64,000 nucleotides of DNA from an uncultured Fibrobacterota bacterium. GTDB taxonomy: Bacteria; Fibrobacterota; Chitinivibrionia; Chitinivibrionales; FEN-1185. How positions within the stretch are numbered: position 1 is the first letter of the stretch; every line of letters starts with the position of its first letter. The notes below the pieces were generated by a model. The model saw only the letters and a program-made list of their open reading frames with translations, was not told the origin of the DNA and did no database searches. The translations under genes and the position numbers were made by a program. Of the stretch, positions 1 to 64,000 are shown one piece after another. Location of the stretch: assembly GCA_963753345.1 (NCBI GenBank), contig CAVWBU010000034.1, positions 31,484-95,483 of the forward strand, given 5' to 3'.

Positions 1-13
1 AATAGGTAGAATT

Positions 14-100
14 GATAGTTGAGAAGTAGAGAAGTAGATGCGTGAAAGCGTGAAAGCGTGGATGCGTGAATGTGTGGATGAGAAGATGAGGATGTGCGGG
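14..100. repeat. Degenerate ~8-nt short tandem repeat tract
   Basis: Periodic text gagaagta-gagaagta-gatgcgtg-aaagcgtg-aaagcgtg-gatgcgtg-aatgtgtg directly upstream of the first ORF. Confidence 0.6.
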
Positions 101-116
101 GATGCAGGTGATACCA

Positions 117-1097
117 ATGAAACGATATAACATCTGCTTTCATTTGTTAAGTGTTGTTGTCTTGCTCAACACTGCTCTAGCATTTTGCGAAAATTGGAAA
201 GATACCGTTGAACCAAACTACCAGCAGGCAGTAATCGATTATATCGAAAACAAAATGCCTTACAGGAATGAAGGAAAAACATTTGCCTATTGTGACTTTT
301 TCGGCGAGACACCTTACAATAACGGATTGACAATCTGCGCAGAGTGTTCTTATCTTACCTACCTGTTGAAATATGGTCAGATTATTTCAACCGGCGGCGG
401 CAGTTTTGACGGGCTTTTTCATGTCAAGACCGTGGACAACAATCCATCCGTAGACTCAATGAAATGGAACTTGATAGCAAAATATTCCAGCGGCTTTTTC
501 CCCAACCGGTACTATGATCGTTATCTATCGCATGTAAAAAATCCCACTCCAGATTTTGTCTCCAAAAGAAAAGAAAACAGAGAAAGGATCATCTCCTATT
601 TCACACCGCTCATGTTGAAAACCCGTTTGGTTAAAGTCAAGCCTCCGGATAACCGTCATGACCCGCACAATCACCCGGTGGATATTTACAGCTTTATGAA
701 TCTCCGGGATTCGTACAAATATCTCTCTTTTGTTCTTTTGTCCGACAGCGCAAGGCAGCACATGAAACCCGGCTTCGGGAACATCAGTTCATTCAAGTTC
801 GATGTCTGGGAGACAGCAGACCCGAACGGACGTCTTTACTTCCGAGATAGAACGCGAAATGACAAGGTGTATGAAATTGTCGATCAGGTCAACTGGAGGC
901 TCAGCGACATAAAGTGGAAGGACAATAGCACACTGGTTTTTGACCAGGACAACGGGACCAACCCGTTTGATGAAAAGGCCGTTTCGCCTGACGTTTACGG
1001 GGTTCATTTTGAAGTGGACCTGGAAAAAAGGAAAGTCGTTTGGGCTGCGCCGTTTGGATTGCTCGGTTTTCCGGAAAGGATTCCAGCGGATCGATAA
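117..1097 (+). CDS. Secreted hypothetical protein
   Basis: 331-aa ORF (102..1097); from ATG 117 it has a signal-peptide-like N-terminus MKRYNICFHLLSVVVLLNTALA; no family recognised. Confidence 0.7.
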   Translation: MKRYNICFHLLSVVVLLNTALAFCENWKDTVEPNYQQAVIDYIENKMPYRNEGKTFAYCDFFGETPYNNGLTICAECSYLTYLLKYGQIISTGGGSFDGLFHVKTVDNNPSVDSMKWNLIAKYSSGFFPNRYYDRYLSHVKNPTPDFVSKRKENRERIISYFTPLMLKTRLVKVKPPDNRHDPHNHPVDIYSFMNLRDSYKYLSFVLLSDSARQHMKPGFGNISSFKFDVWETADPNGRLYFRDRTRNDKVYEIVDQVNWRLSDIKWKDNSTLVFDQDNGTNPFDEKAVSPDVYGVHFEVDLEKRKVVWAAPFGLLGFPERIPADR

Positions 1098-1335
1098 AAA
1101 GGACGGCGGCACGCGGAAAAGGCAGGAATGAAGAAATCGTCATTGGTCATTGGGAATGGGGGGAAGAAGGTGAGGTGTTTGGTGAATGGGAGAAAAGTGG
1201 GAGATGGGGATATTAATCGGGGAAAATTGCAAGAGTTAAGATGATTGAAAACAGATGAATGGATGTCCTATGGCTCAGCAGGTTTGTATAAAACTGCGAC
1301 TTGTTAATACCGTTTTTATTTACCGGAGCTTATAA

Positions 1336-2691
1336 GTGGAAAAGTTTTTTGATTTCTTCATTAGCAAGCTTGAAAGCATATGGCACAATTTCTACTCATC
1401 CATTTTGCTTTCCGCGGTCGTTATTTTGAGTATAATTGCTTTTTTTAATAGCTCTCCTCATTGGTGTTTAATTTCATTGTGCCTAGGTGCTGCTGTAATT
1501 GTCATTTTCCTGTGGTTTGCTACGCATCATTTGCCAAAAGTACCTAAAGGTAAAATCGGAATTGCTATTTCCTTAATTTATGACCGGGAGTCTGAAGCCA
1601 AACAGGTCGAATTGGATTTCATTACTGCTTTACGCAATTTACTTCAAAGAGATCCTGATTGTGCAAATATCGGAATGGTTGTCTTGCCAGAATATGTGTC
1701 GCTGAAACTGCAAGATACTGCCAAATTTGAAAAGATTCTCAGAAAATGCAGAGCGCATATGCTTCTATATGGATCTGTTAAGCGGCGCAACATACAAGGG
1801 AAGGAAATGCATTTATTGAATGTTGAAGGTTTTATAAGACATGCTCCAATTCCGGTCGAGATAAGCAAGAGATTTGCCGAGGATTTTGCATGCTCAATAC
1901 CGCGAAAGTTAATGCTCCCGACCGAAAATGATGCTCTCATCTTTGAAAGCGCATCTACTTGGTTTGATTTGAGTGCACGTTATGTAATTGGTGTTGCTGC
2001 ATATCTTTCGGGATCGGTGGCGTATGCTGAGAAAATGTTTCTTCAAGTTGAAGACTCACTAAGGAAGTTAAAGTCGGCCCCTCCTTTCCTTCAAACGATT
2101 GCTAAGAAACTGCCATTCCGCTTTATCGAATTATATCAAATTTGGCAAAGTGCAGTTCATAGTGCTTACATCGCATCAGAGGATATTAATCTTCTTACAT
2201 TCGAGGATACTCTGAACGACAAACTCTTAGCAAGAGACCCAAAACACTATAGCGCTTGCCTTGCGAAATCGATTTCTGAATTTGTCTTACGCAGAAACAT
2301 CAAAAAGGCAAAAGAATATTTACTCAATGTAGGTAGCAATAAAGATGCGACATGGCTTTATAACCTTGCTTTTTTATTCTGTTATGAAGGTGATTTGCCC
2401 AATGCACATGAGCATTACCGAAAAGCATTTAGAATTGCAGTTGGAAATGTAACTGTCCCTCTTCAGTGCGAGGAATTTATTCAAAAAATATTGATAAAAG
2501 AGCCTGGAAAAGACCAATTGTATTTCTCCTTAGGTCTTATAAACTACAATGCAAAAAAAGACTACTATGCCGCAAAAGATGATTTTACACAATTCATTGG
2601 AACAAAATGGGCAAATAATTTTCCGAATGAAAAGACTTTGTCTGAGAAACTGATAAAGCGGTGCAACGAAAGAATAGAGAAAATGACTTAG
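1336..2691 (+). CDS. Membrane-anchored TPR-repeat protein
   Basis: Two N-terminal hydrophobic helices; C-terminal TPR-like motifs (WLYNLAFLFCYEGDLPNAHEHYRKA, LYFSLGLINYNAKKDYYAAKDDFTQF); AT-rich. Confidence 0.75.
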   Translation: MEKFFDFFISKLESIWHNFYSSILLSAVVILSIIAFFNSSPHWCLISLCLGAAVIVIFLWFATHHLPKVPKGKIGIAISLIYDRESEAKQVELDFITALRNLLQRDPDCANIGMVVLPEYVSLKLQDTAKFEKILRKCRAHMLLYGSVKRRNIQGKEMHLLNVEGFIRHAPIPVEISKRFAEDFACSIPRKLMLPTENDALIFESASTWFDLSARYVIGVAAYLSGSVAYAEKMFLQVEDSLRKLKSAPPFLQTIAKKLPFRFIELYQIWQSAVHSAYIASEDINLLTFEDTLNDKLLARDPKHYSACLAKSISEFVLRRNIKKAKEYLLNVGSNKDATWLYNLAFLFCYEGDLPNAHEHYRKAFRIAVGNVTVPLQCEEFIQKILIKEPGKDQLYFSLGLINYNAKKDYYAAKDDFTQFIGTKWANNFPNEKTLSEKLIKRCNERIEKMT

Positions 2692-2811
2692 AAGGCCACC
2701 GCGATAGCAAATAGAGGAATCACAGCCAACAACACGCAATGGAATACCATTTCCGCTGTCGCCTTGTCGCATTGCTGATGGTGTCATGTCAGGCAATAGA
2801 AAGTCAAATTT

Positions 2812-3906
2812 ATGAAAAGTCACATTACAGTTGGAACCAATCAAGATGACCAATATCTAGTTGACCATTTTTTAACAGGCGATCAAATACGCTGGCCTGT
2901 TCCAAAAGATGCAGAAATTGGTGATACTGTGTATTTACTTATTCCCTCATTATCCGGTTCTATTATTGCCAAAGGAATTGTTGCGACAACTCCTATCAAA
3001 AGCAATACTTGGCAATCAAAATATGAGTGCGCCTTGGAAAAGATTCGGTTCTCAGTCAACCAGCCGTATATTGAGGAAATTGCGGAAAGTATTCCAGAAT
3101 GGGAGTATCCTAAATACGCTCGTTCCTACACAACAATACCCGATGCACATGTAAATAACTTTGTTTCAATAGTTGGGGATTTTGATGATAGACCGCGTCT
3201 TTTTAGAGAAGTGAAAGAAGAAGAAATCATGAATGCTCTGGAAAATAATCTTTTCAGCAAAGTTGAAATAAAACTTCTTGGCTATTTTCTTGCAGCGCCA
3301 AACAACACATTAAACGCGATGCAAATGGCATCACTCATGGGGTATCCCAAATTTAATTCCGTCAATCCAATTATTGGATCGATTGGAAAGAAAATCAGCG
3401 AAAAGTATATGATTCATCCAAGTTGGTGGTCTCAAGAGGACCCCAATTGGTGGTCAGTAATTGCTGACGGAGAAGAAGATGAATACTTTTTTTGGACACT
3501 AAAGCCGCAAATCGTGAAGGCTTTGAAGAATGCAAATTTCCCCATCAAAGACGGATTAGAGTATGAGCCTGATGAAATCGCAACCATTGAAGATGGTAAT
3601 GAAGAAGGTAGAAGAATAAACGTCTTTGTGAGCATTTATGAACGCGATGCAGCCAATCGCAAGGCATGCATAGCGTTCCATGGGTACAAGTGCTCGATTT
3701 GTAACTTTGATTTTGAAAAGGCCTACGGAAAGATTGGGAAAGGTTACATTCAAGTTCATCATATCATTCCCCTAAATGAAACAAAAACCATTGTAAAGGT
3801 GAATCCCAAGACCGATTTGGTTCCAGTATGCGCAAATTGTCATGCGATGATACATAGAAAAAAACCTGCATATTCCCTATTGGAAATGAAGTCCGAGTTG
3901 ACTTAG
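2812..3906 (+). CDS. HNH endonuclease (McrA-like C-terminus) with a possible EVE/PUA-like N-terminal domain
   Basis: YERDAANRKACIAFHGYKCSICNFDF...YIQVHHIIPL...DLVPVCANCHAMIHR is an HNH/zinc motif typical of modification-dependent restriction nucleases. Confidence 0.85.
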   Translation: MKSHITVGTNQDDQYLVDHFLTGDQIRWPVPKDAEIGDTVYLLIPSLSGSIIAKGIVATTPIKSNTWQSKYECALEKIRFSVNQPYIEEIAESIPEWEYPKYARSYTTIPDAHVNNFVSIVGDFDDRPRLFREVKEEEIMNALENNLFSKVEIKLLGYFLAAPNNTLNAMQMASLMGYPKFNSVNPIIGSIGKKISEKYMIHPSWWSQEDPNWWSVIADGEEDEYFFWTLKPQIVKALKNANFPIKDGLEYEPDEIATIEDGNEEGRRINVFVSIYERDAANRKACIAFHGYKCSICNFDFEKAYGKIGKGYIQVHHIIPLNETKTIVKVNPKTDLVPVCANCHAMIHRKKPAYSLLEMKSELT

Positions 3907-3926
3907 TCATAACTCCTACATTCCCC

Positions 3927-4100
3927 CGCCGGGTGCCCTGCCCCTCTTACCAAACTCCAACATGACCCGTGTGCCACAATTATCCCTGCTCATGCATCAT
4001 CAATCCCGCACACTCTTTTCATTCCCCCGCCGTCAACCCCCCTCCTAAAACCCACAATTCCCCCGGTCTTCATTTATTGTAACGAAAGACAAAGGAGCAC
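3927..4100 (+). repeat. Intergenic direct repeat, copy R1
   Basis: cgccgggtgccc...cgtgtgccac...cattcccccgccgtcaacccc...cccggtcttcatttattgtaacgaaagacaaaggagcac; aligns by eye with R2-R4. Confidence 0.85.
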
Positions 4101-4542
4101 ATCGCCGTCGCTCATTCTCTGCTCCTCGCTCCCCGCATCCCTCGCCTATTTCTGTTTCTCCGTCCTCACATAGATCCCATTCGCACTGCGCCCCGACACC
4201 TTTCCCGCTTGTGTTGCGTCCCGACGGGTGGCCGGATCTTCTCTCTAATTTTGAGACAGGCTGCACATCCCCCGTCAGGATATTTCTTTTGTTAGTATTT
4301 TGTTCTTGGCCTATTTTGCTTTGTGAAGCGAGATGGAATTACTATATTATCCAATGCACCCGCAAAAGGCAATACAGCGGATGTGTCCAGCCTACGCAAG
4401 AAATCATTCGCACGCCGCCCGGCAGAGTGCCGTTTGTTCGTCTTGACCGATTTCATTTGAAGACGGGCAGGAGCCCGCCTGGTCCCGAACGGCCGGACCC
4501 ATTCGGGAAAACGAACGTCACCGGAGAGGAGTTGAGTATTCC

Positions 4543-5007
4543 ATGGAACCCCAAAAAACAACCTTGTTGAGACAGGCTGTTGCAGCCGGAACGATCGTCG
4601 TTGCCGTTGCCCTGTGCGGCGCGAATTCGCTGGCCGCGACGCCGGCTTCGATGGCTGTTTACAAGAAAGGGTCTGCCCCGCTGGTTTTCAATCTATCTTC
4701 CGTAAAGAATGTGACCTTCGGCCCGACGGCTGCCGGAAAGCTGAGACCTGTTGCCAGGGTCGTGCATTCGATCAGGTTGCTTTCATCCGCTGCCGGCTGC
4801 AAGTTCAGCCTTACGGGCGAACCAGGGACCACGGCCCTGTTCAAGCTCTTCGATCTCAAAGGGCGCGAAATACTCTCCAAAGATCTGCTGTTGGGCAATG
4901 AAGGCGTCGGAAGAATGACGGTCCCTCCCATTGCCACCGGCCTGTACCTGGCCCAGCTCAAGAACGGCGCATCGTCAATCATGCAGCGCATCACTCTCGG
5001 TGAATAA
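4543..5007 (+). CDS. Small secreted protein with a T9SS-like C-terminal sorting domain
   Basis: Signal peptide; C-terminus FKLFDLKGREI...ATGLYLAQLKNG...RITL resembles a Por-secretion tail; RBS gaggag upstream. Confidence 0.75.
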   Translation: MEPQKTTLLRQAVAAGTIVVAVALCGANSLAATPASMAVYKKGSAPLVFNLSSVKNVTFGPTAAGKLRPVARVVHSIRLLSSAAGCKFSLTGEPGTTALFKLFDLKGREILSKDLLLGNEGVGRMTVPPIATGLYLAQLKNGASSIMQRITLGE

Positions 5008-5018
5008 GGAAAACCCTT

Positions 5019-8000
5019 ATGAAAAAAATCAACTTCGCGGCCCTTCTCGTTTTCGTTGCCGCGTGCTCCGTCCTGGCGGCCAGAATGACCATCACCAGCT
5101 ACGGCGTGCCGCACCGCTATCCCATCGGGCCTTTTGACCAGATCACGTTCGACGCAACCGGCCTGGTTGCCACCATCACCAGCCCGGGTTCACCGCAGCC
5201 CGTCGTTACGAAATATTACCTTGGCTATTCGAATTCCGTCGTCCTGGACACGGTTGGCGGGCCGATTACTTCGCTCAATGTCAACGCTACGGATAACACC
5301 ACCATTGCAATAGATTTCAACAGCATCGACAGCATCGTGTTCAGGCCGTCCGTTGATTCCACGGGCGACGACGACGCGGACGGGCTCAGCAACTATCTCG
5401 AACTCATGCTCTATCATACCGACCCGGAAAAGAGTTCCACCTCGGGCGACGGCATAGTGGACAAATGGAAAGTGTCGCATCAAAGCAACGGCATGCTCGT
5501 TGCGGACCTTCCGGAGCTTTCGGTCGCCATGGCAAAATTCCCGCAGGTATGGCTGGTGACCTCGTTGGATTCCACGGCGTCGGTTGAAAACACCGTTTCA
5601 AATACGTCCGGTTGGGGAAATCAGGAGCAATCCACCACGTCCACGACGGGCTCGCAGACCGCCAGCAACGAATTCGGCGTCAGTTTTGCCGAAGAGATGG
5701 GGTATTCATGGCAGTTTGGGTCGGTGGGGGCGCACGTTACTTTCACCATGGGCCAGCAATACAGTCATACCTGGCAGCAGGAAGTTTCCCAGGAAGTCGC
5801 GTCCTCCCGGCAGAGTTCGTACAACCAGACGCTCGGCCAGACCCAAACCGCAATAAGGCAGGCAGGCAAGACGATAAGCGGCGGTAAAATCACCGCGATG
5901 CTCAATCTCAAGAACACCGGCGCCGTCGGTTTTACCATGACGGACCCGCAATTCACGCTCTATGGAATCACGTTTGTCAACGGCGTTGTGGCGGAAACCC
6001 CCATTTGCAATCTGGCGACCGCCCCGGAGCTCAACGGCAGCAGCAGTGTGTTCAGCATCAATCCGGGCGCGACGGCCGTGGCCGGCGTGCAAGGCAGTCT
6101 GACGCTTGCGGAAGTGGCATATATCGGCACCTTCCCCATTCTCAAGGTCTCGTGCACGAGCGAGAACATATCCTACAACCCCACGCTTTCCGCAACGCCC
6201 ATGAATCTGTCCGACGTGATGACCAATGTCAGGTCGGCGACCGCGCAGGTGATCGTTGATTTCGACAACGAATTGGCCGGCCAGCAGTCTCCCCTGTCGC
6301 GGTACGTGGCCACGCTTAACAAATACAACCCCGCAAACCCGACGGTAGCCGGGTACGGCCCGGTCTACCTCGGTGAAATGCTGACGGAAATGGGGCTCAC
6401 CTATCATTTCGACTCTCTCGGATTCGTCGATGTAAACGGGCTCAAGCGCGGCGCGGCAAACGATTTCTTCAGCCGCCGATGGATTACAATGATCATCCAC
6501 GCAGCGGGCGGCGCACAACCGGGCGATACCGGTGTGGTGAACGTAGGGGCAAACGGCGGCCCGGACAGCGTCGTGGTAAAAACGGGCGACATAGTTTACG
6601 TATGCTATTCGGGCGACGACGACCGGGATTCGGTCCCGAACTGCGTGGCGAAACTCTATGGGATTTCGGACACGACAAAGTCCAAGAAATGGCATGATTT
6701 TGACGGCGACGGCGTTTCGAACTTCCAAGAGATTTACGGTTGGGTGCCGATAGGAGGCACAGACACGGTCCACACCGACCCGGCAAACCCGGACTGCGAC
6801 GGGGACGGTATCCTGGACGGCGCGGATCCCTATCCGCTCATTCCACACTTGACAAACGCGTCGAATCTGCTGTCCTTCTCCACGCTCGACAACACCGTGC
6901 TCATCGAAACGATCCAAATTTCCCCGCAATCCTCATTCGGCGCCCTTACCCGACCCCTCCCGGCGTTCCCGCGATATTATGCGGACCTCGATTCAATGCC
7001 TCTGCACTGCGTTGTAGTGCAGAACAGTATCGATTCCATCCCCATGGTGTACGATACCACGTTCAAAGACACGGTATCGACCTCGCCGCTCACCACCCGG
7101 TCGCGCTACAGGTTGATGTCCACATCTCTCGCTCAGCATGTCTTGGCGCTCGGGCCGGATACGCTTACCGTGGTGACGCAACCGATGACCGGCGGCTCTC
7201 CGAAAACATGGAAGATATCCGGTATTTCAACGCTTGAGAATGTGATGGGCGCTCCGCAGGCTTCCAACCTGCTTCCCGCAAACGTCTCCTCTACGGGGAG
7301 CCGATGGGCACGGATCGATATTTCCGTTCAAATGGTTTCCGAGCAAATCGCGGCCGATCCAAGGACAAGCGGCATCATCGTATTCCGATCGAGCGGTCCG
7401 AACTCCGACACGTTCGATCTCACCTCTCGAAACAGTCCCCTTGGCGCCGGAGAAAAGATAGGCACTCAGTCAAGCTGGGAAGTAGACACGGTTCTGTCCG
7501 CCCTAACGGCAAATGTCTCGTACACGTCGACGAACTTGAATTCCGGCACCGTGTGGAACTACCGCTCGGTACCGTACAATGTCGCAAATGGGAATATCTA
7601 TTACTACGGAGCCAGTGCGGGTTTCACGTCCGCAAAGACATGGGAAATCTGGGTGTCCACAACTTGGGACTCCTTTACGTGCGCTCTCAGCAATTTCGGC
7701 TCGGCAACCGTGCTTGCGATGAACATGCGTTACCGGAATGTCAACGGAGACACCGGCGCACTTTCCACGGCGTGGGTGAGCGGGCCGTATTCCTATATTT
7801 GCGCCAACGGGACCAAGTATCCGGTGAAGTGGGTCGATTCGGCGCAAGTGCATGTGCATGACAGCGTCTGGACCAATATCAGCATGCTCAATTTTACCCA
7901 AAACGTGCAGCTTCTGACAATCAATGTCGACAATCTTGCCGCGGGAGGTTTTACCGATCCGCTCAAGGTATTCAGCGGCGGCGTCGTGGCGGGGCAAGGC

Positions 8001-8195
8001 GCGTTCTGGGAACCCGGTCGAGACGGAAGCGCAACGTGCACCAATGTGCAGTTTACAAACAATATCGCCGTGCCCACGGCATCCAGCCCCAACGCGGTTA
8101 CATTCCAGTCCACTACCCATACGGAAACAAACTGGGGGGCCGGAACCTGGGCGGCCAATATCGGTCCGATGAAATTCAGGTGGTGGTTCAAGTAA
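5019..8195 (+). CDS. Secreted protein with a binary-toxin B / anthrax protective antigen-like pore-forming region and Ca-binding DxDxDG repeats
   Basis: DDDADGLSNYLE...TDPEKSSTSGDGIVDKWKV...LVADLPELSV, a Ser/Thr-rich beta-hairpin, then ITAMLNLKNTG, in the order seen in PA domains 1'-2; second DFDGDG/DCDGDG cluster; signal peptide. Confidence 0.75.
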   Translation: MKKINFAALLVFVAACSVLAARMTITSYGVPHRYPIGPFDQITFDATGLVATITSPGSPQPVVTKYYLGYSNSVVLDTVGGPITSLNVNATDNTTIAIDFNSIDSIVFRPSVDSTGDDDADGLSNYLELMLYHTDPEKSSTSGDGIVDKWKVSHQSNGMLVADLPELSVAMAKFPQVWLVTSLDSTASVENTVSNTSGWGNQEQSTTSTTGSQTASNEFGVSFAEEMGYSWQFGSVGAHVTFTMGQQYSHTWQQEVSQEVASSRQSSYNQTLGQTQTAIRQAGKTISGGKITAMLNLKNTGAVGFTMTDPQFTLYGITFVNGVVAETPICNLATAPELNGSSSVFSINPGATAVAGVQGSLTLAEVAYIGTFPILKVSCTSENISYNPTLSATPMNLSDVMTNVRSATAQVIVDFDNELAGQQSPLSRYVATLNKYNPANPTVAGYGPVYLGEMLTEMGLTYHFDSLGFVDVNGLKRGAANDFFSRRWITMIIHAAGGAQPGDTGVVNVGANGGPDSVVVKTGDIVYVCYSGDDDRDSVPNCVAKLYGISDTTKSKKWHDFDGDGVSNFQEIYGWVPIGGTDTVHTDPANPDCDGDGILDGADPYPLIPHLTNASNLLSFSTLDNTVLIETIQISPQSSFGALTRPLPAFPRYYADLDSMPLHCVVVQNSIDSIPMVYDTTFKDTVSTSPLTTRSRYRLMSTSLAQHVLALGPDTLTVVTQPMTGGSPKTWKISGISTLENVMGAPQASNLLPANVSSTGSRWARIDISVQMVSEQIAADPRTSGIIVFRSSGPNSDTFDLTSRNSPLGAGEKIGTQSSWEVDTVLSALTANVSYTSTNLNSGTVWNYRSVPYNVANGNIYYYGASAGFTSAKTWEIWVSTTWDSFTCALSNFGSATVLAMNMRYRNVNGDTGALSTAWVSGPYSYICANGTKYPVKWVDSAQVHVHDSVWTNISMLNFTQNVQLLTINVDNLAAGGFTDPLKVFSGGVVAGQGAFWEPGRDGSATCTNVQFTNNIAVPTASSPNAVTFQSTTHTETNWGAGTWAANIGPMKFRWWFK

Positions 8196-8235
8196 CGAGG
8201 GCGCCCTGGTGCTCCCAAAGAGATATTTTGGCGGA

Positions 8236-8400
8236 CGGGTGCCTGCCCCATTCCTCCGTGTGCCACTATCATCCCTGATCGTGCATCATCAACCCTGCAC
8301 CCTCTTTTCATTCCCCCGCCGTCAACCCCTCTCCTAAAATCCACAATTTCCCCTTAATTTTCCCGGTCTTCATTTATTTTAACAAAAGACAAAGGAACAT
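8236..8400 (+). repeat. Intergenic direct repeat, copy R2
   Basis: cgggtgcctgcccc...cgtgtgccactatcatccctgatcgtgcatc...cattcccccgccgtcaacccc...ttttcccggtcttcatttattttaacaaaagacaaaggaacat; ends 5 nt before the tcmP ATG. Confidence 0.85.
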
Positions 8401-8405
8401 CCTGC

Positions 8406-9239
8406 ATGCTTGTCGAAAACGACGGTCTTGTCATTCCGGAAGTCGGCGCCTGGGCAAAAGAGAAGTACGGCCTGGTCCAAACCTATTGCAGCATGTTTAC
8501 TGGAGCGATGAAACCTCCCAAATGGCAGGCGCTTGTCTATATTGATTTGTTTGCGGGCGCTGGTTTTGGAAGGATAAAGAACACTTCGGAAATCGTCCCC
8601 ACTTCGGCGCTGCTTGCCATTGACATCCCTGTGCGTTTTACGCGATACATTTCTTGTGACATAAACGCCGACAACATCGCGGCACTTCGGAACAGGGTTT
8701 CGCGTCTCTTTCCCGGTGTTGATTCCCGCTTTCTCTGCTGCGAAGTAAATACGGCTGTTGACCAGATCATCGCGGAAATGCCCGCGGCGGGCAAGGACCA
8801 TAAGGTACTCGCTTTCTGCTTCGTCGATCCATTCAAGCTCGACGACCTTGCATTCTCAACCATTGAGAGAATGTCCAAGCGGTTCATGGATTTCCTTGTT
8901 CTTGTAGCTACCGACATGGATGCCAACAGGAATGTCGCGCCATACATGGCCCCGGAAAATACGACCGTTGCCCGTTTCACCGGAAAAAAGGATTGGCGAA
9001 CAAGGTGGGACCCGCTATCAAATAAATCGTTCGGCCTATTTGTTCTTCACGAATTCTCCGCCCACATGCAGGACTTAAATTATAAACCGCAGCCAGTCGA
9101 GGAATCGGTCCTTGTACGGAATTTTCAAAAGAACGCGCCATTGTACCGGCTGGCATACTTTAGTCGGCACGATCTCGGCAAGAAATTCTGGAGAGAAACG
9201 AAGAAGTCTGCCGACCCTCAGCTGAACTTATTTGAATAA
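8406..9239 (+). CDS. tcmP: Three-Cys-motif partner protein (SAM-methyltransferase-like fold)
   Basis: VGAWAKEKY, YIDLFAGAG and FCFVDPF motifs; adjacent to a DUF5131 gene, the known pairing. Confidence 0.85.
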   Translation: MLVENDGLVIPEVGAWAKEKYGLVQTYCSMFTGAMKPPKWQALVYIDLFAGAGFGRIKNTSEIVPTSALLAIDIPVRFTRYISCDINADNIAALRNRVSRLFPGVDSRFLCCEVNTAVDQIIAEMPAAGKDHKVLAFCFVDPFKLDDLAFSTIERMSKRFMDFLVLVATDMDANRNVAPYMAPENTTVARFTGKKDWRTRWDPLSNKSFGLFVLHEFSAHMQDLNYKPQPVEESVLVRNFQKNAPLYRLAYFSRHDLGKKFWRETKKSADPQLNLFE

Positions 9240-9248
9240 GGACGACGC

Positions 9249-9971
9249 ATGTCTTCCAACTCCCGCATCGAATGGACCGAAAGCACCTGGAACCCCATAA
9301 CCGGATGCACCAAAATCAGTCCGGGGTGCAAGAACTGCTATGCCGAACGCATGGCGAGACGCCTGCGGGCCATGCGGCAGCCCAACTATCGAAACGGGTT
9401 CAAGGTCACCATTCACCCGCACGCACTGGGACTCCCGCTCGCATGGAAGAAGCCCCAGATGGTTTTTGTAAATTCAATGAGCGACCTGTTTCATGCCCAG
9501 GCGCCGAGGGAATTCATTCTCGAAGTCTTTGGCATCATGAACAGGGCGTGTTGGCACGTGTACCAGATCCTCACCAAACGAGCGGATCGGCTTTCAACTA
9601 TGGATTCTTCTTTGCCGTGGTCGGAGAACATCTGGGCAGGCGTGACGGTCGAAAACCGGGAGTATTTGCAACGGGTCGAAAACCTTCGTAGGTGTCAGGC
9701 AAAGAACAAATTCATTTCCTTTGAACCCCTGCTGGGCAGCGTTGGACCTGTCAACCTTGACGGAATCAACTGGGTGATCGCAGGCGGCGAATCCGGCCCC
9801 CATGCGCGTCCCGTCCAAAAGGAATGGATCACCGAAATCCGCGACCAATGTATTGCCCAGGACAAGCCCTTTTTCTTCAAACAATGGGGCGGAGTTCGAA
9901 AAAAGAAGAACGGCCGAGAACTTGACGGCCGCGTCTGGAGCGAGTTTCCGGCGCGCTTGACAGTCGCGTAG
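9249..9971 (+). CDS. DUF5131 / phage Gp37-Gp68 family protein
   Basis: IEWTESTWNPITGCTKISPGCKNCYA (Cx6Cx2C), FVNSMSDLFH, SFEPLLG, WVIAGGESG, FFFKQWGG. Confidence 0.92.
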   Translation: MSSNSRIEWTESTWNPITGCTKISPGCKNCYAERMARRLRAMRQPNYRNGFKVTIHPHALGLPLAWKKPQMVFVNSMSDLFHAQAPREFILEVFGIMNRACWHVYQILTKRADRLSTMDSSLPWSENIWAGVTVENREYLQRVENLRRCQAKNKFISFEPLLGSVGPVNLDGINWVIAGGESGPHARPVQKEWITEIRDQCIAQDKPFFFKQWGGVRKKKNGRELDGRVWSEFPARLTVA

Positions 9972-10030
9972 GTAGACAGCCTTCACCTTGTACCCTGACC
10001 GCAACCTCGGTTTACTTTAGGCAAGACATG

Positions 10031-10141
10031 TCATCGTCGAGAATTCACTCCCATGCTCCCCCGCCGTCACCCCCTCTCCTCCCGCCCGCAATTTCCCCTC
10101 AATTTTCCCGGTCTTCATTTATTTTAACGCCGGAGGAGCAC
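10031..10141 (+). repeat. Intergenic direct repeat, copy R3 (5'-truncated)
   Basis: ctcccccgccgtcaccccctctcct...caatttcccctcaattttcccggtcttcatttattttaacgccggaggagcac. Confidence 0.8.
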
Positions 10142-10198
10142 TGGAAATTCGATCAAGCGGTGCATGAACTTTACATTTAACGTCATATGAGGATGTCT

Positions 10199-10756
10199 AT
10201 GAGAAAGGTTGTTTTTGCGATCAATATTACCACCGACGGGTACTGCAACCACACGGACATGATTGCCGACGATGAGTTGCTCAACTTCTATGCCGGGCTG
10301 CTGGGCAATGCAGGCATCATCCTCTTCGGCCGGATCACCTATCAACTCATGGTTCCCTATTGGCCCGACGTCGCCAGGAACCAATCCGGGGCAGGGCCAA
10401 CCAAGGAGTTCGCTCGCGTGTTCGACTCGCTCGACAAGGTCGTATTCTCCACCACGTTGAAACATGTTGAGGGAAACAACACGAGAATCGTGCGCGCAAA
10501 CCTTGCGGAAGAGGTGCTCACGCTCAAGCAGCAGCCTGGAAAAGACATTTTCATAGATAGTTTGAGCATTGCGTCCCAGCTTTCGGACCGCGGTTTGATT
10601 GACGAGTATCATTTCGTGGTTCACCCGGTTGTTGCCGGTAAAGGACCGCGGTTATTCGACACCGTAACGCTGCAGGAGAGGCTTCTGCTAGACTTTATCG
10701 GTTTGAAAACCTTTCAATCCGGCGTCGTTGCCCTTCACTACAGAAAGCATACGTGA
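10199..10756 (+). CDS. Dihydrofolate reductase-like / RibD C-terminal domain protein
   Basis: [52 protein letters not shown]. Confidence 0.9.
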
Positions 10757-10818
10757 GGAGAAACGCCGTACGAAACCTGGCGTATTCGAAAATTGAGAGC
10801 AAAAAGATGAAAGGAACG

Positions 10819-10999
10819 CGCCGGGTGCCCTCTCCCTCATCTCGGTCTCAACCATAACTCGTGTGCCACTATCATCCTCAATCGTGCATCGTCCCGCCTA
10901 AACACTCTCCGCATTCCCCCGCCGTCAACCCCTCGCCCTTGTCCCACAATTTCCCCTCAATTTTCCCGGTCTTCATTTATTTTAACGCCGTAGGAGCAC
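10819..10999 (+). repeat. Intergenic direct repeat, copy R4
   Basis: cgccgggtgccc...cgtgtgccactatcatcc...cattcccccgccgtcaacccc...caattttcccggtcttcatttattttaacgccgtaggagcac. Confidence 0.85.
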
Positions 11000-11063
11000 A
11001 GTGCCGATGATTACCAAAACACCAACCATCAGCAACGTTACCTTCGCGCGAAAGGGGGCTTGC

Positions 11064-13166
11064 ATGAAAAAATCTCCGGTGCAGCTTATTCTTGGTATCG
11101 GGTTGCTGATTTTATTTACGAGCGCGGGGCATGCCCAATGGGTGCAGACAAACGGGCCGTATGGCGGGGACATCAACGCCCTCGCATTCAACGGCGCCAC
11201 TATTCTTGCCGGCACTGAAGGAAGCGGCGTTTTTCTCTCCACCAACAATGGAGCAAGCTGGTCTCCGGCCAATAACGGGCTCTTGGTCGGCTATATCTCT
11301 TGTCTTATGGTGAGCGGAGATACCATTTACGCCGGAACCAACGGCGGGGTCTTTTTCTCCACCGATAACGGAACAAGCTGGGCCGCGAGCACCAGCGGTC
11401 TCACACGTCTCAGCGTCACGGCCCTTGCGAAGAGTGGCGGCACTATCTTTGCCGGAACCGGCGGCGGGGTCTTTCTATCCACCAATAACGGAACAAGCTG
11501 GACTGCGGCCGATAGCGGGCTTTCGAGCGCCAATATCTACGCTCTTGCAGTAAGCGGGAGTGCCATCTTCGCCGGAACCTGGGGCGGCGGCGTTTTTCTA
11601 TCCGCCAATAATGGAACGAGCTGGACCGCGGTGAATAGTGGGCTCACGAGCCTTAATGTTATGGCTCTTGCGGTGAACGGGAGCGCCATCTTTGCCGGGA
11701 CCAGTGGCGGCGGCGTCTTCCGTTCAACAAATAACGGAACAAGCTGGACTGCGGTTGATTCTGGACTTACGTCGACAAGTGTCCGATGTTTTGCGGTAAA
11801 CGGCAGCGACATCTTTGCCGGGACAAATGGCAACGACCCTGTTTTTCTCTCCACCAACAACGGATCAAGCTGGACCGCGGTCGACAGCGGCATTACCATT
11901 GCCAATGTCTTGTCCCTCGCAGTAAAAGGCAGCGACATTTTTGCCGGAACTTTTTACGGCGGCGGCGTCTTCCATTCAGCCAATAATGGAACAAGCTGGA
12001 CCACTGTCAACAATGGTATTACGAATAGCCGCATACTTTCCATCGCGACAGGTGACAGCGGCGTCTATGCAGGTACGTGGGGCGGCGGAATTCTGTTTTC
12101 CGCGGACAAAGGAACAAACTGGGCCGCGGTCAATGCCGGCAATCCGGCTTACAAAAATGGTTTATACGCCCAAGTGCTTTCTCTTATCGCAAGCGGCGGA
12201 AAAGTGTTCGCTGGCATTGAAGCATGGGGCGTTTTCCTTTCTACGGATAAGGGGTTGAGCTGGACTTCGGAAAGTATTTCGAGTGCAAGCGTCGAGTGTT
12301 TTGCCGCCAAAAGCGACACCCTCTTTGCCGGGGCTTACCAGGGCGGCGTTTTTCTTTCCACCAACAGCGGTACAAGCTGGACCGCGGACAATAACGGACT
12401 AACGGACTCTGATGTCGTGTCTCTTACAGTGAGCGGCGGCAATATTTTTGCCGGGACCTCCGGCGGCGGCATCTTTCGTTCAGTCAATAACGGATCAAGC
12501 TGGACCGCGGTTGATTCCGGACTTACGAGCCTGACTATCAACGCTCTTGCGGCAGTCAGCGGCATTGTCTTTGCAGGGACGACTAGCGGGGTTTTTATAT
12601 CCGCCGATAACGGCGGCCATTGGACCGCAAGCGATTCCGGCCTTACCCGTCTTTACGTCACATCTTTTGCCGTGATCGGCAGCAACATTTTTGCGGGGAC
12701 TGATGGCGGCCGTGTTTTTCTCTCCGCCAATAACGGCGTAAGTTGGATTGCGGAGGACAGCGGGCTTCCGAATGCCTCCGAAACATATCTTGCCGTAGGC
12801 GACAGCACGCTCTATGCCGGAATTTACGGCAGCTGCGTGTGGCGGCGACCGCTCCCTGAAATGACGACGGCAATCGATAAAAGCACCAAGCGAGCGGCTT
12901 CACAGCAATTACTTATCAAGATACGCTCGCTTGGCCATGGGAGCACGGCCGCTAGGATTGATTTTTCACTGCCACATTCCGAGCGGGTCACGATGAGCAT
13001 TTACAACCTTGCCGGCCGTGAAATAGCATCTCTTGTCAATGACTTTCTTGGATCGGGCCCGCATAGCATACTTTGGAATACCCAGAACATTGCCGCAGGT
13101 TGTTATACAGTAAGAATGAAAGCGGGATCGGATACATTCATAAGAAGTATTCCGATTTTACGTTAG
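11064..13166 (+). CDS. BNR/Asp-box beta-propeller repeat protein with T9SS-like CTD
   Basis: About 14 repeats of IFAGTxGGGVFLSTNNGTSWTAVDSGL; signal peptide; CTD IYNLAGREI...AAGCYTVRM; upstream in-frame starts at 11001 and 11007 are possible. Confidence 0.9.
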   Translation: MKKSPVQLILGIGLLILFTSAGHAQWVQTNGPYGGDINALAFNGATILAGTEGSGVFLSTNNGASWSPANNGLLVGYISCLMVSGDTIYAGTNGGVFFSTDNGTSWAASTSGLTRLSVTALAKSGGTIFAGTGGGVFLSTNNGTSWTAADSGLSSANIYALAVSGSAIFAGTWGGGVFLSANNGTSWTAVNSGLTSLNVMALAVNGSAIFAGTSGGGVFRSTNNGTSWTAVDSGLTSTSVRCFAVNGSDIFAGTNGNDPVFLSTNNGSSWTAVDSGITIANVLSLAVKGSDIFAGTFYGGGVFHSANNGTSWTTVNNGITNSRILSIATGDSGVYAGTWGGGILFSADKGTNWAAVNAGNPAYKNGLYAQVLSLIASGGKVFAGIEAWGVFLSTDKGLSWTSESISSASVECFAAKSDTLFAGAYQGGVFLSTNSGTSWTADNNGLTDSDVVSLTVSGGNIFAGTSGGGIFRSVNNGSSWTAVDSGLTSLTINALAAVSGIVFAGTTSGVFISADNGGHWTASDSGLTRLYVTSFAVIGSNIFAGTDGGRVFLSANNGVSWIAEDSGLPNASETYLAVGDSTLYAGIYGSCVWRRPLPEMTTAIDKSTKRAASQQLLIKIRSLGHGSTAARIDFSLPHSERVTMSIYNLAGREIASLVNDFLGSGPHSILWNTQNIAAGCYTVRMKAGSDTFIRSIPILR

Positions 13167-13299
13167 CTTTCTTTTTTCGCAAGAGCCCCTGCGAAGAGAG
13201 GAGATCGTTGCAGGTTAAGAACTTCGGCCAACAAATAAAGGAACGCCATTTTTGCTGGACACTCAATTTGTAAATTAATGTAGATAAGGGCGCGGTATA

Positions 13300-14244
13300 A
13301 TGGAGTTCATTGCTTTATTGGTTTTCATCATCACCCAGATTGTAATTATTCCCTTGGTGATTATCGGCGCAATCATCGCTACATATAAACAGGTCTTTGT
13401 CAGCAAGAAGTTGGGTGTCTCTAGCACGGCCATTTCCGTTATCAGCGCCAGGTGGTTAATGGATGTTTTTGGCCTTAGAAAGGACACGGCTTCGGTTAGG
13501 TTATACCGCGTTCTTCCCAATGCTTACGTATTTGGCATGTGGCTCCTTTTTTTCCCCGCCTACCTGCGGTACAAAATCAGCGGAAAACATAGAGGCTTTG
13601 CATCAATTAAAGAAGAGGGCAAGGAGGGCATGGCAAACGTAGCCATTACCAGAACAGTTCATTTTGATAGCCTGGTCAATAACTCAATAAATCAAGTAAG
13701 GCAATTTGTCGTTATGGGAGCCGGATACGACACAAGGTGTTATGGACATCTTAAGCAAAACAACGTAACGTTTTTCGAGCTTGACCAGCCGGCGACACAA
13801 AGACTAAAAGTAAAATGCCTGAAACAAGCCGGCATTGACGTATCTCATGTTACGTTTCTTGAAGTGGATTTTTCCAAGGATAACTGGCTTGAAAAGCTAA
13901 AGGATGCCGGTTTTAGTCCGGACAAAAAAACCATCTTTTTATGGGAAGGCGTAACACTTTACATCTCTGAAAATGATGTCCGAAAAACAATACACGCGGT
14001 CAAGGAGCATTCTTCTCGTGGCAGCATACTGATCACAGATTTGTATTCTAAAAGATTAATCGCTCTCAGAGGTGTGAAAGCGACAAATGAGCAGTTTAAT
14101 TTTGCACTGGACTTCTCATCTGACAGAGAAAATGTTCTAAAAACATTCCTGGAAAGTGAAAATGTAAAAGCAGGCAACTTTTATTTTATGGGGCACAAAA
14201 CCAAGAAAGGTGCGTTTGGGGTAGTCGTTGAAATTATTCTGTAG
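13300..14244 (+). CDS. SAM-dependent methyltransferase, leucine carboxyl methyltransferase-like family
   Basis: RTVHFD, QFVVMGAGYDTR, FFELDQP, FLWEGVTLYI; N-terminal hydrophobic segment. Confidence 0.88.
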   Translation: MEFIALLVFIITQIVIIPLVIIGAIIATYKQVFVSKKLGVSSTAISVISARWLMDVFGLRKDTASVRLYRVLPNAYVFGMWLLFFPAYLRYKISGKHRGFASIKEEGKEGMANVAITRTVHFDSLVNNSINQVRQFVVMGAGYDTRCYGHLKQNNVTFFELDQPATQRLKVKCLKQAGIDVSHVTFLEVDFSKDNWLEKLKDAGFSPDKKTIFLWEGVTLYISENDVRKTIHAVKEHSSRGSILITDLYSKRLIALRGVKATNEQFNFALDFSSDRENVLKTFLESENVKAGNFYFMGHKTKKGAFGVVVEIIL

Positions 14245-14383
14245 GGTTTTATTCTTAATTGATTTTCTCGAAATAAAAGTGTGCGCCTCCTCTCTCTCCT
14301 CTGCATTTTCTTTTTCTTTCTCATAACCCCGCCCTCCCTGTTGCGGATTGTGGATTTCGGATTGCTTCATAAAAAGATATCAC

Positions 14384-14762
14384 GGTGGGGGATGTCTCCC
14401 CCTGGCCCCCGGCTTCCGGCACTGCGCGCCGGTGATCCGGGGGCACACCCCCTCGTGGGTAGCCCCCAAGCAAGTTTGGTTACAAGATAGACACATCGGC
14501 TGCGGGGGCACCGAGAAAGAGAGTTGAATAGTTGAAGAGTTTCAAATTCAAAGAGGAATCCCCGCCTGATTCATTGCGGATACCGATTTGCGCGAGAAAA
14601 AGTAATTGACTGAATAGAATTCCGTTGCCGCGCGTTAGGGGCGACTGGAGGGCGTGCTGGAGCACGATGCCGCCCGGACCCGCCGCGCAAGCGGTATTGG
14701 GGGCCGTGGCGGCCCGGGGCCGAAGGCCGACGACCCTTGGAAGTACCCGACGGGGTAAACCT
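14384..14762 (-). repeat. Bipartite structured dispersed element, inverted near-full copy
   Basis: Reverse complement of the 35521-35927 copy (ggtgggggatgtctccccctgg...ccccctcgtgggtagccccc...gggggcaccgag...gttgaatagttgaa...ccgcgcgttaggggcgac); lacks the 5'-most GGGCGTTCCCC hairpin. Confidence 0.85.
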
Positions 14763-14786
14763 CCTCCGCTTTGAAATCTTTGATAT

Positions 14787-14839
14787 CTCTAACGCAGCAG
14801 CAGGGTGCCCAAATCTTGATACCACAGCCTTGTTAGGCA
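14787..14839 (-). other. Possible short or degenerate attC site after the AT-rich minus-strand gene
   Basis: Minus strand reads stop TAA-T-GCCTAAC (RYYYAAC) ... GCGTTAGAG (GTTRRR-like); internal pairing is weak. Confidence 0.4.
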
Positions 14840-15526
14840 TTATCTAATTAAATTCACTTGTTTTGCAAAGGTGTGATTCCCAATCGTAAGCTGGAAAAAA
14901 TATGCGCCATTTCTAAAGCCCCTTGCATCAAATAACAAATTATATGATCCTGCATCACAAATACTGCTGATTAATGTCTCTAGTTTTCTACCCTTGGAAT
15001 CAAATACATTGAGCTTAATAAAAGCTCTTTCAGGAATTGACAACCTAAAAGTCATGGTTCGCTCAATTTGATTGGGATAGCATTGGAATTGTATAGACGT
15101 TTGTGAGATTTCAGTTCTATTTCTTTCTATCCCGGATGTTACTCTATCATAAGTTGTGGGTGTATTGAATGAAGTTGGTGTTGCAACTTGCGGTAGGCCG
15201 GTATGCCAATAACCTTCTATCTGCAGACCTGAGGAATCTGATGAAATTTGATATATTCCTTTCCACCCTACTATACCGCTTTGTCCTAAGTCGATTTCTC
15301 TTAGGCCGGAAGAAGGAATCGATAAAGTTGCATAGTTGGCCGTCTCCGGCGGTGTTGTTTGAAATTGAATGATTACCGTTGAATCATTCAAAAAGATATA
15401 TCTGATCGGGTCGCCGGGACCGGAGACGTTGTCCCAGGTTCCTGTCAAAGATTGGGAGGAAGCGTAATTGGTGATTCCTAAGACTAGGAGTAACAACAAG
15501 TAGATTGAAGATAATGATTTTTTCAT
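14840..15526 (-). CDS. Secreted hypothetical protein with T9SS type A-like CTD
   Basis: Signal peptide; QCYPN...LNVFDSKGRKL...GAYFFQL tail; AT-rich; RBS aggag. Confidence 0.8.
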   Translation of the reverse strand: MKKSLSSIYLLLLLVLGITNYASSQSLTGTWDNVSGPGDPIRYIFLNDSTVIIQFQTTPPETANYATLSIPSSGLREIDLGQSGIVGWKGIYQISSDSSGLQIEGYWHTGLPQVATPTSFNTPTTYDRVTSGIERNRTEISQTSIQFQCYPNQIERTMTFRLSIPERAFIKLNVFDSKGRKLETLISSICDAGSYNLLFDARGFRNGAYFFQLTIGNHTFAKQVNLIR

Positions 15527-15846
15527 ACAACGAGTCTCCTTGAGGTTGATGATGAGTGTATAATGTCAGGCGAGCCTGTAGAAATCCCCACTTTTGACTA
15601 GGGTTAGATGCGGTGTAATTGTATCATGATCCAAGTGGACATACCAGACGTAATGAATCTATCGTGCTTTGGGCACAATCAACAGTAGGTTCGCTTCGCG
15701 GCTACAACTGTAGGATTACGTTTTCTCTCTTCAATCCGCATTCCGCAATCATCAATCAAAATGCTCCATTCTTTCTTGAACCTTGTCCTCGGTTTCATCG
15801 ACTATTATTTATATTAAACCTCAAAGGGCGGACTGCGGGGGCACGT

Positions 15847-17205
15847 ATGAAAAAATCGAAGATTCCTGTCGTTGCCATTGGTTTGCTGCTTTTATTTACG
15901 CATGCGTCAAATGCTCAGTGGGTGCAAACAAACGGGGTGTTTGGTTCGGGCCCGACTGCGCTTGCCGTCAGTGGCAGTAACATCTTTGCCGGAACTCTTG
16001 ATAACGGCATTTACCGTTCCACCAATAACGGAACAGACTGGATTGCGGTTGATTCGGGACTGCCTTATTGCCAGTGCCCCCCGCACATGAACTGCCTCGT
16101 TCTCATGAGAAGCAATATCCTTTGTCTTGCCGCAAGCGGCAGCAATATCTTTGCCGGGACTTCCTGCGGCGGCGTTCTTCTTTCGGCCAATAATGGAACC
16201 AGCTGGACCGCGGTTGATTCAGGACTCCCGATTTATTCTGTTCTGTCTCTTGCCGTGAGCGGCAGCACTATCTTTGCAGGGACCACGGGTGATTTTTACC
16301 GTTCTACCAATAATGGAACAAGCTGGACTGCGGTTGATTCAGGACTCACGAATTATCCTGTTTTGTGTCTTGGCGGGAACGATAGCCATATCTTTGCCGG
16401 GACAAATGGTGGTGGTGTTTTTCTCTCCACAAATAACGGAACAAGTTGGACCGCGGTCAATTCAGGACTCCCGAGCAGTACTGTATCGTGTCTTGCAGCA
16501 TGCGGCGCCAATATCTTTGCGGTGGTGCAGCCCACGATTTATAACGGGCCGAATATCCCGGTAATTTCCGTCGATTCCAGGAATGGCGGCACTACTGCCG
16601 TTGCGCCGGACACTGTTGGAATGGAAAGCGGTCTTTACGTTTCCGCCGACAACGGCGCAAGCTGGACCGCGGTCGATTTCGGGCCGCCAAGCGCGGAGGT
16701 CTCTTGTCTTGCCGCGACCGGCAACAATATCTTTGCCGCTACCTGGGGCGGGGTTTACCTTTCCACCAATAACGGAACAAGCTGGGCTTCGGTCAATGCC
16801 GGACTTACGGTCAGTACTGTTTCATCAATTACGGTTATTCCCGTTTCATCTTTTGCCATAAGCGGAAACACTGTTTTTGCCGCGGCCGGCAACGCCGTAT
16901 GGCGCAGGCCGCTTTCGGAAATGATACCGACAAATAACCGTGAGTTTCACAATAAGCAACCGTCCGTCGGCAATCTCAGAATCAACATCAACAAAACCAG
17001 CGTCGCCGTATCCTTTCCCTCGTCCGATGGCCCGGTCACGGTCGGATTGTTTACCATCGCAGGGAAGAGAATTTATTCAGCCACGCATGAAGCTGATAAC
17101 GGAATCCTGAGTATTCCGCTATCGGGATTGTCGGCAGGCGCCTATCTAATGTCAATTACCGGCAGGAATGGCGTACTTCGTTCGTCGTTTGTTGTGACGA
17201 AATAA
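15847..17205 (+). CDS. BNR/Asp-box beta-propeller protein with T9SS-like CTD, paralog of 11064..13166
   Basis: Same AQWVQTNG start, STNNGTSWTAVDSGL repeats and VWRRPL(S/P)EM end; CTD LFTIAGKRI...AGAYLMSI. Confidence 0.88.
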   Translation: MKKSKIPVVAIGLLLLFTHASNAQWVQTNGVFGSGPTALAVSGSNIFAGTLDNGIYRSTNNGTDWIAVDSGLPYCQCPPHMNCLVLMRSNILCLAASGSNIFAGTSCGGVLLSANNGTSWTAVDSGLPIYSVLSLAVSGSTIFAGTTGDFYRSTNNGTSWTAVDSGLTNYPVLCLGGNDSHIFAGTNGGGVFLSTNNGTSWTAVNSGLPSSTVSCLAACGANIFAVVQPTIYNGPNIPVISVDSRNGGTTAVAPDTVGMESGLYVSADNGASWTAVDFGPPSAEVSCLAATGNNIFAATWGGVYLSTNNGTSWASVNAGLTVSTVSSITVIPVSSFAISGNTVFAAAGNAVWRRPLSEMIPTNNREFHNKQPSVGNLRININKTSVAVSFPSSDGPVTVGLFTIAGKRIYSATHEADNGILSIPLSGLSAGAYLMSITGRNGVLRSSFVVTK

Positions 17206-17254
17206 TGGATTGGCAAGACCTCAGCTCCCGTCATGTGTATGCAGTCAAAGTCGC

Positions 17255-17277
17255 GGTCCCGCTTTCGCGGGAATGAC
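17255..17277. repeat. REP/dRS3-like small palindrome
   Basis: tcccgctttcgcgggaatgac. Confidence 0.45.
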
Positions 17278-17330
17278 AAGGCCGAACCTTGCCGCTTTGG
17301 TGTCTTCATTTCTTTGTCTTTCTCCAACCG

Positions 17331-17494
17331 CTCTTCGTGGTGCCCCCGCAGCCGAAGTGTCTATCTCGCAAACGAACTTTCTAGGGGGCTACCCACGAGG
17401 GGGTATGGGTGCAGACCCCGCAGGAAAGCTTTACAAATCATGAAAACATACGCTTTCCGAGGAGGCTGCACCCTAGGGGGACGCCTCCCCCACC
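17331..17494 (+). repeat. Dispersed element, module B only
   Basis: ggtgcccccgcagccgaagtgtctatctcgcaaacgaactttctagggggctacccacgaggggg...ctagggggacgcctcccccacc. Confidence 0.85.
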
Positions 17495-17525
17495 AAATGC
17501 TTTTATTTTGTTAGCAATAGCAAAT

Positions 17526-17555
17526 AAAAAAGGGCGGCTAACTTCACCGCCCTTC
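17526..17555 (-). terminator. Intrinsic terminator downstream of the PPIase gene
   Basis: Minus strand gaagggcggtgaagttagccgcccttttttattt: an 8-bp stem followed by a U-tract. Confidence 0.75.
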
Positions 17556-17586
17556 AAATCAGAACCATCAAAAATATTATCGCATC

Positions 17587-19410
17587 TTAATCAAGATAAA
17601 ATTGATTCACATTGTCTACTATTTTCGACGAATTCTTCAAGCTGTTGTACCAATTTTCGAAGTTCTTCTCCGCCGTCTCGGTGACAAGCCTTACTTTGAT
17701 GGCGTTGATTTCCGGCGAATCCCACTTGATCGCGGCCGGCGCTTTTTTGTGAAACACCGGTTTCACGACGCAGAACGCGCCGCTCACCGCTATCATATCC
17801 GACACCTTGCCGTCGGGCAACGCGAAAGCGGCCGCCACCGCCTGATTGTCGAATCCCACCGCCGTGTACTGCAGGTGCGCGACCGTGTCGGTGACGCCCG
17901 AGGCCACGAGCGTGTCGTATTTCGAATAGTGGGCCACGTCGTTCTTATCCGGCACCTTGGCGAGAAAATCCTCGAAATGTTTCTTCGCCTTTGCCAGCCT
18001 GCTTTCCTCGCTGAGAATGGATTCGATGTGGTCCTTGGCAACCTCGAGGGGCAGGATCCCCTTCTTCACCTTGCGCTTCACCTGGAAAATGTAGTACCCG
18101 TCGTCGTTTTCGAGCAGGTCCGACACCTCGCCCTCGGCGCGGTTGAACGCGTGCGATGCGGCGCCGTTGACGATCCCCACTTTCGGGACCAGGTCGCCGC
18201 GCTTGAAAAGCCCCGTGGAATCGACAATGGCGACGGGGATCCTTTTCGATACGTTCTTTATTCCTTCGGAAGCAATGACGGCGTGCGCGCTGTCGGCCAG
18301 GGCGTTAAGGCGGTCTATGGTCTCCCCGGACGGCGCGATCTTCCGGAGAATGTGGCGCGCCTTGACCATCTGCTTGCCGTCCTTCGTCTCCTTTTTATCA
18401 ACATACACCAGGTGGTAGCCGAGCTTGGTGCGCACGGGCATGGAAACCTGGCCGGCGGGAGTCGCGAAAAGGACCGAATCAAACTCCGGCATCATGGGTA
18501 GCGAGCCCTTGGCGATCCACCCGAGATCGCCGCCTTGCGGCGACGTCGACTCGTCGTCGGATTCGAGCTTGGCTTCCTCGGCGAACGAGGAATCGCCGGG
18601 TTTGATCTTCACCCGCAGGTTCATCATCTCCTTATAGATGGAGTCGATGTCGGCCTTGGTGGGGGTCTTGGGGATCTTTACAAAGTAGAGATCGGCCTGG
18701 TCGGGCGTGGCGAAGGAGTCCTGGTGCGCCTCGTAGTACGCGGCGATCGCGGCGTCGGCAATCTTGTCGGGCGAAAATGAGCTCACGTTCACCCGCGCGT
18801 ACTCGAACCTCGCTTTCTCGTTCTCCAATTTGAATTCGTAGGCGAGCTCCGCGTTGGTGGGGAAATCCTGCACCGAGAGCAGGAGCCGCAGGGTCTGGAC
18901 CGGGACCGAGAAATCGCGGATGGTATGCTCGAATTCCAGCATTCCCTGGTTCTCGTAGATTTCCGGCTTGTTAAGGAACGACACGAACTTCGCGGTGTCG
19001 AACACGCCATTGGTCTGGAATTCCTTGGCCGCGGTCACCTCCGGCGGAGGATTCCGCCGGATAAATTCGAACACTTCGTCGGCCGACGCGCCGATCTTCA
19101 TCGCGTCGAACACGTCGCGGAGAAGGATCCGTTTCACCTCGGTCTCCCACACCTGGTGCGGGATCATCCTGCTCTGGTACGCGGCGGCCTCGGGGCCGCC
19201 GGTCTGGTCGCGCTCCTTCTCGCGCGCCATGCTCACTTCCCGCTCGAACGTCCGCAGCGAAATTTCCTTGCCGTTCACCTTCCCGATGGCGTCCTTCACC
19301 CGGTTGCGGGACGAAAGGTCCATGCCCCAGGCGAACACGATGGTCGCGATGAACGCGACGATCACCACCCACATTATTATCGCGGCATTGTTTCTCAAAT
19401 ACTGGATCAT
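17587..19410 (-). CDS. SurA/PpiD-type membrane-anchored parvulin peptidyl-prolyl isomerase
   Basis: N-terminal TM, IGKVNGKEIS, SFAEEAKLESDD...GGDLGW, VSMPVRTKLGYHL, VKARHIL. Confidence 0.9.
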   Translation of the reverse strand: MIQYLRNNAAIIMWVVIVAFIATIVFAWGMDLSSRNRVKDAIGKVNGKEISLRTFEREVSMAREKERDQTGGPEAAAYQSRMIPHQVWETEVKRILLRDVFDAMKIGASADEVFEFIRRNPPPEVTAAKEFQTNGVFDTAKFVSFLNKPEIYENQGMLEFEHTIRDFSVPVQTLRLLLSVQDFPTNAELAYEFKLENEKARFEYARVNVSSFSPDKIADAAIAAYYEAHQDSFATPDQADLYFVKIPKTPTKADIDSIYKEMMNLRVKIKPGDSSFAEEAKLESDDESTSPQGGDLGWIAKGSLPMMPEFDSVLFATPAGQVSMPVRTKLGYHLVYVDKKETKDGKQMVKARHILRKIAPSGETIDRLNALADSAHAVIASEGIKNVSKRIPVAIVDSTGLFKRGDLVPKVGIVNGAASHAFNRAEGEVSDLLENDDGYYIFQVKRKVKKGILPLEVAKDHIESILSEESRLAKAKKHFEDFLAKVPDKNDVAHYSKYDTLVASGVTDTVAHLQYTAVGFDNQAVAAAFALPDGKVSDMIAVSGAFCVVKPVFHKKAPAAIKWDSPEINAIKVRLVTETAEKNFENWYNSLKNSSKIVDNVNQFYLD

Positions 19411-19446
19411 GGCGTCACTCCCGTAAGCGTTCCTATGGAACGTTAG

Positions 19447-21315
19447 CTACTTCTTCGAGGACTCCAGCTGCTTCGTTTTCACCTTCGGCTTGAGCAGGTT
19501 CTCGTACATCGTCTTGTTCGACATAATGGCGAGCGCGCTCTTGAACTGATCGTCGTTCTGCAGTTTGGCGCGGTACACGGCATCGTTGTCCTGGCCCAGC
19601 TCCCTCACCATGAGCGACTCGCGGAGGTAGTTGCGGATCTCCGCGTCGTCCTTGACGAGCTCGCGCCTGCTCTCTTCGGCGAGGATCGCGGCCATCTGCT
19701 GCGACACCTTCTTGAGGACGCCGGCCTCCTCTTTGGTCCATTCCGGTTTCTTAACAAGAGAGTACGCCGACGAATCGGCGGCCTTCTTCGCCGTGTCCTT
19801 CGAGGAATCGGCGATGCCCGCCCTGTTCTTGAATTCGTCGAACACGAGCTGCGCATAGCTCTGGTACTTGAACCCGATGGAATCCGTGAAATGATTGTAG
19901 TCCTTCATCACCTGGTCGGTGACGGTGAACTTCTCGTCGGCCTTCAGGTGCCTTGCCGCGAGCCTGGGGTACTCGTAATTCGCGAATGAAAAGAACACGT
20001 CCTTGAGGAACAGCGTGCGGATCGCGAGATCGGGCATTTTCCACTGCACGATGGTGTCGGGAATGATGCCGCCGCCGCCGTGCACGATGCGCAGGTTCTT
20101 GGTGCGGTAGGTGGTGGTGTCCTTGCCGGAGGTCTTCGACGTGTCGGCGGCCTTTCCGGTTGAGTCCTTGCCCGCGCCCTCCTCCTCGTCGTCCTCGGAT
20201 TTCTTGTTCTTGCCCCTAATGCCGTTCTCCGGTTTGTTAATGCACCGGCCCGACGGCGTGTAGTAGAACGCGGTGGTGAGCTTGAGGTGGTTCACCTCGT
20301 CGATGGGAAGAATGCTCTGGACCGACCCCTTGCCGAACGTTGTGTCTCCCACGATGAGCCCGCGGTCCCAGTCCTGGATGGCGCCCGACACGATTTCGGA
20401 TGCGCTGGCGCTGCCGTTGTTGACAAGCACGATAAGCGGGATGTCGGGCGGCAGCACCGGATTGGAGCCCGCGAAATATTCGTGGTTCTGCCCGGGCACG
20501 CGGCCCCGCGTGTACACCACCAGCGATTTTCTGGGCAGGAATTTCTCCGCCACATCGATGGCCTCGGGAAGCAGCCCGCCGGGATTGTACCGCAGGTCGA
20601 AGATCACGCCCTTGACATTGTGCTTAAGCAGCTCGCGGAGCGCCTTCTCCACTTCGCTGCCGGCGTCCTGCGAAAACTGCTTGAGCGAAAGGTAGCCTAT
20701 GCCGTCCCCGAAAACGCCGGCGTACGGCACCGACTTGATGCGGATGATGGCCCGCGTGATCTTGTAGTCGAGGTCCTTGGGTTCACCGCGCCTGCGTATG
20801 GTGATGCCCACCTCGGTGTCCGGGGCGCCGCGCAGTTTCGACACCGCTTCGTCAATCGTTATGCCCTCGGTGGATTTGCCGTTTATTTTGAGAATCTGGT
20901 CGCCGGATTGAATGCCCGCGCGTTCGGCCGGCGTGCCCGGAATCGGCGTCATCACGGTGAGCACCTTGTCGCGAATCGCAATCTGGATGCCCAGGCCGCC
21001 GAATTTTCCCTCGGTCTGGATCATCAGTTCGTCGAACTGTTTCTTCTCAAAGTAGTTGCTGTGGGGGTCAAGAATGGAAAGCATGCCCTCGATCGCGTTG
21101 TCCACGAGCTTCTTGGAATCGATTGCTTCGACATAATTCTGGTGCACCTTGGTGAACACGCGGTCGAACCGCTGGACGTCTTCATAGAAGTTGTCGCTGT
21201 CCGCCTTGGTGACGTCGAAGGCGAGGCCGGCGATAATAACAAAGAAAACCACGATTCCTATGAAAGGAATGCGGCCACCCAAGACTCCGTAATCCCGATT
21301 GGCGTTCTTCTGCAT
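19447..21315 (-). CDS. Carboxy-terminal processing protease, S41A family, with PDZ domain
   Basis: LDPHS, GKFGGLGIQI (PDZ), DLRYNPGG, SASASEIVSGAIQD, TFGKGSVQ, YYTPSGR. Confidence 0.95.
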   Translation of the reverse strand: MQKNANRDYGVLGGRIPFIGIVVFFVIIAGLAFDVTKADSDNFYEDVQRFDRVFTKVHQNYVEAIDSKKLVDNAIEGMLSILDPHSNYFEKKQFDELMIQTEGKFGGLGIQIAIRDKVLTVMTPIPGTPAERAGIQSGDQILKINGKSTEGITIDEAVSKLRGAPDTEVGITIRRRGEPKDLDYKITRAIIRIKSVPYAGVFGDGIGYLSLKQFSQDAGSEVEKALRELLKHNVKGVIFDLRYNPGGLLPEAIDVAEKFLPRKSLVVYTRGRVPGQNHEYFAGSNPVLPPDIPLIVLVNNGSASASEIVSGAIQDWDRGLIVGDTTFGKGSVQSILPIDEVNHLKLTTAFYYTPSGRCINKPENGIRGKNKKSEDDEEEGAGKDSTGKAADTSKTSGKDTTTYRTKNLRIVHGGGGIIPDTIVQWKMPDLAIRTLFLKDVFFSFANYEYPRLAARHLKADEKFTVTDQVMKDYNHFTDSIGFKYQSYAQLVFDEFKNRAGIADSSKDTAKKAADSSAYSLVKKPEWTKEEAGVLKKVSQQMAAILAEESRRELVKDDAEIRNYLRESLMVRELGQDNDAVYRAKLQNDDQFKSALAIMSNKTMYENLLKPKVKTKQLESSKK

Positions 21316-21426
21316 TAATGCTCCCCTGTTTCTTTGACGCGGCGCGAAAGGCTATAAAATACATTAGAATCAAAAGGTTCCCCACTACTATTTCTGGGGA
21401 TGATTTCAATAATAACATAGCAACTT

Positions 21427-21575
21427 GGTGGGGGAAGGATCCCCCTCGCTTCAGCCCGGCGCACTTCCGCAAAATCCAACTCATTACCAATCGTGCGCCG
21501 GTCTTCCGCTACCCCCTCCTGGGTGGCCGCCTTGACAAAGCAACTGCAAGACCATGCATTGTTGCGGCGGCACCC
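21427..21575 (-). repeat. Dispersed element, module B variant, inverted
   Basis: Reverse complement matches 42296-42412 (gggtgccgcc...caatgc...tcttgcag...tttgtcaaggcgg..acccaggagggggtagcgga...gaagcgagggggat...cccacc). Confidence 0.8.
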
Positions 21576-21710
21576 ACGAAGAGCTGTGGTATGAAAATAC
21601 CCCGCCTGACGTGCGTTCTTTCTTGGCAATTGTCAAGAGTATCGGTGTCATCGCGGGCGGAGCGAAGCAATCTACATAAAATAGAACTCAAGTCATTCCA
21701 AGTCACTAAG

Positions 21711-21770
21711 CATCGGCGACATCCCGCTCGAGCGGGACCTCCAGTCGCCCCTAACGCGGCACAGAAGAAC
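21711..21770 (+). repeat. Dispersed element, 3' remnant of module A
   Basis: ctccagtcgcccctaacgcggcacagaag matches the module A terminus. Confidence 0.6.
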
Positions 21771-21807
21771 ATTGCCCAATCCGGGAAACCGCGTTTGCTT
21801 CTGTCAA

Positions 21808-21853
21808 CTCCCCTCTCCCCGTGGGAGAGGGGCGCCCAAAGGGCGGGGTGAGG
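21808..21853. repeat. REP-like palindrome
   Basis: cccctctccccgtgggagagggg...ggggtgagg. Confidence 0.5.
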
Positions 21854-21895
21854 TTAAGCGAAATAACAAATGAGGGTTACACCCGACAGGGCATT

Positions 21896-22518
21896 TCAAT
21901 CCCTCAACTTCTTCATTATTCTTTCACACACAATCTTCGACAACTCCTCCGCCACCTTTGTCCCATCAAGCAATATTATTCTCTTCGGATCTGCCGCGGC
22001 GAGGGCCAGATACCCCTTGCGCACTTTCTCGTAGAATTCCCTGCCGCTGCCCTCTAAGCGGTCGGGGCGCTTGCCGGTTGTTGCGAGGCGTGAAAACGCC
22101 GTGGCAACGTCGATGTCGAACACGAAGGTGAGAGAGGGCGCGATGCCGCCGGTGGCGAAGCTGTTCATCCCGGCAAGGGTCTTGAGAGGAATGCCGCGGC
22201 CGTAACCCTGATAGGCGAAGGTTGCCTCCATGAACCTGTCGCACAGCACAACGTTTCCTTTGTCAAGCGCCGGCGCGATCGTTTCGCGCACGTGCTGGGC
22301 GCGCGCGGCAAAGTACAGGAGCACCTCGCACCCGTCGCTCATTGCGCCGTGGTCCGGCGAAAGCAGAATGTCGCGGATGCGCTCGGCAACGGGCGTGCCG
22401 CCCGGTTCGCGCGTGACCGTGCACGGTATGTTCCTGCCGGCGAGCGTGCGCTGCGCAAGTCCCACCTGCGTGCTCTTCCCGCATCCGTCAATTCCCTCGA
22501 ACGTCACGAACAGGCCGC

Positions 22519-22522
<4 letters not shown>
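21896..22522 (-). CDS. tmk: Thymidylate kinase
   Basis: [38 protein letters not shown] overlap with the secA stop. Confidence 0.96.
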
Positions 22523-25632
<3,110 letters not shown>

Positions 25633-25798
25633 GTCATTCCACCTTGTTGTATCGGAATCTTACGGATTTTCACTGTTGATGCAAACGGGACCTTGGGCGG
25701 CTTCGGCGGCACCGAGTGCCGTGAGGGTCATCGGCCGTGCGTCATTTTGCCCCCGCGCTTGCCCGAACCGGGCAGGTTCCGTTTTCCTGTTTCGGGAT

Positions 25799-26110
25799 CT
25801 ACCCCTCGATGGAGCAGGATATCGGAATACCGCGGGAGAACTTGTCAACCAGGTCGCCCAGACCCGTCTTCTGGTCGGGCGTCAAATCACAGAACTGCAT
25901 CCCCACCCTGAACCCGTCGGTGCGATCCTGGCAGTATATCACCTGCGCCTTGAGACGGACAGCGTTGATTTTGACAAAGGCAAATGCGCCCTTTTCAAGC
26001 TTCTTCGCGCTGAACCCGCACACGCCGGTCTTGCTCAGATCGAACAGCGTCGGCTCCGTGGTCCCGTTCAGTTGAAGGAACTCGATTCGTTCGCTTTTTC
26101 TGTCTTTCAT
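25799..26110 (-). CDS. Stand-alone PilZ domain protein
   Basis: RxxxR (DRKSER) and DLSKTG motifs; VGMQF. Confidence 0.8.
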   Translation of the reverse strand: MKDRKSERIEFLQLNGTTEPTLFDLSKTGVCGFSAKKLEKGAFAFVKINAVRLKAQVIYCQDRTDGFRVGMQFCDLTPDQKTGLGDLVDKFSRGIPISCSIEG

Positions 26111-26211
26111 AGATTTCTCCTACGTTCTCCTAGGTGTTCCAGACCGGCGGGAAGAACCATTGGCAACCTGCGTGAAAGATCCCGCCGCGCCGGATGCCGG
26201 GGCCCTTGCCC

Positions 26212-27285
26212 CTATGCCTGCGCTTCGAACACGAACGGATACACGACCTCAACCGGTCCGCCGCCTTCCATGACCGGGAAGGTCCAGCGTTGGATATACC
26301 GGACAAGATTGTCGTCAAAGTCCGAGTTCTTCGTGGAGGAGCTCATTACGGTGACGTTGGTGACTGATCCATTCGGCATTATCGTGAACTTGATCTTGAT
26401 CTGTCCCGCAAGCGACGGGTCCCTCTTGAGCCACGTTTCGTATACACGTTTGAGCTGGTTGCTTTGAACGTCTATCACCTTCTTGATGGACGACTGGCTC
26501 CGCGCCTCCGCGTTGGTGGTGTTCCCGGTCACTACCGGTATCGCAGAGGAAATCGCCACGCCGCCTCCCGACGAAATGCGCTCGCTGCGGGCCCGGCCCA
26601 CGCTCTCGCGGGTGATGTCGACTCCCTGCGTCACCGTGCCGCGCCTCGCCTTGAGTTCGCCTATGTCAACGTTGCCGCGGGTCGCGAAGGTGCCTTTGGA
26701 CACCTGTATGCTTCCCAGGTCTCCAACCCCGCCGGCGGCGGCTCCGAGAAGGTCGGTAACGCTCCCGCCGGACGAAGGTCCGGCCTTGCCGCCGCCCGAC
26801 GACGTGATGGCGGCGAAGATGCCGGCGGTCTGCACCGCGGCGGCCACGCGCTGGCGAACCGCCTGGCGCTCTTCCCTTGTGGCTTCCTGGCGGGCGTGGC
26901 GGTCCGCGAACGTCTCTTTTTCGTGGTCCACCTTCGCCGTCTTCGCCGTTTCCTTGGCCGCGGTCTTGCCGGTCTCGGCGGTTCCCGCGCCCTTTTCCGC
27001 CTTTTTTACCTCGGGAGGTTTGGCCTTGGGCTGGTTGAGCACAAGCTGCGCGTACCGTTCCTGAATCTTTGCAATGTCCTTTTCGTTCACCGTTTCGGTC
27101 ACCTTGACGGAGGAGAGGATGGACACCGTCACAAAAGCCACAAGGAAAAACGATCCGAAAATAATGGTGAAACGGGGTTCCACCCGGGAAAGCAGGTTTC
27201 TTCGCAGGTCCTTGGGAAACACCTGGAGTGCGGCCCCGCCTGCGCCCTGAATGAAGAAAAGACCGGACTGCCCTGCGTTGGCCAT
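26212..27285 (-). CDS. TonB-family energy transducer with AgmX/PglI (GltG)-like C-terminal domain
   Basis: Single TM, low-complexity linker, LKRVYETWLKRDPSLAGQIKIKFTIMPNG...WTFP...VVYPFVF. Confidence 0.85.
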   Translation of the reverse strand: MANAGQSGLFFIQGAGGAALQVFPKDLRRNLLSRVEPRFTIIFGSFFLVAFVTVSILSSVKVTETVNEKDIAKIQERYAQLVLNQPKAKPPEVKKAEKGAGTAETGKTAAKETAKTAKVDHEKETFADRHARQEATREERQAVRQRVAAAVQTAGIFAAITSSGGGKAGPSSGGSVTDLLGAAAGGVGDLGSIQVSKGTFATRGNVDIGELKARRGTVTQGVDITRESVGRARSERISSGGGVAISSAIPVVTGNTTNAEARSQSSIKKVIDVQSNQLKRVYETWLKRDPSLAGQIKIKFTIMPNGSVTNVTVMSSSTKNSDFDDNLVRYIQRWTFPVMEGGGPVEVVYPFVFEAQA

Positions 27286-27785
27286 TATGCCTTCCTGTAC
27301 ACAACAAGGTTCATCACCGGGTATCCCGCCTGGCCGCAGGTGTACATGACCCTGGTGAGAACGTTGTACGGAATCGCAACGTCTCCCTGAATGGAAATTT
27401 TTCCGGAAAACTCCGTCTTGAACATTGCCGCCGATTTTTTCGCTTCGTCCGAGTACTTCTTGAGAACGTTGTACAGCGGTTCGATAAGAAAGTCTTTCTG
27501 CGTGAGAATCGCCTGGTATGCCTTTTCGTCGATGACGACGGCATTTTCGACCATGATGTTGCCCGCGGACACCTTGACGCTCAGCGCCTCGCCCGCGTTC
27601 TTCTCGACGGAAGACGTCGGCAGCAGCAGGTTGGTTGCCGGCGTCACGAGCTGGCCCTGCGCGGAATAGTTCTTGAGCAGAAACACCACCATAAGCGTGA
27701 ACATGTCGATCATGGACGTAATGTTCAGCTTGACCGTGCCGTCGCTGCGTTTCCGGTGTTTTCGCCGGGTGGATTGCTGTGCCAT
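27285..27785 (-). CDS. ExbD/TolR family protein (AglS-like)
   Basis: LNITSMIDMFTLMVVFLLKNYS TM with the conserved Asp; IQGDVAIPY...VMYTCGQAGY. Confidence 0.9.
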   Translation of the reverse strand: MAQQSTRRKHRKRSDGTVKLNITSMIDMFTLMVVFLLKNYSAQGQLVTPATNLLLPTSSVEKNAGEALSVKVSAGNIMVENAVVIDEKAYQAILTQKDFLIEPLYNVLKKYSDEAKKSAAMFKTEFSGKISIQGDVAIPYNVLTRVMYTCGQAGYPVMNLVVYRKA

Positions 27786-29092
27786 TACTGGATTATGCCT
27801 CCCGCGATCGATACGTTCGGAAACATGGTGACATTGCCGTCGGGCGTGCGCGTGCCTCTGGCGGCATCCATCACCGCAATAACCGTCTGGTACTTGATCT
27901 TCTCCTCGCCCACAAGCTTGATCGCTTCGTGGTCGGAGAACAAGGGACTTCCGCTCATGTCTTTGGACGTGTATGCCTTGTACAGCTGATACAACGATGC
28001 GTCCGGCGGAATGGTCGGTGAGTAGGACTTGACAATTTCCAAAAGCGCCTTGCGCTTGACTTCCGCAAGCCGCGCGTTGAGCGTGTCGTAGTTGTACTGG
28101 CCATTGACAAGAGGGATATCGGGCGGCTTTTCCCCGAGGGTCTGGTTCGCCTGAGCCGCCTTCTCCGCCTGGTTGAAATAGTGGAAGATGTTGAATCCCT
28201 TGGCAGTGATGACGACCCCGAGCTCCAGCTTGCTCTGCTGCTGATTTTCGCCCCCGCCGCCCCCGCCGCCTGCCTGCGACGATTCGGGAAGCTTGAGCTC
28301 GATGGCGCCCATCTTGACAAATTCTGACGATGTAAGGAGAAACGGGATGAGCATCACCATGAGGTTGAGCATGGGCGTCACGTCGGTGTCGGCGACTTCC
28401 TCATCGCCCGAGCGGCGTATCAGCGAATTGAGTTTCTTCTGTTCGCCGACGGGCGGATTGAGAAGGTTGAGAATGGCGACCGAATAGCGGTCCAGCTCGA
28501 CAAGCGCCTGGTCCACGCGGGCGCGCAGAAACGCGAATGCCATGATGCAGGGCACGCTTATGGACAGCCCTACCAGCGTGGAGTTCATTGCCGTTGAAAT
28601 GCCGGCTGCGAGCAGCGCGGATTTTTCCACCGCCGCCACGCCGGGCCTCCCCACGGCCGCAAACGACATGATGAGGCCGAACACCGTGCCCAGCAGCCCG
28701 AGAAGCGTGGACACGTTGCTGAACATCACGAGCAGCGAAAGCCGTTTTTCCATCTGCGCGGCCATGTGGGTCGATTCCTCGCCCATAGCGCCTTCGACAA
28801 GGTGGGGCTCCACCTGGGCCTTTTTTATTCCTGCGCCGAGGATCCGCGGCAGCGCCCTGTGGCCGCCCGACGCGCAGATCCGGAACGCCTCGTCGAGATT
28901 TTTCTCCACAATAAGACGCTTTATCCGCTCAAAAAGGCTCGCGGCGTCGTAATCGGTGCGCTTGTTGGTGGACAGCCAGCGTTCCCCGGCGAGCAGCACG
29001 GCCGACAGGCCGAGCGCGGCGAGCAGCCACATGAATAAGAAAGCGTCGTTTGACGGAAGAAAACATTTGAGGAGTTCGGTAAAGATACCCAT
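27785..29092 (-). CDS. MotA/TolQ/ExbB fused in frame to an ExbD/TolR (AglQ-like) domain
   Basis: TLLGLLGTVFGLIMSF and GISTAMNST (ExbB), then DVTPMLNLMVMLIPFLL and YQTVIAVMDAAR (ExbD), in one ORF. Confidence 0.85.
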   Translation of the reverse strand: MGIFTELLKCFLPSNDAFLFMWLLAALGLSAVLLAGERWLSTNKRTDYDAASLFERIKRLIVEKNLDEAFRICASGGHRALPRILGAGIKKAQVEPHLVEGAMGEESTHMAAQMEKRLSLLVMFSNVSTLLGLLGTVFGLIMSFAAVGRPGVAAVEKSALLAAGISTAMNSTLVGLSISVPCIMAFAFLRARVDQALVELDRYSVAILNLLNPPVGEQKKLNSLIRRSGDEEVADTDVTPMLNLMVMLIPFLLTSSEFVKMGAIELKLPESSQAGGGGGGGENQQQSKLELGVVITAKGFNIFHYFNQAEKAAQANQTLGEKPPDIPLVNGQYNYDTLNARLAEVKRKALLEIVKSYSPTIPPDASLYQLYKAYTSKDMSGSPLFSDHEAIKLVGEEKIKYQTVIAVMDAARGTRTPDGNVTMFPNVSIAGGIIQ

Positions 29093-29104
29093 AGCTACAA
29101 AGTC

Positions 29105-29143
29105 GATTGTTGACAGTTGATGGTTGACAGTTGACGGTTGACA
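29105..29143. repeat. 7-nt tandem repeat (GTTGACA-like)
   Basis: gttgaca-gttgatg-gttgaca-gttgacg-gttgaca between the two exbB-like genes. Confidence 0.75.
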
Positions 29144-29196
29144 GAATCAGAAACCGTATGCCGTACCTTGCAAAGGCCCGAAACCACAGGCCCTCA

Positions 29197-29964
29197 TCAG
29201 ATGTTGATTTCCTTGATAAGCTTGTTGTCGGTAAAGATCTTGATGTTGTTGTGCGTTATATGCAGGCCCACGCCTTCCTTGAGCTGCGAAGCGCTGATGT
29301 GGTACTTGTGGGTCTTGAACGATTTTTCGATGAGGGAATTAAGCACGCGGACCGAATATTCGTCGAGCTCGTCGATAATCCTCGTGGTCTTCGCCTTGAG
29401 AAATGCATAGACCATGATGGAAACAATGGCCACCGACAGCCCCGTGAACGTGGAGTTCATGGCGGTGGCGATACCCGACGCGAGCAGTTCGGACTTCTGA
29501 GCCGCATCGATGCCGGGACGGCCCACCGCGGCAAACGACATGATAAGACCGTACACCGTGCCGAGCAGTCCGAGCAAGGTTGCGACGTTGCCGATGACGG
29601 CAAGGTATCCGGTCCGTTTCTCAAGAAGGGGAATGATCTTGAGCATCGCCTCATCGATCGCGTTGCGGATGCGCTCGGCGCCCGTGTTCGCCTCGTCGAG
29701 GCCGGCCTTGATGACGTTTGCAAGCGCCATGCGTTTGCCCTTGTCGCATATTCTGATTGCGCTGTCGACATCGTCCTTCAGGATATCCTGCAATATGTCC
29801 CGGATGAACGACTCGGATTTGCGGCCGGACTTTCTCTGCAGGTAGATGAACCGTTCGACGATTACCGATACGCTGAACACTCCCACCACGAGAATGGCCC
29901 ACATGAACAAGAATGCATCGGACTGCGGGCTGAAAGCATGCAGGAGCTTGGTTACAAATTCCAT
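29197..29964 (-). CDS. MotA/TolQ/ExbB proton channel (AglR-like)
   Basis: NVATLLGLLGTVYGLIMSF, GIATAMNSTFTGL; ATG 29964 follows ggagga. Confidence 0.92.
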   Translation of the reverse strand: MEFVTKLLHAFSPQSDAFLFMWAILVVGVFSVSVIVERFIYLQRKSGRKSESFIRDILQDILKDDVDSAIRICDKGKRMALANVIKAGLDEANTGAERIRNAIDEAMLKIIPLLEKRTGYLAVIGNVATLLGLLGTVYGLIMSFAAVGRPGIDAAQKSELLASGIATAMNSTFTGLSVAIVSIMVYAFLKAKTTRIIDELDEYSVRVLNSLIEKSFKTHKYHISASQLKEGVGLHITHNNIKIFTDNKLIKEINI

Positions 29965-30447
29965 GTCAGGTCCTCCGTTCCTTGGGTGTCCATAATGAAT
30001 AGGTCCGTCATGCTTTTTCGCCTCCATGCGGAAGCTGTTTGCACGAACGGACGCTTGTGATCGACCCGGGACCGACGCGCCCGGTTTTCTTAGAGCTTAT
30101 CCTTATTCACGGATAAGCTCTTAGTCAACAGTCTATCAAAATATAATATTTCATGATTGCGGACGCGCATATTATGAAACGGTCTATCCCCCGTTTTCGT
30201 TTCAAATTTTCTTGAATCCCACGCGAGCGCATTCCTCGAAGGTTCGCTGTTGCGGCTACCCCTGTAGTGTTGTATGCAGTTGTAGTCGTGGTGCTTCGGG
30301 GTTGGCGAGCGTCTATCGATATGTTTTATTCCATAGGGATGGAAAGATTCCTCGTCGCGCGGGACTGCGGGGTCTTTCAAATCCGCCGTTAAAAGACCTT
30401 TACACCGATTGCAGCCAACCACGGCGAAGGCGCGCGGTCGGGGACCC

Positions 30448-31867
30448 CTATTTGTCGGCGACATATTCGATCTTTATCCTGCCCAGAAGCCTGATAAGGT
30501 TCACCGCGTTGCGGCCGCTGTCGTCCAGCACCAGGGGAACGCGGTCTTTGCAAGCAGGAAAGACCCCGAACGCGGGGTCGGCAAAGACCCAGGTTCCGGT
30601 CCAGACCATCACCCACGCGTGCCCGCCATAGGTTTTTTTTGCGGGGACGTAGATACAACCCGAGCACCACGCGCGCCGGAATGCCGGCGCTCCGAAGCAG
30701 CGCCGCCAGAAGCACGGCATGTTCCCCGCAGTCGCCGAACCCCGCCTTAAGGGTCTCCACCGCGTTTGAGAAGGTCGCGGTCGGCCGTTTTTCAAGGGAC
30801 GAAAACACATGCATGTTGAAGGCAAGTGCAATTGCGCACGGGTCCGTCTCGTTTCCCTTGAGCTTGCGGGCGAGCTGAACGATTGACGGGTGGTTCGACT
30901 GGAGCGTGGCCGTGGGCCTGGTAAAAACGGAAAGAGCCGAATCCGGCGCGGCCTGCGTAACGCACGAGCAGGGCATCTGCGACGGTTCGAGCACCCACCG
31001 GTCTCCCGTGTGTGCATACATCGCCGCCACCGAACCGTCCAGTGCCGTGCCGGGCGGGAGCGCCAGGGCGATGCGCTCCCCGCTCTTGGCGGCCCTGGGC
31101 GCCGGGACCGAAAAGAGATCGCTCAAATCCGATATGTCAATCGATTCGCCGCGTTTTTCCTTCCGGTCCCGTGCAGAGGCCCGCTTCGCCGTGAAAATGC
31201 CTTCAATTTCCTGCACGAGCGTTCTGCCGGACGCGTCGATCTGCCACGCCTGGTGCCGGCCCGAAATGTTGTCGGTGACGTCAAGCGTCACGTTTCTCGC
31301 GGCCGAGTCGACCGCGGTGCAGCAATAGGCGTTTGCAATGATTTTTCCCGAGACCAGGTCGATCTCCGTGTCGCGCCATGTCTCTCCCCGAGCAATGAGC
31401 ATGCGTTTGAGGCGCTTTGTCATTTCCAGAGTCGGAAGAAGGCTCTCGTTGAAATCGTCGATGATGCTGGCCGTGGTTTCCCCGCCTGTTTCAACGCTCA
31501 GGCGCCAACCCTGCGGACTCTTGAACAGCAGCCATGTGCTGGTCCCGCTCGTCGATTTGATTGTCTGGCGCGCACTGCGAAGCAGCCCGCAGGCATCGTA
31601 GCTCCGCTGTTCGAACAATTCCATCTGGCTCACGCCCGTTTCCTGGCCTGCAACCGACAACGACATGGTGCTCACAACGGCCTGCATGCTGTCGGCAATG
31701 GACACACTGTGCACCAGGATCCCGGCGAGCCGCTCCTTGTAGAACACGTCGAGGGTCTCGGCCTGGACCATCGCCCGCCATTCGGAAAGAGGCAACGCGC
31801 ATGACGCATGCGCACCCTGCCACGGGGCGAAAACGGCGATTATCGTTGTGTAAAGCAGACGTTTCAT
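30448..31867 (-). CDS. Secreted transglutaminase-like protein (frameshift near 30657)
   Basis: GDCGEHAVLLAALLRSAGIPARVVLG in one frame; GHAWVMVWTGTWVFADPAFG in the 30448..31017 frame completes the C-H-D triad. Confidence 0.8.
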
Positions 31868-32502
31868 GATTCCGGGGTGGGTTCCGCGCCGGGCGGCCGG
31901 GCGCCTTTTCCATCGGTTCTTGTGTAGGAGTCAAAGGATACTCCGGTGACCTTTCTGAACGTCGCGGCGAACAGCGCCGCATCGGCGAATCCGGCTTCCT
32001 GTGCAACCGATTCCATTGACGCGGCCGGGTTCCTGCCAAGGATCATTTTTGCGCCGTTGACCCTCACCTGCGAGATGAAATCGGAAAGACCCATGCCGAG
32101 GTTGCGCTCCATCAGGACTTCCAGAAAAGATTCGCCGGTGACAAGCGCCTCGCACGCGCTCTTTGCGGTAAGGCCGGGATCGGCATAATGCTGCTCAATA
32201 TAGCGGCACGCCTTCTGAACTTCCTTGTCCATCACGGAAAGCCTCGTTGTCGTCAGGAACCTGCGCCTGTCCCTGCTGTTCCGGACCGACATCACCACTG
32301 CCGCCGCGCCTGCGCCGGCAACGATTGCGATAATCAGAAAAATCGGCAGACGGGAGAGAATGGCCTTTCCCGAAAGAACGGCCCCGGGCAAGTTTTTTGC
32401 GGCCGCCACGGCGCTCAGGACGAGCGCGAAAAGGAAAAGAAGCAGGGCGATCCTCAGGCCGGAGGCAAGACGCCGCAGGAACGATTTCCTATACGGAAGC
32501 AT
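31864..32502 (-). CDS. Membrane-anchored AraC-family transcriptional regulator
   Basis: Two TM helices, then YIEQHYADPGL...VAQEAGFADAALFAATFRKVTGVS. Confidence 0.85.
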   Translation of the reverse strand: MLPYRKSFLRRLASGLRIALLLFLFALVLSAVAAAKNLPGAVLSGKAILSRLPIFLIIAIVAGAGAAAVVMSVRNSRDRRRFLTTTRLSVMDKEVQKACRYIEQHYADPGLTAKSACEALVTGESFLEVLMERNLGMGLSDFISQVRVNGAKMILGRNPAASMESVAQEAGFADAALFAATFRKVTGVSFDSYTRTDGKGARPPGAEPTPES

Positions 32503-33760
32503 GCCGGTCCATCTGTTCCTTGAGCATGGCAACGTAGTTATGGCGCAGCGCCTCCATCTTGCCGCTCAGGCGCTTGCAGAAGCGCGATGCTTCGGCGAAA
32601 CCGCCGGCCTTTACATTCTGCCACAAGTCCCTGAGCGCGGCCTCATTGAGAATCTCGTTCGTGGACACGGGAAAATGCATCATCCGGTTCTCGGAGACTC
32701 TCTTGCAGGCATCGCGGATTATCTGCAGCAGTTCGGCCTGCGCTTCGGGATCGGCACGGTCGGTGAGGACGTCAAGCGCGCCTGAGAGCCGATCGAGGAA
32801 AAACCGCGCGTTGTATATGTAGTGCCTCTTGTCCCGGGGAACCTTGGGATCGTAATAATACTCGCCGATAACGCGCCCTTTGACCGTCTTCACCACCGAT
32901 TTTGGAAACAGGGCCGCCTCGGGTTCCATGCTCTCGCCGGCGGTTTCCTGGCCGCCCGCCTTCCTGAGAGCGTCGAGGGAAAAGGACGAGGTTTTGTCTT
33001 TGTCAATTTCAAAGATGTCTATGTCGATGGGAGCGTCGGCGACGGATGCGTCAGCCGCCTTTGCGCGGGGCTCAGCGACCGGGTCGCTTTCCTCGGGGGC
33101 CGGTTCGGCTTGCGCGGACGGTTCCACCTTTGCAACGGACGCGGACTCCTTTGCCGGGGCGCCGGCGATTTGCCCTTTGAGCTTTCCGGTGAACTTCTCG
33201 ACAGGATCCTCCCCTTCGGCCTGGGAAAGGATGATCTCATACAATCCGCTCACAATTTCATTCTCGTTGACTTCGAGCTCCTTCCTGACCCTTACGTCGG
33301 CAAGCTCGAGGTCCTTTTCCCTTGCCCTGAGCTTTTCGAGTTTCGCGGTGAGCTCGGCAAGCTGGTTTGCGCAATCGGCGATTTCCTTCTTGAGCGCCTC
33401 GATTTCCGAATCGCGCCTCTGCTTTTCTTCAAGAAGCCCGCGCGAATCCCTGGTCACCGTCTTTATGTGTTCCTCTTTGCTGCGAACCACGTCCATCTTC
33501 TTCTGATAGTACTGGATAAGCTGGCCCACGGTCGCGATCTCGCTTTCATTGCGCATGGTCTTCTTGAGGGACCAGAGGTGTTCGAGCGCCGCCCTCGCGT
33601 TGTCGGTTTCGCCGCGCAGAAGTCGTTCGGCGATGTCGTAGGTGCTTTCCGAAACGCTCGATGAGCTTGCATCGAGAAGGATGGAGTAGAATTTGTTGGA
33701 CTCTTTGGTGCTTCCGGACAGGTTTACAATTGCCTCTGAGTGCTCGCGTGCGCGTGCCAT
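32489..33760 (-). CDS. Hypothetical coiled-coil protein
   Basis: 423-aa ORF with a long heptad segment; overlaps the AraC gene start. Confidence 0.75.
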   Translation of the reverse strand: MARAREHSEAIVNLSGSTKESNKFYSILLDASSSSVSESTYDIAERLLRGETDNARAALEHLWSLKKTMRNESEIATVGQLIQYYQKKMDVVRSKEEHIKTVTRDSRGLLEEKQRRDSEIEALKKEIADCANQLAELTAKLEKLRAREKDLELADVRVRKELEVNENEIVSGLYEIILSQAEGEDPVEKFTGKLKGQIAGAPAKESASVAKVEPSAQAEPAPEESDPVAEPRAKAADASVADAPIDIDIFEIDKDKTSSFSLDALRKAGGQETAGESMEPEAALFPKSVVKTVKGRVIGEYYYDPKVPRDKRHYIYNARFFLDRLSGALDVLTDRADPEAQAELLQIIRDACKRVSENRMMHFPVSTNEILNEAALRDLWQNVKAGGFAEASRFCKRLSGKMEALRHNYVAMLKEQMDRHASV

Positions 33761-34142
33761 GACATACCCCTTTCCCGGGCTGGAAATGCAACGGCGGGCC
33801 TGATCGGGCCCGCACCGGCGCTTCCCTATTTATATGAAAGGACAAGGAAGGTTCGCGGTTGCGTACCGCTCTAGTGCAATTCGAATTATACAACATCGCA
33901 TAAGGTGTGTCAACAGGCAGATTCCATAACACTACCCAATATCAACAGGTTAACAAAATGATGTGTGGCGCATCACGCCAGATACCACCCGTGGTACAGA
34001 GCGCGCGTCAAACGACCGCACCCGTTTGCCTGCTGCGCGATTCTAGCTGACAGTGCCTTCATCAATATCGTATATTGTAAAGGACGGCTTACGGATTTTG
34101 ATACGTTTGACCCAGGAATAGCGAAGAAAGCGGATTGTTGTC

Positions 34143-35498
34143 ATGGACAAAAAGCAACTCAAGGAACAGGTCGAGACCATCCGGCAGGCCTTCAGCTACA
34201 TCACCCGGTTTAGGGGCCAGACCTTTGTGATAAAGATCGAGGGCGGCCTTATCGGCGATCCTTTCTTCCCCGTTCTGATAAAAGACATCGCGCTGTTGCA
34301 CCATATGGGGATACGCATCGTGCTCGTGCCGGGCGCAAAGGACCGGATCGACGACATCCTCAACACGTACAACGTCCGGTTCGACGTCGTCAACGGCATC
34401 CGGATATCCACCCCGGAATCGATACCGTTTATCAAGATGGCGGCGTTCGACGTGTCGAACAAAGTGATGACCATGCTCGCGGAAAACCGGACCAACGCGG
34501 TGATCGGCAACTGGGTGCGGGCGCGGAGCATCGGCGTGCGGAGCGGCGTCGACTACCAGAGTTCGGGTATGGTGGAGGCGCTGGAAACCGGCATCATCAA
34601 CAACGTGCTCAACGAGGACCTGGTCCCGATCTTCCCGAACATCGGGTGGAACGCGCAGGGGAAGCCCTACAACCTTTCGTCGAACGAGCTCGCTTTAACC
34701 ATCGCGACCGAGCTCGGGGCGGCAAAGCTGTTCTTCGTCACCGAGACCGGCGGCATCAGGGCGAAGGGGTTTACCGTGCCCAGAAGCGTGTATGTGTCAA
34801 GCGACGGGATCATCTCTCAGTTCACGCTTGCCGAGGCGGAGGAGTTTACGTCCGCGAACAGCGGCGCGACCGTGAAGCCGGGGTACGAGCTTGTCTCCCT
34901 TGCGTGCAGAGCGTGCAGGGGCGGCGTGGCGCGGGTGCACATTGTGGACGGCCGGGTGGAAGGAATGATACTCAAGGAGATCTTTTCCAACCGGGGCCTC
35001 GGGACCATGATCTACGCCAACCAGCACGAGAACATCCGGCAGATGAACCACGCCGACGTTCCGGAAGTGCTCAAGCTCATGGAACCGCTCATGGCAATGG
35101 GCGCACTTGTCAAGCGGACCGCGCAGGATATCGAGGACCGGCTCGCCGATTACGCGGTCTACGAGGTCGACGGCACGCTGCACGGCTGCGGCGCGCTGCA
35201 CCGGTATCCCCAGCATCAGGCGGAACTCGCCGGCATCGCCGTGGACGACGTGTACGCAAGCCTCGGCATCGGACAGAAAATCGTCTCCTACCTGCTCGAC
35301 AAGGGCGTGCGCATGAAACTGAGGCGGGTGTTTGTGCTCACGACGCAGACGTCGGACTGGTTTTCCCAGCTCGGGTTCAAGAAGGCCGACGTTTCGGCGC
35401 TGCCCGCGGAGCGGCGGCAGACCTACGACAGGAAGCGGAATTCGCTCGTGCTGGTACACAACATTTCGCAGGCAAAGAAAGTGCATATTGTTGAGTAG
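34143..35498 (+). CDS. argA: Amino-acid N-acetyltransferase (N-acetylglutamate synthase)
   Basis: AAK domain (YITRFRGQTFVIKI, RVHIVDG, EIFSNRGLGTMI) plus GNAT domain (AELAGIAV, FVLTTQTSDWF, RNSLV). Confidence 0.93.
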   Translation: MDKKQLKEQVETIRQAFSYITRFRGQTFVIKIEGGLIGDPFFPVLIKDIALLHHMGIRIVLVPGAKDRIDDILNTYNVRFDVVNGIRISTPESIPFIKMAAFDVSNKVMTMLAENRTNAVIGNWVRARSIGVRSGVDYQSSGMVEALETGIINNVLNEDLVPIFPNIGWNAQGKPYNLSSNELALTIATELGAAKLFFVTETGGIRAKGFTVPRSVYVSSDGIISQFTLAEAEEFTSANSGATVKPGYELVSLACRACRGGVARVHIVDGRVEGMILKEIFSNRGLGTMIYANQHENIRQMNHADVPEVLKLMEPLMAMGALVKRTAQDIEDRLADYAVYEVDGTLHGCGALHRYPQHQAELAGIAVDDVYASLGIGQKIVSYLLDKGVRMKLRRVFVLTTQTSDWFSQLGFKKADVSALPAERRQTYDRKRNSLVLVHNISQAKKVHIVE

Positions 35499-35520
35499 CC
35501 AGTAAGGAATTTTAAAAAAG

Positions 35521-35927
35521 TTGGGCGTTCCCCCGCTTTGCGGGGTCGGTTCCACCCCTTCGGGTGCTTCGAGGCGTCGTCCTTCCGGGCTCGGCAATTC
35601 GCCTCGTTGCCGGACCGCCCGAGTCGCCTGCGGCGAGGGTCGGCCGGCAATGTGTTCTTGCACACCCTCCGTCGCCCCTAACGCGCGGCATGAGAAATCT
35701 ATTCTGCTAATTTATTCTTCTTGCGCTCAGCCTCCAACTTTCAACAGTCAACTTTCCACTCTCTTTCTCGGTGCCCCCGCAACCGAGGTTTCTTATTTGC
35801 AAATTAATTCTCTTGGGGGCTACCCACGAGGGGGTGTGCCCCCGGATCACCATCGCCGCAAAAATTTTGCCTTGGGTAAGGACATGCGGCGATGGAAGCC
35901 GGGGGCCAGGGGGACACTTCCCCCACC
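35521..35927 (+). repeat. Bipartite structured dispersed element, full copy
   Basis: ttgggcgttcccc...gggtcgg...cctaacgcgcggca / spacer with ttcaac units / ggtgcccccgc...gggggctacccacgaggggg...ccagggggacacttcccccacc. Confidence 0.88.
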
Positions 35928-36058
35928 CAAGTTATGAGATGATTCGCTTTTAGTCTCTCCTAATTTCTTCCATTTCCCCGAATAATTACTTATACTTATT
36001 AAGTGGGGTATTTGATGATACCCAGGCTCACACAATAGTCAACGAACCGGGAGGCCCC

Positions 36059-36292
36059 ATGCGCAACATCATCTTCCTTGTCGTCGCTATCTCGGCCATC
36101 ATCGTCATCGCCTTGAACGTCACCCGGCTTACCACCGTGCCGAAGCAGGTCAAGGACGCCCTTCAGACCGAAAAGGGCGATACGATCAAGTCCATGCCGC
36201 AGATACCCGACCATGTGCGGAAAGTGCTGGAGAATTCCAACAGGGTCGCCGATTCCAACATGAACGAAGGCGTGCGGTCGGTTGACAAATAG
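36059..36292 (+). CDS. Small membrane-anchored hypothetical protein
   Basis: RBS ggagg; hydrophobic N-terminus; 77 aa. Confidence 0.65.
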   Translation: MRNIIFLVVAISAIIVIALNVTRLTTVPKQVKDALQTEKGDTIKSMPQIPDHVRKVLENSNRVADSNMNEGVRSVDK

Positions 36293-36329
36293 CGCTGCGT
36301 TGACGAACACCGAGTGGGAGGACAACCCG

Positions 36330-38672
36330 ATGACGAACCTCCACTACCGCCGGTGCTTCCGGCCGCGTTGGTGCATTTCCTCGTATGCGGCAATCGCAGC
36401 GATTGTTCTGTCATCGCTTCCCCTGGCCGCCGCCACCTATTATGTCGCAAACAACGGCAATGACCTCGCCGACGGGAAATCCCCTTCATCGGCGCTTGCT
36501 ACGCTGGCCGCGGCCGCGGCAAAGCTCAAGTCCCGTGACACCCTGCTGCTCAACCGCGGCGACGTATTCCGCGACTCCATCAACCTTGCGGCGCTCACAA
36601 GCCCCACAATAGCCCCCTACGGCGCGGCGAATCTTGCCCGGCCCGTGATAAGCGGCGGCATTGCCATTTCGCAATGGACGGTGTACAAACCGGGCGTGTG
36701 GGTCGCGCCATGCCCCGCAAAAATTGAGAACTTCTATGCGGACGACTCACTCATGACGCTCGCGCGGTACCCGGACACGGGCTGGCTGCGCATCGACACC
36801 ATGACCGAAAACAGTGACGGCTCGGCAACGGTGATCACCTGTGCGGCGCTTGCGGCAAACCCGCGTAACGCCGCCGGCTACTGGACAAATGCACAAATCC
36901 GCTGGCGGCGGTGGAGCTGGTGGTTTGAAACGCGGCGCATCATCTCCTACGATCCGTCCGGCAGGCTCACCCTCGCCGGTGCGAGCATCATCCACATCAT
37001 GGGGACAAAGGGCTGGGGATTCTACGTCGACAAGAAGTTCGAGGAGCTGGACGCTCCGGGCGAATGGTATTACGACAGCACCGCGAAGAAGGTCTATTTT
37101 TATCCGCCCGCGGGAAAAGACCCGAACACGATGGCGATCGAGGGCTCGCACGCCGCATCGGGTCTGATCTTGACAGGAGGGACTATCGACAACGTATGCT
37201 TCCGGCACCAGACCCTGAGCGGCGTGACGATCTCCCGCACCAGCATCATCACCAACTGCCTGTTCCGCGGCATCGGCGGCGACAACGGCGGCTCCGCGCT
37301 GCAGGCCTCATGGGACATCGCCGATTCGCACATCGCAGGCAACCGTTTCGAAAACAATCTCAACATCGGCATTTCGTGGTACGAGAATTCGGGGCGGCTC
37401 GGCGCAACGGTGATCGAGAAAGACACGTTGCTGTCCACGGGTTCGGTCCCGGGCTACGGCGGCAGCGGCACGTGGCACGCGGTGGGGATCCTGGTCCACT
37501 TGAGCAAGAACGTGACGGTGCAGAACAACTACATTGACAAAACGGGATACGCCGGCATCCTCCTCGGCAGCGACAGCAATTACGTGCAGTACAACATCAT
37601 CAGGAACGCCATGTACACGCTCAATGACGGCGGCGCGATCTACGCCGACTGCGGGCACAGCTTCATTAAGAACAACATCATCTACGACACCAAGGGCGAT
37701 CTCACTTCCTCCGGGCCGTGGTACCCGCTGGGCCACGGCATATGGCTCGAATTCCTCGGTGATTTCACGGGCAGCGTGGTTGAAAACAACACCATCGTGC
37801 GGAGCGGGTGCAACGGCATCTACCTGCCCAACAATTTCTCCGCCACCGTGCGCAGCAACGTGCTCTTCGACAACACGGTGTCGCAGATGGACCTCGACGG
37901 AGAATTGACAAACAGCAGCACCGGCCGCACCCAGAACCTGCCGCAGAACAACACGTTCCAGGGGAACGTGTGCTATGCCCTGTCGCGCGCCGAAAAAACG
38001 CTTACGTTCCGGCCCGAATACGACTACGGCACCATGGCCGGCGATTACTTCTGCGATCCCTATAGCGACTCGGTGGTTTCCGGCTACGGCACGGGAAACA
38101 ACTATTACACCATCTACGACTACCCCATTGCCCGCTGGCAGCAATTGTATTCGTGGGCCGACAAGACGGCAAAAACCGACCCGTTCAAACGGCCGCTCGG
38201 CATGGCAAGCGCGAACCCGTACGGCAAGGGCGAAATCTTCATCAACGAATCGCCCCTCGACGAAAACCTTCCGCTGGGAACCGCGCAGTACAAGGACCTC
38301 GACGGCAATCCGGTGAGCGGGCTGGTAAGCGTCCCCGCGTTCTTCTCAAAAATTCTTGTCAGATGCGACAGCTCGAGCGGCGTCGCCGGCGGCGTATCGG
38401 CCCTTTCGCGGCGGGCTTCTTTTACGATCCTGTCTGTGTCGTCAGGCCGGCTCACCTACTTCCTCGCGCAAAAGACCGGCCTTGTACTTGACGTGTACGA
38501 CTTGAGGGGCCGCCTGGTGTTTCACTGCAATATACCCGAGGAAAACGCGGGTGGCCATTCGTTGAACCTTGCACTGCGGCCGGGGAGCGGGCTTTCGCGC
38601 GGTATATATTACTACGAGGCTACCGCAGGGAGCGTTGCGCGGCGGTCCGGCATGTTCACGGTGTTGAAGTAA
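36330..38672 (+). CDS. Right-handed parallel beta-helix protein (putative polysaccharide-active enzyme) with T9SS-like CTD
   Basis: ATYYVANNGND, LARYPD, LDAPGEWYYD, LNDGGAIY, repeated NNxI units; CTD VYDLRGRLV...GIYYY. Confidence 0.85.
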   Translation: MTNLHYRRCFRPRWCISSYAAIAAIVLSSLPLAAATYYVANNGNDLADGKSPSSALATLAAAAAKLKSRDTLLLNRGDVFRDSINLAALTSPTIAPYGAANLARPVISGGIAISQWTVYKPGVWVAPCPAKIENFYADDSLMTLARYPDTGWLRIDTMTENSDGSATVITCAALAANPRNAAGYWTNAQIRWRRWSWWFETRRIISYDPSGRLTLAGASIIHIMGTKGWGFYVDKKFEELDAPGEWYYDSTAKKVYFYPPAGKDPNTMAIEGSHAASGLILTGGTIDNVCFRHQTLSGVTISRTSIITNCLFRGIGGDNGGSALQASWDIADSHIAGNRFENNLNIGISWYENSGRLGATVIEKDTLLSTGSVPGYGGSGTWHAVGILVHLSKNVTVQNNYIDKTGYAGILLGSDSNYVQYNIIRNAMYTLNDGGAIYADCGHSFIKNNIIYDTKGDLTSSGPWYPLGHGIWLEFLGDFTGSVVENNTIVRSGCNGIYLPNNFSATVRSNVLFDNTVSQMDLDGELTNSSTGRTQNLPQNNTFQGNVCYALSRAEKTLTFRPEYDYGTMAGDYFCDPYSDSVVSGYGTGNNYYTIYDYPIARWQQLYSWADKTAKTDPFKRPLGMASANPYGKGEIFINESPLDENLPLGTAQYKDLDGNPVSGLVSVPAFFSKILVRCDSSSGVAGGVSALSRRASFTILSVSSGRLTYFLAQKTGLVLDVYDLRGRLVFHCNIPEENAGGHSLNLALRPGSGLSRGIYYYEATAGSVARRSGMFTVLK

Positions 38673-38712
38673 CAGGTTCTTCGCCTCTCATATTTTGCAG
38701 GACGCCTCTGCC

Positions 38713-39036
38713 ATGGAATACAGAAAAATCACCTCTGACCATGACTGGCACGATCTCTGGCTTGGCAAGTTTACCGCGGAGCTCGGCGCCAGAAATTTCT
38801 CCAAGGAGGAAACCTCGTCGCATCGCGCGGTCATCTCGGATTTTCTGACCGCGCACAAGGGAAATCCGCGGGAAATCAGCGAGCGCGCACTGCGGGCGTT
38901 TCTTGCAAAACGCCCGCCGGCCGACATCGCTCCGCTTGCCCTGTTCTACGATTGCGTGGCGCATTCCGAGAAACACCTTGAAGTGCTTGCGCGGCTCTCC
39001 GTTTCCAGGACCAAGACCGCGGCAAAGAAACCCTAA
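38713..39036 (+). CDS. Stand-alone integrase N-terminal SAM-like domain protein (tentative)
   Basis: ELGARNFSKEETSSHRAVISDFL...NPREISERALRAFL...LALFY follows the IntI/Xer N-terminal pattern; no catalytic domain. Confidence 0.55.
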   Translation: MEYRKITSDHDWHDLWLGKFTAELGARNFSKEETSSHRAVISDFLTAHKGNPREISERALRAFLAKRPPADIAPLALFYDCVAHSEKHLEVLARLSVSRTKTAAKKP

Positions 39037-39040
39037 CACG

Positions 39041-39781
39041 ATGACGCCGTTTCCGAATTTCCGCGACCTGGGCGGCCTGGCGGCAGGCAACGGGAGAAAA
39101 CTCAAGACCGGACTCCTCTTCCGGTCCGGCCAGTTCGGTAAATTGACAAATAGTGAACTGGAAAGTCTGGTCTCCCTCCGCATTCGCACCGTGGTGGACC
39201 TGCGCTCGGCCCGGGAATCGGGCAGGCGCCGGGACGCCGGCGGCGCAATCGCCACCGTGCGCCTGCCCATAGAACTGGAAGACAAATACCGGAAGCGCGT
39301 GCGTCCGCTCCTGTACCGGCGAAACGCCGGGAACGCCGTCGCCGCCGTCGTTGAGTCTCTCTACGCGGAACTCGTAACCGACCAGAAGCCGGCCATCGGA
39401 CAGCTTTACGGAATCCTGGCGTCGAAGGACCGCTACCCTCTGCTGATGCATTGCCGGGCCGGCCAGGACCGCACCGGGTTTGTGACCGCTGTCGTGCTGC
39501 TTTCGCTCGGTGTTGACAAGAAGGACATCGTCTCAGATTACCTTCGATCCACCGGCTATTCGGTTCCCAGGGTGCGCATCATGACGAGCGTTTTAAGGGC
39601 GTTTGGCCTCGGGCTCACGTTTGTCGCCAATTTCGAGGCCGCCTTCACCGCGCACGAGCGGTACGTGCGCGCGGTGTTCGGGGAGATTGAAGCCAAGTTC
39701 GGCACGGTGGAGCGGTATCTGCAGTCGTGCGGGGTCCCGCAGGAGCGGCTTGCCGCATTCAGGGAGATCGTGCTGGAGTAA
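39041..39781 (+). CDS. Tyrosine-protein phosphatase family protein (Y_phosphatase3-like)
   Basis: NFRDLGG, LFRSG, VVDLRS, HCRAGQDRTG (Cx5R), DYLRS. Confidence 0.92.
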   Translation: MTPFPNFRDLGGLAAGNGRKLKTGLLFRSGQFGKLTNSELESLVSLRIRTVVDLRSARESGRRRDAGGAIATVRLPIELEDKYRKRVRPLLYRRNAGNAVAAVVESLYAELVTDQKPAIGQLYGILASKDRYPLLMHCRAGQDRTGFVTAVVLLSLGVDKKDIVSDYLRSTGYSVPRVRIMTSVLRAFGLGLTFVANFEAAFTAHERYVRAVFGEIEAKFGTVERYLQSCGVPQERLAAFREIVLE

Positions 39782-39806
39782 GAGATCTACAAAAGGAAAA
39801 TATTGT

Positions 39807-42002
39807 ATGAGATTTGGCGGTTTTATCTCGTTTCTCCTTCTGCTTGCGACAATAGCCTACAATCAGGATTCCACCATCGTCAATGTACGTCCGCGCACCG
39901 ACTCTCTCTCTTCTTCCCCCGCCGACACCATATCCAAGGCCGCCAAACCCGCCCACTGGGACAGCGCCGCGTCGCTTGACAAAATGGTTGTCACCGGCAC
40001 GCGCACGCCCCGTTCCATCAAGGACAATCCGGCCGCGGTCTTCGTGGTCACCGAAGGAGCAGATCGAAGCGTCGCCCGCGAACAACGTGAGCGACATCCT
40101 GCTCTACCAGCCGGGGCTGCAGGTGCAGCGGTCGGTGGGCATGGGCGAAGGGGTCCCCACGAACATCAACCTGCGCGGCGTGCCGGCCGCCACCGCCGGT
40201 CCGCGCGCACGCTCATTCTGGTGGACGGCATTCCCACCAATGCGGCAGGCACGCCGTTCCTCATTCTCAACGAAGTGCCCCTGGAGTCGATTGAGCGGGT
40301 GGAGGTGGTGGAAGGACCGTATTCCGGTTTGTACGGGCCCAACGCTTTCGGCGGCGTGGTGAACATCATCACCAGGAATCCTTCCCCCGGCATTCACGGC
40401 TCGGTTTCGGGCGGCGGGTATCTTGGCTTCTACGACGTTGACGGCGAGGGAAGCGTCTCGCTGGGCAGGTTCTCCTTGCTTGTCAACGCGGCGGCGCGGG
40501 GTATTGACAACTGGACAGGCAGGGATTCCGTGGACCATTTCTGGGTGGGCAGCGACTCCGCAGGCCACCCCATTGCCCACCATGACCGGATTACAAATTC
40601 GAACAACTACGGGTACTACGACCGCCGAATCTTCGGGAAACTCGGCTATGCGCTTTCGAGCAGGGCTACGCTCACGCTGCAGGCGCGGTATTTCGACAGC
40701 GACCTGGGGTTTGGCACAACCGAGTACGGCAATCCTCCGAGCAACATATCCACTCTTGGGCAGAAATTCCTGATAGGTCCCTCTCTCAAGATGAATATCT
40801 CGCCGGCATTCGACCTTCATGTTGCGGCGTACTACGACGGCCTCCTTGGCACGTTCTACAGCCAGGGTGTCGAGCGCACCGATTCAACGCTCGACACCGC
40901 AGGCAGCGTGTGGAAAACCCAGTCCAACGACGTGGATCTTGACGCCCAGGCGGTGCTGAAGCTGGGCGGCCACAACACCGCGACCATCGGGTTCGACATC
41001 CTTGACAACATGATAAACTTCGGGCCCAGGCGGAACCCCGCGACCGACAGCCTGATGTACGACCCCAACGCCCCGGACAGCCTCTCCGACAGCGCGAACA
41101 AATCCATGATAAACGGCGGCGTCTATGTTCAAGACGAAATGCGTTACGGACGCTTCGTGGGCATTGCCGGCGCCCGTCTCGACTACAATTCCGTTTTCGG
41201 CGCGGCGATATGTCCCAAACTCGGGATCGTTTACAAACAGAACGACATGTTCAGGCTCAAGTTCTCGGCGGGCAGGGCGTTCCGCGCGCCATCTCTGGGT
41301 GAATTGTATCTGCCGGACATGCCGATCAACTCCGGTACGACGCTTGTTTCGAATCCCCATCTCGTCCCCGAGTATATCTGGACCGTGGACGGCGGTCCCG
41401 AATTCGATTTTCTCAGGATGATGAATGTGAGGATAGCGGGTTTTTACAATTACATGAATGATCTGATAACGCAGGAAGTCATCAACCAATACTACCAGCA
41501 GTTCCTTCAGAACGCGCTCCTCAGCCACAAGAACATAGAAAACGCCTGGTCGGCAGGCGCAGAAGCGTCGCTGCAGTTCAGGCTCCCGAAGTGGGGCATG
41601 TTCTTCTTCAATTACACGTTCACCGAGTCGGAAAACGAGCAGATGCACGGTCCGCTCGATTACATTCCAGAGCACGCGTTCAATGTCGGCGTCTATTTCG
41701 GCAAGGCCTTCGGTCCCGTCACGGTGAGCGGATCGATCCTCGAAGATTTTGTGGGCAGCCGCGAGTATCTCGATTTCCAGGAGGCGGCGCTGTATCCGCT
41801 TCCCTCAAACCCGCAGGACATCAGTCCCGCCTACGTGACCCTCCCCTCCTATTTCCGCACCGACGCATCCGTAAAGATTGCGTACCGCATGGTGTGGATC
41901 GGCATCGAGGGCCTGAACCTGACAAATGCGACAATCATGGAAGAGGCGGGGACCTTTGCGCCGCCAAGGTTTGTTTGGGGCCGGGTCGGAGTGAAGTTTT
42001 AG
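39807..42002 (+). CDS. TonB-dependent outer-membrane receptor (two compensating frameshifts at ~40054-40205)
   Basis: VVTGTRT, ILVDGIP, IERVEVVEGPYSGLYGPNAFGGVVNIITR, GRAFRAPS, terminal F; the plug segment PANNVSDILLYQPGL...INLRG lies in another frame. Confidence 0.88.
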   Translation: MRFGGFISFLLLLATIAYNQDSTIVNVRPRTDSLSSSPADTISKAAKPAHWDSAASLDKMVVTGTRTPRSIKDNPAAVFVVTEGADRSVAREQRERHPALPAGAAGAAVGGHGRRGPHEHQPARRAGRHRRSARTLILVDGIPTNAAGTPFLILNEVPLESIERVEVVEGPYSGLYGPNAFGGVVNIITRNPSPGIHGSVSGGGYLGFYDVDGEGSVSLGRFSLLVNAAARGIDNWTGRDSVDHFWVGSDSAGHPIAHHDRITNSNNYGYYDRRIFGKLGYALSSRATLTLQARYFDSDLGFGTTEYGNPPSNISTLGQKFLIGPSLKMNISPAFDLHVAAYYDGLLGTFYSQGVERTDSTLDTAGSVWKTQSNDVDLDAQAVLKLGGHNTATIGFDILDNMINFGPRRNPATDSLMYDPNAPDSLSDSANKSMINGGVYVQDEMRYGRFVGIAGARLDYNSVFGAAICPKLGIVYKQNDMFRLKFSAGRAFRAPSLGELYLPDMPINSGTTLVSNPHLVPEYIWTVDGGPEFDFLRMMNVRIAGFYNYMNDLITQEVINQYYQQFLQNALLSHKNIENAWSAGAEASLQFRLPKWGMFFFNYTFTESENEQMHGPLDYIPEHAFNVGVYFGKAFGPVTVSGSILEDFVGSREYLDFQEAALYPLPSNPQDISPAYVTLPSYFRTDASVKIAYRMVWIGIEGLNLTNATIMEEAGTFAPPRFVWGRVGVKF

Positions 42003-42023
42003 TCAATAATTCAAGAAGAAGAA

Positions 42024-42412
42024 TTGGGCGTTCCCCCGCTTCGCGGGGTCGGTCTCCCTCCGGGCTCGGCTATTCGCCTCGTTGCCGGACCGCCCTAATC
42101 GCCTGCGGCGAGGGTCGGCCGGCAATTCGCTCCAGCTCACCCTCCGGTCCACCTAACGCGCGGCAGCAGAATTCTATTCAGTCAATTACTTCTTCTCGCG
42201 CTAATCGGCATCCGCAATAAATTGGCTAGGGGCTCTTCTTTGCATTTTCTACTTTTCTACTTTTCAACGTTTCAACTCTTCAACAACTCCCCAAGGGTGC
42301 CGCCACAGCAATGCACGGTCTTGCAGCTACTTTGTCAAGGCGGTCACCCAGGAGGGGGTAGCGGAGGACTTTGCGAAGCAAAGGTCGAAGCGAGGGGGAA
42401 ACCTCCCCCACA
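42024..42412 (+). repeat. Bipartite structured dispersed element, full copy
   Basis: ttgggcgttcccccgcttcgcggggtcgg...cctaacgcgcggcag...ttcaacgtttcaactcttcaac...gggtgccgcc...ccaggagggggtagcgga...gagggggaaacctcccccac. Confidence 0.88.
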
Positions 42413-42443
42413 TGTAAGACTGTGCTAAAGAAGAAACTTGAGG

Positions 42444-42806
42444 TTAAGCCTGAGTCGCACCCAAACCCGGTTTTGCCTGCTGGTGAAACTTGTCATCCGC
42501 GCCTTTTTTCACCACGGCCGGCGAATACATGTTCTCCAGCCAGAGGCACTTCTTGGGGCAGGCGTCCACGCACGCGCCGCACGAGATGCAGCGCAGGCGG
42601 TTGATCTGCCAGTCCCCCGCCGCCTTGGTCACGATGATCGCGGCCGTGGGACAGCGCTTCTGACAGATGCCGCACAGGATGCATTTGTCGATGTCGATGG
42701 CGACCGCGCCGCGCGTGGCCTTGAAAAACGGCCGCTTCACAAACGGGTACAGGCGGGTGGCGGGGCGCGACAGCACGCTCCGCGCGATCACTTTTCCAAA
42801 CGACAT
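42444..42806 (-). CDS. echF: Ech hydrogenase 2[4Fe-4S] subunit
   Basis: CILCGICQKRCP and CISCGACVDACP; PATRLYP. Confidence 0.9.
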   Translation of the reverse strand: MSFGKVIARSVLSRPATRLYPFVKRPFFKATRGAVAIDIDKCILCGICQKRCPTAAIIVTKAAGDWQINRLRCISCGACVDACPKKCLWLENMYSPAVVKKGADDKFHQQAKPGLGATQA

Positions 42807-42819
42807 ATGGCGATCATGG

Positions 42820-43899
42820 TTACCGCTCCGTGCAGCTGATGCAGGGGTCTATGGTGAGAACGATCACGGGCACGTCGGCCAGTTCGCACCCGCCGAGCAT
42901 CTTGACAAGCGGCGGGACATTGGCGAACGTGGGCGTGCGCACGCGGAAGCGCTCAAGGTTCTTCGTGCCGTTTCCCTTGACATAGTATATGACCTCGCCG
43001 CGCGGCTGCTCGGTGCGGCTGAAGTATTCACCGGAAGGATTGCCGGTCACCTTCACGTCGACCGGGCCGTCGGGTATTGTGGCGATGGCCTGGTAGATCA
43101 TCGAAAACGACTGGTACACCTCGCGGCAGCGCACCATGCACCGCGCGTAGCAGTCGCACCCCGTCTCCACCACGGGCTCCCAGTTGATTTTCGCATACGC
43201 TGCGTAGCCGAGCTTGCGCATGTCCGACGACACCCCGCTGCCGCGGAGCGTGGGGCCCACGGCGCCGAGCAAATGAGCGTCTTCCTTCGAAAGCATGCCC
43301 ACGCCGACTGTCCTGCGCCTCACCGAGCTGTCTTTTTTGAAAACATCGGTGATCTCGCGGCTCATTTTCTCTATGGTCCTCAGCTCGCCTTCGATGCGCT
43401 TGAGCGTGGGAGTGTCGATGTCGCGGCGCACGCCGCCCACCTTGGCCGTCCCGAAGATCACGCGGCCGCCCGTGGTCTCTTCGATGATGTCGAGAAGCTT
43501 TTCGCGCACGCGCCACGAATGCATGAACAGGCTTTCGAAGCCGAACCCGTCGGCGAACAGGCCCAGCCACAGAAGATGGCTGTGGATACGGGACATCTCT
43601 CCCCAGATGGTGCGCAGAAACAGGGCGCGCTCCGGAACGTCAATCTTCATGACGGCTTCGATTGCCTGGCAGTACGACTGGCCGTGGATGAAACTGCAGA
43701 TGCCGCAGATGCGCTCAGCGACATAGGTCATTTCGAGAAAGTCTTTTTTTTCGACGAGCTTTTCCAGTCCGCGGTGGATGAAGCCGATGGACGGGATCGC
43801 CTGGACCACCTTCTCGTCTTCGAGAACGAGATCGAGATGGATGGGCTCCGGAAGCACCGGGTGCTGGGGGCCGAACGGAACAACGGTACGGGTTGCCAT
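42820..43899 (-). CDS. echE: Ech [NiFe]-hydrogenase large subunit
   Basis: GPQHP, HRGLEK, L1 ERICGICS, L2 DPCISCTER with no C-terminal extension. Confidence 0.95.
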   Translation of the reverse strand: MATRTVVPFGPQHPVLPEPIHLDLVLEDEKVVQAIPSIGFIHRGLEKLVEKKDFLEMTYVAERICGICSFIHGQSYCQAIEAVMKIDVPERALFLRTIWGEMSRIHSHLLWLGLFADGFGFESLFMHSWRVREKLLDIIEETTGGRVIFGTAKVGGVRRDIDTPTLKRIEGELRTIEKMSREITDVFKKDSSVRRRTVGVGMLSKEDAHLLGAVGPTLRGSGVSSDMRKLGYAAYAKINWEPVVETGCDCYARCMVRCREVYQSFSMIYQAIATIPDGPVDVKVTGNPSGEYFSRTEQPRGEVIYYVKGNGTKNLERFRVRTPTFANVPPLVKMLGGCELADVPVIVLTIDPCISCTER

Positions 43900-43901
43900 A
43901 A

Positions 43902-44273
43902 TCACTTTGCCGGTTGTTGAGGTTGCGGTGCAAAAGGCGTCGGGACCGACAGTTTGTAGAACTTGCCGCCAAAGTCAAGCGCATTGCCCTTTACCCGTAT
44001 GCCGAACAGGTCGTGCAGCTCGTTCTCATACGTAAACGCGGCGAAATACTCGCCGGTTATGCTCGGGAGTTCCGGATCGTTGACGGGCAAAATCACGCGC
44101 AGATGCGAGCACTTGTAGTCTTTGTCAAACGAATAGGTGACTTCGAAGGAATCCTTGGCGAGGCAGGATATCTGCACCAGGCGCCAGCCTTCCCTGTTCA
44201 TCTGCGCCGCCTTTTCGACAATGGCGGCCTTGTCAACAACCGCCAGCGATTGTTCTTCCACGTGTACCATCAT
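43902..44273 (-). CDS. echD: Ech hydrogenase NuoC-like subunit
   Basis: WRLVQISC, LPSIT, YENELHDLFGI; ATGA overlap with the echC stop. Confidence 0.9.
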   Translation of the reverse strand: MMVHVEEQSLAVVDKAAIVEKAAQMNREGWRLVQISCLAKDSFEVTYSFDKDYKCSHLRVILPVNDPELPSITGEYFAAFTYENELHDLFGIRVKGNALDFGGKFYKLSVPTPFAPQPQQPAK

Positions 44274-44713
44274 GCACTCGCTTTCATTGAGGCAAGCGCC
44301 GCCGCCTTCTTTTCGAGCACGCCGAGCGCCGCCACCACGCCGTCGATGATCGCCTCGGGCCTCACCGCGCAGCCCGGAATGTAGATATCGACCGGGATCA
44401 CGCTGTCCACGCCGCCCTTGACGTTGTAGCATTCGCGGAAAATCCCGCCGCTCGTGGCGCAGATCCCGATGGCCGCGACCACTTTGGGGTCCGGCATCTG
44501 GTTGTAGATGTTTCGCACGACGTCGACATTCTGTTCGTTTATTGAACCGGTGATCAGGAAGACATCGGCATGTTTCGGGTTGCCGGTGTTGATGATGCCG
44601 AAGCGCTCGATGTCGTACAGCGGGGTGAGGCAGGCAAGGACCTCAATGTCGCAGCCGTTGCAGCTCGATCCGTCGTAATGAATGATCCACGGTGATTTCT
44701 TGAGAAAACTCAT
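44270..44713 (-). CDS. echC: Ech hydrogenase small subunit
   Basis: SCNGCDIE, GICATSGG, IPGCAVRPEAI. Confidence 0.95.
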   Translation of the reverse strand: MSFLKKSPWIIHYDGSSCNGCDIEVLACLTPLYDIERFGIINTGNPKHADVFLITGSINEQNVDVVRNIYNQMPDPKVVAAIGICATSGGIFRECYNVKGGVDSVIPVDIYIPGCAVRPEAIIDGVVAALGVLEKKAAALASMKASA

Positions 44714-44721
44714 TGCTGGCC

Positions 44722-45576
44722 TCATTTAATCAGAAAGGCGACACAAAAAATATTGACGACGCCGAATACCCCGGCGACGATCCACGATGATTTCACGGTG
44801 AAACGCCAGGTGAGACGGGCAAAGGTGTTATCGATGAAGATTTCGATGAAATACGTAATAACGACCGCGCAAATTGCCGCGATCCAGCTGGAGGCGAAGA
44901 ACAGGTACACAAACCCCATGAGCAGCACGTTTTCGTACCAGTGGGCGATTTCGATGACGGCGAGCGCCGGGCCGGAAAACTCGGTGGTGGCGCCCTTGAC
45001 AAGCTCCTGGTGGCCGTGGTGCGACGTGGAAAGGTCGAACGGCGACTTTCTCAGCTTGATGGTGAGCACGAAGAGGAACGCGACGAACACGCCCGGAAGA
45101 TACGCAAAAAGCAACTGGTGAAACCCGGCAATCGCGTCCACGTGCCAGCTCTTGGTGACCATGAACATTCCCACCGCCATGATGATGAGCACCGGCTCGT
45201 ACGACATCATCTGCAGAAGCTCGCGTTCGGCCCCGATGTTCGAGTACGGCGAATTGGGCGAGAAGGCGCCGAGCACGAAAAACACGCCCGCCACCGCAAG
45301 CGCGAATATGGTGAGCAGGAGATCGCCGCCTGAGAAGAACAGGCACCCGGTTACAATGACGAAGACGAGAAAGCAAATCATGTAGAAGTTCTGAAACGCA
45401 TTCACCACATTGCCTTTTTTGCCGAAAAGCTTGAGCACGTCGTAGAACGGCTGGAGCACGGGCGGACCCACCCGCGACTGCATGCGCGCGGTTATGATGC
45501 GGTCCACACCGGCCAGAAGCCCGCCGATAAACGGGGCGAGTACAACCCAACCAACGACCCAAAGCGCTGTTTTCAT
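44722..45576 (-). CDS. echB: Ech hydrogenase NuoH-like membrane subunit
   Basis: DRIITARMQSRVGPPVLQPFYDVLKL, KLRKSPFDLSTSHHGHQELVKG. Confidence 0.93.
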   Translation of the reverse strand: MKTALWVVGWVVLAPFIGGLLAGVDRIITARMQSRVGPPVLQPFYDVLKLFGKKGNVVNAFQNFYMICFLVFVIVTGCLFFSGGDLLLTIFALAVAGVFFVLGAFSPNSPYSNIGAERELLQMMSYEPVLIIMAVGMFMVTKSWHVDAIAGFHQLLFAYLPGVFVAFLFVLTIKLRKSPFDLSTSHHGHQELVKGATTEFSGPALAVIEIAHWYENVLLMGFVYLFFASSWIAAICAVVITYFIEIFIDNTFARLTWRFTVKSSWIVAGVFGVVNIFCVAFLIK

Positions 45577-47510
45577 AATTTCACCGCCGAGAACATCGTT
45601 ACGATCAGGAGGATCGACAGGACAATGCCTGCAACCGTCAGTTTCTTTTCGCTGAAGAACCCGGACAAATAATAATTGCGCACCGTGGCATGCTGCGTCG
45701 CGCCCATTGCGCCGACGAACGAGTCATTTTCGCCGGTGTTGGCGCCCCCGAGATACCGCGCCGCGTATATCGGCTTCTTGGGATACGCGAGAAACCCAAG
45801 CGGCAGGACCACCATGAGGCCGAGCAGTATCAACATGATGATGATGTTCCCCTGCGTCAAGCCGGCAGCCGCCTGCGATTCCACGTGGTACAGGCCGGCG
45901 ATGTACGGCGCGACCGACGCCCACGAGATAACCGGGAACAGCGCGGCGGTCGCAATGGTTGCGAAAGCCAGAACCGCAAGAGCGGTCCACTCGTCGCCTG
46001 GAACGCGGCCCTCCCCTTTCTTTATATCCCCGGGCACGCTCACGATCTTGCCCAGCCACTTTGTCCAGAAAAACAGCGTGGGCGCGCTGCCGTAGGCAAG
46101 GATCACGGCAAGGAGCGGCGTGTACTTGACATTCACGAAAGCCTCGAGGCAGGCCCACTTGCTGATGAGCATGCCGAACGGCGCGAGGAACATGCCGAGA
46201 ATGCCCACGATCATCACCACGGCAAGCCCGGGCCTGTTCACAATGAGTCCGCCCATGTCTTCTATGTCACGACTCCCGATCTTATGCTCAATGGAGCCCA
46301 CGCCGAGGAACAGGAGTCCCTTGGAGACCGCGTGGAAAATGGTGAGGAGCACGGCGGCCCACAGGGTCTGCGGCGTTCCCACGCCCGCGCATGCCACAAT
46401 AAGCCCGAGGTTCGCTATCGTGGAATAGGCCAGCACGCGTTTTGCATTGTTCTGCGTCACCGCGATAATTGACGTCAGGAGAAACGTGACGCCGCCCACG
46501 AGCGCGAGGAAATACCCCGCCCAGGTTCCCTGCAGCACCGGCGCGAACTTGATGATGATGAAAATTCCCGCCTTCACCATGGTGCTGGAGTGCAGGAGCG
46601 CGGACACGGGTGTGGGCGCGACCATGGCCCCGAGCAGCCACGAGGAGAACGGCATCTGCGCCGACTTCGCGAGCCCGGCAAAACAGATCAGAACAACGGG
46701 GATCAGCACGACACCGGCATTAATCTTGCCAAGGGTCCCGGAAGTAATCTTTCCGAAGGTGATGATCTGGTTGAGGTCGACGGTATGCAGGCCGCTGAAC
46801 TTGACAAGGTAGAGAATTCCTCCGGCAAAGCCAAGACCGCCCAGCAGGTTGAGGCCGAGGGCGAGATAGGCGTTTCTCGTGGCCTCTTCGGTCTTGGGAT
46901 AGCCGATGAGAATGAACGACGAGAGCGTGGTGATTTCCCAGAACAGGTAGAGCCATGCAAGGTTGTTGGCGAACACCACGCCGAACATCGCCGACAGAAA
47001 GAAAAACAAGATGAAGAAGAAGCTCCTCTGCCGGTCTTTCATCTGCGGATTGTGGTGATGGTAATCCCGCATGTAGCTGGTGGCGTAGAAGCAGATAAGA
47101 CTGCCCACGATGCCGATGATGAGCGCCATGATAACCGAAAAGTTGTCGATGTACAGCGCGTTTTCAACCTTGGGCATTGCGCCGGAAAGCTCGCAGTAGG
47201 CCATGATCCCGGCCTGTGCGATGATCAGCGCCGGTATGTACCACTCGCGCCTCTTGATTCCGATGCACTTATAAAGAAGGAACAGCGACAGCAGCATCTC
47301 GCCGCCGAAAAAAATCATGTCGAGGTATGGAAGTTCAACCTTGAAAAACTGGTCATGGCCGTTAAACACGACCGCCGCGCAAACCGACCCGGCCGCGATG
47401 AGAATCGCGCTTATGCGCACGAGCATGTTTCGGAACGCATTCGGGGGCAACACCGCGAAAACCAGGGACATAGCAGCGGGAAACAACAAAAGAAAGAGCA
47501 GAATGTTCAT
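45573..47510 (-). CDS. echA: Ech hydrogenase NuoL-like antiporter subunit
   Basis: FWEITTL, KSAQMPFSSWLLGAMVAPTPVSALLHSSTMVKAG, KRVLAYSTIANLG. Confidence 0.93.
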   Translation of the reverse strand: MNILLFLLLFPAAMSLVFAVLPPNAFRNMLVRISAILIAAGSVCAAVVFNGHDQFFKVELPYLDMIFFGGEMLLSLFLLYKCIGIKRREWYIPALIIAQAGIMAYCELSGAMPKVENALYIDNFSVIMALIIGIVGSLICFYATSYMRDYHHHNPQMKDRQRSFFFILFFFLSAMFGVVFANNLAWLYLFWEITTLSSFILIGYPKTEEATRNAYLALGLNLLGGLGFAGGILYLVKFSGLHTVDLNQIITFGKITSGTLGKINAGVVLIPVVLICFAGLAKSAQMPFSSWLLGAMVAPTPVSALLHSSTMVKAGIFIIIKFAPVLQGTWAGYFLALVGGVTFLLTSIIAVTQNNAKRVLAYSTIANLGLIVACAGVGTPQTLWAAVLLTIFHAVSKGLLFLGVGSIEHKIGSRDIEDMGGLIVNRPGLAVVMIVGILGMFLAPFGMLISKWACLEAFVNVKYTPLLAVILAYGSAPTLFFWTKWLGKIVSVPGDIKKGEGRVPGDEWTALAVLAFATIATAALFPVISWASVAPYIAGLYHVESQAAAGLTQGNIIIMLILLGLMVVLPLGFLAYPKKPIYAARYLGGANTGENDSFVGAMGATQHATVRNYYLSGFFSEKKLTVAGIVLSILLIVTMFSAVKL

Positions 47511-47623
47511 CGAAAGCCTCGCAGGCAGTCAAATGAGTTGAAAAAGACGTATAAAATGGAATATGGCGGAGGTTAAGGCAAGGAATATCTGGGCCGGTAT
47601 TTTCGTAAATAACAAATTAAGAA

Positions 47624-47900
47624 TTGGGCGTTCCCCGGCCTTCGGCCGGGTCGGTTCTCCCTGCGGGCTCGGCTGTTCGCCTCGTTGCCGGATCGCCCTA
47701 TGCCTATCGGCCGGGTCGACCGGCAATCCCGCTATGGCGGGACCACTTCGGTCCCCCTAACGCGCGGCAGCAGGACTCTTATCAGTCAAGCACTTTTCTC
47801 CCGCCGATCTGTATCCACAAGAGAAAGTTACAAATCTCTTGAACGTTTCAACGATCACGCTCAACTTTCAACGCTTCAACTATTCAACGTTTCAACTTCT
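47624..47900 (+). repeat. Dispersed element, module A plus spacer (no module B)
   Basis: ttgggcgttccccggccttcggccgggtcgg...ccctaacgcgcggcag...tttcaacgcttcaactattcaacgtttcaac running into the aminotransferase stop. Confidence 0.85.
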
Positions 47901-49068
47901 TGATAGCGTATTCAAATCCCTCAAACGACCTCGTTATCGTCTCCTCACTCACGCAGAACACAATCCGGAAGTAGCCCGGTGCGCCGAAGCCGGTGCCGGG
48001 AACGGTGAGCACGAGCTTTTCCTGGAGGACCTTTACAAATTCGACGTCGTTGCCGCCGGGCGCCTTCGGGAACAGGTAGAACGTGCCGCCGGGCGTGATG
48101 AAATCGTATCCCATCTTCTTGAGGCCGTTGCACAGAAGGTCGCGGCGCTTTTGGTAAAGGCCCGCGTCCACGCCGGCGCCCTGTATTTTCGCCACCACGC
48201 GCTGCATAAGAGCAGGGGCATTGACAAACCCGAGAATGCGGTTGCACAATATCATGCCGTCCACAAGGTTGTCGAAATCGTCCGCGCCGGGATGCACGGC
48301 AATGTAGCCGAGCCGCTCGCCCGGGATCGACAGGTCCTTTGAATACGAATTCACCACGATGCTGTTTTTGTAATTTGAAAACAGCGGCGGGACCGAAAGC
48401 CCGTCGTAGACAATCTTACGGTACGGCTCGTCGCTCAGGAGGTAGATGGCCCTGCCGGTCTCGGCGCTCTTGCGTTCGAGCATCCGGCAGAGTTCACGTA
48501 TGGTGGTCTCGGGGTATACCTTGCCCGTGGGGTTGTTGGGCGAGTTGATGAGCACGCCCGCTGTTCTTTTGTCAATCGCCTTTTCGATGGCCGCCACGTC
48601 GAGGTCGAAGTCCTCGCGCGTGCGGGCGAGCACCATTTCGCCGCCGTGGTTGCGGATGTAGAAATTGTATTCCACGAAATACGGCACGTTTACCATAACG
48701 GTATCGCCCGGATTCAGGATGGTCTTGAGCACCACGTTGAGCCCGCCGCCCGCGCCGCAGGTCATGATGATGCTTTTCTCGGTTGTTGTCGCGCCCTGTT
48801 CCTTCGACACGTAGTCGGCCACGCTTTTGCGGGTCTCTGCATAGCCGGCATTGGCCATGTAGCCGTGCTTGAGCGGGATCTTCCCGTTGACAATGTCGAC
48901 AAGCGCCTTCTGAAACGCGGCGGGCGGCTCAAGGTCAGGGTTGCCCAGCGTGAAGTCGCACACGTTCTGCTCGCCGTGCTCTTTCTTGAGCTGCGCGCCC
49001 AGCTCGAACATCTTGCGGATGAACGACGAGCCGGCCATGGTGTCTTTGACGGTTTTTGCGATTGCCAT
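47884..49068 (-). CDS. PLP-dependent class I/II (aspartate-type) aminotransferase
   Basis: INSPNNPTG, SDEPY, SYSKDLSIPGERLGY. Confidence 0.95.
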   Translation of the reverse strand: MAIAKTVKDTMAGSSFIRKMFELGAQLKKEHGEQNVCDFTLGNPDLEPPAAFQKALVDIVNGKIPLKHGYMANAGYAETRKSVADYVSKEQGATTTEKSIIMTCGAGGGLNVVLKTILNPGDTVMVNVPYFVEYNFYIRNHGGEMVLARTREDFDLDVAAIEKAIDKRTAGVLINSPNNPTGKVYPETTIRELCRMLERKSAETGRAIYLLSDEPYRKIVYDGLSVPPLFSNYKNSIVVNSYSKDLSIPGERLGYIAVHPGADDFDNLVDGMILCNRILGFVNAPALMQRVVAKIQGAGVDAGLYQKRRDLLCNGLKKMGYDFITPGGTFYLFPKAPGGNDVEFVKVLQEKLVLTVPGTGFGAPGYFRIVFCVSEETITRSFEGFEYAIKKLKR

Positions 49069-49098
49069 AATGTAAATCCTTTCTCTTTAATAAATATC

Positions 49099-49542
49099 TG
49101 GGCGTTCCCCCATGTGGAGCCGCAGGCCTCGCGGCTCCACATGGGTCGGTCTCCCTGCGGGCTCGGCTATTCGCCTCGTTGCCGGACCGCCCCTATGCTT
49201 GACGCGGGGTCGACCGGCAATCCCGCTATAGCGGGACCGCTCCGGTCCACCTAACGCGCGGCAGAAGAATTCTTATATGTCAAACGACTCTTATCACGCC
49301 ATTCGGTATCCACAATAAATAAGCTATGGCTTTTTCTTCTTTGTCCTCAACGCTTCAACTATTCAACGTTTCAACCTTTCAACTCTCTTTCTCGGTGCCC
49401 CCGCAGGCGAAGTTTCTTTCTCGCAGACCGACTTTCTAGGGGGCTACCCACGAGGGGGTGTGGGTGCCAATGTCGAGACGTTGGGTTTTTGGCCTTTGCT
49501 TTGAGTCTCGACATGGCACCCCAGGGGGAAACTTCCCCCACC
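49099..49542 (+). repeat. Bipartite structured dispersed element, full copy
   Basis: tgggcgttcccc-atgtggagccgcaggcctcgcggctccacat-gggtcgg...cctaacgcgcggcag...cttcaactattcaacgtttcaac...ggtgcccccgc...gggggctacccacgaggggg...ccagggggaaacttcccccacc. Confidence 0.88.
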
Positions 49543-49565
49543 ATATGCTCCTGTATTTGATCTTA

Positions 49566-50936
49566 TTATTCGTAAACCGGCACTATTTTGTATTCCCGTA
49601 TCTTCCTATACAATGTCTTTGGATTAATCTCCAGAATTTTCGCCGCCTTCCCCTTGTGGCCTTGCACGTGCTTGAGCACGTTGACAATGTGCCTGCGCTC
49701 GATTTCCGAGAGCGGCGCGATGAGGGCCTCGGGCGCCTTCGGCGGCGCGGCTCCAGGGACATTCTCCTCCGGGCGCCGCTTGACTGTAAGGAACGACACG
49801 TCCGCGGCGGTGATGGTGCGCCCCGGGCACAGAACGCAGGTGCGCTCCACAACATTTCTGAGCTCCCGGATGTTCCCAGGCCAGTCGTAGATCTTCAGCG
49901 CCGCCATGGCGTCAGGCGTGAAGCTGTTCTGAAACCCCTGCAGCCGCATGACGTTCTCCACGAGCAGGGCGATGTCGTTCTTGTGGTCGCGCAGCGGCGG
50001 CACCGTAATCGACAGCACGTTGAGGCGGTAATACAGGTCTTCGCGGAAAAGTTTCCTGGCGACCAGGTCTTCGAGGTTCCGGTTCGTGGCGCACAGGATG
50101 CGGACGTTCAGGCTTATGTCCTTTGTCCCGCCCACGCGGCGTATCTCGCCCGTTTCCAGAAACCTCAGCAGCGTTGCCTGGAACGCGAGGGGCAGATCGC
50201 CGATTTCGTCGAGGAACAGCGTGCCGCCGTCGGCGACCTCGGCAAGGCCGCGCTTCTGCGTCTTCGCGTCGGTAAACGCGCCCTTTTCGTAACCGAACAG
50301 CTCGCTCTCCAGCAGATTCTCGGGCAGCGACGCGCAGTTGACGGCCACGAACTGCTTCTCCGCGTTCTGGCTCTTTTCGTGGATGGAGCGCGCCACGAGT
50401 TCCTTGCCCGTGCCGCTCTCGCCCAGGATGAGCACGTTCGACTGCGTGGGCGCCACGCGCGTGATGATGTCACGCAGACCCGCCATCTCGCCGCTTTTCC
50501 CGATGATGGCCCCGTAGCCGGTTGTGCGCATGTGCTCGCGCAGCATGCGACGCCCGAGCTGCGTCTGCTGGTGCTCGAGGGCGCGGTCGATCTGAATGAC
50601 CAGCTCAGGGAGCTGGTACGGCTTCCTCACGTATTCGAACGCGCCGAGCTTCATGCATTCGATGGCGCTTTCGATCGTGGCGTTGCCGGTGAGGACGATG
50701 ACTTCGCTGGCGATGTTCTCGGCGCGCATGGTGCGCAGCACCGCTATGCCGTCGACCGCGGGCATCACGATGTCGAGCAGCACGCAGTGATAGGAATCCT
50801 CGCGGACCCGGCGCAGCGCCTCCTCGCCGCCGGACGCCACATCCACCGCGTATCCCTCGCGCGCGAGCTCCCTGCCGAGGAGGATCCGCAGGCTCTCCTC
50901 ATCGTCGACCACGAGAAGTTTCCCCTTTGGTGCCAT
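49566..50936 (-). CDS. Sigma-54-dependent response regulator (NtrC family)
   Basis: Receiver domain (LLVVDDE, LLDIVMP), GESGTGKE, ESELFG..KGAFTDA, LFLDEIG, WPGNIREL, Fis HTH. Confidence 0.95.
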   Translation of the reverse strand: MAPKGKLLVVDDEESLRILLGRELAREGYAVDVASGGEEALRRVREDSYHCVLLDIVMPAVDGIAVLRTMRAENIASEVIVLTGNATIESAIECMKLGAFEYVRKPYQLPELVIQIDRALEHQQTQLGRRMLREHMRTTGYGAIIGKSGEMAGLRDIITRVAPTQSNVLILGESGTGKELVARSIHEKSQNAEKQFVAVNCASLPENLLESELFGYEKGAFTDAKTQKRGLAEVADGGTLFLDEIGDLPLAFQATLLRFLETGEIRRVGGTKDISLNVRILCATNRNLEDLVARKLFREDLYYRLNVLSITVPPLRDHKNDIALLVENVMRLQGFQNSFTPDAMAALKIYDWPGNIRELRNVVERTCVLCPGRTITAADVSFLTVKRRPEENVPGAAPPKAPEALIAPLSEIERRHIVNVLKHVQGHKGKAAKILEINPKTLYRKIREYKIVPVYE

Positions 50937-50953
50937 GGTTCGCCTTTCTTGCT

Positions 50954-52129
50954 TTACCGGACTTCCGGCGCGGACGGCGCGCCGGGAATTTCGAGGATGA
51001 CGGTCGTACCCTTGCCCGCCTCGCTCGTGACGTCGATCGCGCCGCTGCATTCTTCCATGATCACGTGACTCATGGCGAGACCGAGCCCCGTGCCCTGCCC
51101 CACCTGCTTGGTGGTGAAAAACGGGTCGAACACTTTCGGCAGCACGTCGGCGGGGATTCCCGGCCCGTTGTCGGTCACGCGCAGGCGTACGAACCGTCCG
51201 TCGGTTTCCGCCGTGATCGTCACCGCGCTGCCGCTCGGGCAGAAATCAAGCGCGTTGGTGAGGATATAGACAACTGCCTGCTGGAGTTTCTGCAGGTCGG
51301 CCCGCACCAGGAACAGAGGCGGGACCGACGAAGCGATGGCGACCTGCTTCCTCGCCGCCGCGGACTTGACAAGCAGCAATGCGCCGGCGATGCATTCGGC
51401 AAGCGAAAAGTCGCGGATCTGGACCTCGCCCTCGCGCGCGAACCTCGACAGGTTTTCAACGGTGTCGCGGCACCGCACGGCTTCGGAATTTATGATAGAG
51501 ATGTACTGTTCAAGTTCCTCTTTGTCCATGCTTTCGTTGTTCTTCAGGCGCTCCAGGACCGCGCCGGAAAATCCGAGGATCGCGGTGAGCGGGTTGTTGA
51601 GCTCGTGCGCCACGCCCGAGGCGAACGTGCCGATGGACGCGAGGCGGGCCGAACGGTACATCTGTGTCCGCGCCGCCTGCTGCTCCTGCTCGTATCTGTT
51701 CTTCGACACGAGCAGTTCCTGCTGGAGACTGCGGATGCGCAGCAGGACCCTGATCCGCGCGACAAGTTCGTCGGCGTTGAACGGTTTGGTGATGAAATCG
51801 TCGGCAAGGGAAAGCCCCGTGATTTTCTCGTCCTGCCCGGACAGGGCGGTGAGAAAGACGATCGGCACGAATTCACTCTTGCCGAACGTCCTTTTCATTC
51901 TGCGGGCGATTTCGAATCCGTTCATGTCCGGCATCCTCACATCGAGAACCACGAGGTCGACCGCCTGCTTCCGAATAAAAGTGAGCGCCGCGGCGCTGTC
52001 GGTGCAGATGCTCACGCCGAGCCCCGCGCGTCCCAGCACCTCCGCGATGTACTTCGCGGCGACCCCGTCGTCGTCTACGACAAGGACCCTCTTTTCAGGC
52101 GCGGGCGAGGTTTTTTCCGAACCGTTCAT
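50954..52129 (-). CDS. Hybrid receiver-histidine kinase
   Basis: N-terminal [37 protein letters not shown]. Confidence 0.93.
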
Positions 52130-52712
52130 CCAGCATTCTCCTGAGCGCGGCAAGCGCCCTTCCTCTGTGGCTGATCGCATTTTTTGTCAACGCGTCAATC
52201 TCGGCGAACGTTCGCGAATGTCCGCGTGGAACGAACACCGGGTCGTACCCGAACCCGTCGGTCCCGCGCGAAGCAAGCCCGATGGCGCCTTCACAGACGC
52301 CACTTGCGACCAGTTCCTCGGAGGCCGACACTTTCATCACGACAACGCACCTGAACCGCGCTGTGCGCCTGTCAATGCCGCACTCACGGAGCGCGGCAAG
52401 CAGCTTGTCGAGGTTTTCCCGGTCGGTCGCGCGCTCGCCAGCGAACCGCGCGCTGCGCACGCCGGGCGCGCCGTTGAGAAAATCCACTTCAAGGCCCGAG
52501 TCGTCGGCAAGGGACCATATTCCCTTCTTGTCAAACACCCATCGGGCTTTTGCCTGCGCGTTTTCGAGGAAGGTTGTGCCATTCTCTGGTATTGAGGGTA
52601 CAGGGTTCCAATGGTCCTTTAAAGATGTAATCTCGAATGGAAGACCAGAGCAGATTTCCCTGATCTCCCGGAGTTTGCCCATGTTGTTAGTTGCGACGAT
52701 TACTTTTTGCAT
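52095..52712 (-). CDS. rdgB: Non-canonical purine NTP pyrophosphatase (HAM1 family)
   Basis: ATNNMGKLRE, ADDSGL, GFGYDPVF, KNAISHR. Confidence 0.96.
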   Translation of the reverse strand: MQKVIVATNNMGKLREIREICSGLPFEITSLKDHWNPVPSIPENGTTFLENAQAKARWVFDKKGIWSLADDSGLEVDFLNGAPGVRSARFAGERATDRENLDKLLAALRECGIDRRTARFRCVVVMKVSASEELVASGVCEGAIGLASRGTDGFGYDPVFVPRGHSRTFAEIDALTKNAISHRGRALAALRRMLDERFGKNLARA

Positions 52713-52721
52713 TATAATAAT

Positions 52722-53200
52722 TTGGGCGTTCCCCTTTGTAGAGACGCACAGCCGTGCGTCTCTACAAAGGGTCGGCCGTCCTTCCGGTCTCGGCCTTCGG
52801 CCTCGGGCGGCCTGCCACGAAGGCCCTTCGGGCCGTGGTCAGGCCACACCGCGCTTTTGCGCGGCCTCCAGTCCTGCCTAACGCGCGTCAAAGGAAATCA
52901 ATTCTGTCAATTAATTCTTCTTGCGCCAATCGGAATGCTCAGAAGATCATTTTGTGCCATTTCTTCGGGTGATTGCTTCGCTACGCTCGCAATGACACTT
53001 GTTTTCTTTTATCTGCCTCTTAAGTATCGGCTTTTCAACTACTCAACTCTCTCAACCTCTCAACTACTCTTCTCGGGTGCCCCCACACAGGTGCTGGTTC
53101 TAGCAACCGCCTCCGCAAGGGGTGCACCCAGGAGGGGGTAGCGGAGGGATCCGCAGGCCGAAGGCCGAGGAGACCGTAGCGAGGGGGAATCTTCCCCCAC
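52722..53200 (+). repeat. Bipartite structured dispersed element, full copy with embedded REP-like hairpins
   Basis: ttgggcgttcccc-tttgtagagacgcacagccgtgcgtctctacaaa-gggtcgg...cctaacgcgcg...ttcaactactcaactctctcaac...gggtgccccc...ccaggagggggtagcgga...gagggggaatcttcccccac. Confidence 0.85.
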
Positions 53201-53228
53201 ATTAATGTTTTTTTTAAAATCGATTTAG

Positions 53229-55753
53229 TTATCCAACTACTATGTTCACCAATTTCCCGGGAACTACAATTACCTTCCTTACCGATTTCCCTTCAATATG
53301 CGGCTTTACTTTGTCAACTGCCATCGCGGCATCTTTCAATTGATCTTGCGTTGAATTCACCGGCGCCAAAAACTCCCCTCTCAATTTTCCATTTACTTGA
53401 ACTACGACCGTAACGGTGTCTTCTTTGGTAAGCGCCTCGTCGTAAGTCGGGCCATTTCTGGTTGAGCATAAAGCCCTTGTTCCCCAGCATTTCCCACGCC
53501 TCGTCGCAAAAATGCGGGGCGTAGGGCGCCATGAGCCGCAGCATCACCTCGAGGTCCTCGCGGGTGGCGCCCTTTGCCGACAGCTCGTTGAGATATTCCA
53601 TGAGCCTGGCAATTGCAGTATTGAACTGCATCCTGTCAAGGTCGGCGTGCACCTGCTTTATGGTACGGTGGCGGAGGCGTAGGTGCGGGTCGCCCTGCGG
53701 GCGCCTCTGCCTGCGTCGAATTCGTCAACGAGGCGGAACATCCTGCGGAGAAAGCGGCTGCAGCCCTCAATGGCGCGCGGGTCCCACGGCTTGGGAAGCT
53801 CGAAATCGCCCATGAACATCTCGTACAGCCGCAGCGTGTCGGCGCCGTACTGGCGGATCACGTCGTCCGGGTTGATGCCGTTGAGCTTTGACTTGGCCAT
53901 CTTTTCCACTACCGTCGAAAGCTTCTCCCCTGTCGACCGCAGAAATGCGTCCTCACCCTTTAATTCGGTTTCCGAGAACTCATGGTATTTCTGTGAAGCA
54001 TCTGTAAATGTCCGGGCCAGTACGGTCCCCTGGTGCCGCAGCTTCTTGAACGGCTCCTTGGTGGAAACGAACCCGAGGTCGTAGAGCACCTTGTGCCAGA
54101 ACCGCGCGTACAGCAGGTGCAGCACCGCGTGCTCGGCGCCGCCCACGTACAGGTCCACGTTCATCCATTCCCTGTCGTGCTGTTTTGTCCATGGTTCTGC
54201 GCCGTTGCGCGCGTCAAGATAGCGCAGATAGTACCAGCACGACCCGGCCCACTGGGGCATGGTGTTGGTCTCGCGCTTCGCGGGCCCGCCGCACGAGGGA
54301 CACGTGGTATTCACCCACGCCGGAATCGTTGCAAGCGGCGAGTCGCCGGTGCCCGATGGTTCGTATCTGTCAACTTCCGGCAGCAAAACCGGGAGCTGTT
54401 CTTCGGGGACCGCCACAATCCCGCACTTGTCGCAATGGACAAGCGGTATGGGCTCGCCCCAGTACCGCTGGCGCGAAAACAGCCAGTCGCGCAGCCGGTA
54501 CGTTATCGCTTTTTTGCCCAGGCTCCGGGCCGCAAGCTGCGCCGTGATCTTCTCCTTCGCCTTTGCGGTGGGCAGGCCGTTAAGATCGCCCGAATTGACA
54601 TTCACGCCCTCGCCCACGTACGCGGCATGCGGCAGCGTGGTTTCGTTGTTGTCCGGACGAACGACTTCAATGATCGGCAGTTTGAAGACCGTGGCGAATT
54701 CGAAGTCGCGCTCGTCGTGCGCGGGCACGGCCATGATCGCGCCCGTGCCGTAGGTGGAAAGCACGTAGTCGGCGATCCAGACCGGGATCTTACCGCCGTT
54801 CACCGGATTCACCGCATACGCGCCGGTAAAGACGCCGGTCTTTTCTTTTGTCAATTCCGTCCGTTCCAGATCGCTTTTCCTGCGCGCCTCCGCCTGATAT
54901 GCCCGGACCGCGGCCCTGCTGTTCCGGCGCGGTGAGTACGTCGACCAGGCGCATGTTCCGGAGACAGCACCATGTAGGTGGCGCCGTACAGCGTGTCGGG
55001 CCGCGTGGTGAAAACGCGCAGGTCCTTGCCGTCGGCTGCGCCGCCCGCAACCCGGAACACCACCTCGGCGCCCTCGGAACGGCCGATCCAGTTCTTCTGC
55101 ATCAGAAGCGTGGATTCGGGCCAGTCCACTTCGTCAAGGTCCGCCAGCAGCCTGTCGGCGTACTGCGTGATGCGCAGCAGCCACTGGCGCAGGGCCTTGC
55201 GCTCCACCTGGGTGCCGCACCGCTCGCACAGTCCGGCCTTCACTTCCTCGTTGGCGAGCCCGGTCTTGCACGACGGGCACCAGTTGATGGGCATCACGCC
55301 TTCGTAGGCAAGGCCCTTCTTGAACAGCTGGAGAAATATCCATTGCGTCCATTTGTAGTATGCCGGGTCGGTGGTGTTCACCTCGCGGTCCCAGTCGTAG
55401 CAGAACCCCACCGAATCTATCTGCCGCCTGAAATTCGCAATGGATTTTTCGGTGGTGATGCGCGGGTGGATGCCGGTCTTGATGGCGAAATTTTCCGCGG
55501 GCAGGCCGAACGCGTCCCACCCCATGGGGTGCAGCACGTTGTAGCCCTGCATGCGCTTGAACCGCGTGATGATGTCGGTGGCGGTGTAGCCTTCGCAGTG
55601 TCCCACGTGCAGGCCCGAGCCCGACGGGTACGGGAACATGTCGAGCGCGTAGTACTTGGGCCGCGCGGGGTCGAATTCCGTTTTGTGAAGTTTGGCCTCG
55701 CGCCACCTCGCCTGCCATTTGGGTTCAATCTCATTCGGCTTGTACTCAGACAC
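53229..55753 (-). CDS. leuS: Leucyl-tRNA synthetase, split by several frameshifts (probably assembly errors)
   Basis: [14 protein letters not shown] (HIGH-type), [41 protein letters not shown] (KMSKS-type), C-terminal LVNIVVG; spread over ORFs 54851..55774, 53658..54854, 53314..53652 and a final frame. Confidence 0.93.
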
Positions 55754-55813
55754 GGCTTGCTCCTCTACACCCATCTTCGTGTTATCTGTGTCTCCGTTGT
55801 GATATTTCTCACC

Positions 55814-56760
<947 letters not shown>

Positions 56761-56764
<4 letters not shown>

Positions 56765-57690
56765 AGTGCCTTCACCTTCACTTCCTCCATGAGTTGCCAT
56801 ACCTCATCGCGCGTTACGCAACCGGGCCCGCGATGCATCGCCTTTGACGCGCCGCAGGCGACCGCCATGCGGCACATTTCCGAAAAAGAAAACTTCCGCG
56901 CGTATCCTACGAGCAGGCCGCCGAGCAGCGCGTCCCCGCATCCCACGGTGTCGACGGCCTTCACCGCAGGCGCGCCGCACAGAAGGCAGTCGTTTTCGTG
57001 GATCGCTATCATGCCGTCGGAACCGAGCGTGACAAACACATATTCCACGCCCATGTCCACCAGCCGCTTCCCCTTGAGCGCGATGTGGTGCACGCCCTGG
57101 ATTTGCTCGCCGAAGAACTGCTCGAGCTCGCTTTGGTTCGGCTTCACCATCATGGGCTTTGCGCGCGCGCCCACCTTGAGCGCCTCTCCCCTTCCGTCAA
57201 GGACCGTTGAAGCGCCCTTTTCCCTGCAGAAACGGACGAGCCTGCGAAACGCCTCCGTCTCGAACCCGCGCGGCAGGCTGCCGCAGAACGCCCACACATC
57301 GCCCGCGGCCATGTACGAGCGGACAAAATGCAGGGCCTCGTCCTGGCAGCGCAAAGAAAGCGGCCGACCCGCTGCGCTGATGTGCGTGGTCTCGCCCGAA
57401 GCGCTCTCCAGAATCGTGGCGTTCACGCGCGCGCTTCCCTTTACGGAAAAGAAACGCGCCCCTATGCCGAGGCCCTTCAGGTAATCGGTGAACTGCTGTA
57501 TGCTGTATTCGGGGACGATGCCGACAACGGTCACGTCTTCGCCGAGGATCCTTGCCACAGTCGCCACGTTGATGCCCTTGCCCGCAGGATACATGCTCGA
57601 CGCCGCATCCGTAACGGTTGCGCCCGGCTTGAGTTCCGCAACATCGTAGACAACGTCGAAGGCCGGGTTGAGGAGGGTGGTAAAAATCAA
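56761..57690 (-). CDS. 1-phosphofructokinase-family hexose kinase (PfkB)
   Basis: [34 protein letters not shown]. Confidence 0.92.
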
Positions 57691-57908
57691 TGTCGCGGAC
57701 TCCTGGCAAATTTTCCGAGAGTTTACAAAGGACTAATCGGATTTGTCTGTTGATGAAAATACAATACTTTGAAATTGCATGGGGAAAAAAGTGCGGAAAT
57801 CGGGCAAAAAGACACAAATTAGAGCTGGAATCAAAAAAGAATTGCAAGCCCGCAGTGGATTCGTTATATTTGTATTACAACGATGTTGTTGTATTTCAGG
57901 AGGAACAA

Positions 57909-58127
57909 ATGACCACCTTAATTTCATTGCGGTTGCCTGCGAATATTCTGAAACCCTTGGACAAATTATCGGTAAATTCAGAACGTCCCCGTACCTATTT
58001 AATAAAAAAGGCATTAGAAAACTATCTCGAAGAATATGAAGATTATCAAATTGCGATGGACCGTCTGCACGATAAGGAAGACGAGATTATTTCGCCGGCC
58101 GAACTAAGGAGGAAACTTGGCGTATAA
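57909..58127 (+). CDS. Ribbon-helix-helix antitoxin
   Basis: MTTLISLRLP...ERPRTYLIKKALENYLEEYED; overlaps the toxin start. Confidence 0.85.
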   Translation: MTTLISLRLPANILKPLDKLSVNSERPRTYLIKKALENYLEEYEDYQIAMDRLHDKEDEIISPAELRRKLGV

Positions 58128-58368
58128 ACTCTTCTATAAAGCCTCGGTTTCCAAAGATTTAAAAAAACTGGACAAAGATGATATAAGCCGAATTCTCAAT
58201 GGAATTGAAGAAAGAATTGTTCCCGATCCATATTTGGGAAAAAGTCTCAAAGGTGATTTCAGGGGTTGCTACCGGTATCGGTTTGGAAACTTCCGAGTAA
58301 TCTACGCAATATCAAAACAAGATATCTTGATACTCCGCATCGGTCACCGAAAAGAAATTTATCGATAA
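58117..58368 (+). CDS. RelE/ParE-family type II toxin
   Basis: KDLKKLD, GKSLKG, YRYRFGNFRVIY, LRIGHRKEIYR. Confidence 0.92.
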   Translation: MAYKLFYKASVSKDLKKLDKDDISRILNGIEERIVPDPYLGKSLKGDFRGCYRYRFGNFRVIYAISKQDILILRIGHRKEIYR

Positions 58369-58372
58369 TACG

Positions 58373-58466
58373 CTGTATCAAGCGGTTCAAACCATGACCG
58401 AACGCTGGTCCCAAACGCTCCCCTTGGTCGCGTTTCCCGCGTCGGCAAATTAACCGTACGTTAGGT
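58373..58466 (+). other. attC recombination site (R'' box mutated)
   Basis: ctgtatc-aagcg-gttcaa ... ttaac-cgtac-gttaggt; cggttcaa/ttaaccg pair with one extrahelical base; inner stems ccgaacgc/gcgtcgg and aaacgc/gcgttt. Confidence 0.75.
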
Positions 58467-58483
58467 CATTAAGGGAAATCTTT

Positions 58484-58828
58484 ATGCGCTCGTTATGCAT
58501 TTTATTACTATCTTTGCTGGCTTCCTGTGGAAATATCAAAACAATAAATCACCTGTCTAACCTTAAAGGATCGGTCAGTTGGTGGAAAGAAATTGATAGG
58601 CATAATAGGGACAGCCTTACCACCGATTCGTGCCAATGCAGAAAAAGAATATTCACTCTATTCAGAGTGTCGAAATCGGATAGCAACAAATATCATTATT
58701 CATATATTTATGCGTCAGACAGTGCAAATGGACAGTTATTATTCACCTATCCCCATTATTATTACAGCGACAGCCGCATACTATTTAATGATAGCTGTAG
58801 GATAAAGGAAATGTTATTTGGGCAATAA
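58484..58828 (+). CDS. Hypothetical lipoprotein (gene cassette)
   Basis: Lipobox LASC; starts 18 nt after the attC R' box; AT-rich. Confidence 0.65.
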   Translation: MRSLCILLLSLLASCGNIKTINHLSNLKGSVSWWKEIDRHNRDSLTTDSCQCRKRIFTLFRVSKSDSNKYHYSYIYASDSANGQLLFTYPHYYYSDSRILFNDSCRIKEMLFGQ

Positions 58829-58856
58829 TCAAATCCATCAGGAATAAACTAACGAA

Positions 58857-58922
58857 ACATATCAACGCCTTCAAGCATGACACCACTGCGGTTGTACCGG
58901 CGGCCTAACGCGGCCGTAATCT
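58857..58922 (+). other. Degenerate attC-like site
   Basis: catatc-aacgc-cttcaa-gcatgacac matches the 5' ends of the 58373 and 63775 sites; the right arm is decayed. Confidence 0.45.
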
Positions 58923-58938
58923 TCTTCCAGGAGAAAGA

Positions 58939-59757
58939 ATGAAGCTCCTCGTCCATCATGTTTTGTTTTTTATGCTCTTTGTATTTCTATCCTGTTCCTT
59001 CCTCGGCTGCGCCTCCTCCCTGTCCGGTCGTAAAATCTTTGAAATCACCGATGAAACCGAGATGCAGGGATGCACGAAACTGGGCCTTGTCACCGGGAAA
59101 TCACATTGGGGCGGACTAACGGGCCAGGAAGCGAGTTTACAAGTAGCAAAGAATAGAGCGTTGAGTCACGCCAGGGCCAAAGGAGCAACGCATGTTTTGT
59201 GGCTGGATATGAAGACCGGCTATCTTGGCGCTTCGGTTTCGGGACAGGCGTATGCCTGTCCAAGCGCAAAGAGTGCAACTGCAGGAAATTCCGATACCGC
59301 ATCGAAAATAATTCCCCTGTCAAAATCGCTGACGTCAAAGAAGCGGGCAACCGGGGGTAATGCGGCGGTCATGCGGTTTGAATTCACCGGTGTCGACAGC
59401 GGCGTTTCGATGGTGATCACGGATATTTTCACCAATCAATTACAGGCCGCGGGGAAATACAGGGTCATGGAACGGTCTCAAATGAACAAGATTTTGAGCG
59501 AACAGGGATTCCAAAGCAGCGGCGCGTGCAACTCGACCGAATGCGCGGTCGAAATAGGAAAATTGCTGAGTATTGACAAAATGTTTATCGGCAGCATCGG
59601 CAAGCTCGGTGAAAGCTGGTTTATCAGTATCAGAATTGTGAATGTCCAAACCGGAGAAATAGTATCCAATGTATCGAAACAGGTTGTAGGCAAAGTCGAC
59701 AATTTAAGCGCGGCGGCAATTCAAATGGCAAATGAGTTTTCTCTGGAAAATCAATAG
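58939..59757 (+). CDS. Lipoprotein with a DUF4156-like N-domain and a CsgG-like C-domain
   Basis: LGC lipobox; GCTKLGLVTG...AKGATHV...AYAC; YRVMERSQMNKILSEQGFQ...EIGKLL...GSIGKLG...RIVNVQTGEI. Confidence 0.75.
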   Translation: MKLLVHHVLFFMLFVFLSCSFLGCASSLSGRKIFEITDETEMQGCTKLGLVTGKSHWGGLTGQEASLQVAKNRALSHARAKGATHVLWLDMKTGYLGASVSGQAYACPSAKSATAGNSDTASKIIPLSKSLTSKKRATGGNAAVMRFEFTGVDSGVSMVITDIFTNQLQAAGKYRVMERSQMNKILSEQGFQSSGACNSTECAVEIGKLLSIDKMFIGSIGKLGESWFISIRIVNVQTGEIVSNVSKQVVGKVDNLSAAAIQMANEFSLENQ

Positions 59758-59804
59758 ATAAAATGCCAACATGCGGTTCGGGATAACCTTTCAGAAGAAG
59801 CATT

Positions 59805-60854
59805 ATGATTAAACGCTTGGCCCTGGCGCTCCTTCTGCACGCATCCGCCATGTACGCAGGACAGGCCAACCTTTCGTGGTACACGAGTCCCCTCCTGGGC
59901 GAGACGGTTTTCTACGCGGTTATTCTGCCCGATTCGTACGCACAGGATGCGGCGCAGGGCAAACGCTTGCCCGTCCTTTACCTGCTGCACTGCGCCGGCT
60001 GTGACGATGCGACATGGCTCCAGCCCGGTATGGGCAACCTGGATACGCTCATCGACAGCGCGCATTTTATCGCGGTCGCGCCCTCCGACGGCGGCAGGTA
60101 CGGATGGTGGCTCGACAGTCCCAAACATGCCAATTACATGCATTCCCGATTTTTGGTGGAAGAGCTCAAGCCGAAAATCGATTCGCTCTATGCAACGCTC
60201 CCCGACCGTCTCAGCACCGGCGTGGCAGGCTGGAGCATGGGAGGTTTCGGCGCCCTGCATAATGCCATAACGCATCCGGACGTTTACGGTGCCGCCTTCA
60301 GCATAAAAGGCGGTCTGGACCTCACGCTTCCGCTCAACCCGAACTGGACCAGCGACTTTGGATTATACAACGATCTGGGAGATTCACTGGCAGATTCGGT
60401 GAACTATAATGCAGTCAACATTTTGCTCAATATTCACCGCCTTAAAGGAGCAAGCGTCCATCTGGGGTCGTACGGCGGACGAAATGATGCATGGTTTGCA
60501 ATAGAGAACCGGCGGCTCGACACCATCATGACCGGCCTCTCCATGCCTCATCTCTTTTTTGAGACCGACGAAGACCACGTTGGCGTTCCGGACAGCTCCA
60601 TGCTCCGGGTGCTGCGGTTTTTCGACTCGGTATTTGTCCATTCCGCCGCCGCGGTCCGCCCGGTCGCAGGCTTTAACGCCCGGACACGCCGGGCAATGCC
60701 TGCGGGCAATGTGGTGTGGTATGACATCCGTGGACGCCGGCTTGCGGTGTTTCCTGCGGCTGACAAAAGGTATTTTCAACATGATGCGTCAGGAATAAGA
60801 ATTGCGGCAATGCCTGATGACGTTTACCGGGTTTTCTTTTACGCAGCGCCTTGA
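59805..60854 (+). CDS. Secreted alpha/beta-hydrolase (putative esterase)
   Basis: LPVLYLLH, EELKPKID, GWSMGG nucleophile elbow; CTD-like WYDIRGRR. Confidence 0.85.
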   Translation: MIKRLALALLLHASAMYAGQANLSWYTSPLLGETVFYAVILPDSYAQDAAQGKRLPVLYLLHCAGCDDATWLQPGMGNLDTLIDSAHFIAVAPSDGGRYGWWLDSPKHANYMHSRFLVEELKPKIDSLYATLPDRLSTGVAGWSMGGFGALHNAITHPDVYGAAFSIKGGLDLTLPLNPNWTSDFGLYNDLGDSLADSVNYNAVNILLNIHRLKGASVHLGSYGGRNDAWFAIENRRLDTIMTGLSMPHLFFETDEDHVGVPDSSMLRVLRFFDSVFVHSAAAVRPVAGFNARTRRAMPAGNVVWYDIRGRRLAVFPAADKRYFQHDASGIRIAAMPDDVYRVFFYAAP

Positions 60855-60904
60855 CCGGCGCCAACATCGGCAAACGATAAAATCCTTTTTTTCAACCTTG
60901 ATCC

Positions 60905-61372
60905 ATGCGAAGAAAAGACAAAGAAATATCGGCCATTGCCGAAATTGAGGCCATACTGCATTCCGCGCCGGTCTGCCGGATCGGTATGTTCGGTCCGCGG
61001 TATCCGTACATTGTGCCGGTCAATTTCGGTTATCGCGACAGGCAACTATTTGTGCATTCTGCGAATAAAGGATTGAAGCTGGAATTAATGAGGAAGAATC
61101 CAAACGTTTGTTTTGAAATCGACACGGAAATTGAAATAAGAAAGAGTGAAAAAGCCTGCAACTTTGGAACGAGCTACAAGAGTGTGATTGGATTTGGAAA
61201 GGCTATATTTGTTAAGGATACCGCTGACAAAATAATGGGGTTAAACTGTATCATGGAAAAATACTCGCCCGGGAAAACATATGATTATGATCAATCTGAA
61301 ATTGATAAAATAGTAATGCTGAAAATCAACATAGAATCAATCACGGGAAAAACCTCGGGGAATAGGAGCTAA
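60905..61372 (+). CDS. Pyridoxamine 5'-phosphate oxidase-like flavin-binding protein (NimA-like family)
   Basis: MRRKDKEI, PYIVPVNFGY, HSANKGLK, NPNVCFE, YKSVIGFG, ITGK. Confidence 0.9.
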   Translation: MRRKDKEISAIAEIEAILHSAPVCRIGMFGPRYPYIVPVNFGYRDRQLFVHSANKGLKLELMRKNPNVCFEIDTEIEIRKSEKACNFGTSYKSVIGFGKAIFVKDTADKIMGLNCIMEKYSPGKTYDYDQSEIDKIVMLKINIESITGKTSGNRS

Positions 61373-61387
61373 CAGGTTTTAGCCGTC

Positions 61388-62404
61388 ATGAAAAAACTTT
61401 CCTCATTTCTTTTCGTCTTTGTCGTCGTGCTTATGGTCGGCTATCCTGTCGCCTATTGTACCTATAAACAGCACAATTTTGCTTTAGTTCCCCACGACCA
61501 CGAAGCCTACTTTGCCATGACCGACGATCTCCTGAATAATGACATTGGAAATCCCTATAAATACCGGGTCTTAACCCCGCTGATCGTAAAAACACTTTCC
61601 GTACTGCCGGCCTACGATCCTGAAATCGCTTCCGCATTGACGCCTGCGCATAAAAAATATTTCTTCTATTTTACGCTCGTGGACTTTGTCTTTCTCTGTC
61701 TTTCGGCGGCATTGCTCTTTGTTATCGCCGTATCCGAATTCGCGATAACCCCGTCACTCGCGCTTTTCGGGTCCGTTGCTTTCGTGTTTTCATTTTTCAA
61801 CGTCACCTTCGGTCTGGTCGCCTCAACCGATGCGGGCGCATGCTTTTTTATCGCACTTTTGTATTATCTTTTTCTGCGAAAAAACGTTCTGCTATTTGCG
61901 GCAGCGGCGGTTCTGGGCATTTTGCAGAAGGAAACGACATGCATCGTCATGGTGCTTTTTCTTGTTGTAGAGTCGGTTCGGCAGGGCAAACCCCAGTGGA
62001 AATGGTTTGCGGCCATTATCCCCGCTGGCCTCGTCTATTTCCTTTTAAGGGCAGCCTTGCCGTCCGCCGGGTTCGAACACTATTTCAGCCCCGGATCGTG
62101 GGTCCATTCCCTATTGCTCCTGTTCTCGCCGGCAACCTACACAACGACTTTTCTTTTTCACACGTTTCTTGGCCACGCCCCCTTCCTCACCGTGCTTGTG
62201 CTCGACGTTTTTCTCATCATGCGAAAGCAGGCGCCTTTGTTCCCGCGGGCGTATCTTCTGCTGGTGCCGGCCTTGTTTTTGGTCGGCATGATGCTCGATC
62301 CCGGCAATAATGCGGGAAGAATAGCGGCATTCTCCATGGCCTGGATGCTGCCCTACGAGTTGACAATAGTGCAAACCATCATGAAACGGCTGAGGATGGT
62401 TTGA
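61388..62404 (+). CDS. Polytopic membrane protein (possibly GT-C-like)
   Basis: Multiple TM helices; PYKYRVLTP and LQKET motifs. Confidence 0.7.
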   Translation: MKKLSSFLFVFVVVLMVGYPVAYCTYKQHNFALVPHDHEAYFAMTDDLLNNDIGNPYKYRVLTPLIVKTLSVLPAYDPEIASALTPAHKKYFFYFTLVDFVFLCLSAALLFVIAVSEFAITPSLALFGSVAFVFSFFNVTFGLVASTDAGACFFIALLYYLFLRKNVLLFAAAAVLGILQKETTCIVMVLFLVVESVRQGKPQWKWFAAIIPAGLVYFLLRAALPSAGFEHYFSPGSWVHSLLLLFSPATYTTTFLFHTFLGHAPFLTVLVLDVFLIMRKQAPLFPRAYLLLVPALFLVGMMLDPGNNAGRIAAFSMAWMLPYELTIVQTIMKRLRMV

Positions 62405-62438
62405 CAGAGCGGACAAAATCAATCTTGGAACCCTACGT

Positions 62439-62588
62439 ATGAAAGCGATGGTGTACACAAAATACGGGCCGCCGGATGTTCTGCAATTGCGGGAGGTCGC
62501 CACACCCGCTCCCCGGGACGATCGGCAATGGCAGCGGTACACAAAGCTAATTGCTGAAACCGGCAACTGTGTCGATGATTGCTCATGA
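62439..62588 (+). pseudogene. N-terminal fragment of an MDR/quinone oxidoreductase (NAD(P)-dependent ADH family)
   Basis: Translates MKAMVYTKYGPPDVLQLREVATPAPRDD, then unrelated sequence and a stop. Confidence 0.7.
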
Positions 62589-62748
62589 TACGTTGCTTTT
62601 GCAAAACAGTTGCACGATAGGCAGAGTGGATGCGCGATCCGCGCACTTGAGTTTGGAGTTGACAATTCGTTGATGCAAGTGTAAATTATTTTGTCTGATG
62701 ATGTGATGATGATGTCGTTTGAAAACTGACACCGGTTATGAGGGGAAA

Positions 62749-63780
62749 ATGGGAATAATTAACATCCCCGCAGAACTTTTCGCGAAAGAAAATCGCATGC
62801 GATTTGCAATATCTGTAGCATTAGCCGGTTCTACAGCAATTCTAGTCAAATCTTGGTATTTTCCAGTTTTCGATAAGAGCCTCTATTACTCATTGTGTAT
62901 CCCATTATTATTTTGTGTTTATTGGTTTCTTCTTGAAGGATCGGTTGACATAAGAAATGGCGTAAGGAAATATGCTAAGAAAAAAAAACTGAAATTAAGG
63001 GCATTTCTTTACAATCCTCTAGATAATTCAGACGAGAACATTAAATATTGGAAGGAATACGAAGAATTGTATAAAGGCTATTTCTCCGAAGAATTTGGAG
63101 ACCCAACTACGTCAGAGACATTGAAATGGTTGATAGACACTGCAAGAAAGTATCCGTATAAAAAAGGTGACGATTTGGATTTAATGATATTTGCTAAATC
63201 AAAATCAAGAATATGCGGTTTCCTGAAAATCTATTACATTTTTCGGTCAAATAACTTTGCATATTTTTCGTATGTTTTAAACAAGGAAGAAGCTAGAGAC
63301 GCTGTTTTGATTGTTCCAGAAATGATAAAGAAACTAAATCAGATTCTAAAAGACGAACTGCAAGGCTGCCTAGGGATAGTAGGCGACACTGGCAAATACG
63401 ACAAACTGAGAATCGAGCTTTTTCAGAAAAGGGCCAAAAGATTTTTTCATTCTACGCTTTGGAACCTTAACGACTACGGACTAGAATATGAATTACCTTG
63501 CACTGAGCCTAACGATGAATTTAAAAGTGAAACAAGGAAACCTACTACACTTCTTTATATTCGCACAAAAAACCACGCTAATTACAATATGGGTAATCAC
63601 CCTGGTCAGGAAGAAATACGGCAAATATTGCATTTTGTTTACAAGGTAGTATATGCTAATTGCTTTCCAGAAGATAAGGAGAAAAACGAAAGGTATCGGA
63701 AATACGCAGAGGGAATTCATAATAGAGTCTGGCCAAACTATTTGAAAACCATTAAATTGCATGAAGTAATCCCCTCATAA
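62749..63780 (+). CDS. 2-TM protein with a possible GNAT-like soluble domain (gene cassette)
   Basis: Very AT-rich ORF; two N-terminal TM helices; stop TAA overlaps the attC R'' box. Confidence 0.7.
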   Translation: MGIINIPAELFAKENRMRFAISVALAGSTAILVKSWYFPVFDKSLYYSLCIPLLFCVYWFLLEGSVDIRNGVRKYAKKKKLKLRAFLYNPLDNSDENIKYWKEYEELYKGYFSEEFGDPTTSETLKWLIDTARKYPYKKGDDLDLMIFAKSKSRICGFLKIYYIFRSNNFAYFSYVLNKEEARDAVLIVPEMIKKLNQILKDELQGCLGIVGDTGKYDKLRIELFQKRAKRFFHSTLWNLNDYGLEYELPCTEPNDEFKSETRKPTTLLYIRTKNHANYNMGNHPGQEEIRQILHFVYKVVYANCFPEDKEKNERYRKYAEGIHNRVWPNYLKTIKLHEVIPS

Positions 63781-63913
63781 CAACGCGCTCAATCATAACC
63801 TTCCGCATTTGCAAACACCCTTGTCTCGCGGTCGGTCGGTTCTTCATACAAGATTCGTGGTTTGTGGAGAGAAAATGTGGTCGTAGTCAGGCATATTAGG
63901 TCCGCCGTTAGAT
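63775..63913 (+). other. attC recombination site
   Basis: tcataac-aacgc-gctcaa ... ttagg-tccgcc-gttagat; inner inverted pairs ccgcattt/aaatgtgg, caaac/gtttg, cttgt/acaag. Confidence 0.75.
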
Positions 63914-64000
63914 TTGAAATTAAAAATTCATGTTACAGCAACCCATCCAGGAAGTTTTAACCGAACAGGAAAGTACGATGAAAAAGAATGATATTGATAA

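Follow-up and report, generated by a model that had tools for sequence, protein, structure and literature searches.

Probable reuse of a promoter module upstream of unrelated genes in an accessory island of an uncultured Chitinivibrionales bacterium

In integron arrays, integrase-less attC clusters included, each attC site is an imperfect palindrome, folds when single-stranded and ends in RYYYAAC/GTTRRRY boxes. Promoter reuse by putative mobile promoters (PMPs) is reportedly the subject of a 2012 NAR paper by Matus-Garcia, Nijveen and van Passel. PMPs are highly similar non-coding sequences upstream of unrelated coding sequences in one genome, with no mechanism assigned to their movement; the published families mostly comprise two members, and the screen window of -150 to -50 omits the 50 nt nearest the start codon (PMC3575422). 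Correia elements, ERIC and REPINs are examples of miniature elements that carry promoters (PMC3575422). The CUP regulon of IncN plasmids comprises co-oriented operons of unrelated genes, each under one repeat with a promoter and a regulator site; it lies in the leading region of a conjugative plasmid, with the repressor ArdK encoded at its head, and insertions, deletions and inter-copy recombination reshape it (PMC5371602). Here we describe an array in a fast-changing accessory gene island of an uncultured peat bacterium, which we interpret as promoter reuse and not as a new integron-like gene-capture machine.

The window analysed is 64,000 nt of the 95-kb contig CAVWBU010000034.1 (C34), and all coordinates are window positions (Table 1). 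Repeat finding recovered one family of 127 nt in four co-oriented copies (3968-4094, 8257-8383, 10002-10128 and 10860-10986) with 61-100% identity to the reference copy. The 17-mer CCCGGTCTTCATTTATT occurs four times, every time as an exact match on the + strand, where 0.19 occurrences were expected and none of 100 shuffles reached four. Both cores used for exact searching are present in all four copies and absent elsewhere in the 55-contig assembly of 4,516,072 bases, and an nhmmer profile of the module matched only R1-R4 genome-wide (E 1e-33 to 1e-41), the runner-up (E 0.011) covering the 5' S part alone. The four co-oriented copies with invariant cores reported in a preliminary description of this DNA are borne out, and across the whole genome copies were found only at the array. 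Alignment also reproduced the division into 3' variants that it had drawn between R1/R2 and R3/R4. Over entire modules, identity is 82-89% across 72-141 nt. Similarity between copies stops at the Shine-Dalgarno (SD) site, as first proposed: the SD is followed by 8 nt and the ATG in R2 and by 10 nt and the ATG in R4, while behind R3 comes the native leader of the cargo gene, and behind R1 a stretch of 440 nt without a gene. When the copies of this genome and its sister species are taken together, the 3' edge of similarity lies 0-10 nt from a start codon in four of six, and the 5' edge is the 5' end of an element termed S in five copies and the 3' end of S in R3. Such coincidence with the ends of S is not predicted by plain duplication.

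Table 1. Positions of module copies, cargo genes and neighbouring features in the window
Feature	Position	Strand	Remarks
Module copy R1	3927-4100	+	degenerate S part; coreA 4023-4035; coreB minus one 11-nt box
R1 -10 position	4075-4080	+	reads TATTGT
R1 SD-like AAGGAG	within 3927-4100	+	without a start codon behind
Dispersed-repeat fragment	4226-4289		in the 440-nt gap between R1 and the gene; 16 BLAST matches, 13 other contigs
Separate promoter-like site	4321-4350	+	TTGTGA-16/18-TATATT/TATTAT; could serve gene 4543-5007 in place of R1
Cargo after R1	4543-8195	+	154-aa protein 4543-5007; 1058-aa protein 5019-8195
Module copy R2	8236-8405	+	S part; palindrome 8260-8283; coreA 8312-8324; ATG 8406
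R2 3' part		+	two 11-nt boxes and coreB to 8383; TATTTT 8375-8380; SD AAGGAA 8392-8397
Cargo after R2	8406-9971	+	TcmP 8406-9239; DUF5131 9249-9971
Module copy R3	10032-10145	+	without S part; coreA 10057-10069; coreB present
R3 3' part		+	TATTTT 10120-10125; SD GGAGGAG 10132-10138; joins RibD_C unit at 10145/10146
RibD_C single-gene unit	10146-10789	+	own leader, ORF, 33-nt 3' hairpin
Module copy R4	10819-11006	+	degenerate S part 10863-10886; coreA 10915-10927; coreB present
R4 3' part		+	TATTTT 10978-10983; SD AGGAG 10992-10996; ATG 11007
Cargo after R4	11007-13166	+	BNR/Sortilin-type beta-propeller, weak T9SS sorting tail
LCM-family methyltransferase gene	13300-14244	+	43% GC; without module here, headed by module in sister species

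The position and layout of the repeat suggest an upstream control module of 110-190 bases, probably a promoter with a ribosome-binding site. Our favoured reading, which we hold with some confidence, is that this promoter/leader module was reused and propagated locally, and that it is not a recombination site. It consists of three parts. The first is a decaying copy of the small dispersed element S (~70 nt), missing from R3; the second is rich in C and includes coreA, an invariant block of 14 nt that lies ~50 nt upstream of the presumed -10; and the third is an invariant 40-nt block (coreB) in which the boxes AATTTCCCCTC and AATTTTCCCGG, at 11-nt spacing, stand where a -35 element would be expected. 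CoreB also holds the putative -10 hexamer TATTTT, with an SD site 8-12 nt downstream. Transcription may begin a few bases past TATTTT and give short leaders. The two 11-nt-spaced boxes and coreA are candidate regulator-binding sites, and one activator-type factor may bind the boxes and/or coreA, in which case the units behind R2 (TcmP-DUF5131), R3 (RibD_C) and R4 (propeller) would be expressed alike. A search for an OmpR-type regulator found none on C34.

The hexamer itself points to promoter function. TATTTT is the commonest hexamer upstream of tRNA genes, occurring in 19 of 49 unique 60-nt upstream sequences against 0.91 expected and usually 9-33 nt ahead of the tRNA. Across 1615 crude upstream regions there were 277 sense and 150 antisense occurrences of TATTTT, with a peak 30-75 nt before starts, whereas TATAAT in the same regions gave 74 sense and 83 antisense occurrences; TATATT is likewise enriched upstream of this genome's genes. 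These counts suggest TATTTT as this organism's -10 element. All four copies in the window carry it in the gene's orientation, mutated in R1, and it lies 25 nt before the ATG in R2 and 23 nt before it in R4. With TATTTT inside the invariant 3' core and an SD behind it, and with a module copy in the sister species fused at the ATG of the LCM-family methyltransferase (LCM) gene, the earlier characterisation of the repeat as portable and promoter/RBS-like stands. Two observations count against a promoter: 17 nt upstream of the module TATTTT stands CCTCAA, unlike the TTGnnn of many tRNA promoters, and a sigma-70 consensus scan gave no + strand site within any module. None of the 11 sequencing runs listed for this stretch is an RNA run. 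Separately, the module shares a 14-nt identity, AATTTCCCCTCAAT, with the region upstream of a tRNA-Thr gene, a curiosity in that it is a single match with a different spacing to TATTTT on which nhmmer was silent.

Conservation within the module is highest in its two cores. Identity among the five gene-adjacent copies (R2-R4 and two from the sister species) is 97.1% for coreA and 97.5% for coreB, and 64.1%, 71.1% and 73.8% for the segments neighbouring the cores. The two copies that have no gene next to them are both degraded. The coreB of R1, which has lost one 11-nt box and whose -10 is altered, is 67% identical to the other copies, compared with 97.5% among those; the sister species lacks RibD_C, and its remnant of R3 is no longer recognised by the module profile. 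This pattern suggests that R1 is a decaying orphan copy and that selection maintains the two cores only. Other readings of the module's bases were rejected. A minus-strand promoter (TAAAAT) had a single scan match, in R4 only, and TAAAAT shows no enrichment upstream of genes, with 103 occurrences against 143 for its complement. Small ORFs were inspected by eye and their frames differ between copies through 11-nt and 45-nt indels; a coding remnant or integrase scar was likewise rejected by eye.

The genes headed by the module are unrelated, as first noted: all-against-all BLASTP of 13 region proteins gave no match among module-headed cargo at E≤1e-3. The 154-aa protein after R1, first labelled 'CTD', has a weak T9SS sorting-domain match that is sub-threshold (21.9 bits, cut-off 23), and the 1058-aa protein beside it, first labelled 'PA-like', belongs to no Pfam, NCBIfam or PADLOC family that would bear the label out. 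TcmP and DUF5131 together constitute the PADLOC defence candidate PDC-M41 A/B. In the RibD_C ORF the first ATG is at 10187, a conserved ATG at 10199 and the stop at 10756; its own leader of 41-53 nt behind R3 is conserved in another species, which agrees with the suggestion that captured DNA arrived with its own leader. The 644-nt RibD_C unit was found in four unrelated contexts (this genome and the related species G002, G003 and G004), with 5' breakpoints that vary by species (10146, 10175 and about 10190), as expected of illegitimate rather than site-specific joins. The LCM gene is also a single-gene unit, with three unrelated upstream sequences in three species. Both behave as relocating single-gene units, which fits gene capture and promoter spread alike. 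The region is a plastic island adjoining core genes, in which an HNH-domain gene is the only adjacent candidate enzyme.

Comparison with relatives showed how narrowly the module is distributed. The family was found in two species only: BLAST detected it in 2 of 41 relatives, a scan of 185,579 species genomes returned two loci, both the known sister-species copies, and a metagenome scan with a 19-mer returned 18, two of them real and 16 chance matches in unrelated DNA. Outside this genome it is present in one sister species only, as two full copies and one remnant. Gene order is mostly conserved between the two; where they differ, it is through deletions, pseudogenisation and the insertion of a restriction-modification system, and not through exchange of cassettes. 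LCM is headed by the module, fused exactly at its ATG, only in the sister species. Among the contigs listed from four metagenome (DNA) runs for the array, none showed alternative cargo or a join via the module to other genes. These contigs are short and break in modules; 2500-4235 is next to uncovered in all four, a gap from which nothing follows. In the sister species, an XhoI-type nuclease gene has an RBS, AGGAGCACTTTTCCGATGATT, that resembles the 3' end of the module.

The copies turned out to be mosaics. R4 is nearest to the sister-species copy before LCM (110/124), while the sister-species propeller copy is nearest to R2 (101/111) and R3 (78/83), and a 45-nt insertion is common to the two sister-species copies only. 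Copy relationships do not track gene position, so the serial duplication first proposed is too simple. Within the genome the copies are 74-89% identical and orthologous genes of the two species 88-91%; since the copies are no more alike than orthologues between species, the copying is old. We suggest that the copies arose, and may still be reshuffled, through ordinary recombination (duplication, gene conversion and illegitimate joins near the SD) within a plastic accessory/defence island where single genes would be gained and lost.

An alternative, in line with the integron-like capture array of the preliminary description, is a gene-capture platform in which the module is the cassette joint, served by a remote site-specific enzyme or by portable homology. 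Both boundaries are sharp, copy relationships are independent of gene position, and the plastic island borders core genes; the copy at the ATG of LCM, absent here, the unrelated LCM upstreams in three species, the RibD_C unit joined to R3 with its own leader and found in several contexts, and the module-like RBS of the nuclease gene also favour this possibility. The genome does hold a true integron, on another contig, whose strongly folding attC sites are quite different repeats: its one integron integrase is on C18 (430.6 bits, cut-off 265), and its true attC has a folding energy of -50.1 kcal/mol, the ends being paired. A profile of these attC sites has 35 matches in the genome at E≤0.01, none at the array, and its only match on C34 lies ~50 kb away (63772-63923). 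Module copies gave folding z-scores of -1.48 to +1.83 on both strands, which together with the profile upholds the original view of a non-palindromic repeat rather than an attC hairpin; the only attC end box in the module is TTTTAAC at its 3' end on the + strand, without a partner box. No tyrosine recombinase was found on the 95-kb contig, and none of the eight Phage_integrase matches in the genome is on C34, in agreement with the initial remark that no recombinase lies next to the array. With neither recombination site nor recombinase at the array, and a module that is neither attC nor attI, the integron-like interpretation finds no support. The restriction of the family to two species, the age of the copying and the differing RibD_C breakpoints weigh against capture in general, and the 3' hairpin of RibD_C was rejected as a shared cassette signal, being unique in the genome. 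We consider a gene-capture platform unlikely.

In the portable-homology variant, S would provide an anchor on one side while the join at the SD would be illegitimate, and genes would arrive behind a ready-made promoter; the mechanism is called homology-facilitated illegitimate recombination. Stated most specifically, the module would be the joint of a recombinase-independent 'promoter-first' capture, in which an S homology arm and SD microhomology let the promoter be copied before S-tagged genes, or let single-gene units (RibD_C, LCM) be dropped behind it, building an expression-ready array without attC or integrase. To this proposal we assign a rather low probability.

There is a smaller chance still that the whole module is a mobile miniature element with an outward promoter, of Correia-like type, which transposes and lands upstream of genes. 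The 5' third is a decaying copy of the separate S element, whose patchy distribution (1-6 copies in each of 5 of 81 genomes of the order, with no match for a control pattern), frequent position upstream of co-oriented genes and terminal hairpin would suit such an element. Hairpin ends of the S type are the kind used by HUH transposases. However, the promoter part joins S at this one locus only, the copies are all co-oriented within 7 kb, R3 has the promoter part without S, and inspection of the alignment by eye showed neither terminal inverted repeats nor target duplications. Searches of G000 (94% complete) and G001 (73% complete), which both carry S, gave no member of the Y1 transposase family; among the 41 relatives, that family occurs in 30 and S in 5, and no co-occurrence of S with Y1 transposases was found.

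A shared structured RNA leader, a riboswitch or other cis-regulatory RNA, is very improbable. In its favour, the module is non-coding, long and conserved and stands immediately upstream of start codons, and riboswitches are included in the published PMP set (PMC3575422). Nevertheless, the folding energy is no better than that of shuffled sequence on both strands, the pyrimidine-rich strand cannot pair with itself, and most of the module would stay untranscribed because the predicted -10 comes after its conserved blocks. Rfam at the gathering threshold gave no match in the whole window; an E-value scan (E≤5) of 3700-11100 gave nothing relevant and one irrelevant match (mir-301, E=3), 13 S-element loci gave three matches at E≤1, all of them outside the S motif, and G002:C27:1-6500 gave none. 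That a repeat was collapsed or misjoined during assembly is scarcely credible: the genome is a MAG and short-read contigs break inside modules, but divergence between the four copies is 11-39%, so they are not a single collapsed repeat, Logan contigs from other runs (one of which may be the source sample) span 8319-9993, 10274-10972, 10951-11235 and 10957-11453, and sister-species contigs from two separate assemblies (L024 and L025, 99.97% and 99.96% identical to G001 contigs) cross module copies with both flanks.

Read as promoter reuse, the array is a clean and datable example, in which tandem copies reveal the bases that are kept (two cores, 97% identical) and those that drift, and two orphan copies serve as natural "knock-outs", both decayed. 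It offers a first working picture of Chitinivibrionales promoters, with TAT(A/T)TT and not TATAAT as the predicted -10, and, for a lineage without cultures, a candidate regulon that can be tested. The array also cautions that repeats spaced as in an integron can form without integron machinery, even where the genome holds a true integron elsewhere. If the capture reading were true, it would describe a recombinase-free route by which newly arrived genes are wired to a ready promoter.

Set beside the known systems, the array resembles integron cassette arrays in its co-oriented, unrelated single genes or small operons parted by one repeat of 110-190 nt, but the module is not a palindrome, lacks RYYYAAC/GTTRRRY ends, lies 5' of each gene with its own putative promoter, is missed by the genome's own attC profile and has no integrase nearby. 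It shares with Correia elements, ERIC and REPINs a small repeated element tied to promoters, with a dispersed, hairpin-bearing S part; unlike them, S alone is dispersed, the promoter part stays at one locus, and inverted ends and target duplications were not seen. Like PMPs, the module is similar non-coding sequence upstream of unrelated genes and belongs to no known IS or RNA family. Under the PMP definition (80% or higher identity across 50 nt or more in the interval -150 to -50 relative to start codons, with non-paralogous downstream coding sequences, as the BLASTP comparison of the 13 proteins found here), RibD_C versus propeller is the only pair to pass (81.1% over 53 nt), TcmP versus propeller reaching 79.4% over 97 nt and TcmP versus RibD_C 83.7% over only 43 nt; identity in this interval is borderline. 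Unlike PMPs, which are mostly pairs, the module has four copies co-oriented within 7 kb, and it is most strongly conserved within 50 nt of the start codon. The CUP regulon likewise consists of several co-oriented unrelated units each headed by one upstream repeat; the present array differs in being chromosomal, in Fibrobacterota (Chitinivibrionales), and unrelated in sequence, and the module promoter, having no -35 element, would imply activation rather than the repression seen in CUP. On our analysis, the array is best read as a clear case of promoter reuse of the PMP and IncN CUP regulon type.

A repeat search of the window returned one family with four 127-nt copies, all in the same orientation (3968-4094, 8257-8383, 10002-10128 and 10860-10986). 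A 17-mer from the 3′ core gave four exact matches in the window, all on the + strand (expected 0.19), and none of 100 shuffles reached four. The two invariant blocks, coreA and coreB, were exact in all four copies (R1-R4) and occurred nowhere else in the assembly of this genome, G000 (4,516,072 bases, 55 contigs, 55.9% GC), in which the window spans C34:31484-95483. A profile of the four copies matched solely R1-R4 in G000 (E 1e-33 to 1e-41), the next-best matches (E 0.011 and weaker) being confined to profile positions 8-58. The preliminary description of the repeat was right in each testable point.

Positions of the modules, of the S element and of two features near R1 (window positions unless a contig or locus is named)
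Feature	Position	Strand	Remark
Module R1	3927-4100	+	Boundaries drawn from alignment of copies
Module R2	8236-8405	+	Boundaries drawn from alignment of copies
Module R3	10032-10145	+	Boundaries drawn from alignment of copies; S absent
Module R4	10819-11006	+	Boundaries drawn from alignment of copies
S within modules	3927-3994, 8236-8283, 10819-10886		
S elsewhere in G000	C23:63303, C40:91830, C48:29552, C49:95923, C52:24664		
S loci	L053-L071		
Dispersed-repeat fragment	4226-4289		Downstream of R1
Separate promoter-like site	4321-4350		Downstream of R1

Protein sequence comparison revealed that the proteins headed by the modules are mutually unrelated. R1 is preceded by a low-GC block (38-44%) with two ORFs without family and an HNH-domain protein weakly matching type IV restriction enzymes and ZorE; a gap of 440 nt separates R1 from the next gene. 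This gene encodes a protein of 154 aa whose T9SS sorting tail scores below threshold, and the gene of a 1058-aa protein without family follows it. R2 heads TcmP and DUF5131, a pair matching the PADLOC candidate PDC-M41 A/B, R3 a RibD_C-domain protein, and R4 a BNR/Sortilin-type propeller with a weak T9SS tail. After the propeller comes an LCM-family methyltransferase gene (43% GC), which has no module in G000, and core genes (SurA-like, S41 protease, Tmk, SecA) follow from ~17.6 kb onward. Intergenic gaps near the array (14347-14521, 14647-14735 and 17331-17402) are filled by structured repeats dispersed genome-wide.

Within 60 nt before the tRNA genes of G000, TATTTT was the commonest hexamer (19 of 49 unique upstreams, expected 0.91), with TTGnnn frequent ~17 nt upstream of it. 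A count over 1615 crude upstream regions gave 277 TATTTT in sense against 150 in antisense, with a maximum 30-75 nt ahead of the start, and TATAAT showed no sense bias (74 vs 83). Judged from the tRNA upstreams and these counts, the -10 element of G000 appears to be TAT(A/T)TT, not TATAAT. The invariant 3′ core of R2-R4 holds TATTTT in the orientation of the gene (TATTGT instead in R1), and the SD lies 8-12 nt downstream of TATTTT. Since the modules have no TTG at -35 and a consensus sigma-70 scan found no + strand site inside any of them, a standard promoter reading is weakened. The -35 place is occupied by two boxes with an 11-nt period, AATTTCCCCTC and AATTTTCCCGG, and coreA lies ~50 nt upstream of the -10; with boxes replacing the -35 and with coreA, the module may act as an activator-dependent promoter. 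The repeat is best read as a promoter/RBS module, a reading that is rather probable as far as sequence features can tell. The box region shares a 14-nt identity, AATTTCCCCTCAAT, with the upstream of tRNA-Thr (G000:C26:35991); the distance from this identity to the TATTTT downstream of it is 13 nt at tRNA-Thr and 16 nt in the module.

Segment identities were computed over the five gene-adjacent copies (R2, R3, R4 and two in the sister species G001), giving 97.1% for coreA, 97.5% for coreB, 64.1% before coreA, 71.1% between the two cores and 73.8% for the SD segment. Both copies that no longer head a gene are degraded: R1 lacks exactly one 11-nt box and has an altered -10, and the R3 remnant of G001, where RibD_C is absent, falls below detection by the module profile.

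In its 5′ third the module consists of a distinct element, S, which extends from CGCCGGGTGCCC through the palindrome CACGATCA-N4-TGATCGTG. S was also found alone at six sites in G000 (≤3 mismatches). Among 81 genomes of the order, 5 have S, and a control pattern gave no match. It has a sharp 3′ end and lies mostly upstream of co-oriented genes; the related species G004 carries two copies 2.9 kb apart that are 91% alike over 93 nt, and Rfam held no family for S. Within modules S is decaying, and the similarity of R3, which is without S, starts exactly at the S 3′ end. The module would be a composite of S and a remaining part. S is built, over 70-95 nt, of an upstream hairpin, an A-rich spacer and the palindrome. 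At three G000 sites GACGACrGTGGCACA, which could pair with the start of S, stands 30-60 nt after it. In both G001 copies (L024/L072 and L025/L073), and in none of the four G000 copies, the palindrome loop holds an insertion of 45 nt that has a small hairpin of its own.

The whole module was found by BLAST in two of 41 related genomes, G000 and G001, the latter with two copies. Only two of 18 loci from a metagenome scan were real, both on contigs matching G001 (L024, 99.97% identical; L025, 99.96%), and in a scan of species genomes these two G001 copies were again the only ones retrieved; among the genomes and metagenomes scanned, the family is known from two species only. The order in G001 is a 5′-truncated TcmP gene with an in-frame stop, a dispersed repeat, DUF5131, the R3 remnant, ~730 nt of dispersed repeats without RibD_C, a module copy, the propeller gene, an XhoI-type restriction-modification gene pair, a dispersed repeat, a module copy and the LCM gene. 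Gene order is thus largely conserved between G000 and G001, which differ mostly by decay or insertion. Before LCM, the module copy is fused exactly at the ATG, and the LCM upstreams in G000 and the related species G002 are two other, unrelated sequences. Kinship of copies does not track position, R4 being nearest to the G001 LCM copy (110/124) and the G001 propeller copy to R2 (101/111) and R3 (78/83). Copies within a genome are 74-89% identical, compared with 88-91% for orthologous genes between G000 and G001, and, being no more alike than these orthologues, indicate a module family older than the species split, with later exchange.

The restriction-modification pair (L072, G001:C256:3928-5572), which stands between the propeller and the module-LCM unit and consists of an XhoI-family endonuclease and an N6/N4 DNA methylase, is absent from the G000 window; its nuclease gene has a ribosome-binding region like the 3′ end of the module. 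Intergenic parts of L024 and L025 likewise contain structured dispersed repeats; in G001 they take the place of the RibD_C unit.

RibD_C is a single-gene unit (10146-10789; gene, leader and 3′ hairpin) that four species of the genus carry in four unrelated contexts (L080, L081, L082; 85-92% nucleotide identity). The unit of G002 is 92% identical to that of G000; those of G004 (92%) and G003 (85%) are shorter, the former only slightly. The unit joins R3 7 nt past the SD of the module and carries its leader within it, so the proposal that cargo arrived with its own leader holds for RibD_C. No repeat or mobile-element gene was found at the unit ends, and the 3′ hairpin occurs once in G000. The 5′ breakpoints vary between species, which points to illegitimate, not site-specific, joining. 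In G002 the LCM gene (L044, G002:C27:360-5449) is interrupted by three insertion sequences, each with a different transposase (DDE_Tnp_1, DDE_Tnp_1_4 and rve), and so lies in four pieces.

Gene capture via the module finds its main support in the fact that module edges fall on S edges, which plain duplication does not explain; we consider a recombinase-free capture role unlikely. The integron-like capture array proposed earlier could be compared with a true integron of G000, a positive control for attC features, whose integrase on contig C18 (TIGR02249, 430.6 bits, cut-off 265) adjoins an array of ~150-nt repeats with RYYYAAC and GTTRRRY ends folding at -50.1 kcal/mol. A profile built on the G000 attC sites gave 35 matches at E≤0.01, the sole one on the contig of the window (C34) lying at 63772-63923 (-), ~50 kb away from the array. 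G000 gave eight matches to tyrosine recombinases, all of them off C34, in agreement with the claim that no recombinase lies beside the array; with a module that is not attC-like and a profile silent at the array, the integron-like array is unsupported as stated. Folding z-scores of the module ranged from -1.48 to +1.83 on both strands, revealing no stable fold, and an Rfam search over the module region found no family; an attC site was rejected on the z-scores and the missing profile match, and a structured RNA on the z-scores and the missing Rfam match. The C18 integron (G000:C18:2308-32026; L076, L077) comprises ~20 attC-type repeats with small minus-strand ORFs in between; C26 has seven further attC sites (G000:C26:280587-292397), and six other contigs have one each, among them C34, whose site sits in the last 230 bases of the window, at the contig end.

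Read as a promoter/RBS module, the repeat has an anatomy that fits putative mobile promoters, borderline under the strict published window, and also the CUP regulon of IncN plasmids. That regulon is described as co-oriented operons, each with a repeat holding a promoter and a regulator site, in a region reshaped by recombination between the repeats (PMC5371602).

Follow-up and report, generated by a model that had tools for sequence, protein, structure and literature searches.

The window, that is, the whole 64,000-nt stretch of DNA analysed here, harbours a multicopy, non-coding, structured and modular family of dispersed repeats, as the sequence-only reading had proposed, in which a Y-shaped module (A), a spacer, a tandem TCAAC tract and a second structured module (B) are combined in mosaic fashion. 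Judged by its junction sequences, module A is a divergent relative of Flavo-1 (RF01705), with a homology that we consider real, and it belongs to a wide superfamily of which Flavo-1 is Rfam's name for the flavobacterial members. As to how the repeat acts, we tentatively favour, with somewhat less than even confidence, a non-autonomous DNA that would act as a folded single strand and diversify by recombination.

Across all 64 kb, with filters off, a covariance model (CM) of module A returned six matches at E ≤ 2e-5 plus one fragment, with scores of 80–127 bits in five of the six copies; two further weak matches in the window were unrelated. The CM of module B returned seven window matches (E ≤ 1e-26; 103–111 bits), with all others at E ≥ 0.05. 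Every copy was recovered by blastn of five long copies against the window, and period-8 tracts were detected in five elements by Tandem Repeats Finder. The features are as follows:

14384–14830, minus strand: composite copy; A at 14632–14798 (5′ head disrupted; 40.7 bits, E 2e-5), period-8 tract at 14520–14541, B at 14384–14512 (108 bits); blastn, CMs, Tandem Repeats Finder.
17339–17494, plus strand: module B alone, subtype B1 (B CM, 106.9 bits).
21427–21574, minus strand: module B alone, subtype B2, head-to-head with the neighbouring A fragment (B CM, 104 bits).
21610–21757, plus strand: degenerate module A fragment, 3′ part with CCTAACGCG (A CM, 19 bits, E 0.11; blastn).
29108–29144, minus strand: stand-alone TCAAC tract, period 7, five units, ~16 nt upstream of an ExbB-like gene start.
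35521–35927, plus strand: composite copy; A at 35522–35684 with an extra ~30-nt hairpin cassette, spacer, short TCAAC tract, B at 35770–35927; blastn, CMs.
42024–42412, plus strand: composite copy; A at 42025–42159, tract at 42245–42284 (5 × 8 nt), B (B2) at 42296–42412; CMs, Tandem Repeats Finder.
47624–47896, plus strand: A, spacer and tract, without module B; A at 47625–47763, period-8 tract at 47838–47896 (~8 units); CM, Tandem Repeats Finder.
49099–49542, plus strand: composite copy; A at 49099–49257, P2 being a perfect palindrome with 15-nt arms (49109–49145), tract at 49347–49384, B (B1) at 49394–49542.
52722–53201, plus strand: composite copy; A at 52723–52884, P2 being a perfect palindrome with 18-nt arms (52732–52771), tract at 53035–53069, B (B2) at 53076–53201.

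Thus all nine places named in the sequence-only reading hold the elements it described (blastn, CMs). Five are A–spacer–TCAAC tract–B composites; the constant architecture once claimed gave way, as the modules are separable, with B-only copies at 17339 and 21574 (minus strand) and a B-less copy at 47624, and a head-to-head junction of B (minus) with A (plus) is recurrent. The stand-alone tract at 29108–29144 may be the module that also forms the tract within elements. The copies are indeed intergenic, sitting between ORFs of housekeeping genes, with the tract at 47838–47896 overlapping the last codons of a gene that ends at 47884.

The motif TGGGCGTTCCCC occurs five times in the window (0.55 expected; five was reached by 0 of 100 shuffles), CCTAACGCGCG with up to one mismatch eight times (1.8 expected; six of the eight inside elements) and TCAACNNNTCAAC 12 times (0.16 expected), every one within elements. 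Although the modules are abundant in G and C runs, and frame disruptions in the leuS gene of the window may be indel errors, these counts, the CM scores and the recurrence of the same elements at syntenic sites of an independent assembly refute both chance similarity of GC-rich low-complexity sequence and an assembly artefact; the probability left to either is negligible.

Module A folds into a Y shape, in which a 5-bp closing helix (GCGTT/AACGC) is stacked on hairpin P2 (CCCC...GGGG) and a long P3 arm branches off; in the window copies this arm is rich in G and C and itself branches, bearing three inner hairpins (helices 4–7). Over 36 pairs in 14 GC-rich A copies, 95.6% of the cells are paired versus 89.8% in shuffles (slid controls, 27–47%), and ten pairs change on both sides; either value was reached by 0 of 500 shuffles. 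At the P3 base, compared across phyla, Watson–Crick pairs are found in 77 of 85 at position 3 (shuffle mean 43, maximum 56), 62 of 85 at position 5 (39 and 51) and 63 of 85 at position 6 (30 and 44), with conserved C·T and T·C mismatches between the covarying pairs. Two further structural ideas were dropped. A pseudoknot between the Pa interior and the B terminal loop was unconvincing by eye, with complementarity of the middle four bases at 4/4, 4/4, 3/4, 2/4 and 2/4, the second 4/4 case being an orthologue and thus not independent. A tRNA-like reading of the opposite strand (a helix followed by CCA) fails as P1 cannot be extended and the T-loop is absent; ARAGORN found no tRNA or tmRNA gene in the window.

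The ends and junction of module A (TGGGCGTTCCCC-hairpin-GGGTCGG...CCTAACGC) are common to elements in Bacteroidota, Fibrobacterota, Chitinivibrionales and Spirochaetota, and the inner hairpin is the Rfam Flavo-1 hairpin, on the opposite strand, in 11 of 40 related loci scanned. The sequence-only reading had noted a likeness to Flavo-1: the homology holds through the junction sequences and these Rfam matches, but the window copies themselves fail the Rfam models. Flavo-1 gave no match in the window at the gathering score (42 bits) or at E ≤ 10 over the 64 kb, nor at E ≤ 10 over 52700–53220 alone; Acido-Lenti-1 (RF01687) likewise gave none in the window even at E ≤ 10, and no Rfam family matches there. 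The junction GGGTCGGGC...CCCTAACGC is common to Flavo-1 and module A, and the seed rows in the supplement of Weinberg et al. (2010) are its reverse complement. The flanks of the Flavo-1 hairpin (GCGUUAGGGAU...AGCCCGAC on the Rfam strand) are present, in that GGGTCGG...CC(C)TAACGC is found on the opposite strand in the window copies. Flavo-1 and module A are alike in being multicopy and intergenic and in lacking a known function, and in each a long irregular hairpin lies between the junction motifs. A Flavo-1 member would be expected to have a single long irregular hairpin with purine-rich internal loops; the window arm is branched, and its loops are rich in purines when read as Rfam does. There are further differences: the Rfam model describes the other strand and omits P1 and P2; the present host is related to Chitinivibrionales and is not one of the Bacteroidetes; and the window module A is joined to a spacer, tract and module B.

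In a genome scan, in which counts and host range are lower bounds, the 3′ motif was carried by at least 82 of at least 113 pattern matches. By record titles, at least 39 of these loci are from Bacteroidota, at least 19 from Fibrobacter/Fibrobacterota, at least 6 from Chitinivibrionales, at least 14 from Spirochaetota and at least 3 from others, with several copies per genome. Among the matches listed, single loci also appear in Lachnospiraceae, Reyranella and Gracilibacteria, and module B and the composite are found solely in Chitinivibrionales and Fibrobacterota assemblies. The 5′ side lies a median of 47 nt past a co-oriented gene end, the elements show no preferred direction relative to neighbouring genes (24 same and 32 opposite on the 5′ side; 27 and 29 on the 3′ side) and 33 of 50 loci have a negative GC skew in the flank (p 0.03), a weak strand bias, all among the matches listed. 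A TT precedes the 5′ end, beyond which no conserved target word was found there. Short tandem repeats beside module A were rejected as a general feature, with strong tracts in 5 of 81 downstream and 3 of 80 upstream flanks; the TCAAC tract was found in the window and locus L020 only, among the 112 loci listed, and the single TCAAC match at locus L018 is an isolated word pair and not a tract. Plasmid (two queries) and phage (one query) collections gave no blastn match. The unit was not described in the literature searched on Flavo-1, the motif strings, flavobacterial intergenic palindromic repeats or RAYT/REPIN in these phyla, nor was an account of the A–spacer–B composite found there, in agreement with the earlier remark that none was known.

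The window is syntenic with another Chitinivibrionales assembly at 89–93% identity. At the intergenic sites shared with this sister species (~90% identical), the element is present in both at three of three, so that the comparison of filled and empty sites, drawn from one relative, yielded no empty site. The interiors have changed in place: at 49099 a short P2 in the sister corresponds to the perfect palindrome in the window, and at 42024 and 47624 the interior has been swapped for another subtype with the ends kept, module A at 47624 being 64% identical between the species versus 91–93% for the flanking genes. The variable hairpins thus arise mostly by replacement. The earlier suggestion that internal hairpins are under structural selection therefore stands in part: the scaffold helices covary, but the variable hairpins look replaced or newly made into perfect palindromes, and the two stem substitutions seen among B-hairpin orthologues are both uncompensated. 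At the 49099 site, A and B together are more conserved than third codon positions, with identity at 241 of 267 positions versus 852 of 1,039 (p 8e-4), whereas the spacer is not conserved above the third-codon rate. Such conservation of A and B fits function or concerted evolution, and not neutral junk.

One candidate function is that of a structured non-coding RNA, with A being read from the Rfam strand and B from the strand of the sequence-only reading (the reading strand), either by divergent transcription from the AT-rich spacer or as elements of stability, processing or protein binding within the mRNAs of neighbouring genes; we regard this account as possible but not probable. It is consistent with the helix covariation (0 of 500 shuffles) and with conservation above the third-codon rate in A and B but not in the spacer. 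The unpaired positions are strand-asymmetric: the internal loops of A are 87% pyrimidine on the reading strand and thus purine-rich on the Rfam strand, as is typical of RNA, and in B purines make up 79% of the conserved single-stranded stretch on the reading strand. By folding energy, the opposite strand is steadier for A in 74 of 82 copies and the reading strand for B in 10 of 11; however, this preference follows G content, so that base composition may explain it, and it was not relied on for strand choice. G·U pairs on the reading strand occur in one helix of A (21 cells) and one pair of B, and in three of the six window copies A on the Rfam strand lies 10–114 nt upstream of a co-oriented gene start. 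Flavo-1 was rated as likely RNA in Table 1 of Weinberg et al. (2010).

Against this, the orientation relative to neighbouring genes is unbiased, small hairpin cassettes are found in either orientation, in A or B, and different measures favour different strands of A. The strand first assumed for A is opposite to that modelled by Rfam. When helices were folded without wobble pairs, G·T mismatches were no commoner than A·C (10 versus 13 among 2,870 pairs; 4 versus 6 outside helix 4 of A). No recurrent promoter- or terminator-like site was found in the copies by a scan restricted to a sigma-70-type consensus. In a published Flavobacterium psychrophilum transcriptome (PMC9723704), Flavo-1 matches lie sense, antisense or outside transcribed regions, without a consistent transcript. 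The label of a non-coding RNA family, offered earlier, was not borne out.

The modules may instead, folded or duplex, bind a host protein, such as a nucleoid, topoisomerase, replication or recombination factor, with selection keeping them at fixed intergenic places, as gyrase and IHF bind REP/BIME sequences. The same intergenic sites being occupied in two species, the conservation of A and B, the proximity to gene ends and a spacer word that by eye is identical at eight of nine positions to the DnaA-box consensus in two copies would all suit a recruited site. Yet the patchy multi-phylum spread, including the single Lachnospiraceae, Reyranella and Gracilibacteria loci among the matches listed, fits transfer better than a host system, the interiors are freely replaced, and a 5-bp closing helix spanning over 100 nt is meaningless in duplex DNA; we consider a recruited host site improbable.

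Direct marks of mobility were also sought. The 209 ORFs located within 2.5 kb of 60 loci and the 60 window ORFs yielded no transposase, integrase, reverse transcriptase or HUH family, although a trans-acting enzyme could be encoded elsewhere, and blastp clustering of 663 ORFs gave no shared neighbouring protein beyond lineage paralogues (methionine synthase, Fib_succ_major, sigma-54 activators). As the sequence-only reading had stated, the elements hold no conserved ORF and no significant terminal inverted repeat. The ORFs at 35521–35937 and 52707–53141 span elements, match no Pfam family and have in common only a stretch of 36 residues (19 bits). The 5′ 70 nt compared with the reverse complement of the 3′ 70 nt gave z of −0.3 to 2.0 in seven of eight composites, the signal of the eighth being explained by a nested cassette, and z > 3 in only 11 of 108 cross pairs. 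The 3′ half of B2 looks by eye like an inverted copy of the A head, an idea that was dropped for its weak support. No target-site duplication was seen by eye at five window copies; the flanks there are rich in A and T, and the boundaries are not fixed to single-base precision. With three of three sites filled in both species and no target duplication seen by eye, no significant terminal inverted repeat and no linked enzyme found, the earlier call of a mobile element was not borne out.

On the preferred reading of a folded single-stranded DNA repeat, we infer that action is at the DNA level, that mobilization occurs in trans and that recombination caused the mosaic. The unit, a mosaic, non-coding and dispersed DNA of separable modules, would be non-autonomous selfish DNA that a putative trans-acting enzyme recognises in its folded single-stranded form, by analogy with REP/RAYT, IS200/IS605-derived elements and attC/IntI. 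It would insert into AT-rich intergenic DNA near gene ends; resident copies might then swap interiors through recombination at the invariant scaffolds, and their helix tips might acquire new palindromes or small hairpin cassettes. Evidence for this reading comes from the covarying folds, the lack of an orientation bias, of recurrent promoter or terminator sites and of a consistent transcript, the replaced interiors at shared sites, the cassettes in either orientation, the wide spread, the setting near gene ends and the weak strand bias. Against it count the filled sites in both species, the negative results on terminal inverted repeats, target duplications, enzymes, plasmids and phages, the conservation of A and B above third codon positions, and the RNA-like composition of the A loops. 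A bolder extension, which we think rather unlikely, holds that module A and the whole Flavo-1 superfamily are the cis site of an undescribed mobile or recombination system that is defined by the structure of the folded single strand and has spread over Bacteroidota, Fibrobacterota and Spirochaetota, with arms that accept hairpin cassettes and with a Chitinivibrionales form to which a second end (module B) was added; on this view Flavo-1 would be no sRNA.

Since 2010 Rfam has listed Flavo-1 as an sRNA whose function is unknown and whose hosts are all Bacteroidetes. The hairpin catalogued there forms one arm of a bigger Y-shaped unit, the ends of which are strongly conserved. This unit occurs well beyond Bacteroidetes, behaves as a dispersed, recombining repeat and in one lineage is joined to a second structured module. 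If action as single-stranded DNA is true, bacteria of gut, rumen, soil and sea should commonly encode a yet undiscovered enzyme; if the RNA account is true, the family and its strand need re-annotation. Under either, genome annotation of these phyla would gain from full-unit models.

Among known systems, IS200/IS605-derived palindrome-associated elements and MITEs are likewise small, non-coding and intergenic, with a hairpin near each end and no clear terminal inverted repeats; here, however, the end hairpins differ on one strand (CCCC...GGGG versus GGGGG...CCCCC), and neither a filled/empty pair nor a parent element was seen. By the marks of a MITE, there are no significant terminal inverted repeats, and filled/empty polymorphism was not seen at three of three sites. 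Integron attC sites act as a folded single strand with 5′ RYYYAAC...GTTRRRY 3′ ends, and resemble module A in their short, pairing conserved ends, conserved mismatches and a central part that is variable in sequence and length yet folded. Identity with attC was rejected: the end polarity is opposite (5′ GTT...AAC 3′ here), the elements flank no cassettes but have syntenic housekeeping genes between them, and no integrase was seen. BIME/REP of enterobacteria and BOX of Streptococcus pneumoniae (boxA-boxB(n)-boxC) are mosaic intergenic repeats of a few hairpin-forming modules. We know of no RAYT-type enzyme for the present elements, and no Y1 (HUH) transposase gene was found among the 209 ORFs near the 60 loci or the 60 window ORFs. 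Unlike BIME/REP and BOX, with which they have no sequence likeness, the modules here are much longer, at ~140–165 nt, and include a three-way junction; like them, they are separable hairpin modules in varying combinations and copy numbers, with no ORF, near gene ends.

The described sequence was present at all nine places that the sequence-only reading of this DNA had named. A covariance model of the Y-shaped module A (R1; built from 14 GC-rich copies and run over the window with filters off) gave six matches at E ≤ 2e-5 plus a fragment at 21610-21757 (E 0.11), and its two extra matches (E about 0.5-0.8) were both within coding sequence. The model of module B (R2) gave seven matches at E ≤ 1e-26, with none other in the window below E 0.05. 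The order of module A, spacer, TCAAC tract and module B was found in five window copies; the copy starting at 47624 is without module B, and module B occurs without A at 17339 and at 21574 (minus strand). The five long copies matched one another at 62-89% identity in module-sized stretches (blastn against the window), a period-8 tract was detected in five elements by Tandem Repeats Finder, and element motif counts were far higher than in dinucleotide shuffles. The claim of a multicopy, structured, modular family was thus confirmed by the model matches, the motif counts and the recurring module order: the window elements are a genuine modular, structured, non-coding repeat family. A second recurring arrangement is head-to-head, with an inverted module B (start ...GGCACCC) about 25-35 nt 5′ of the start of module A, as seen in two loci from a pattern scan of other genomes (L092 and L068) and in the window at 21427-21757 and 14790-14830. 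Two further features were observed:

21790-21850: a GC-rich palindrome, CCCCTCTCCCCGTGGGAGAGGGG then GCGCCCAAAGGGCG, which belongs to neither module and shares an intergenic gap with a B copy and an A fragment.
29108-29144, minus strand: five TCAAC units in tandem (period 7), standing alone and in the same orientation as an ExbB-like gene whose start is about 16 nt downstream; the tract may be a separate module with a 5′ leader or promoter role.

Module A folds into a closing helix P1 (GCGTT/AACGC), a directly stacked P2 hairpin (CCCC...GGGG) and a long arm P3, which in the GC-rich lineage carries three inner hairpins. Across 14 copies and 36 pairs, standard pairs filled 95.6% of cells against 89.8% in shuffles and both-sided changes occurred at ten pairs; none of 500 shuffles matched the observed paired fraction or both-sided changes, and paired cells fell to 27-47% when partners were slid as a control. 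P1, P2 and one small hairpin were invariant among the 14 copies and are therefore uninformative on covariation; a copy that the search pattern does not cover (L059, 3968-4106) has A-T in place of C-G at one P2 pair. Across phyla, the P3 base shows strong covariation (GGGCTAT/CTATCCC, GGGCTTT/CAATCCC, GGGCCAT/CTGTCCC and GGCCTTT/CAATGCC), the genome scan pattern (TGGGCGTTCCCC, 5-35 free bases, then GGGTCGG) constraining its 5′ side only. Three of its positions were Watson-Crick in 77, 62 and 63 of 85 copies (shuffle maxima 56, 51 and 44), the C.T and T.C mismatches between its pairs were conserved in 59/85 and 58/85, and P2 inserts were more stable than their own shuffles (z < -2) in 37/85.

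Module B has two subtypes, B1 (CTACCCACGAGGGGGTGTG) and B2 (CACCCAGGAGGGGGTAGCGGAGG), and a consensus of helix Pa, a small hairpin, a variable hairpin beyond MAFFT alignment and a terminal GGGGG-loop-CCCCC hairpin. Its covariation support is thin, as Pa (GGTGCCCCC/GGGGGCTACC) holds one compensatory pair, in three sequences, and the terminal hairpin is invariant (lengthened in L076 and with a loop insert in L029).

Orthologous sites were compared in one relative, a Chitinivibrionales assembly, of which locus L019 is syntenic with window 40563-44443 (92-93% identity) and L020 with 45131-50178 (89.5%). The element was present in both genomes at all three shared intergenic sites, so that the comparison of filled and empty sites proposed earlier yielded no empty one in this relative. 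At 49099 the copies align end to end, yet P2 is a perfect palindrome with 15-nt arms in the window versus a short TCGCTACGCTC loop in the relative. The copies at 42024 and 47624 have kept their ends but differ between species in the subtype of the interior, module A of 47624 being 64% identical versus 91-93% for the flanking genes. At 49099, B was 92% identical, the remainder of A 88%, and spacer and tract 60% each; relative to third codon positions of the flanking genes (80-83% identical), A plus B lay above (p 8e-4) and the spacer below (p 4e-8). The stem of the variable B hairpin carries two substitutions between species, neither compensated. Given the replaced interiors, the new palindrome and these uncompensated changes, the swappable hairpins appear to have arisen mostly through replacement and newly made palindromes rather than slow compensatory drift. 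Selection on structure, as originally proposed, is supported in part, by the covarying scaffold helices. Small cassettes shift between contexts in both modules: four copies carry a 30-nt hairpin unit in module A, and L029 has this unit in inverted orientation in the terminal loop of B; the A hairpin CTCGGCCTTCGGCCT also reappears inverted in B.

Evidence on RNA versus DNA, and on the functional strand, conflicts. A strand-specific fold is favoured by the internal loops of module A, 87% pyrimidine on the strand read originally, and by the greater stability of the opposite strand in 74/82 copies among the matches listed, which tracks G content; G.U in 21 cells of one A helix and in one B pair counts for the strand read. 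A structured-RNA role, ranked second and doubtful, has against it the single mismatches in wobble-free folded helices (10 G.T and 13 A.C among 2870 pairs), the lack of any recurring promoter- or terminator-like site in the elements, and an orientation unbiased with respect to neighbouring genes (24 same versus 32 opposite on the 5′ side, 27 versus 29 on the 3′ side), as the first reading had noted. A further point against it is that one transcriptome study (PMC9723704) reports some Flavo-1 matches in sense, some in antisense and some beyond the transcribed regions. A weak link of element orientation to the replication or coding strand is suggested by flank GC skew, negative on the strand read at 33/50 loci (p 0.03), and by coding bases mostly on the other strand at 31/50 (p 0.12), counts in which same-genome copies are not independent. 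Five of six window A copies share one orientation, on the strand with negative skew.

Over the loci compared for orientation, the 5′ side of the element lies a median 47 nt past the end of a co-oriented gene. In the window, the elements take up most of each host intergenic gap among ordinary chromosomal genes (60 ORFs scanned) such as SecA, thymidylate kinase, a complex-I-like operon, an aminotransferase, a two-component system with sigma-54 activator, Ham1, LeuRS and a TonB-dependent receptor; that they are DNA sites recruited by the host is improbable and ranked third. Other features of the window were as follows:

1-10000: a possible foreign or defence island, free of the repeats and of lower G+C (41% over the first 4 kb versus about 58% elsewhere). 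Most of its ORFs lack a Pfam family; its ORFs include one with an HNH domain (2812-3906), one that is 1058 aa long (5019-8195) and one for a DUF5131 protein (9249-9971).
16187-16474: a 120-bp tandem repeat (2.4 copies) within a Sortilin/BNR-repeat protein gene (15619-17205).
53314-55774, minus strand: a leucyl-tRNA synthetase gene split into three ORFs (54851-55774, 53658-54854 and 53314-53652) in three different frames, jointly a full-length enzyme and thus with two frame disruptions, either assembly indel errors or a broken gene.

No transposase, integrase or reverse transcriptase was found among the 60 window ORFs, and the two long ORFs overlapping elements had no Pfam family and no meaningful mutual likeness, in keeping with the absence of a conserved ORF noted at first reading. 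Around the copies elsewhere, 663 ORFs from 60 loci were clustered by blastp, and the only neighbour genes in common were lineage paralogues; when 209 of 241 selected ORFs were searched against Pfam, none belonged to a transposase, integrase, reverse transcriptase or HUH family. This excludes an autonomous form, which the first reading had suggested looking for (HUH/RAYT, GIY-YIG or RT), at distances up to 2.5 kb from these copies; an enzyme encoded once elsewhere and working in trans is compatible with the result. The lack of terminal inverted repeats described at first reading was borne out (none significant), no target duplication was seen at the elements, and blastn with element queries (two against plasmids, one against phages) gave no match. 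Of the original alternative, a non-autonomous mobile element or ncRNA family, the multicopy non-coding family stands, and its mobility and transcription are conjectural. We tentatively favour non-autonomous DNA, which would work as a folded single strand and diversify through recombination at the invariant scaffolds.

The pattern scan gave at least 112 loci. Among the matches listed, the 3′ motif C[CT]TAAC[GA] followed within 45-320 bases in 82/113 (81/112 loci), against a chance expectation that we estimate at about 7%. By record titles, these 81 loci comprised 39 from Bacteroidota, 19 from Fibrobacter/Fibrobacterota, 14 from Spirochaetota (chiefly Treponema) and six from a single Chitinivibrionales assembly, with a lone locus in each of Gracilibacteria, Reyranella and Lachnospiraceae; the remaining 31 were mostly coding-sequence matches in GC-rich genomes, with a few truncated or variant copies. 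In one Bacteroidales assembly, six copies (L021, L035, L036, L011, L052 and L108) are near-identical in P2 hairpin and scaffold and diverge at the P3 tip, several being flanked by heptamer tandem repeats (AATTGTC, TAGAATG). In a Chitinispirillaceae assembly (L065, about 130-378, minus strand), a module A copy is apparently split by a roughly 190 bp insertion with 17-nt inverted ends (CAATGTCATTGCCTTAA...) and GGGTCGGTCC duplicated at both sides, which has the look of a small transposable element, unrelated to the repeat, that inserted into it.

R1 and R2 were run on 100 of the listed loci (L001-L100). R2 gave seven B matches in six loci, from only the Chitinivibrionales assembly and one Fibrobacterota assembly, and a B variant was seen by eye downstream of A in L076. 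Across these loci the composite is lineage-specific and module A widespread; as far as searched, neither module B nor the A-to-B composite occurs outside Chitinivibrionales and Fibrobacterota assemblies or is described in the literature.

Module A had been likened to Flavo-1 (RF01705). No Rfam family matched the window at gathering scores or at E ≤ 10, nor, at E ≤ 10, a 521-base search of one copy. Yet Flavo-1 reached its gathering score in 11/40 loci scanned; its match was in every case on the other strand from the pattern, where it covered the hairpin between GGGTCGG and CCCTAACGC, and the Flavo-1 seed rows in the supplement of Weinberg et al. 2010 are the reverse complement of those flanks. 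The likeness therefore holds as homology but not as membership of RF01705 for the window copies. The Y-shaped unit, one arm of which is Rfam Flavo-1, reaches far beyond Bacteroidetes, and module A is a variant of it that is GC-rich and branched.
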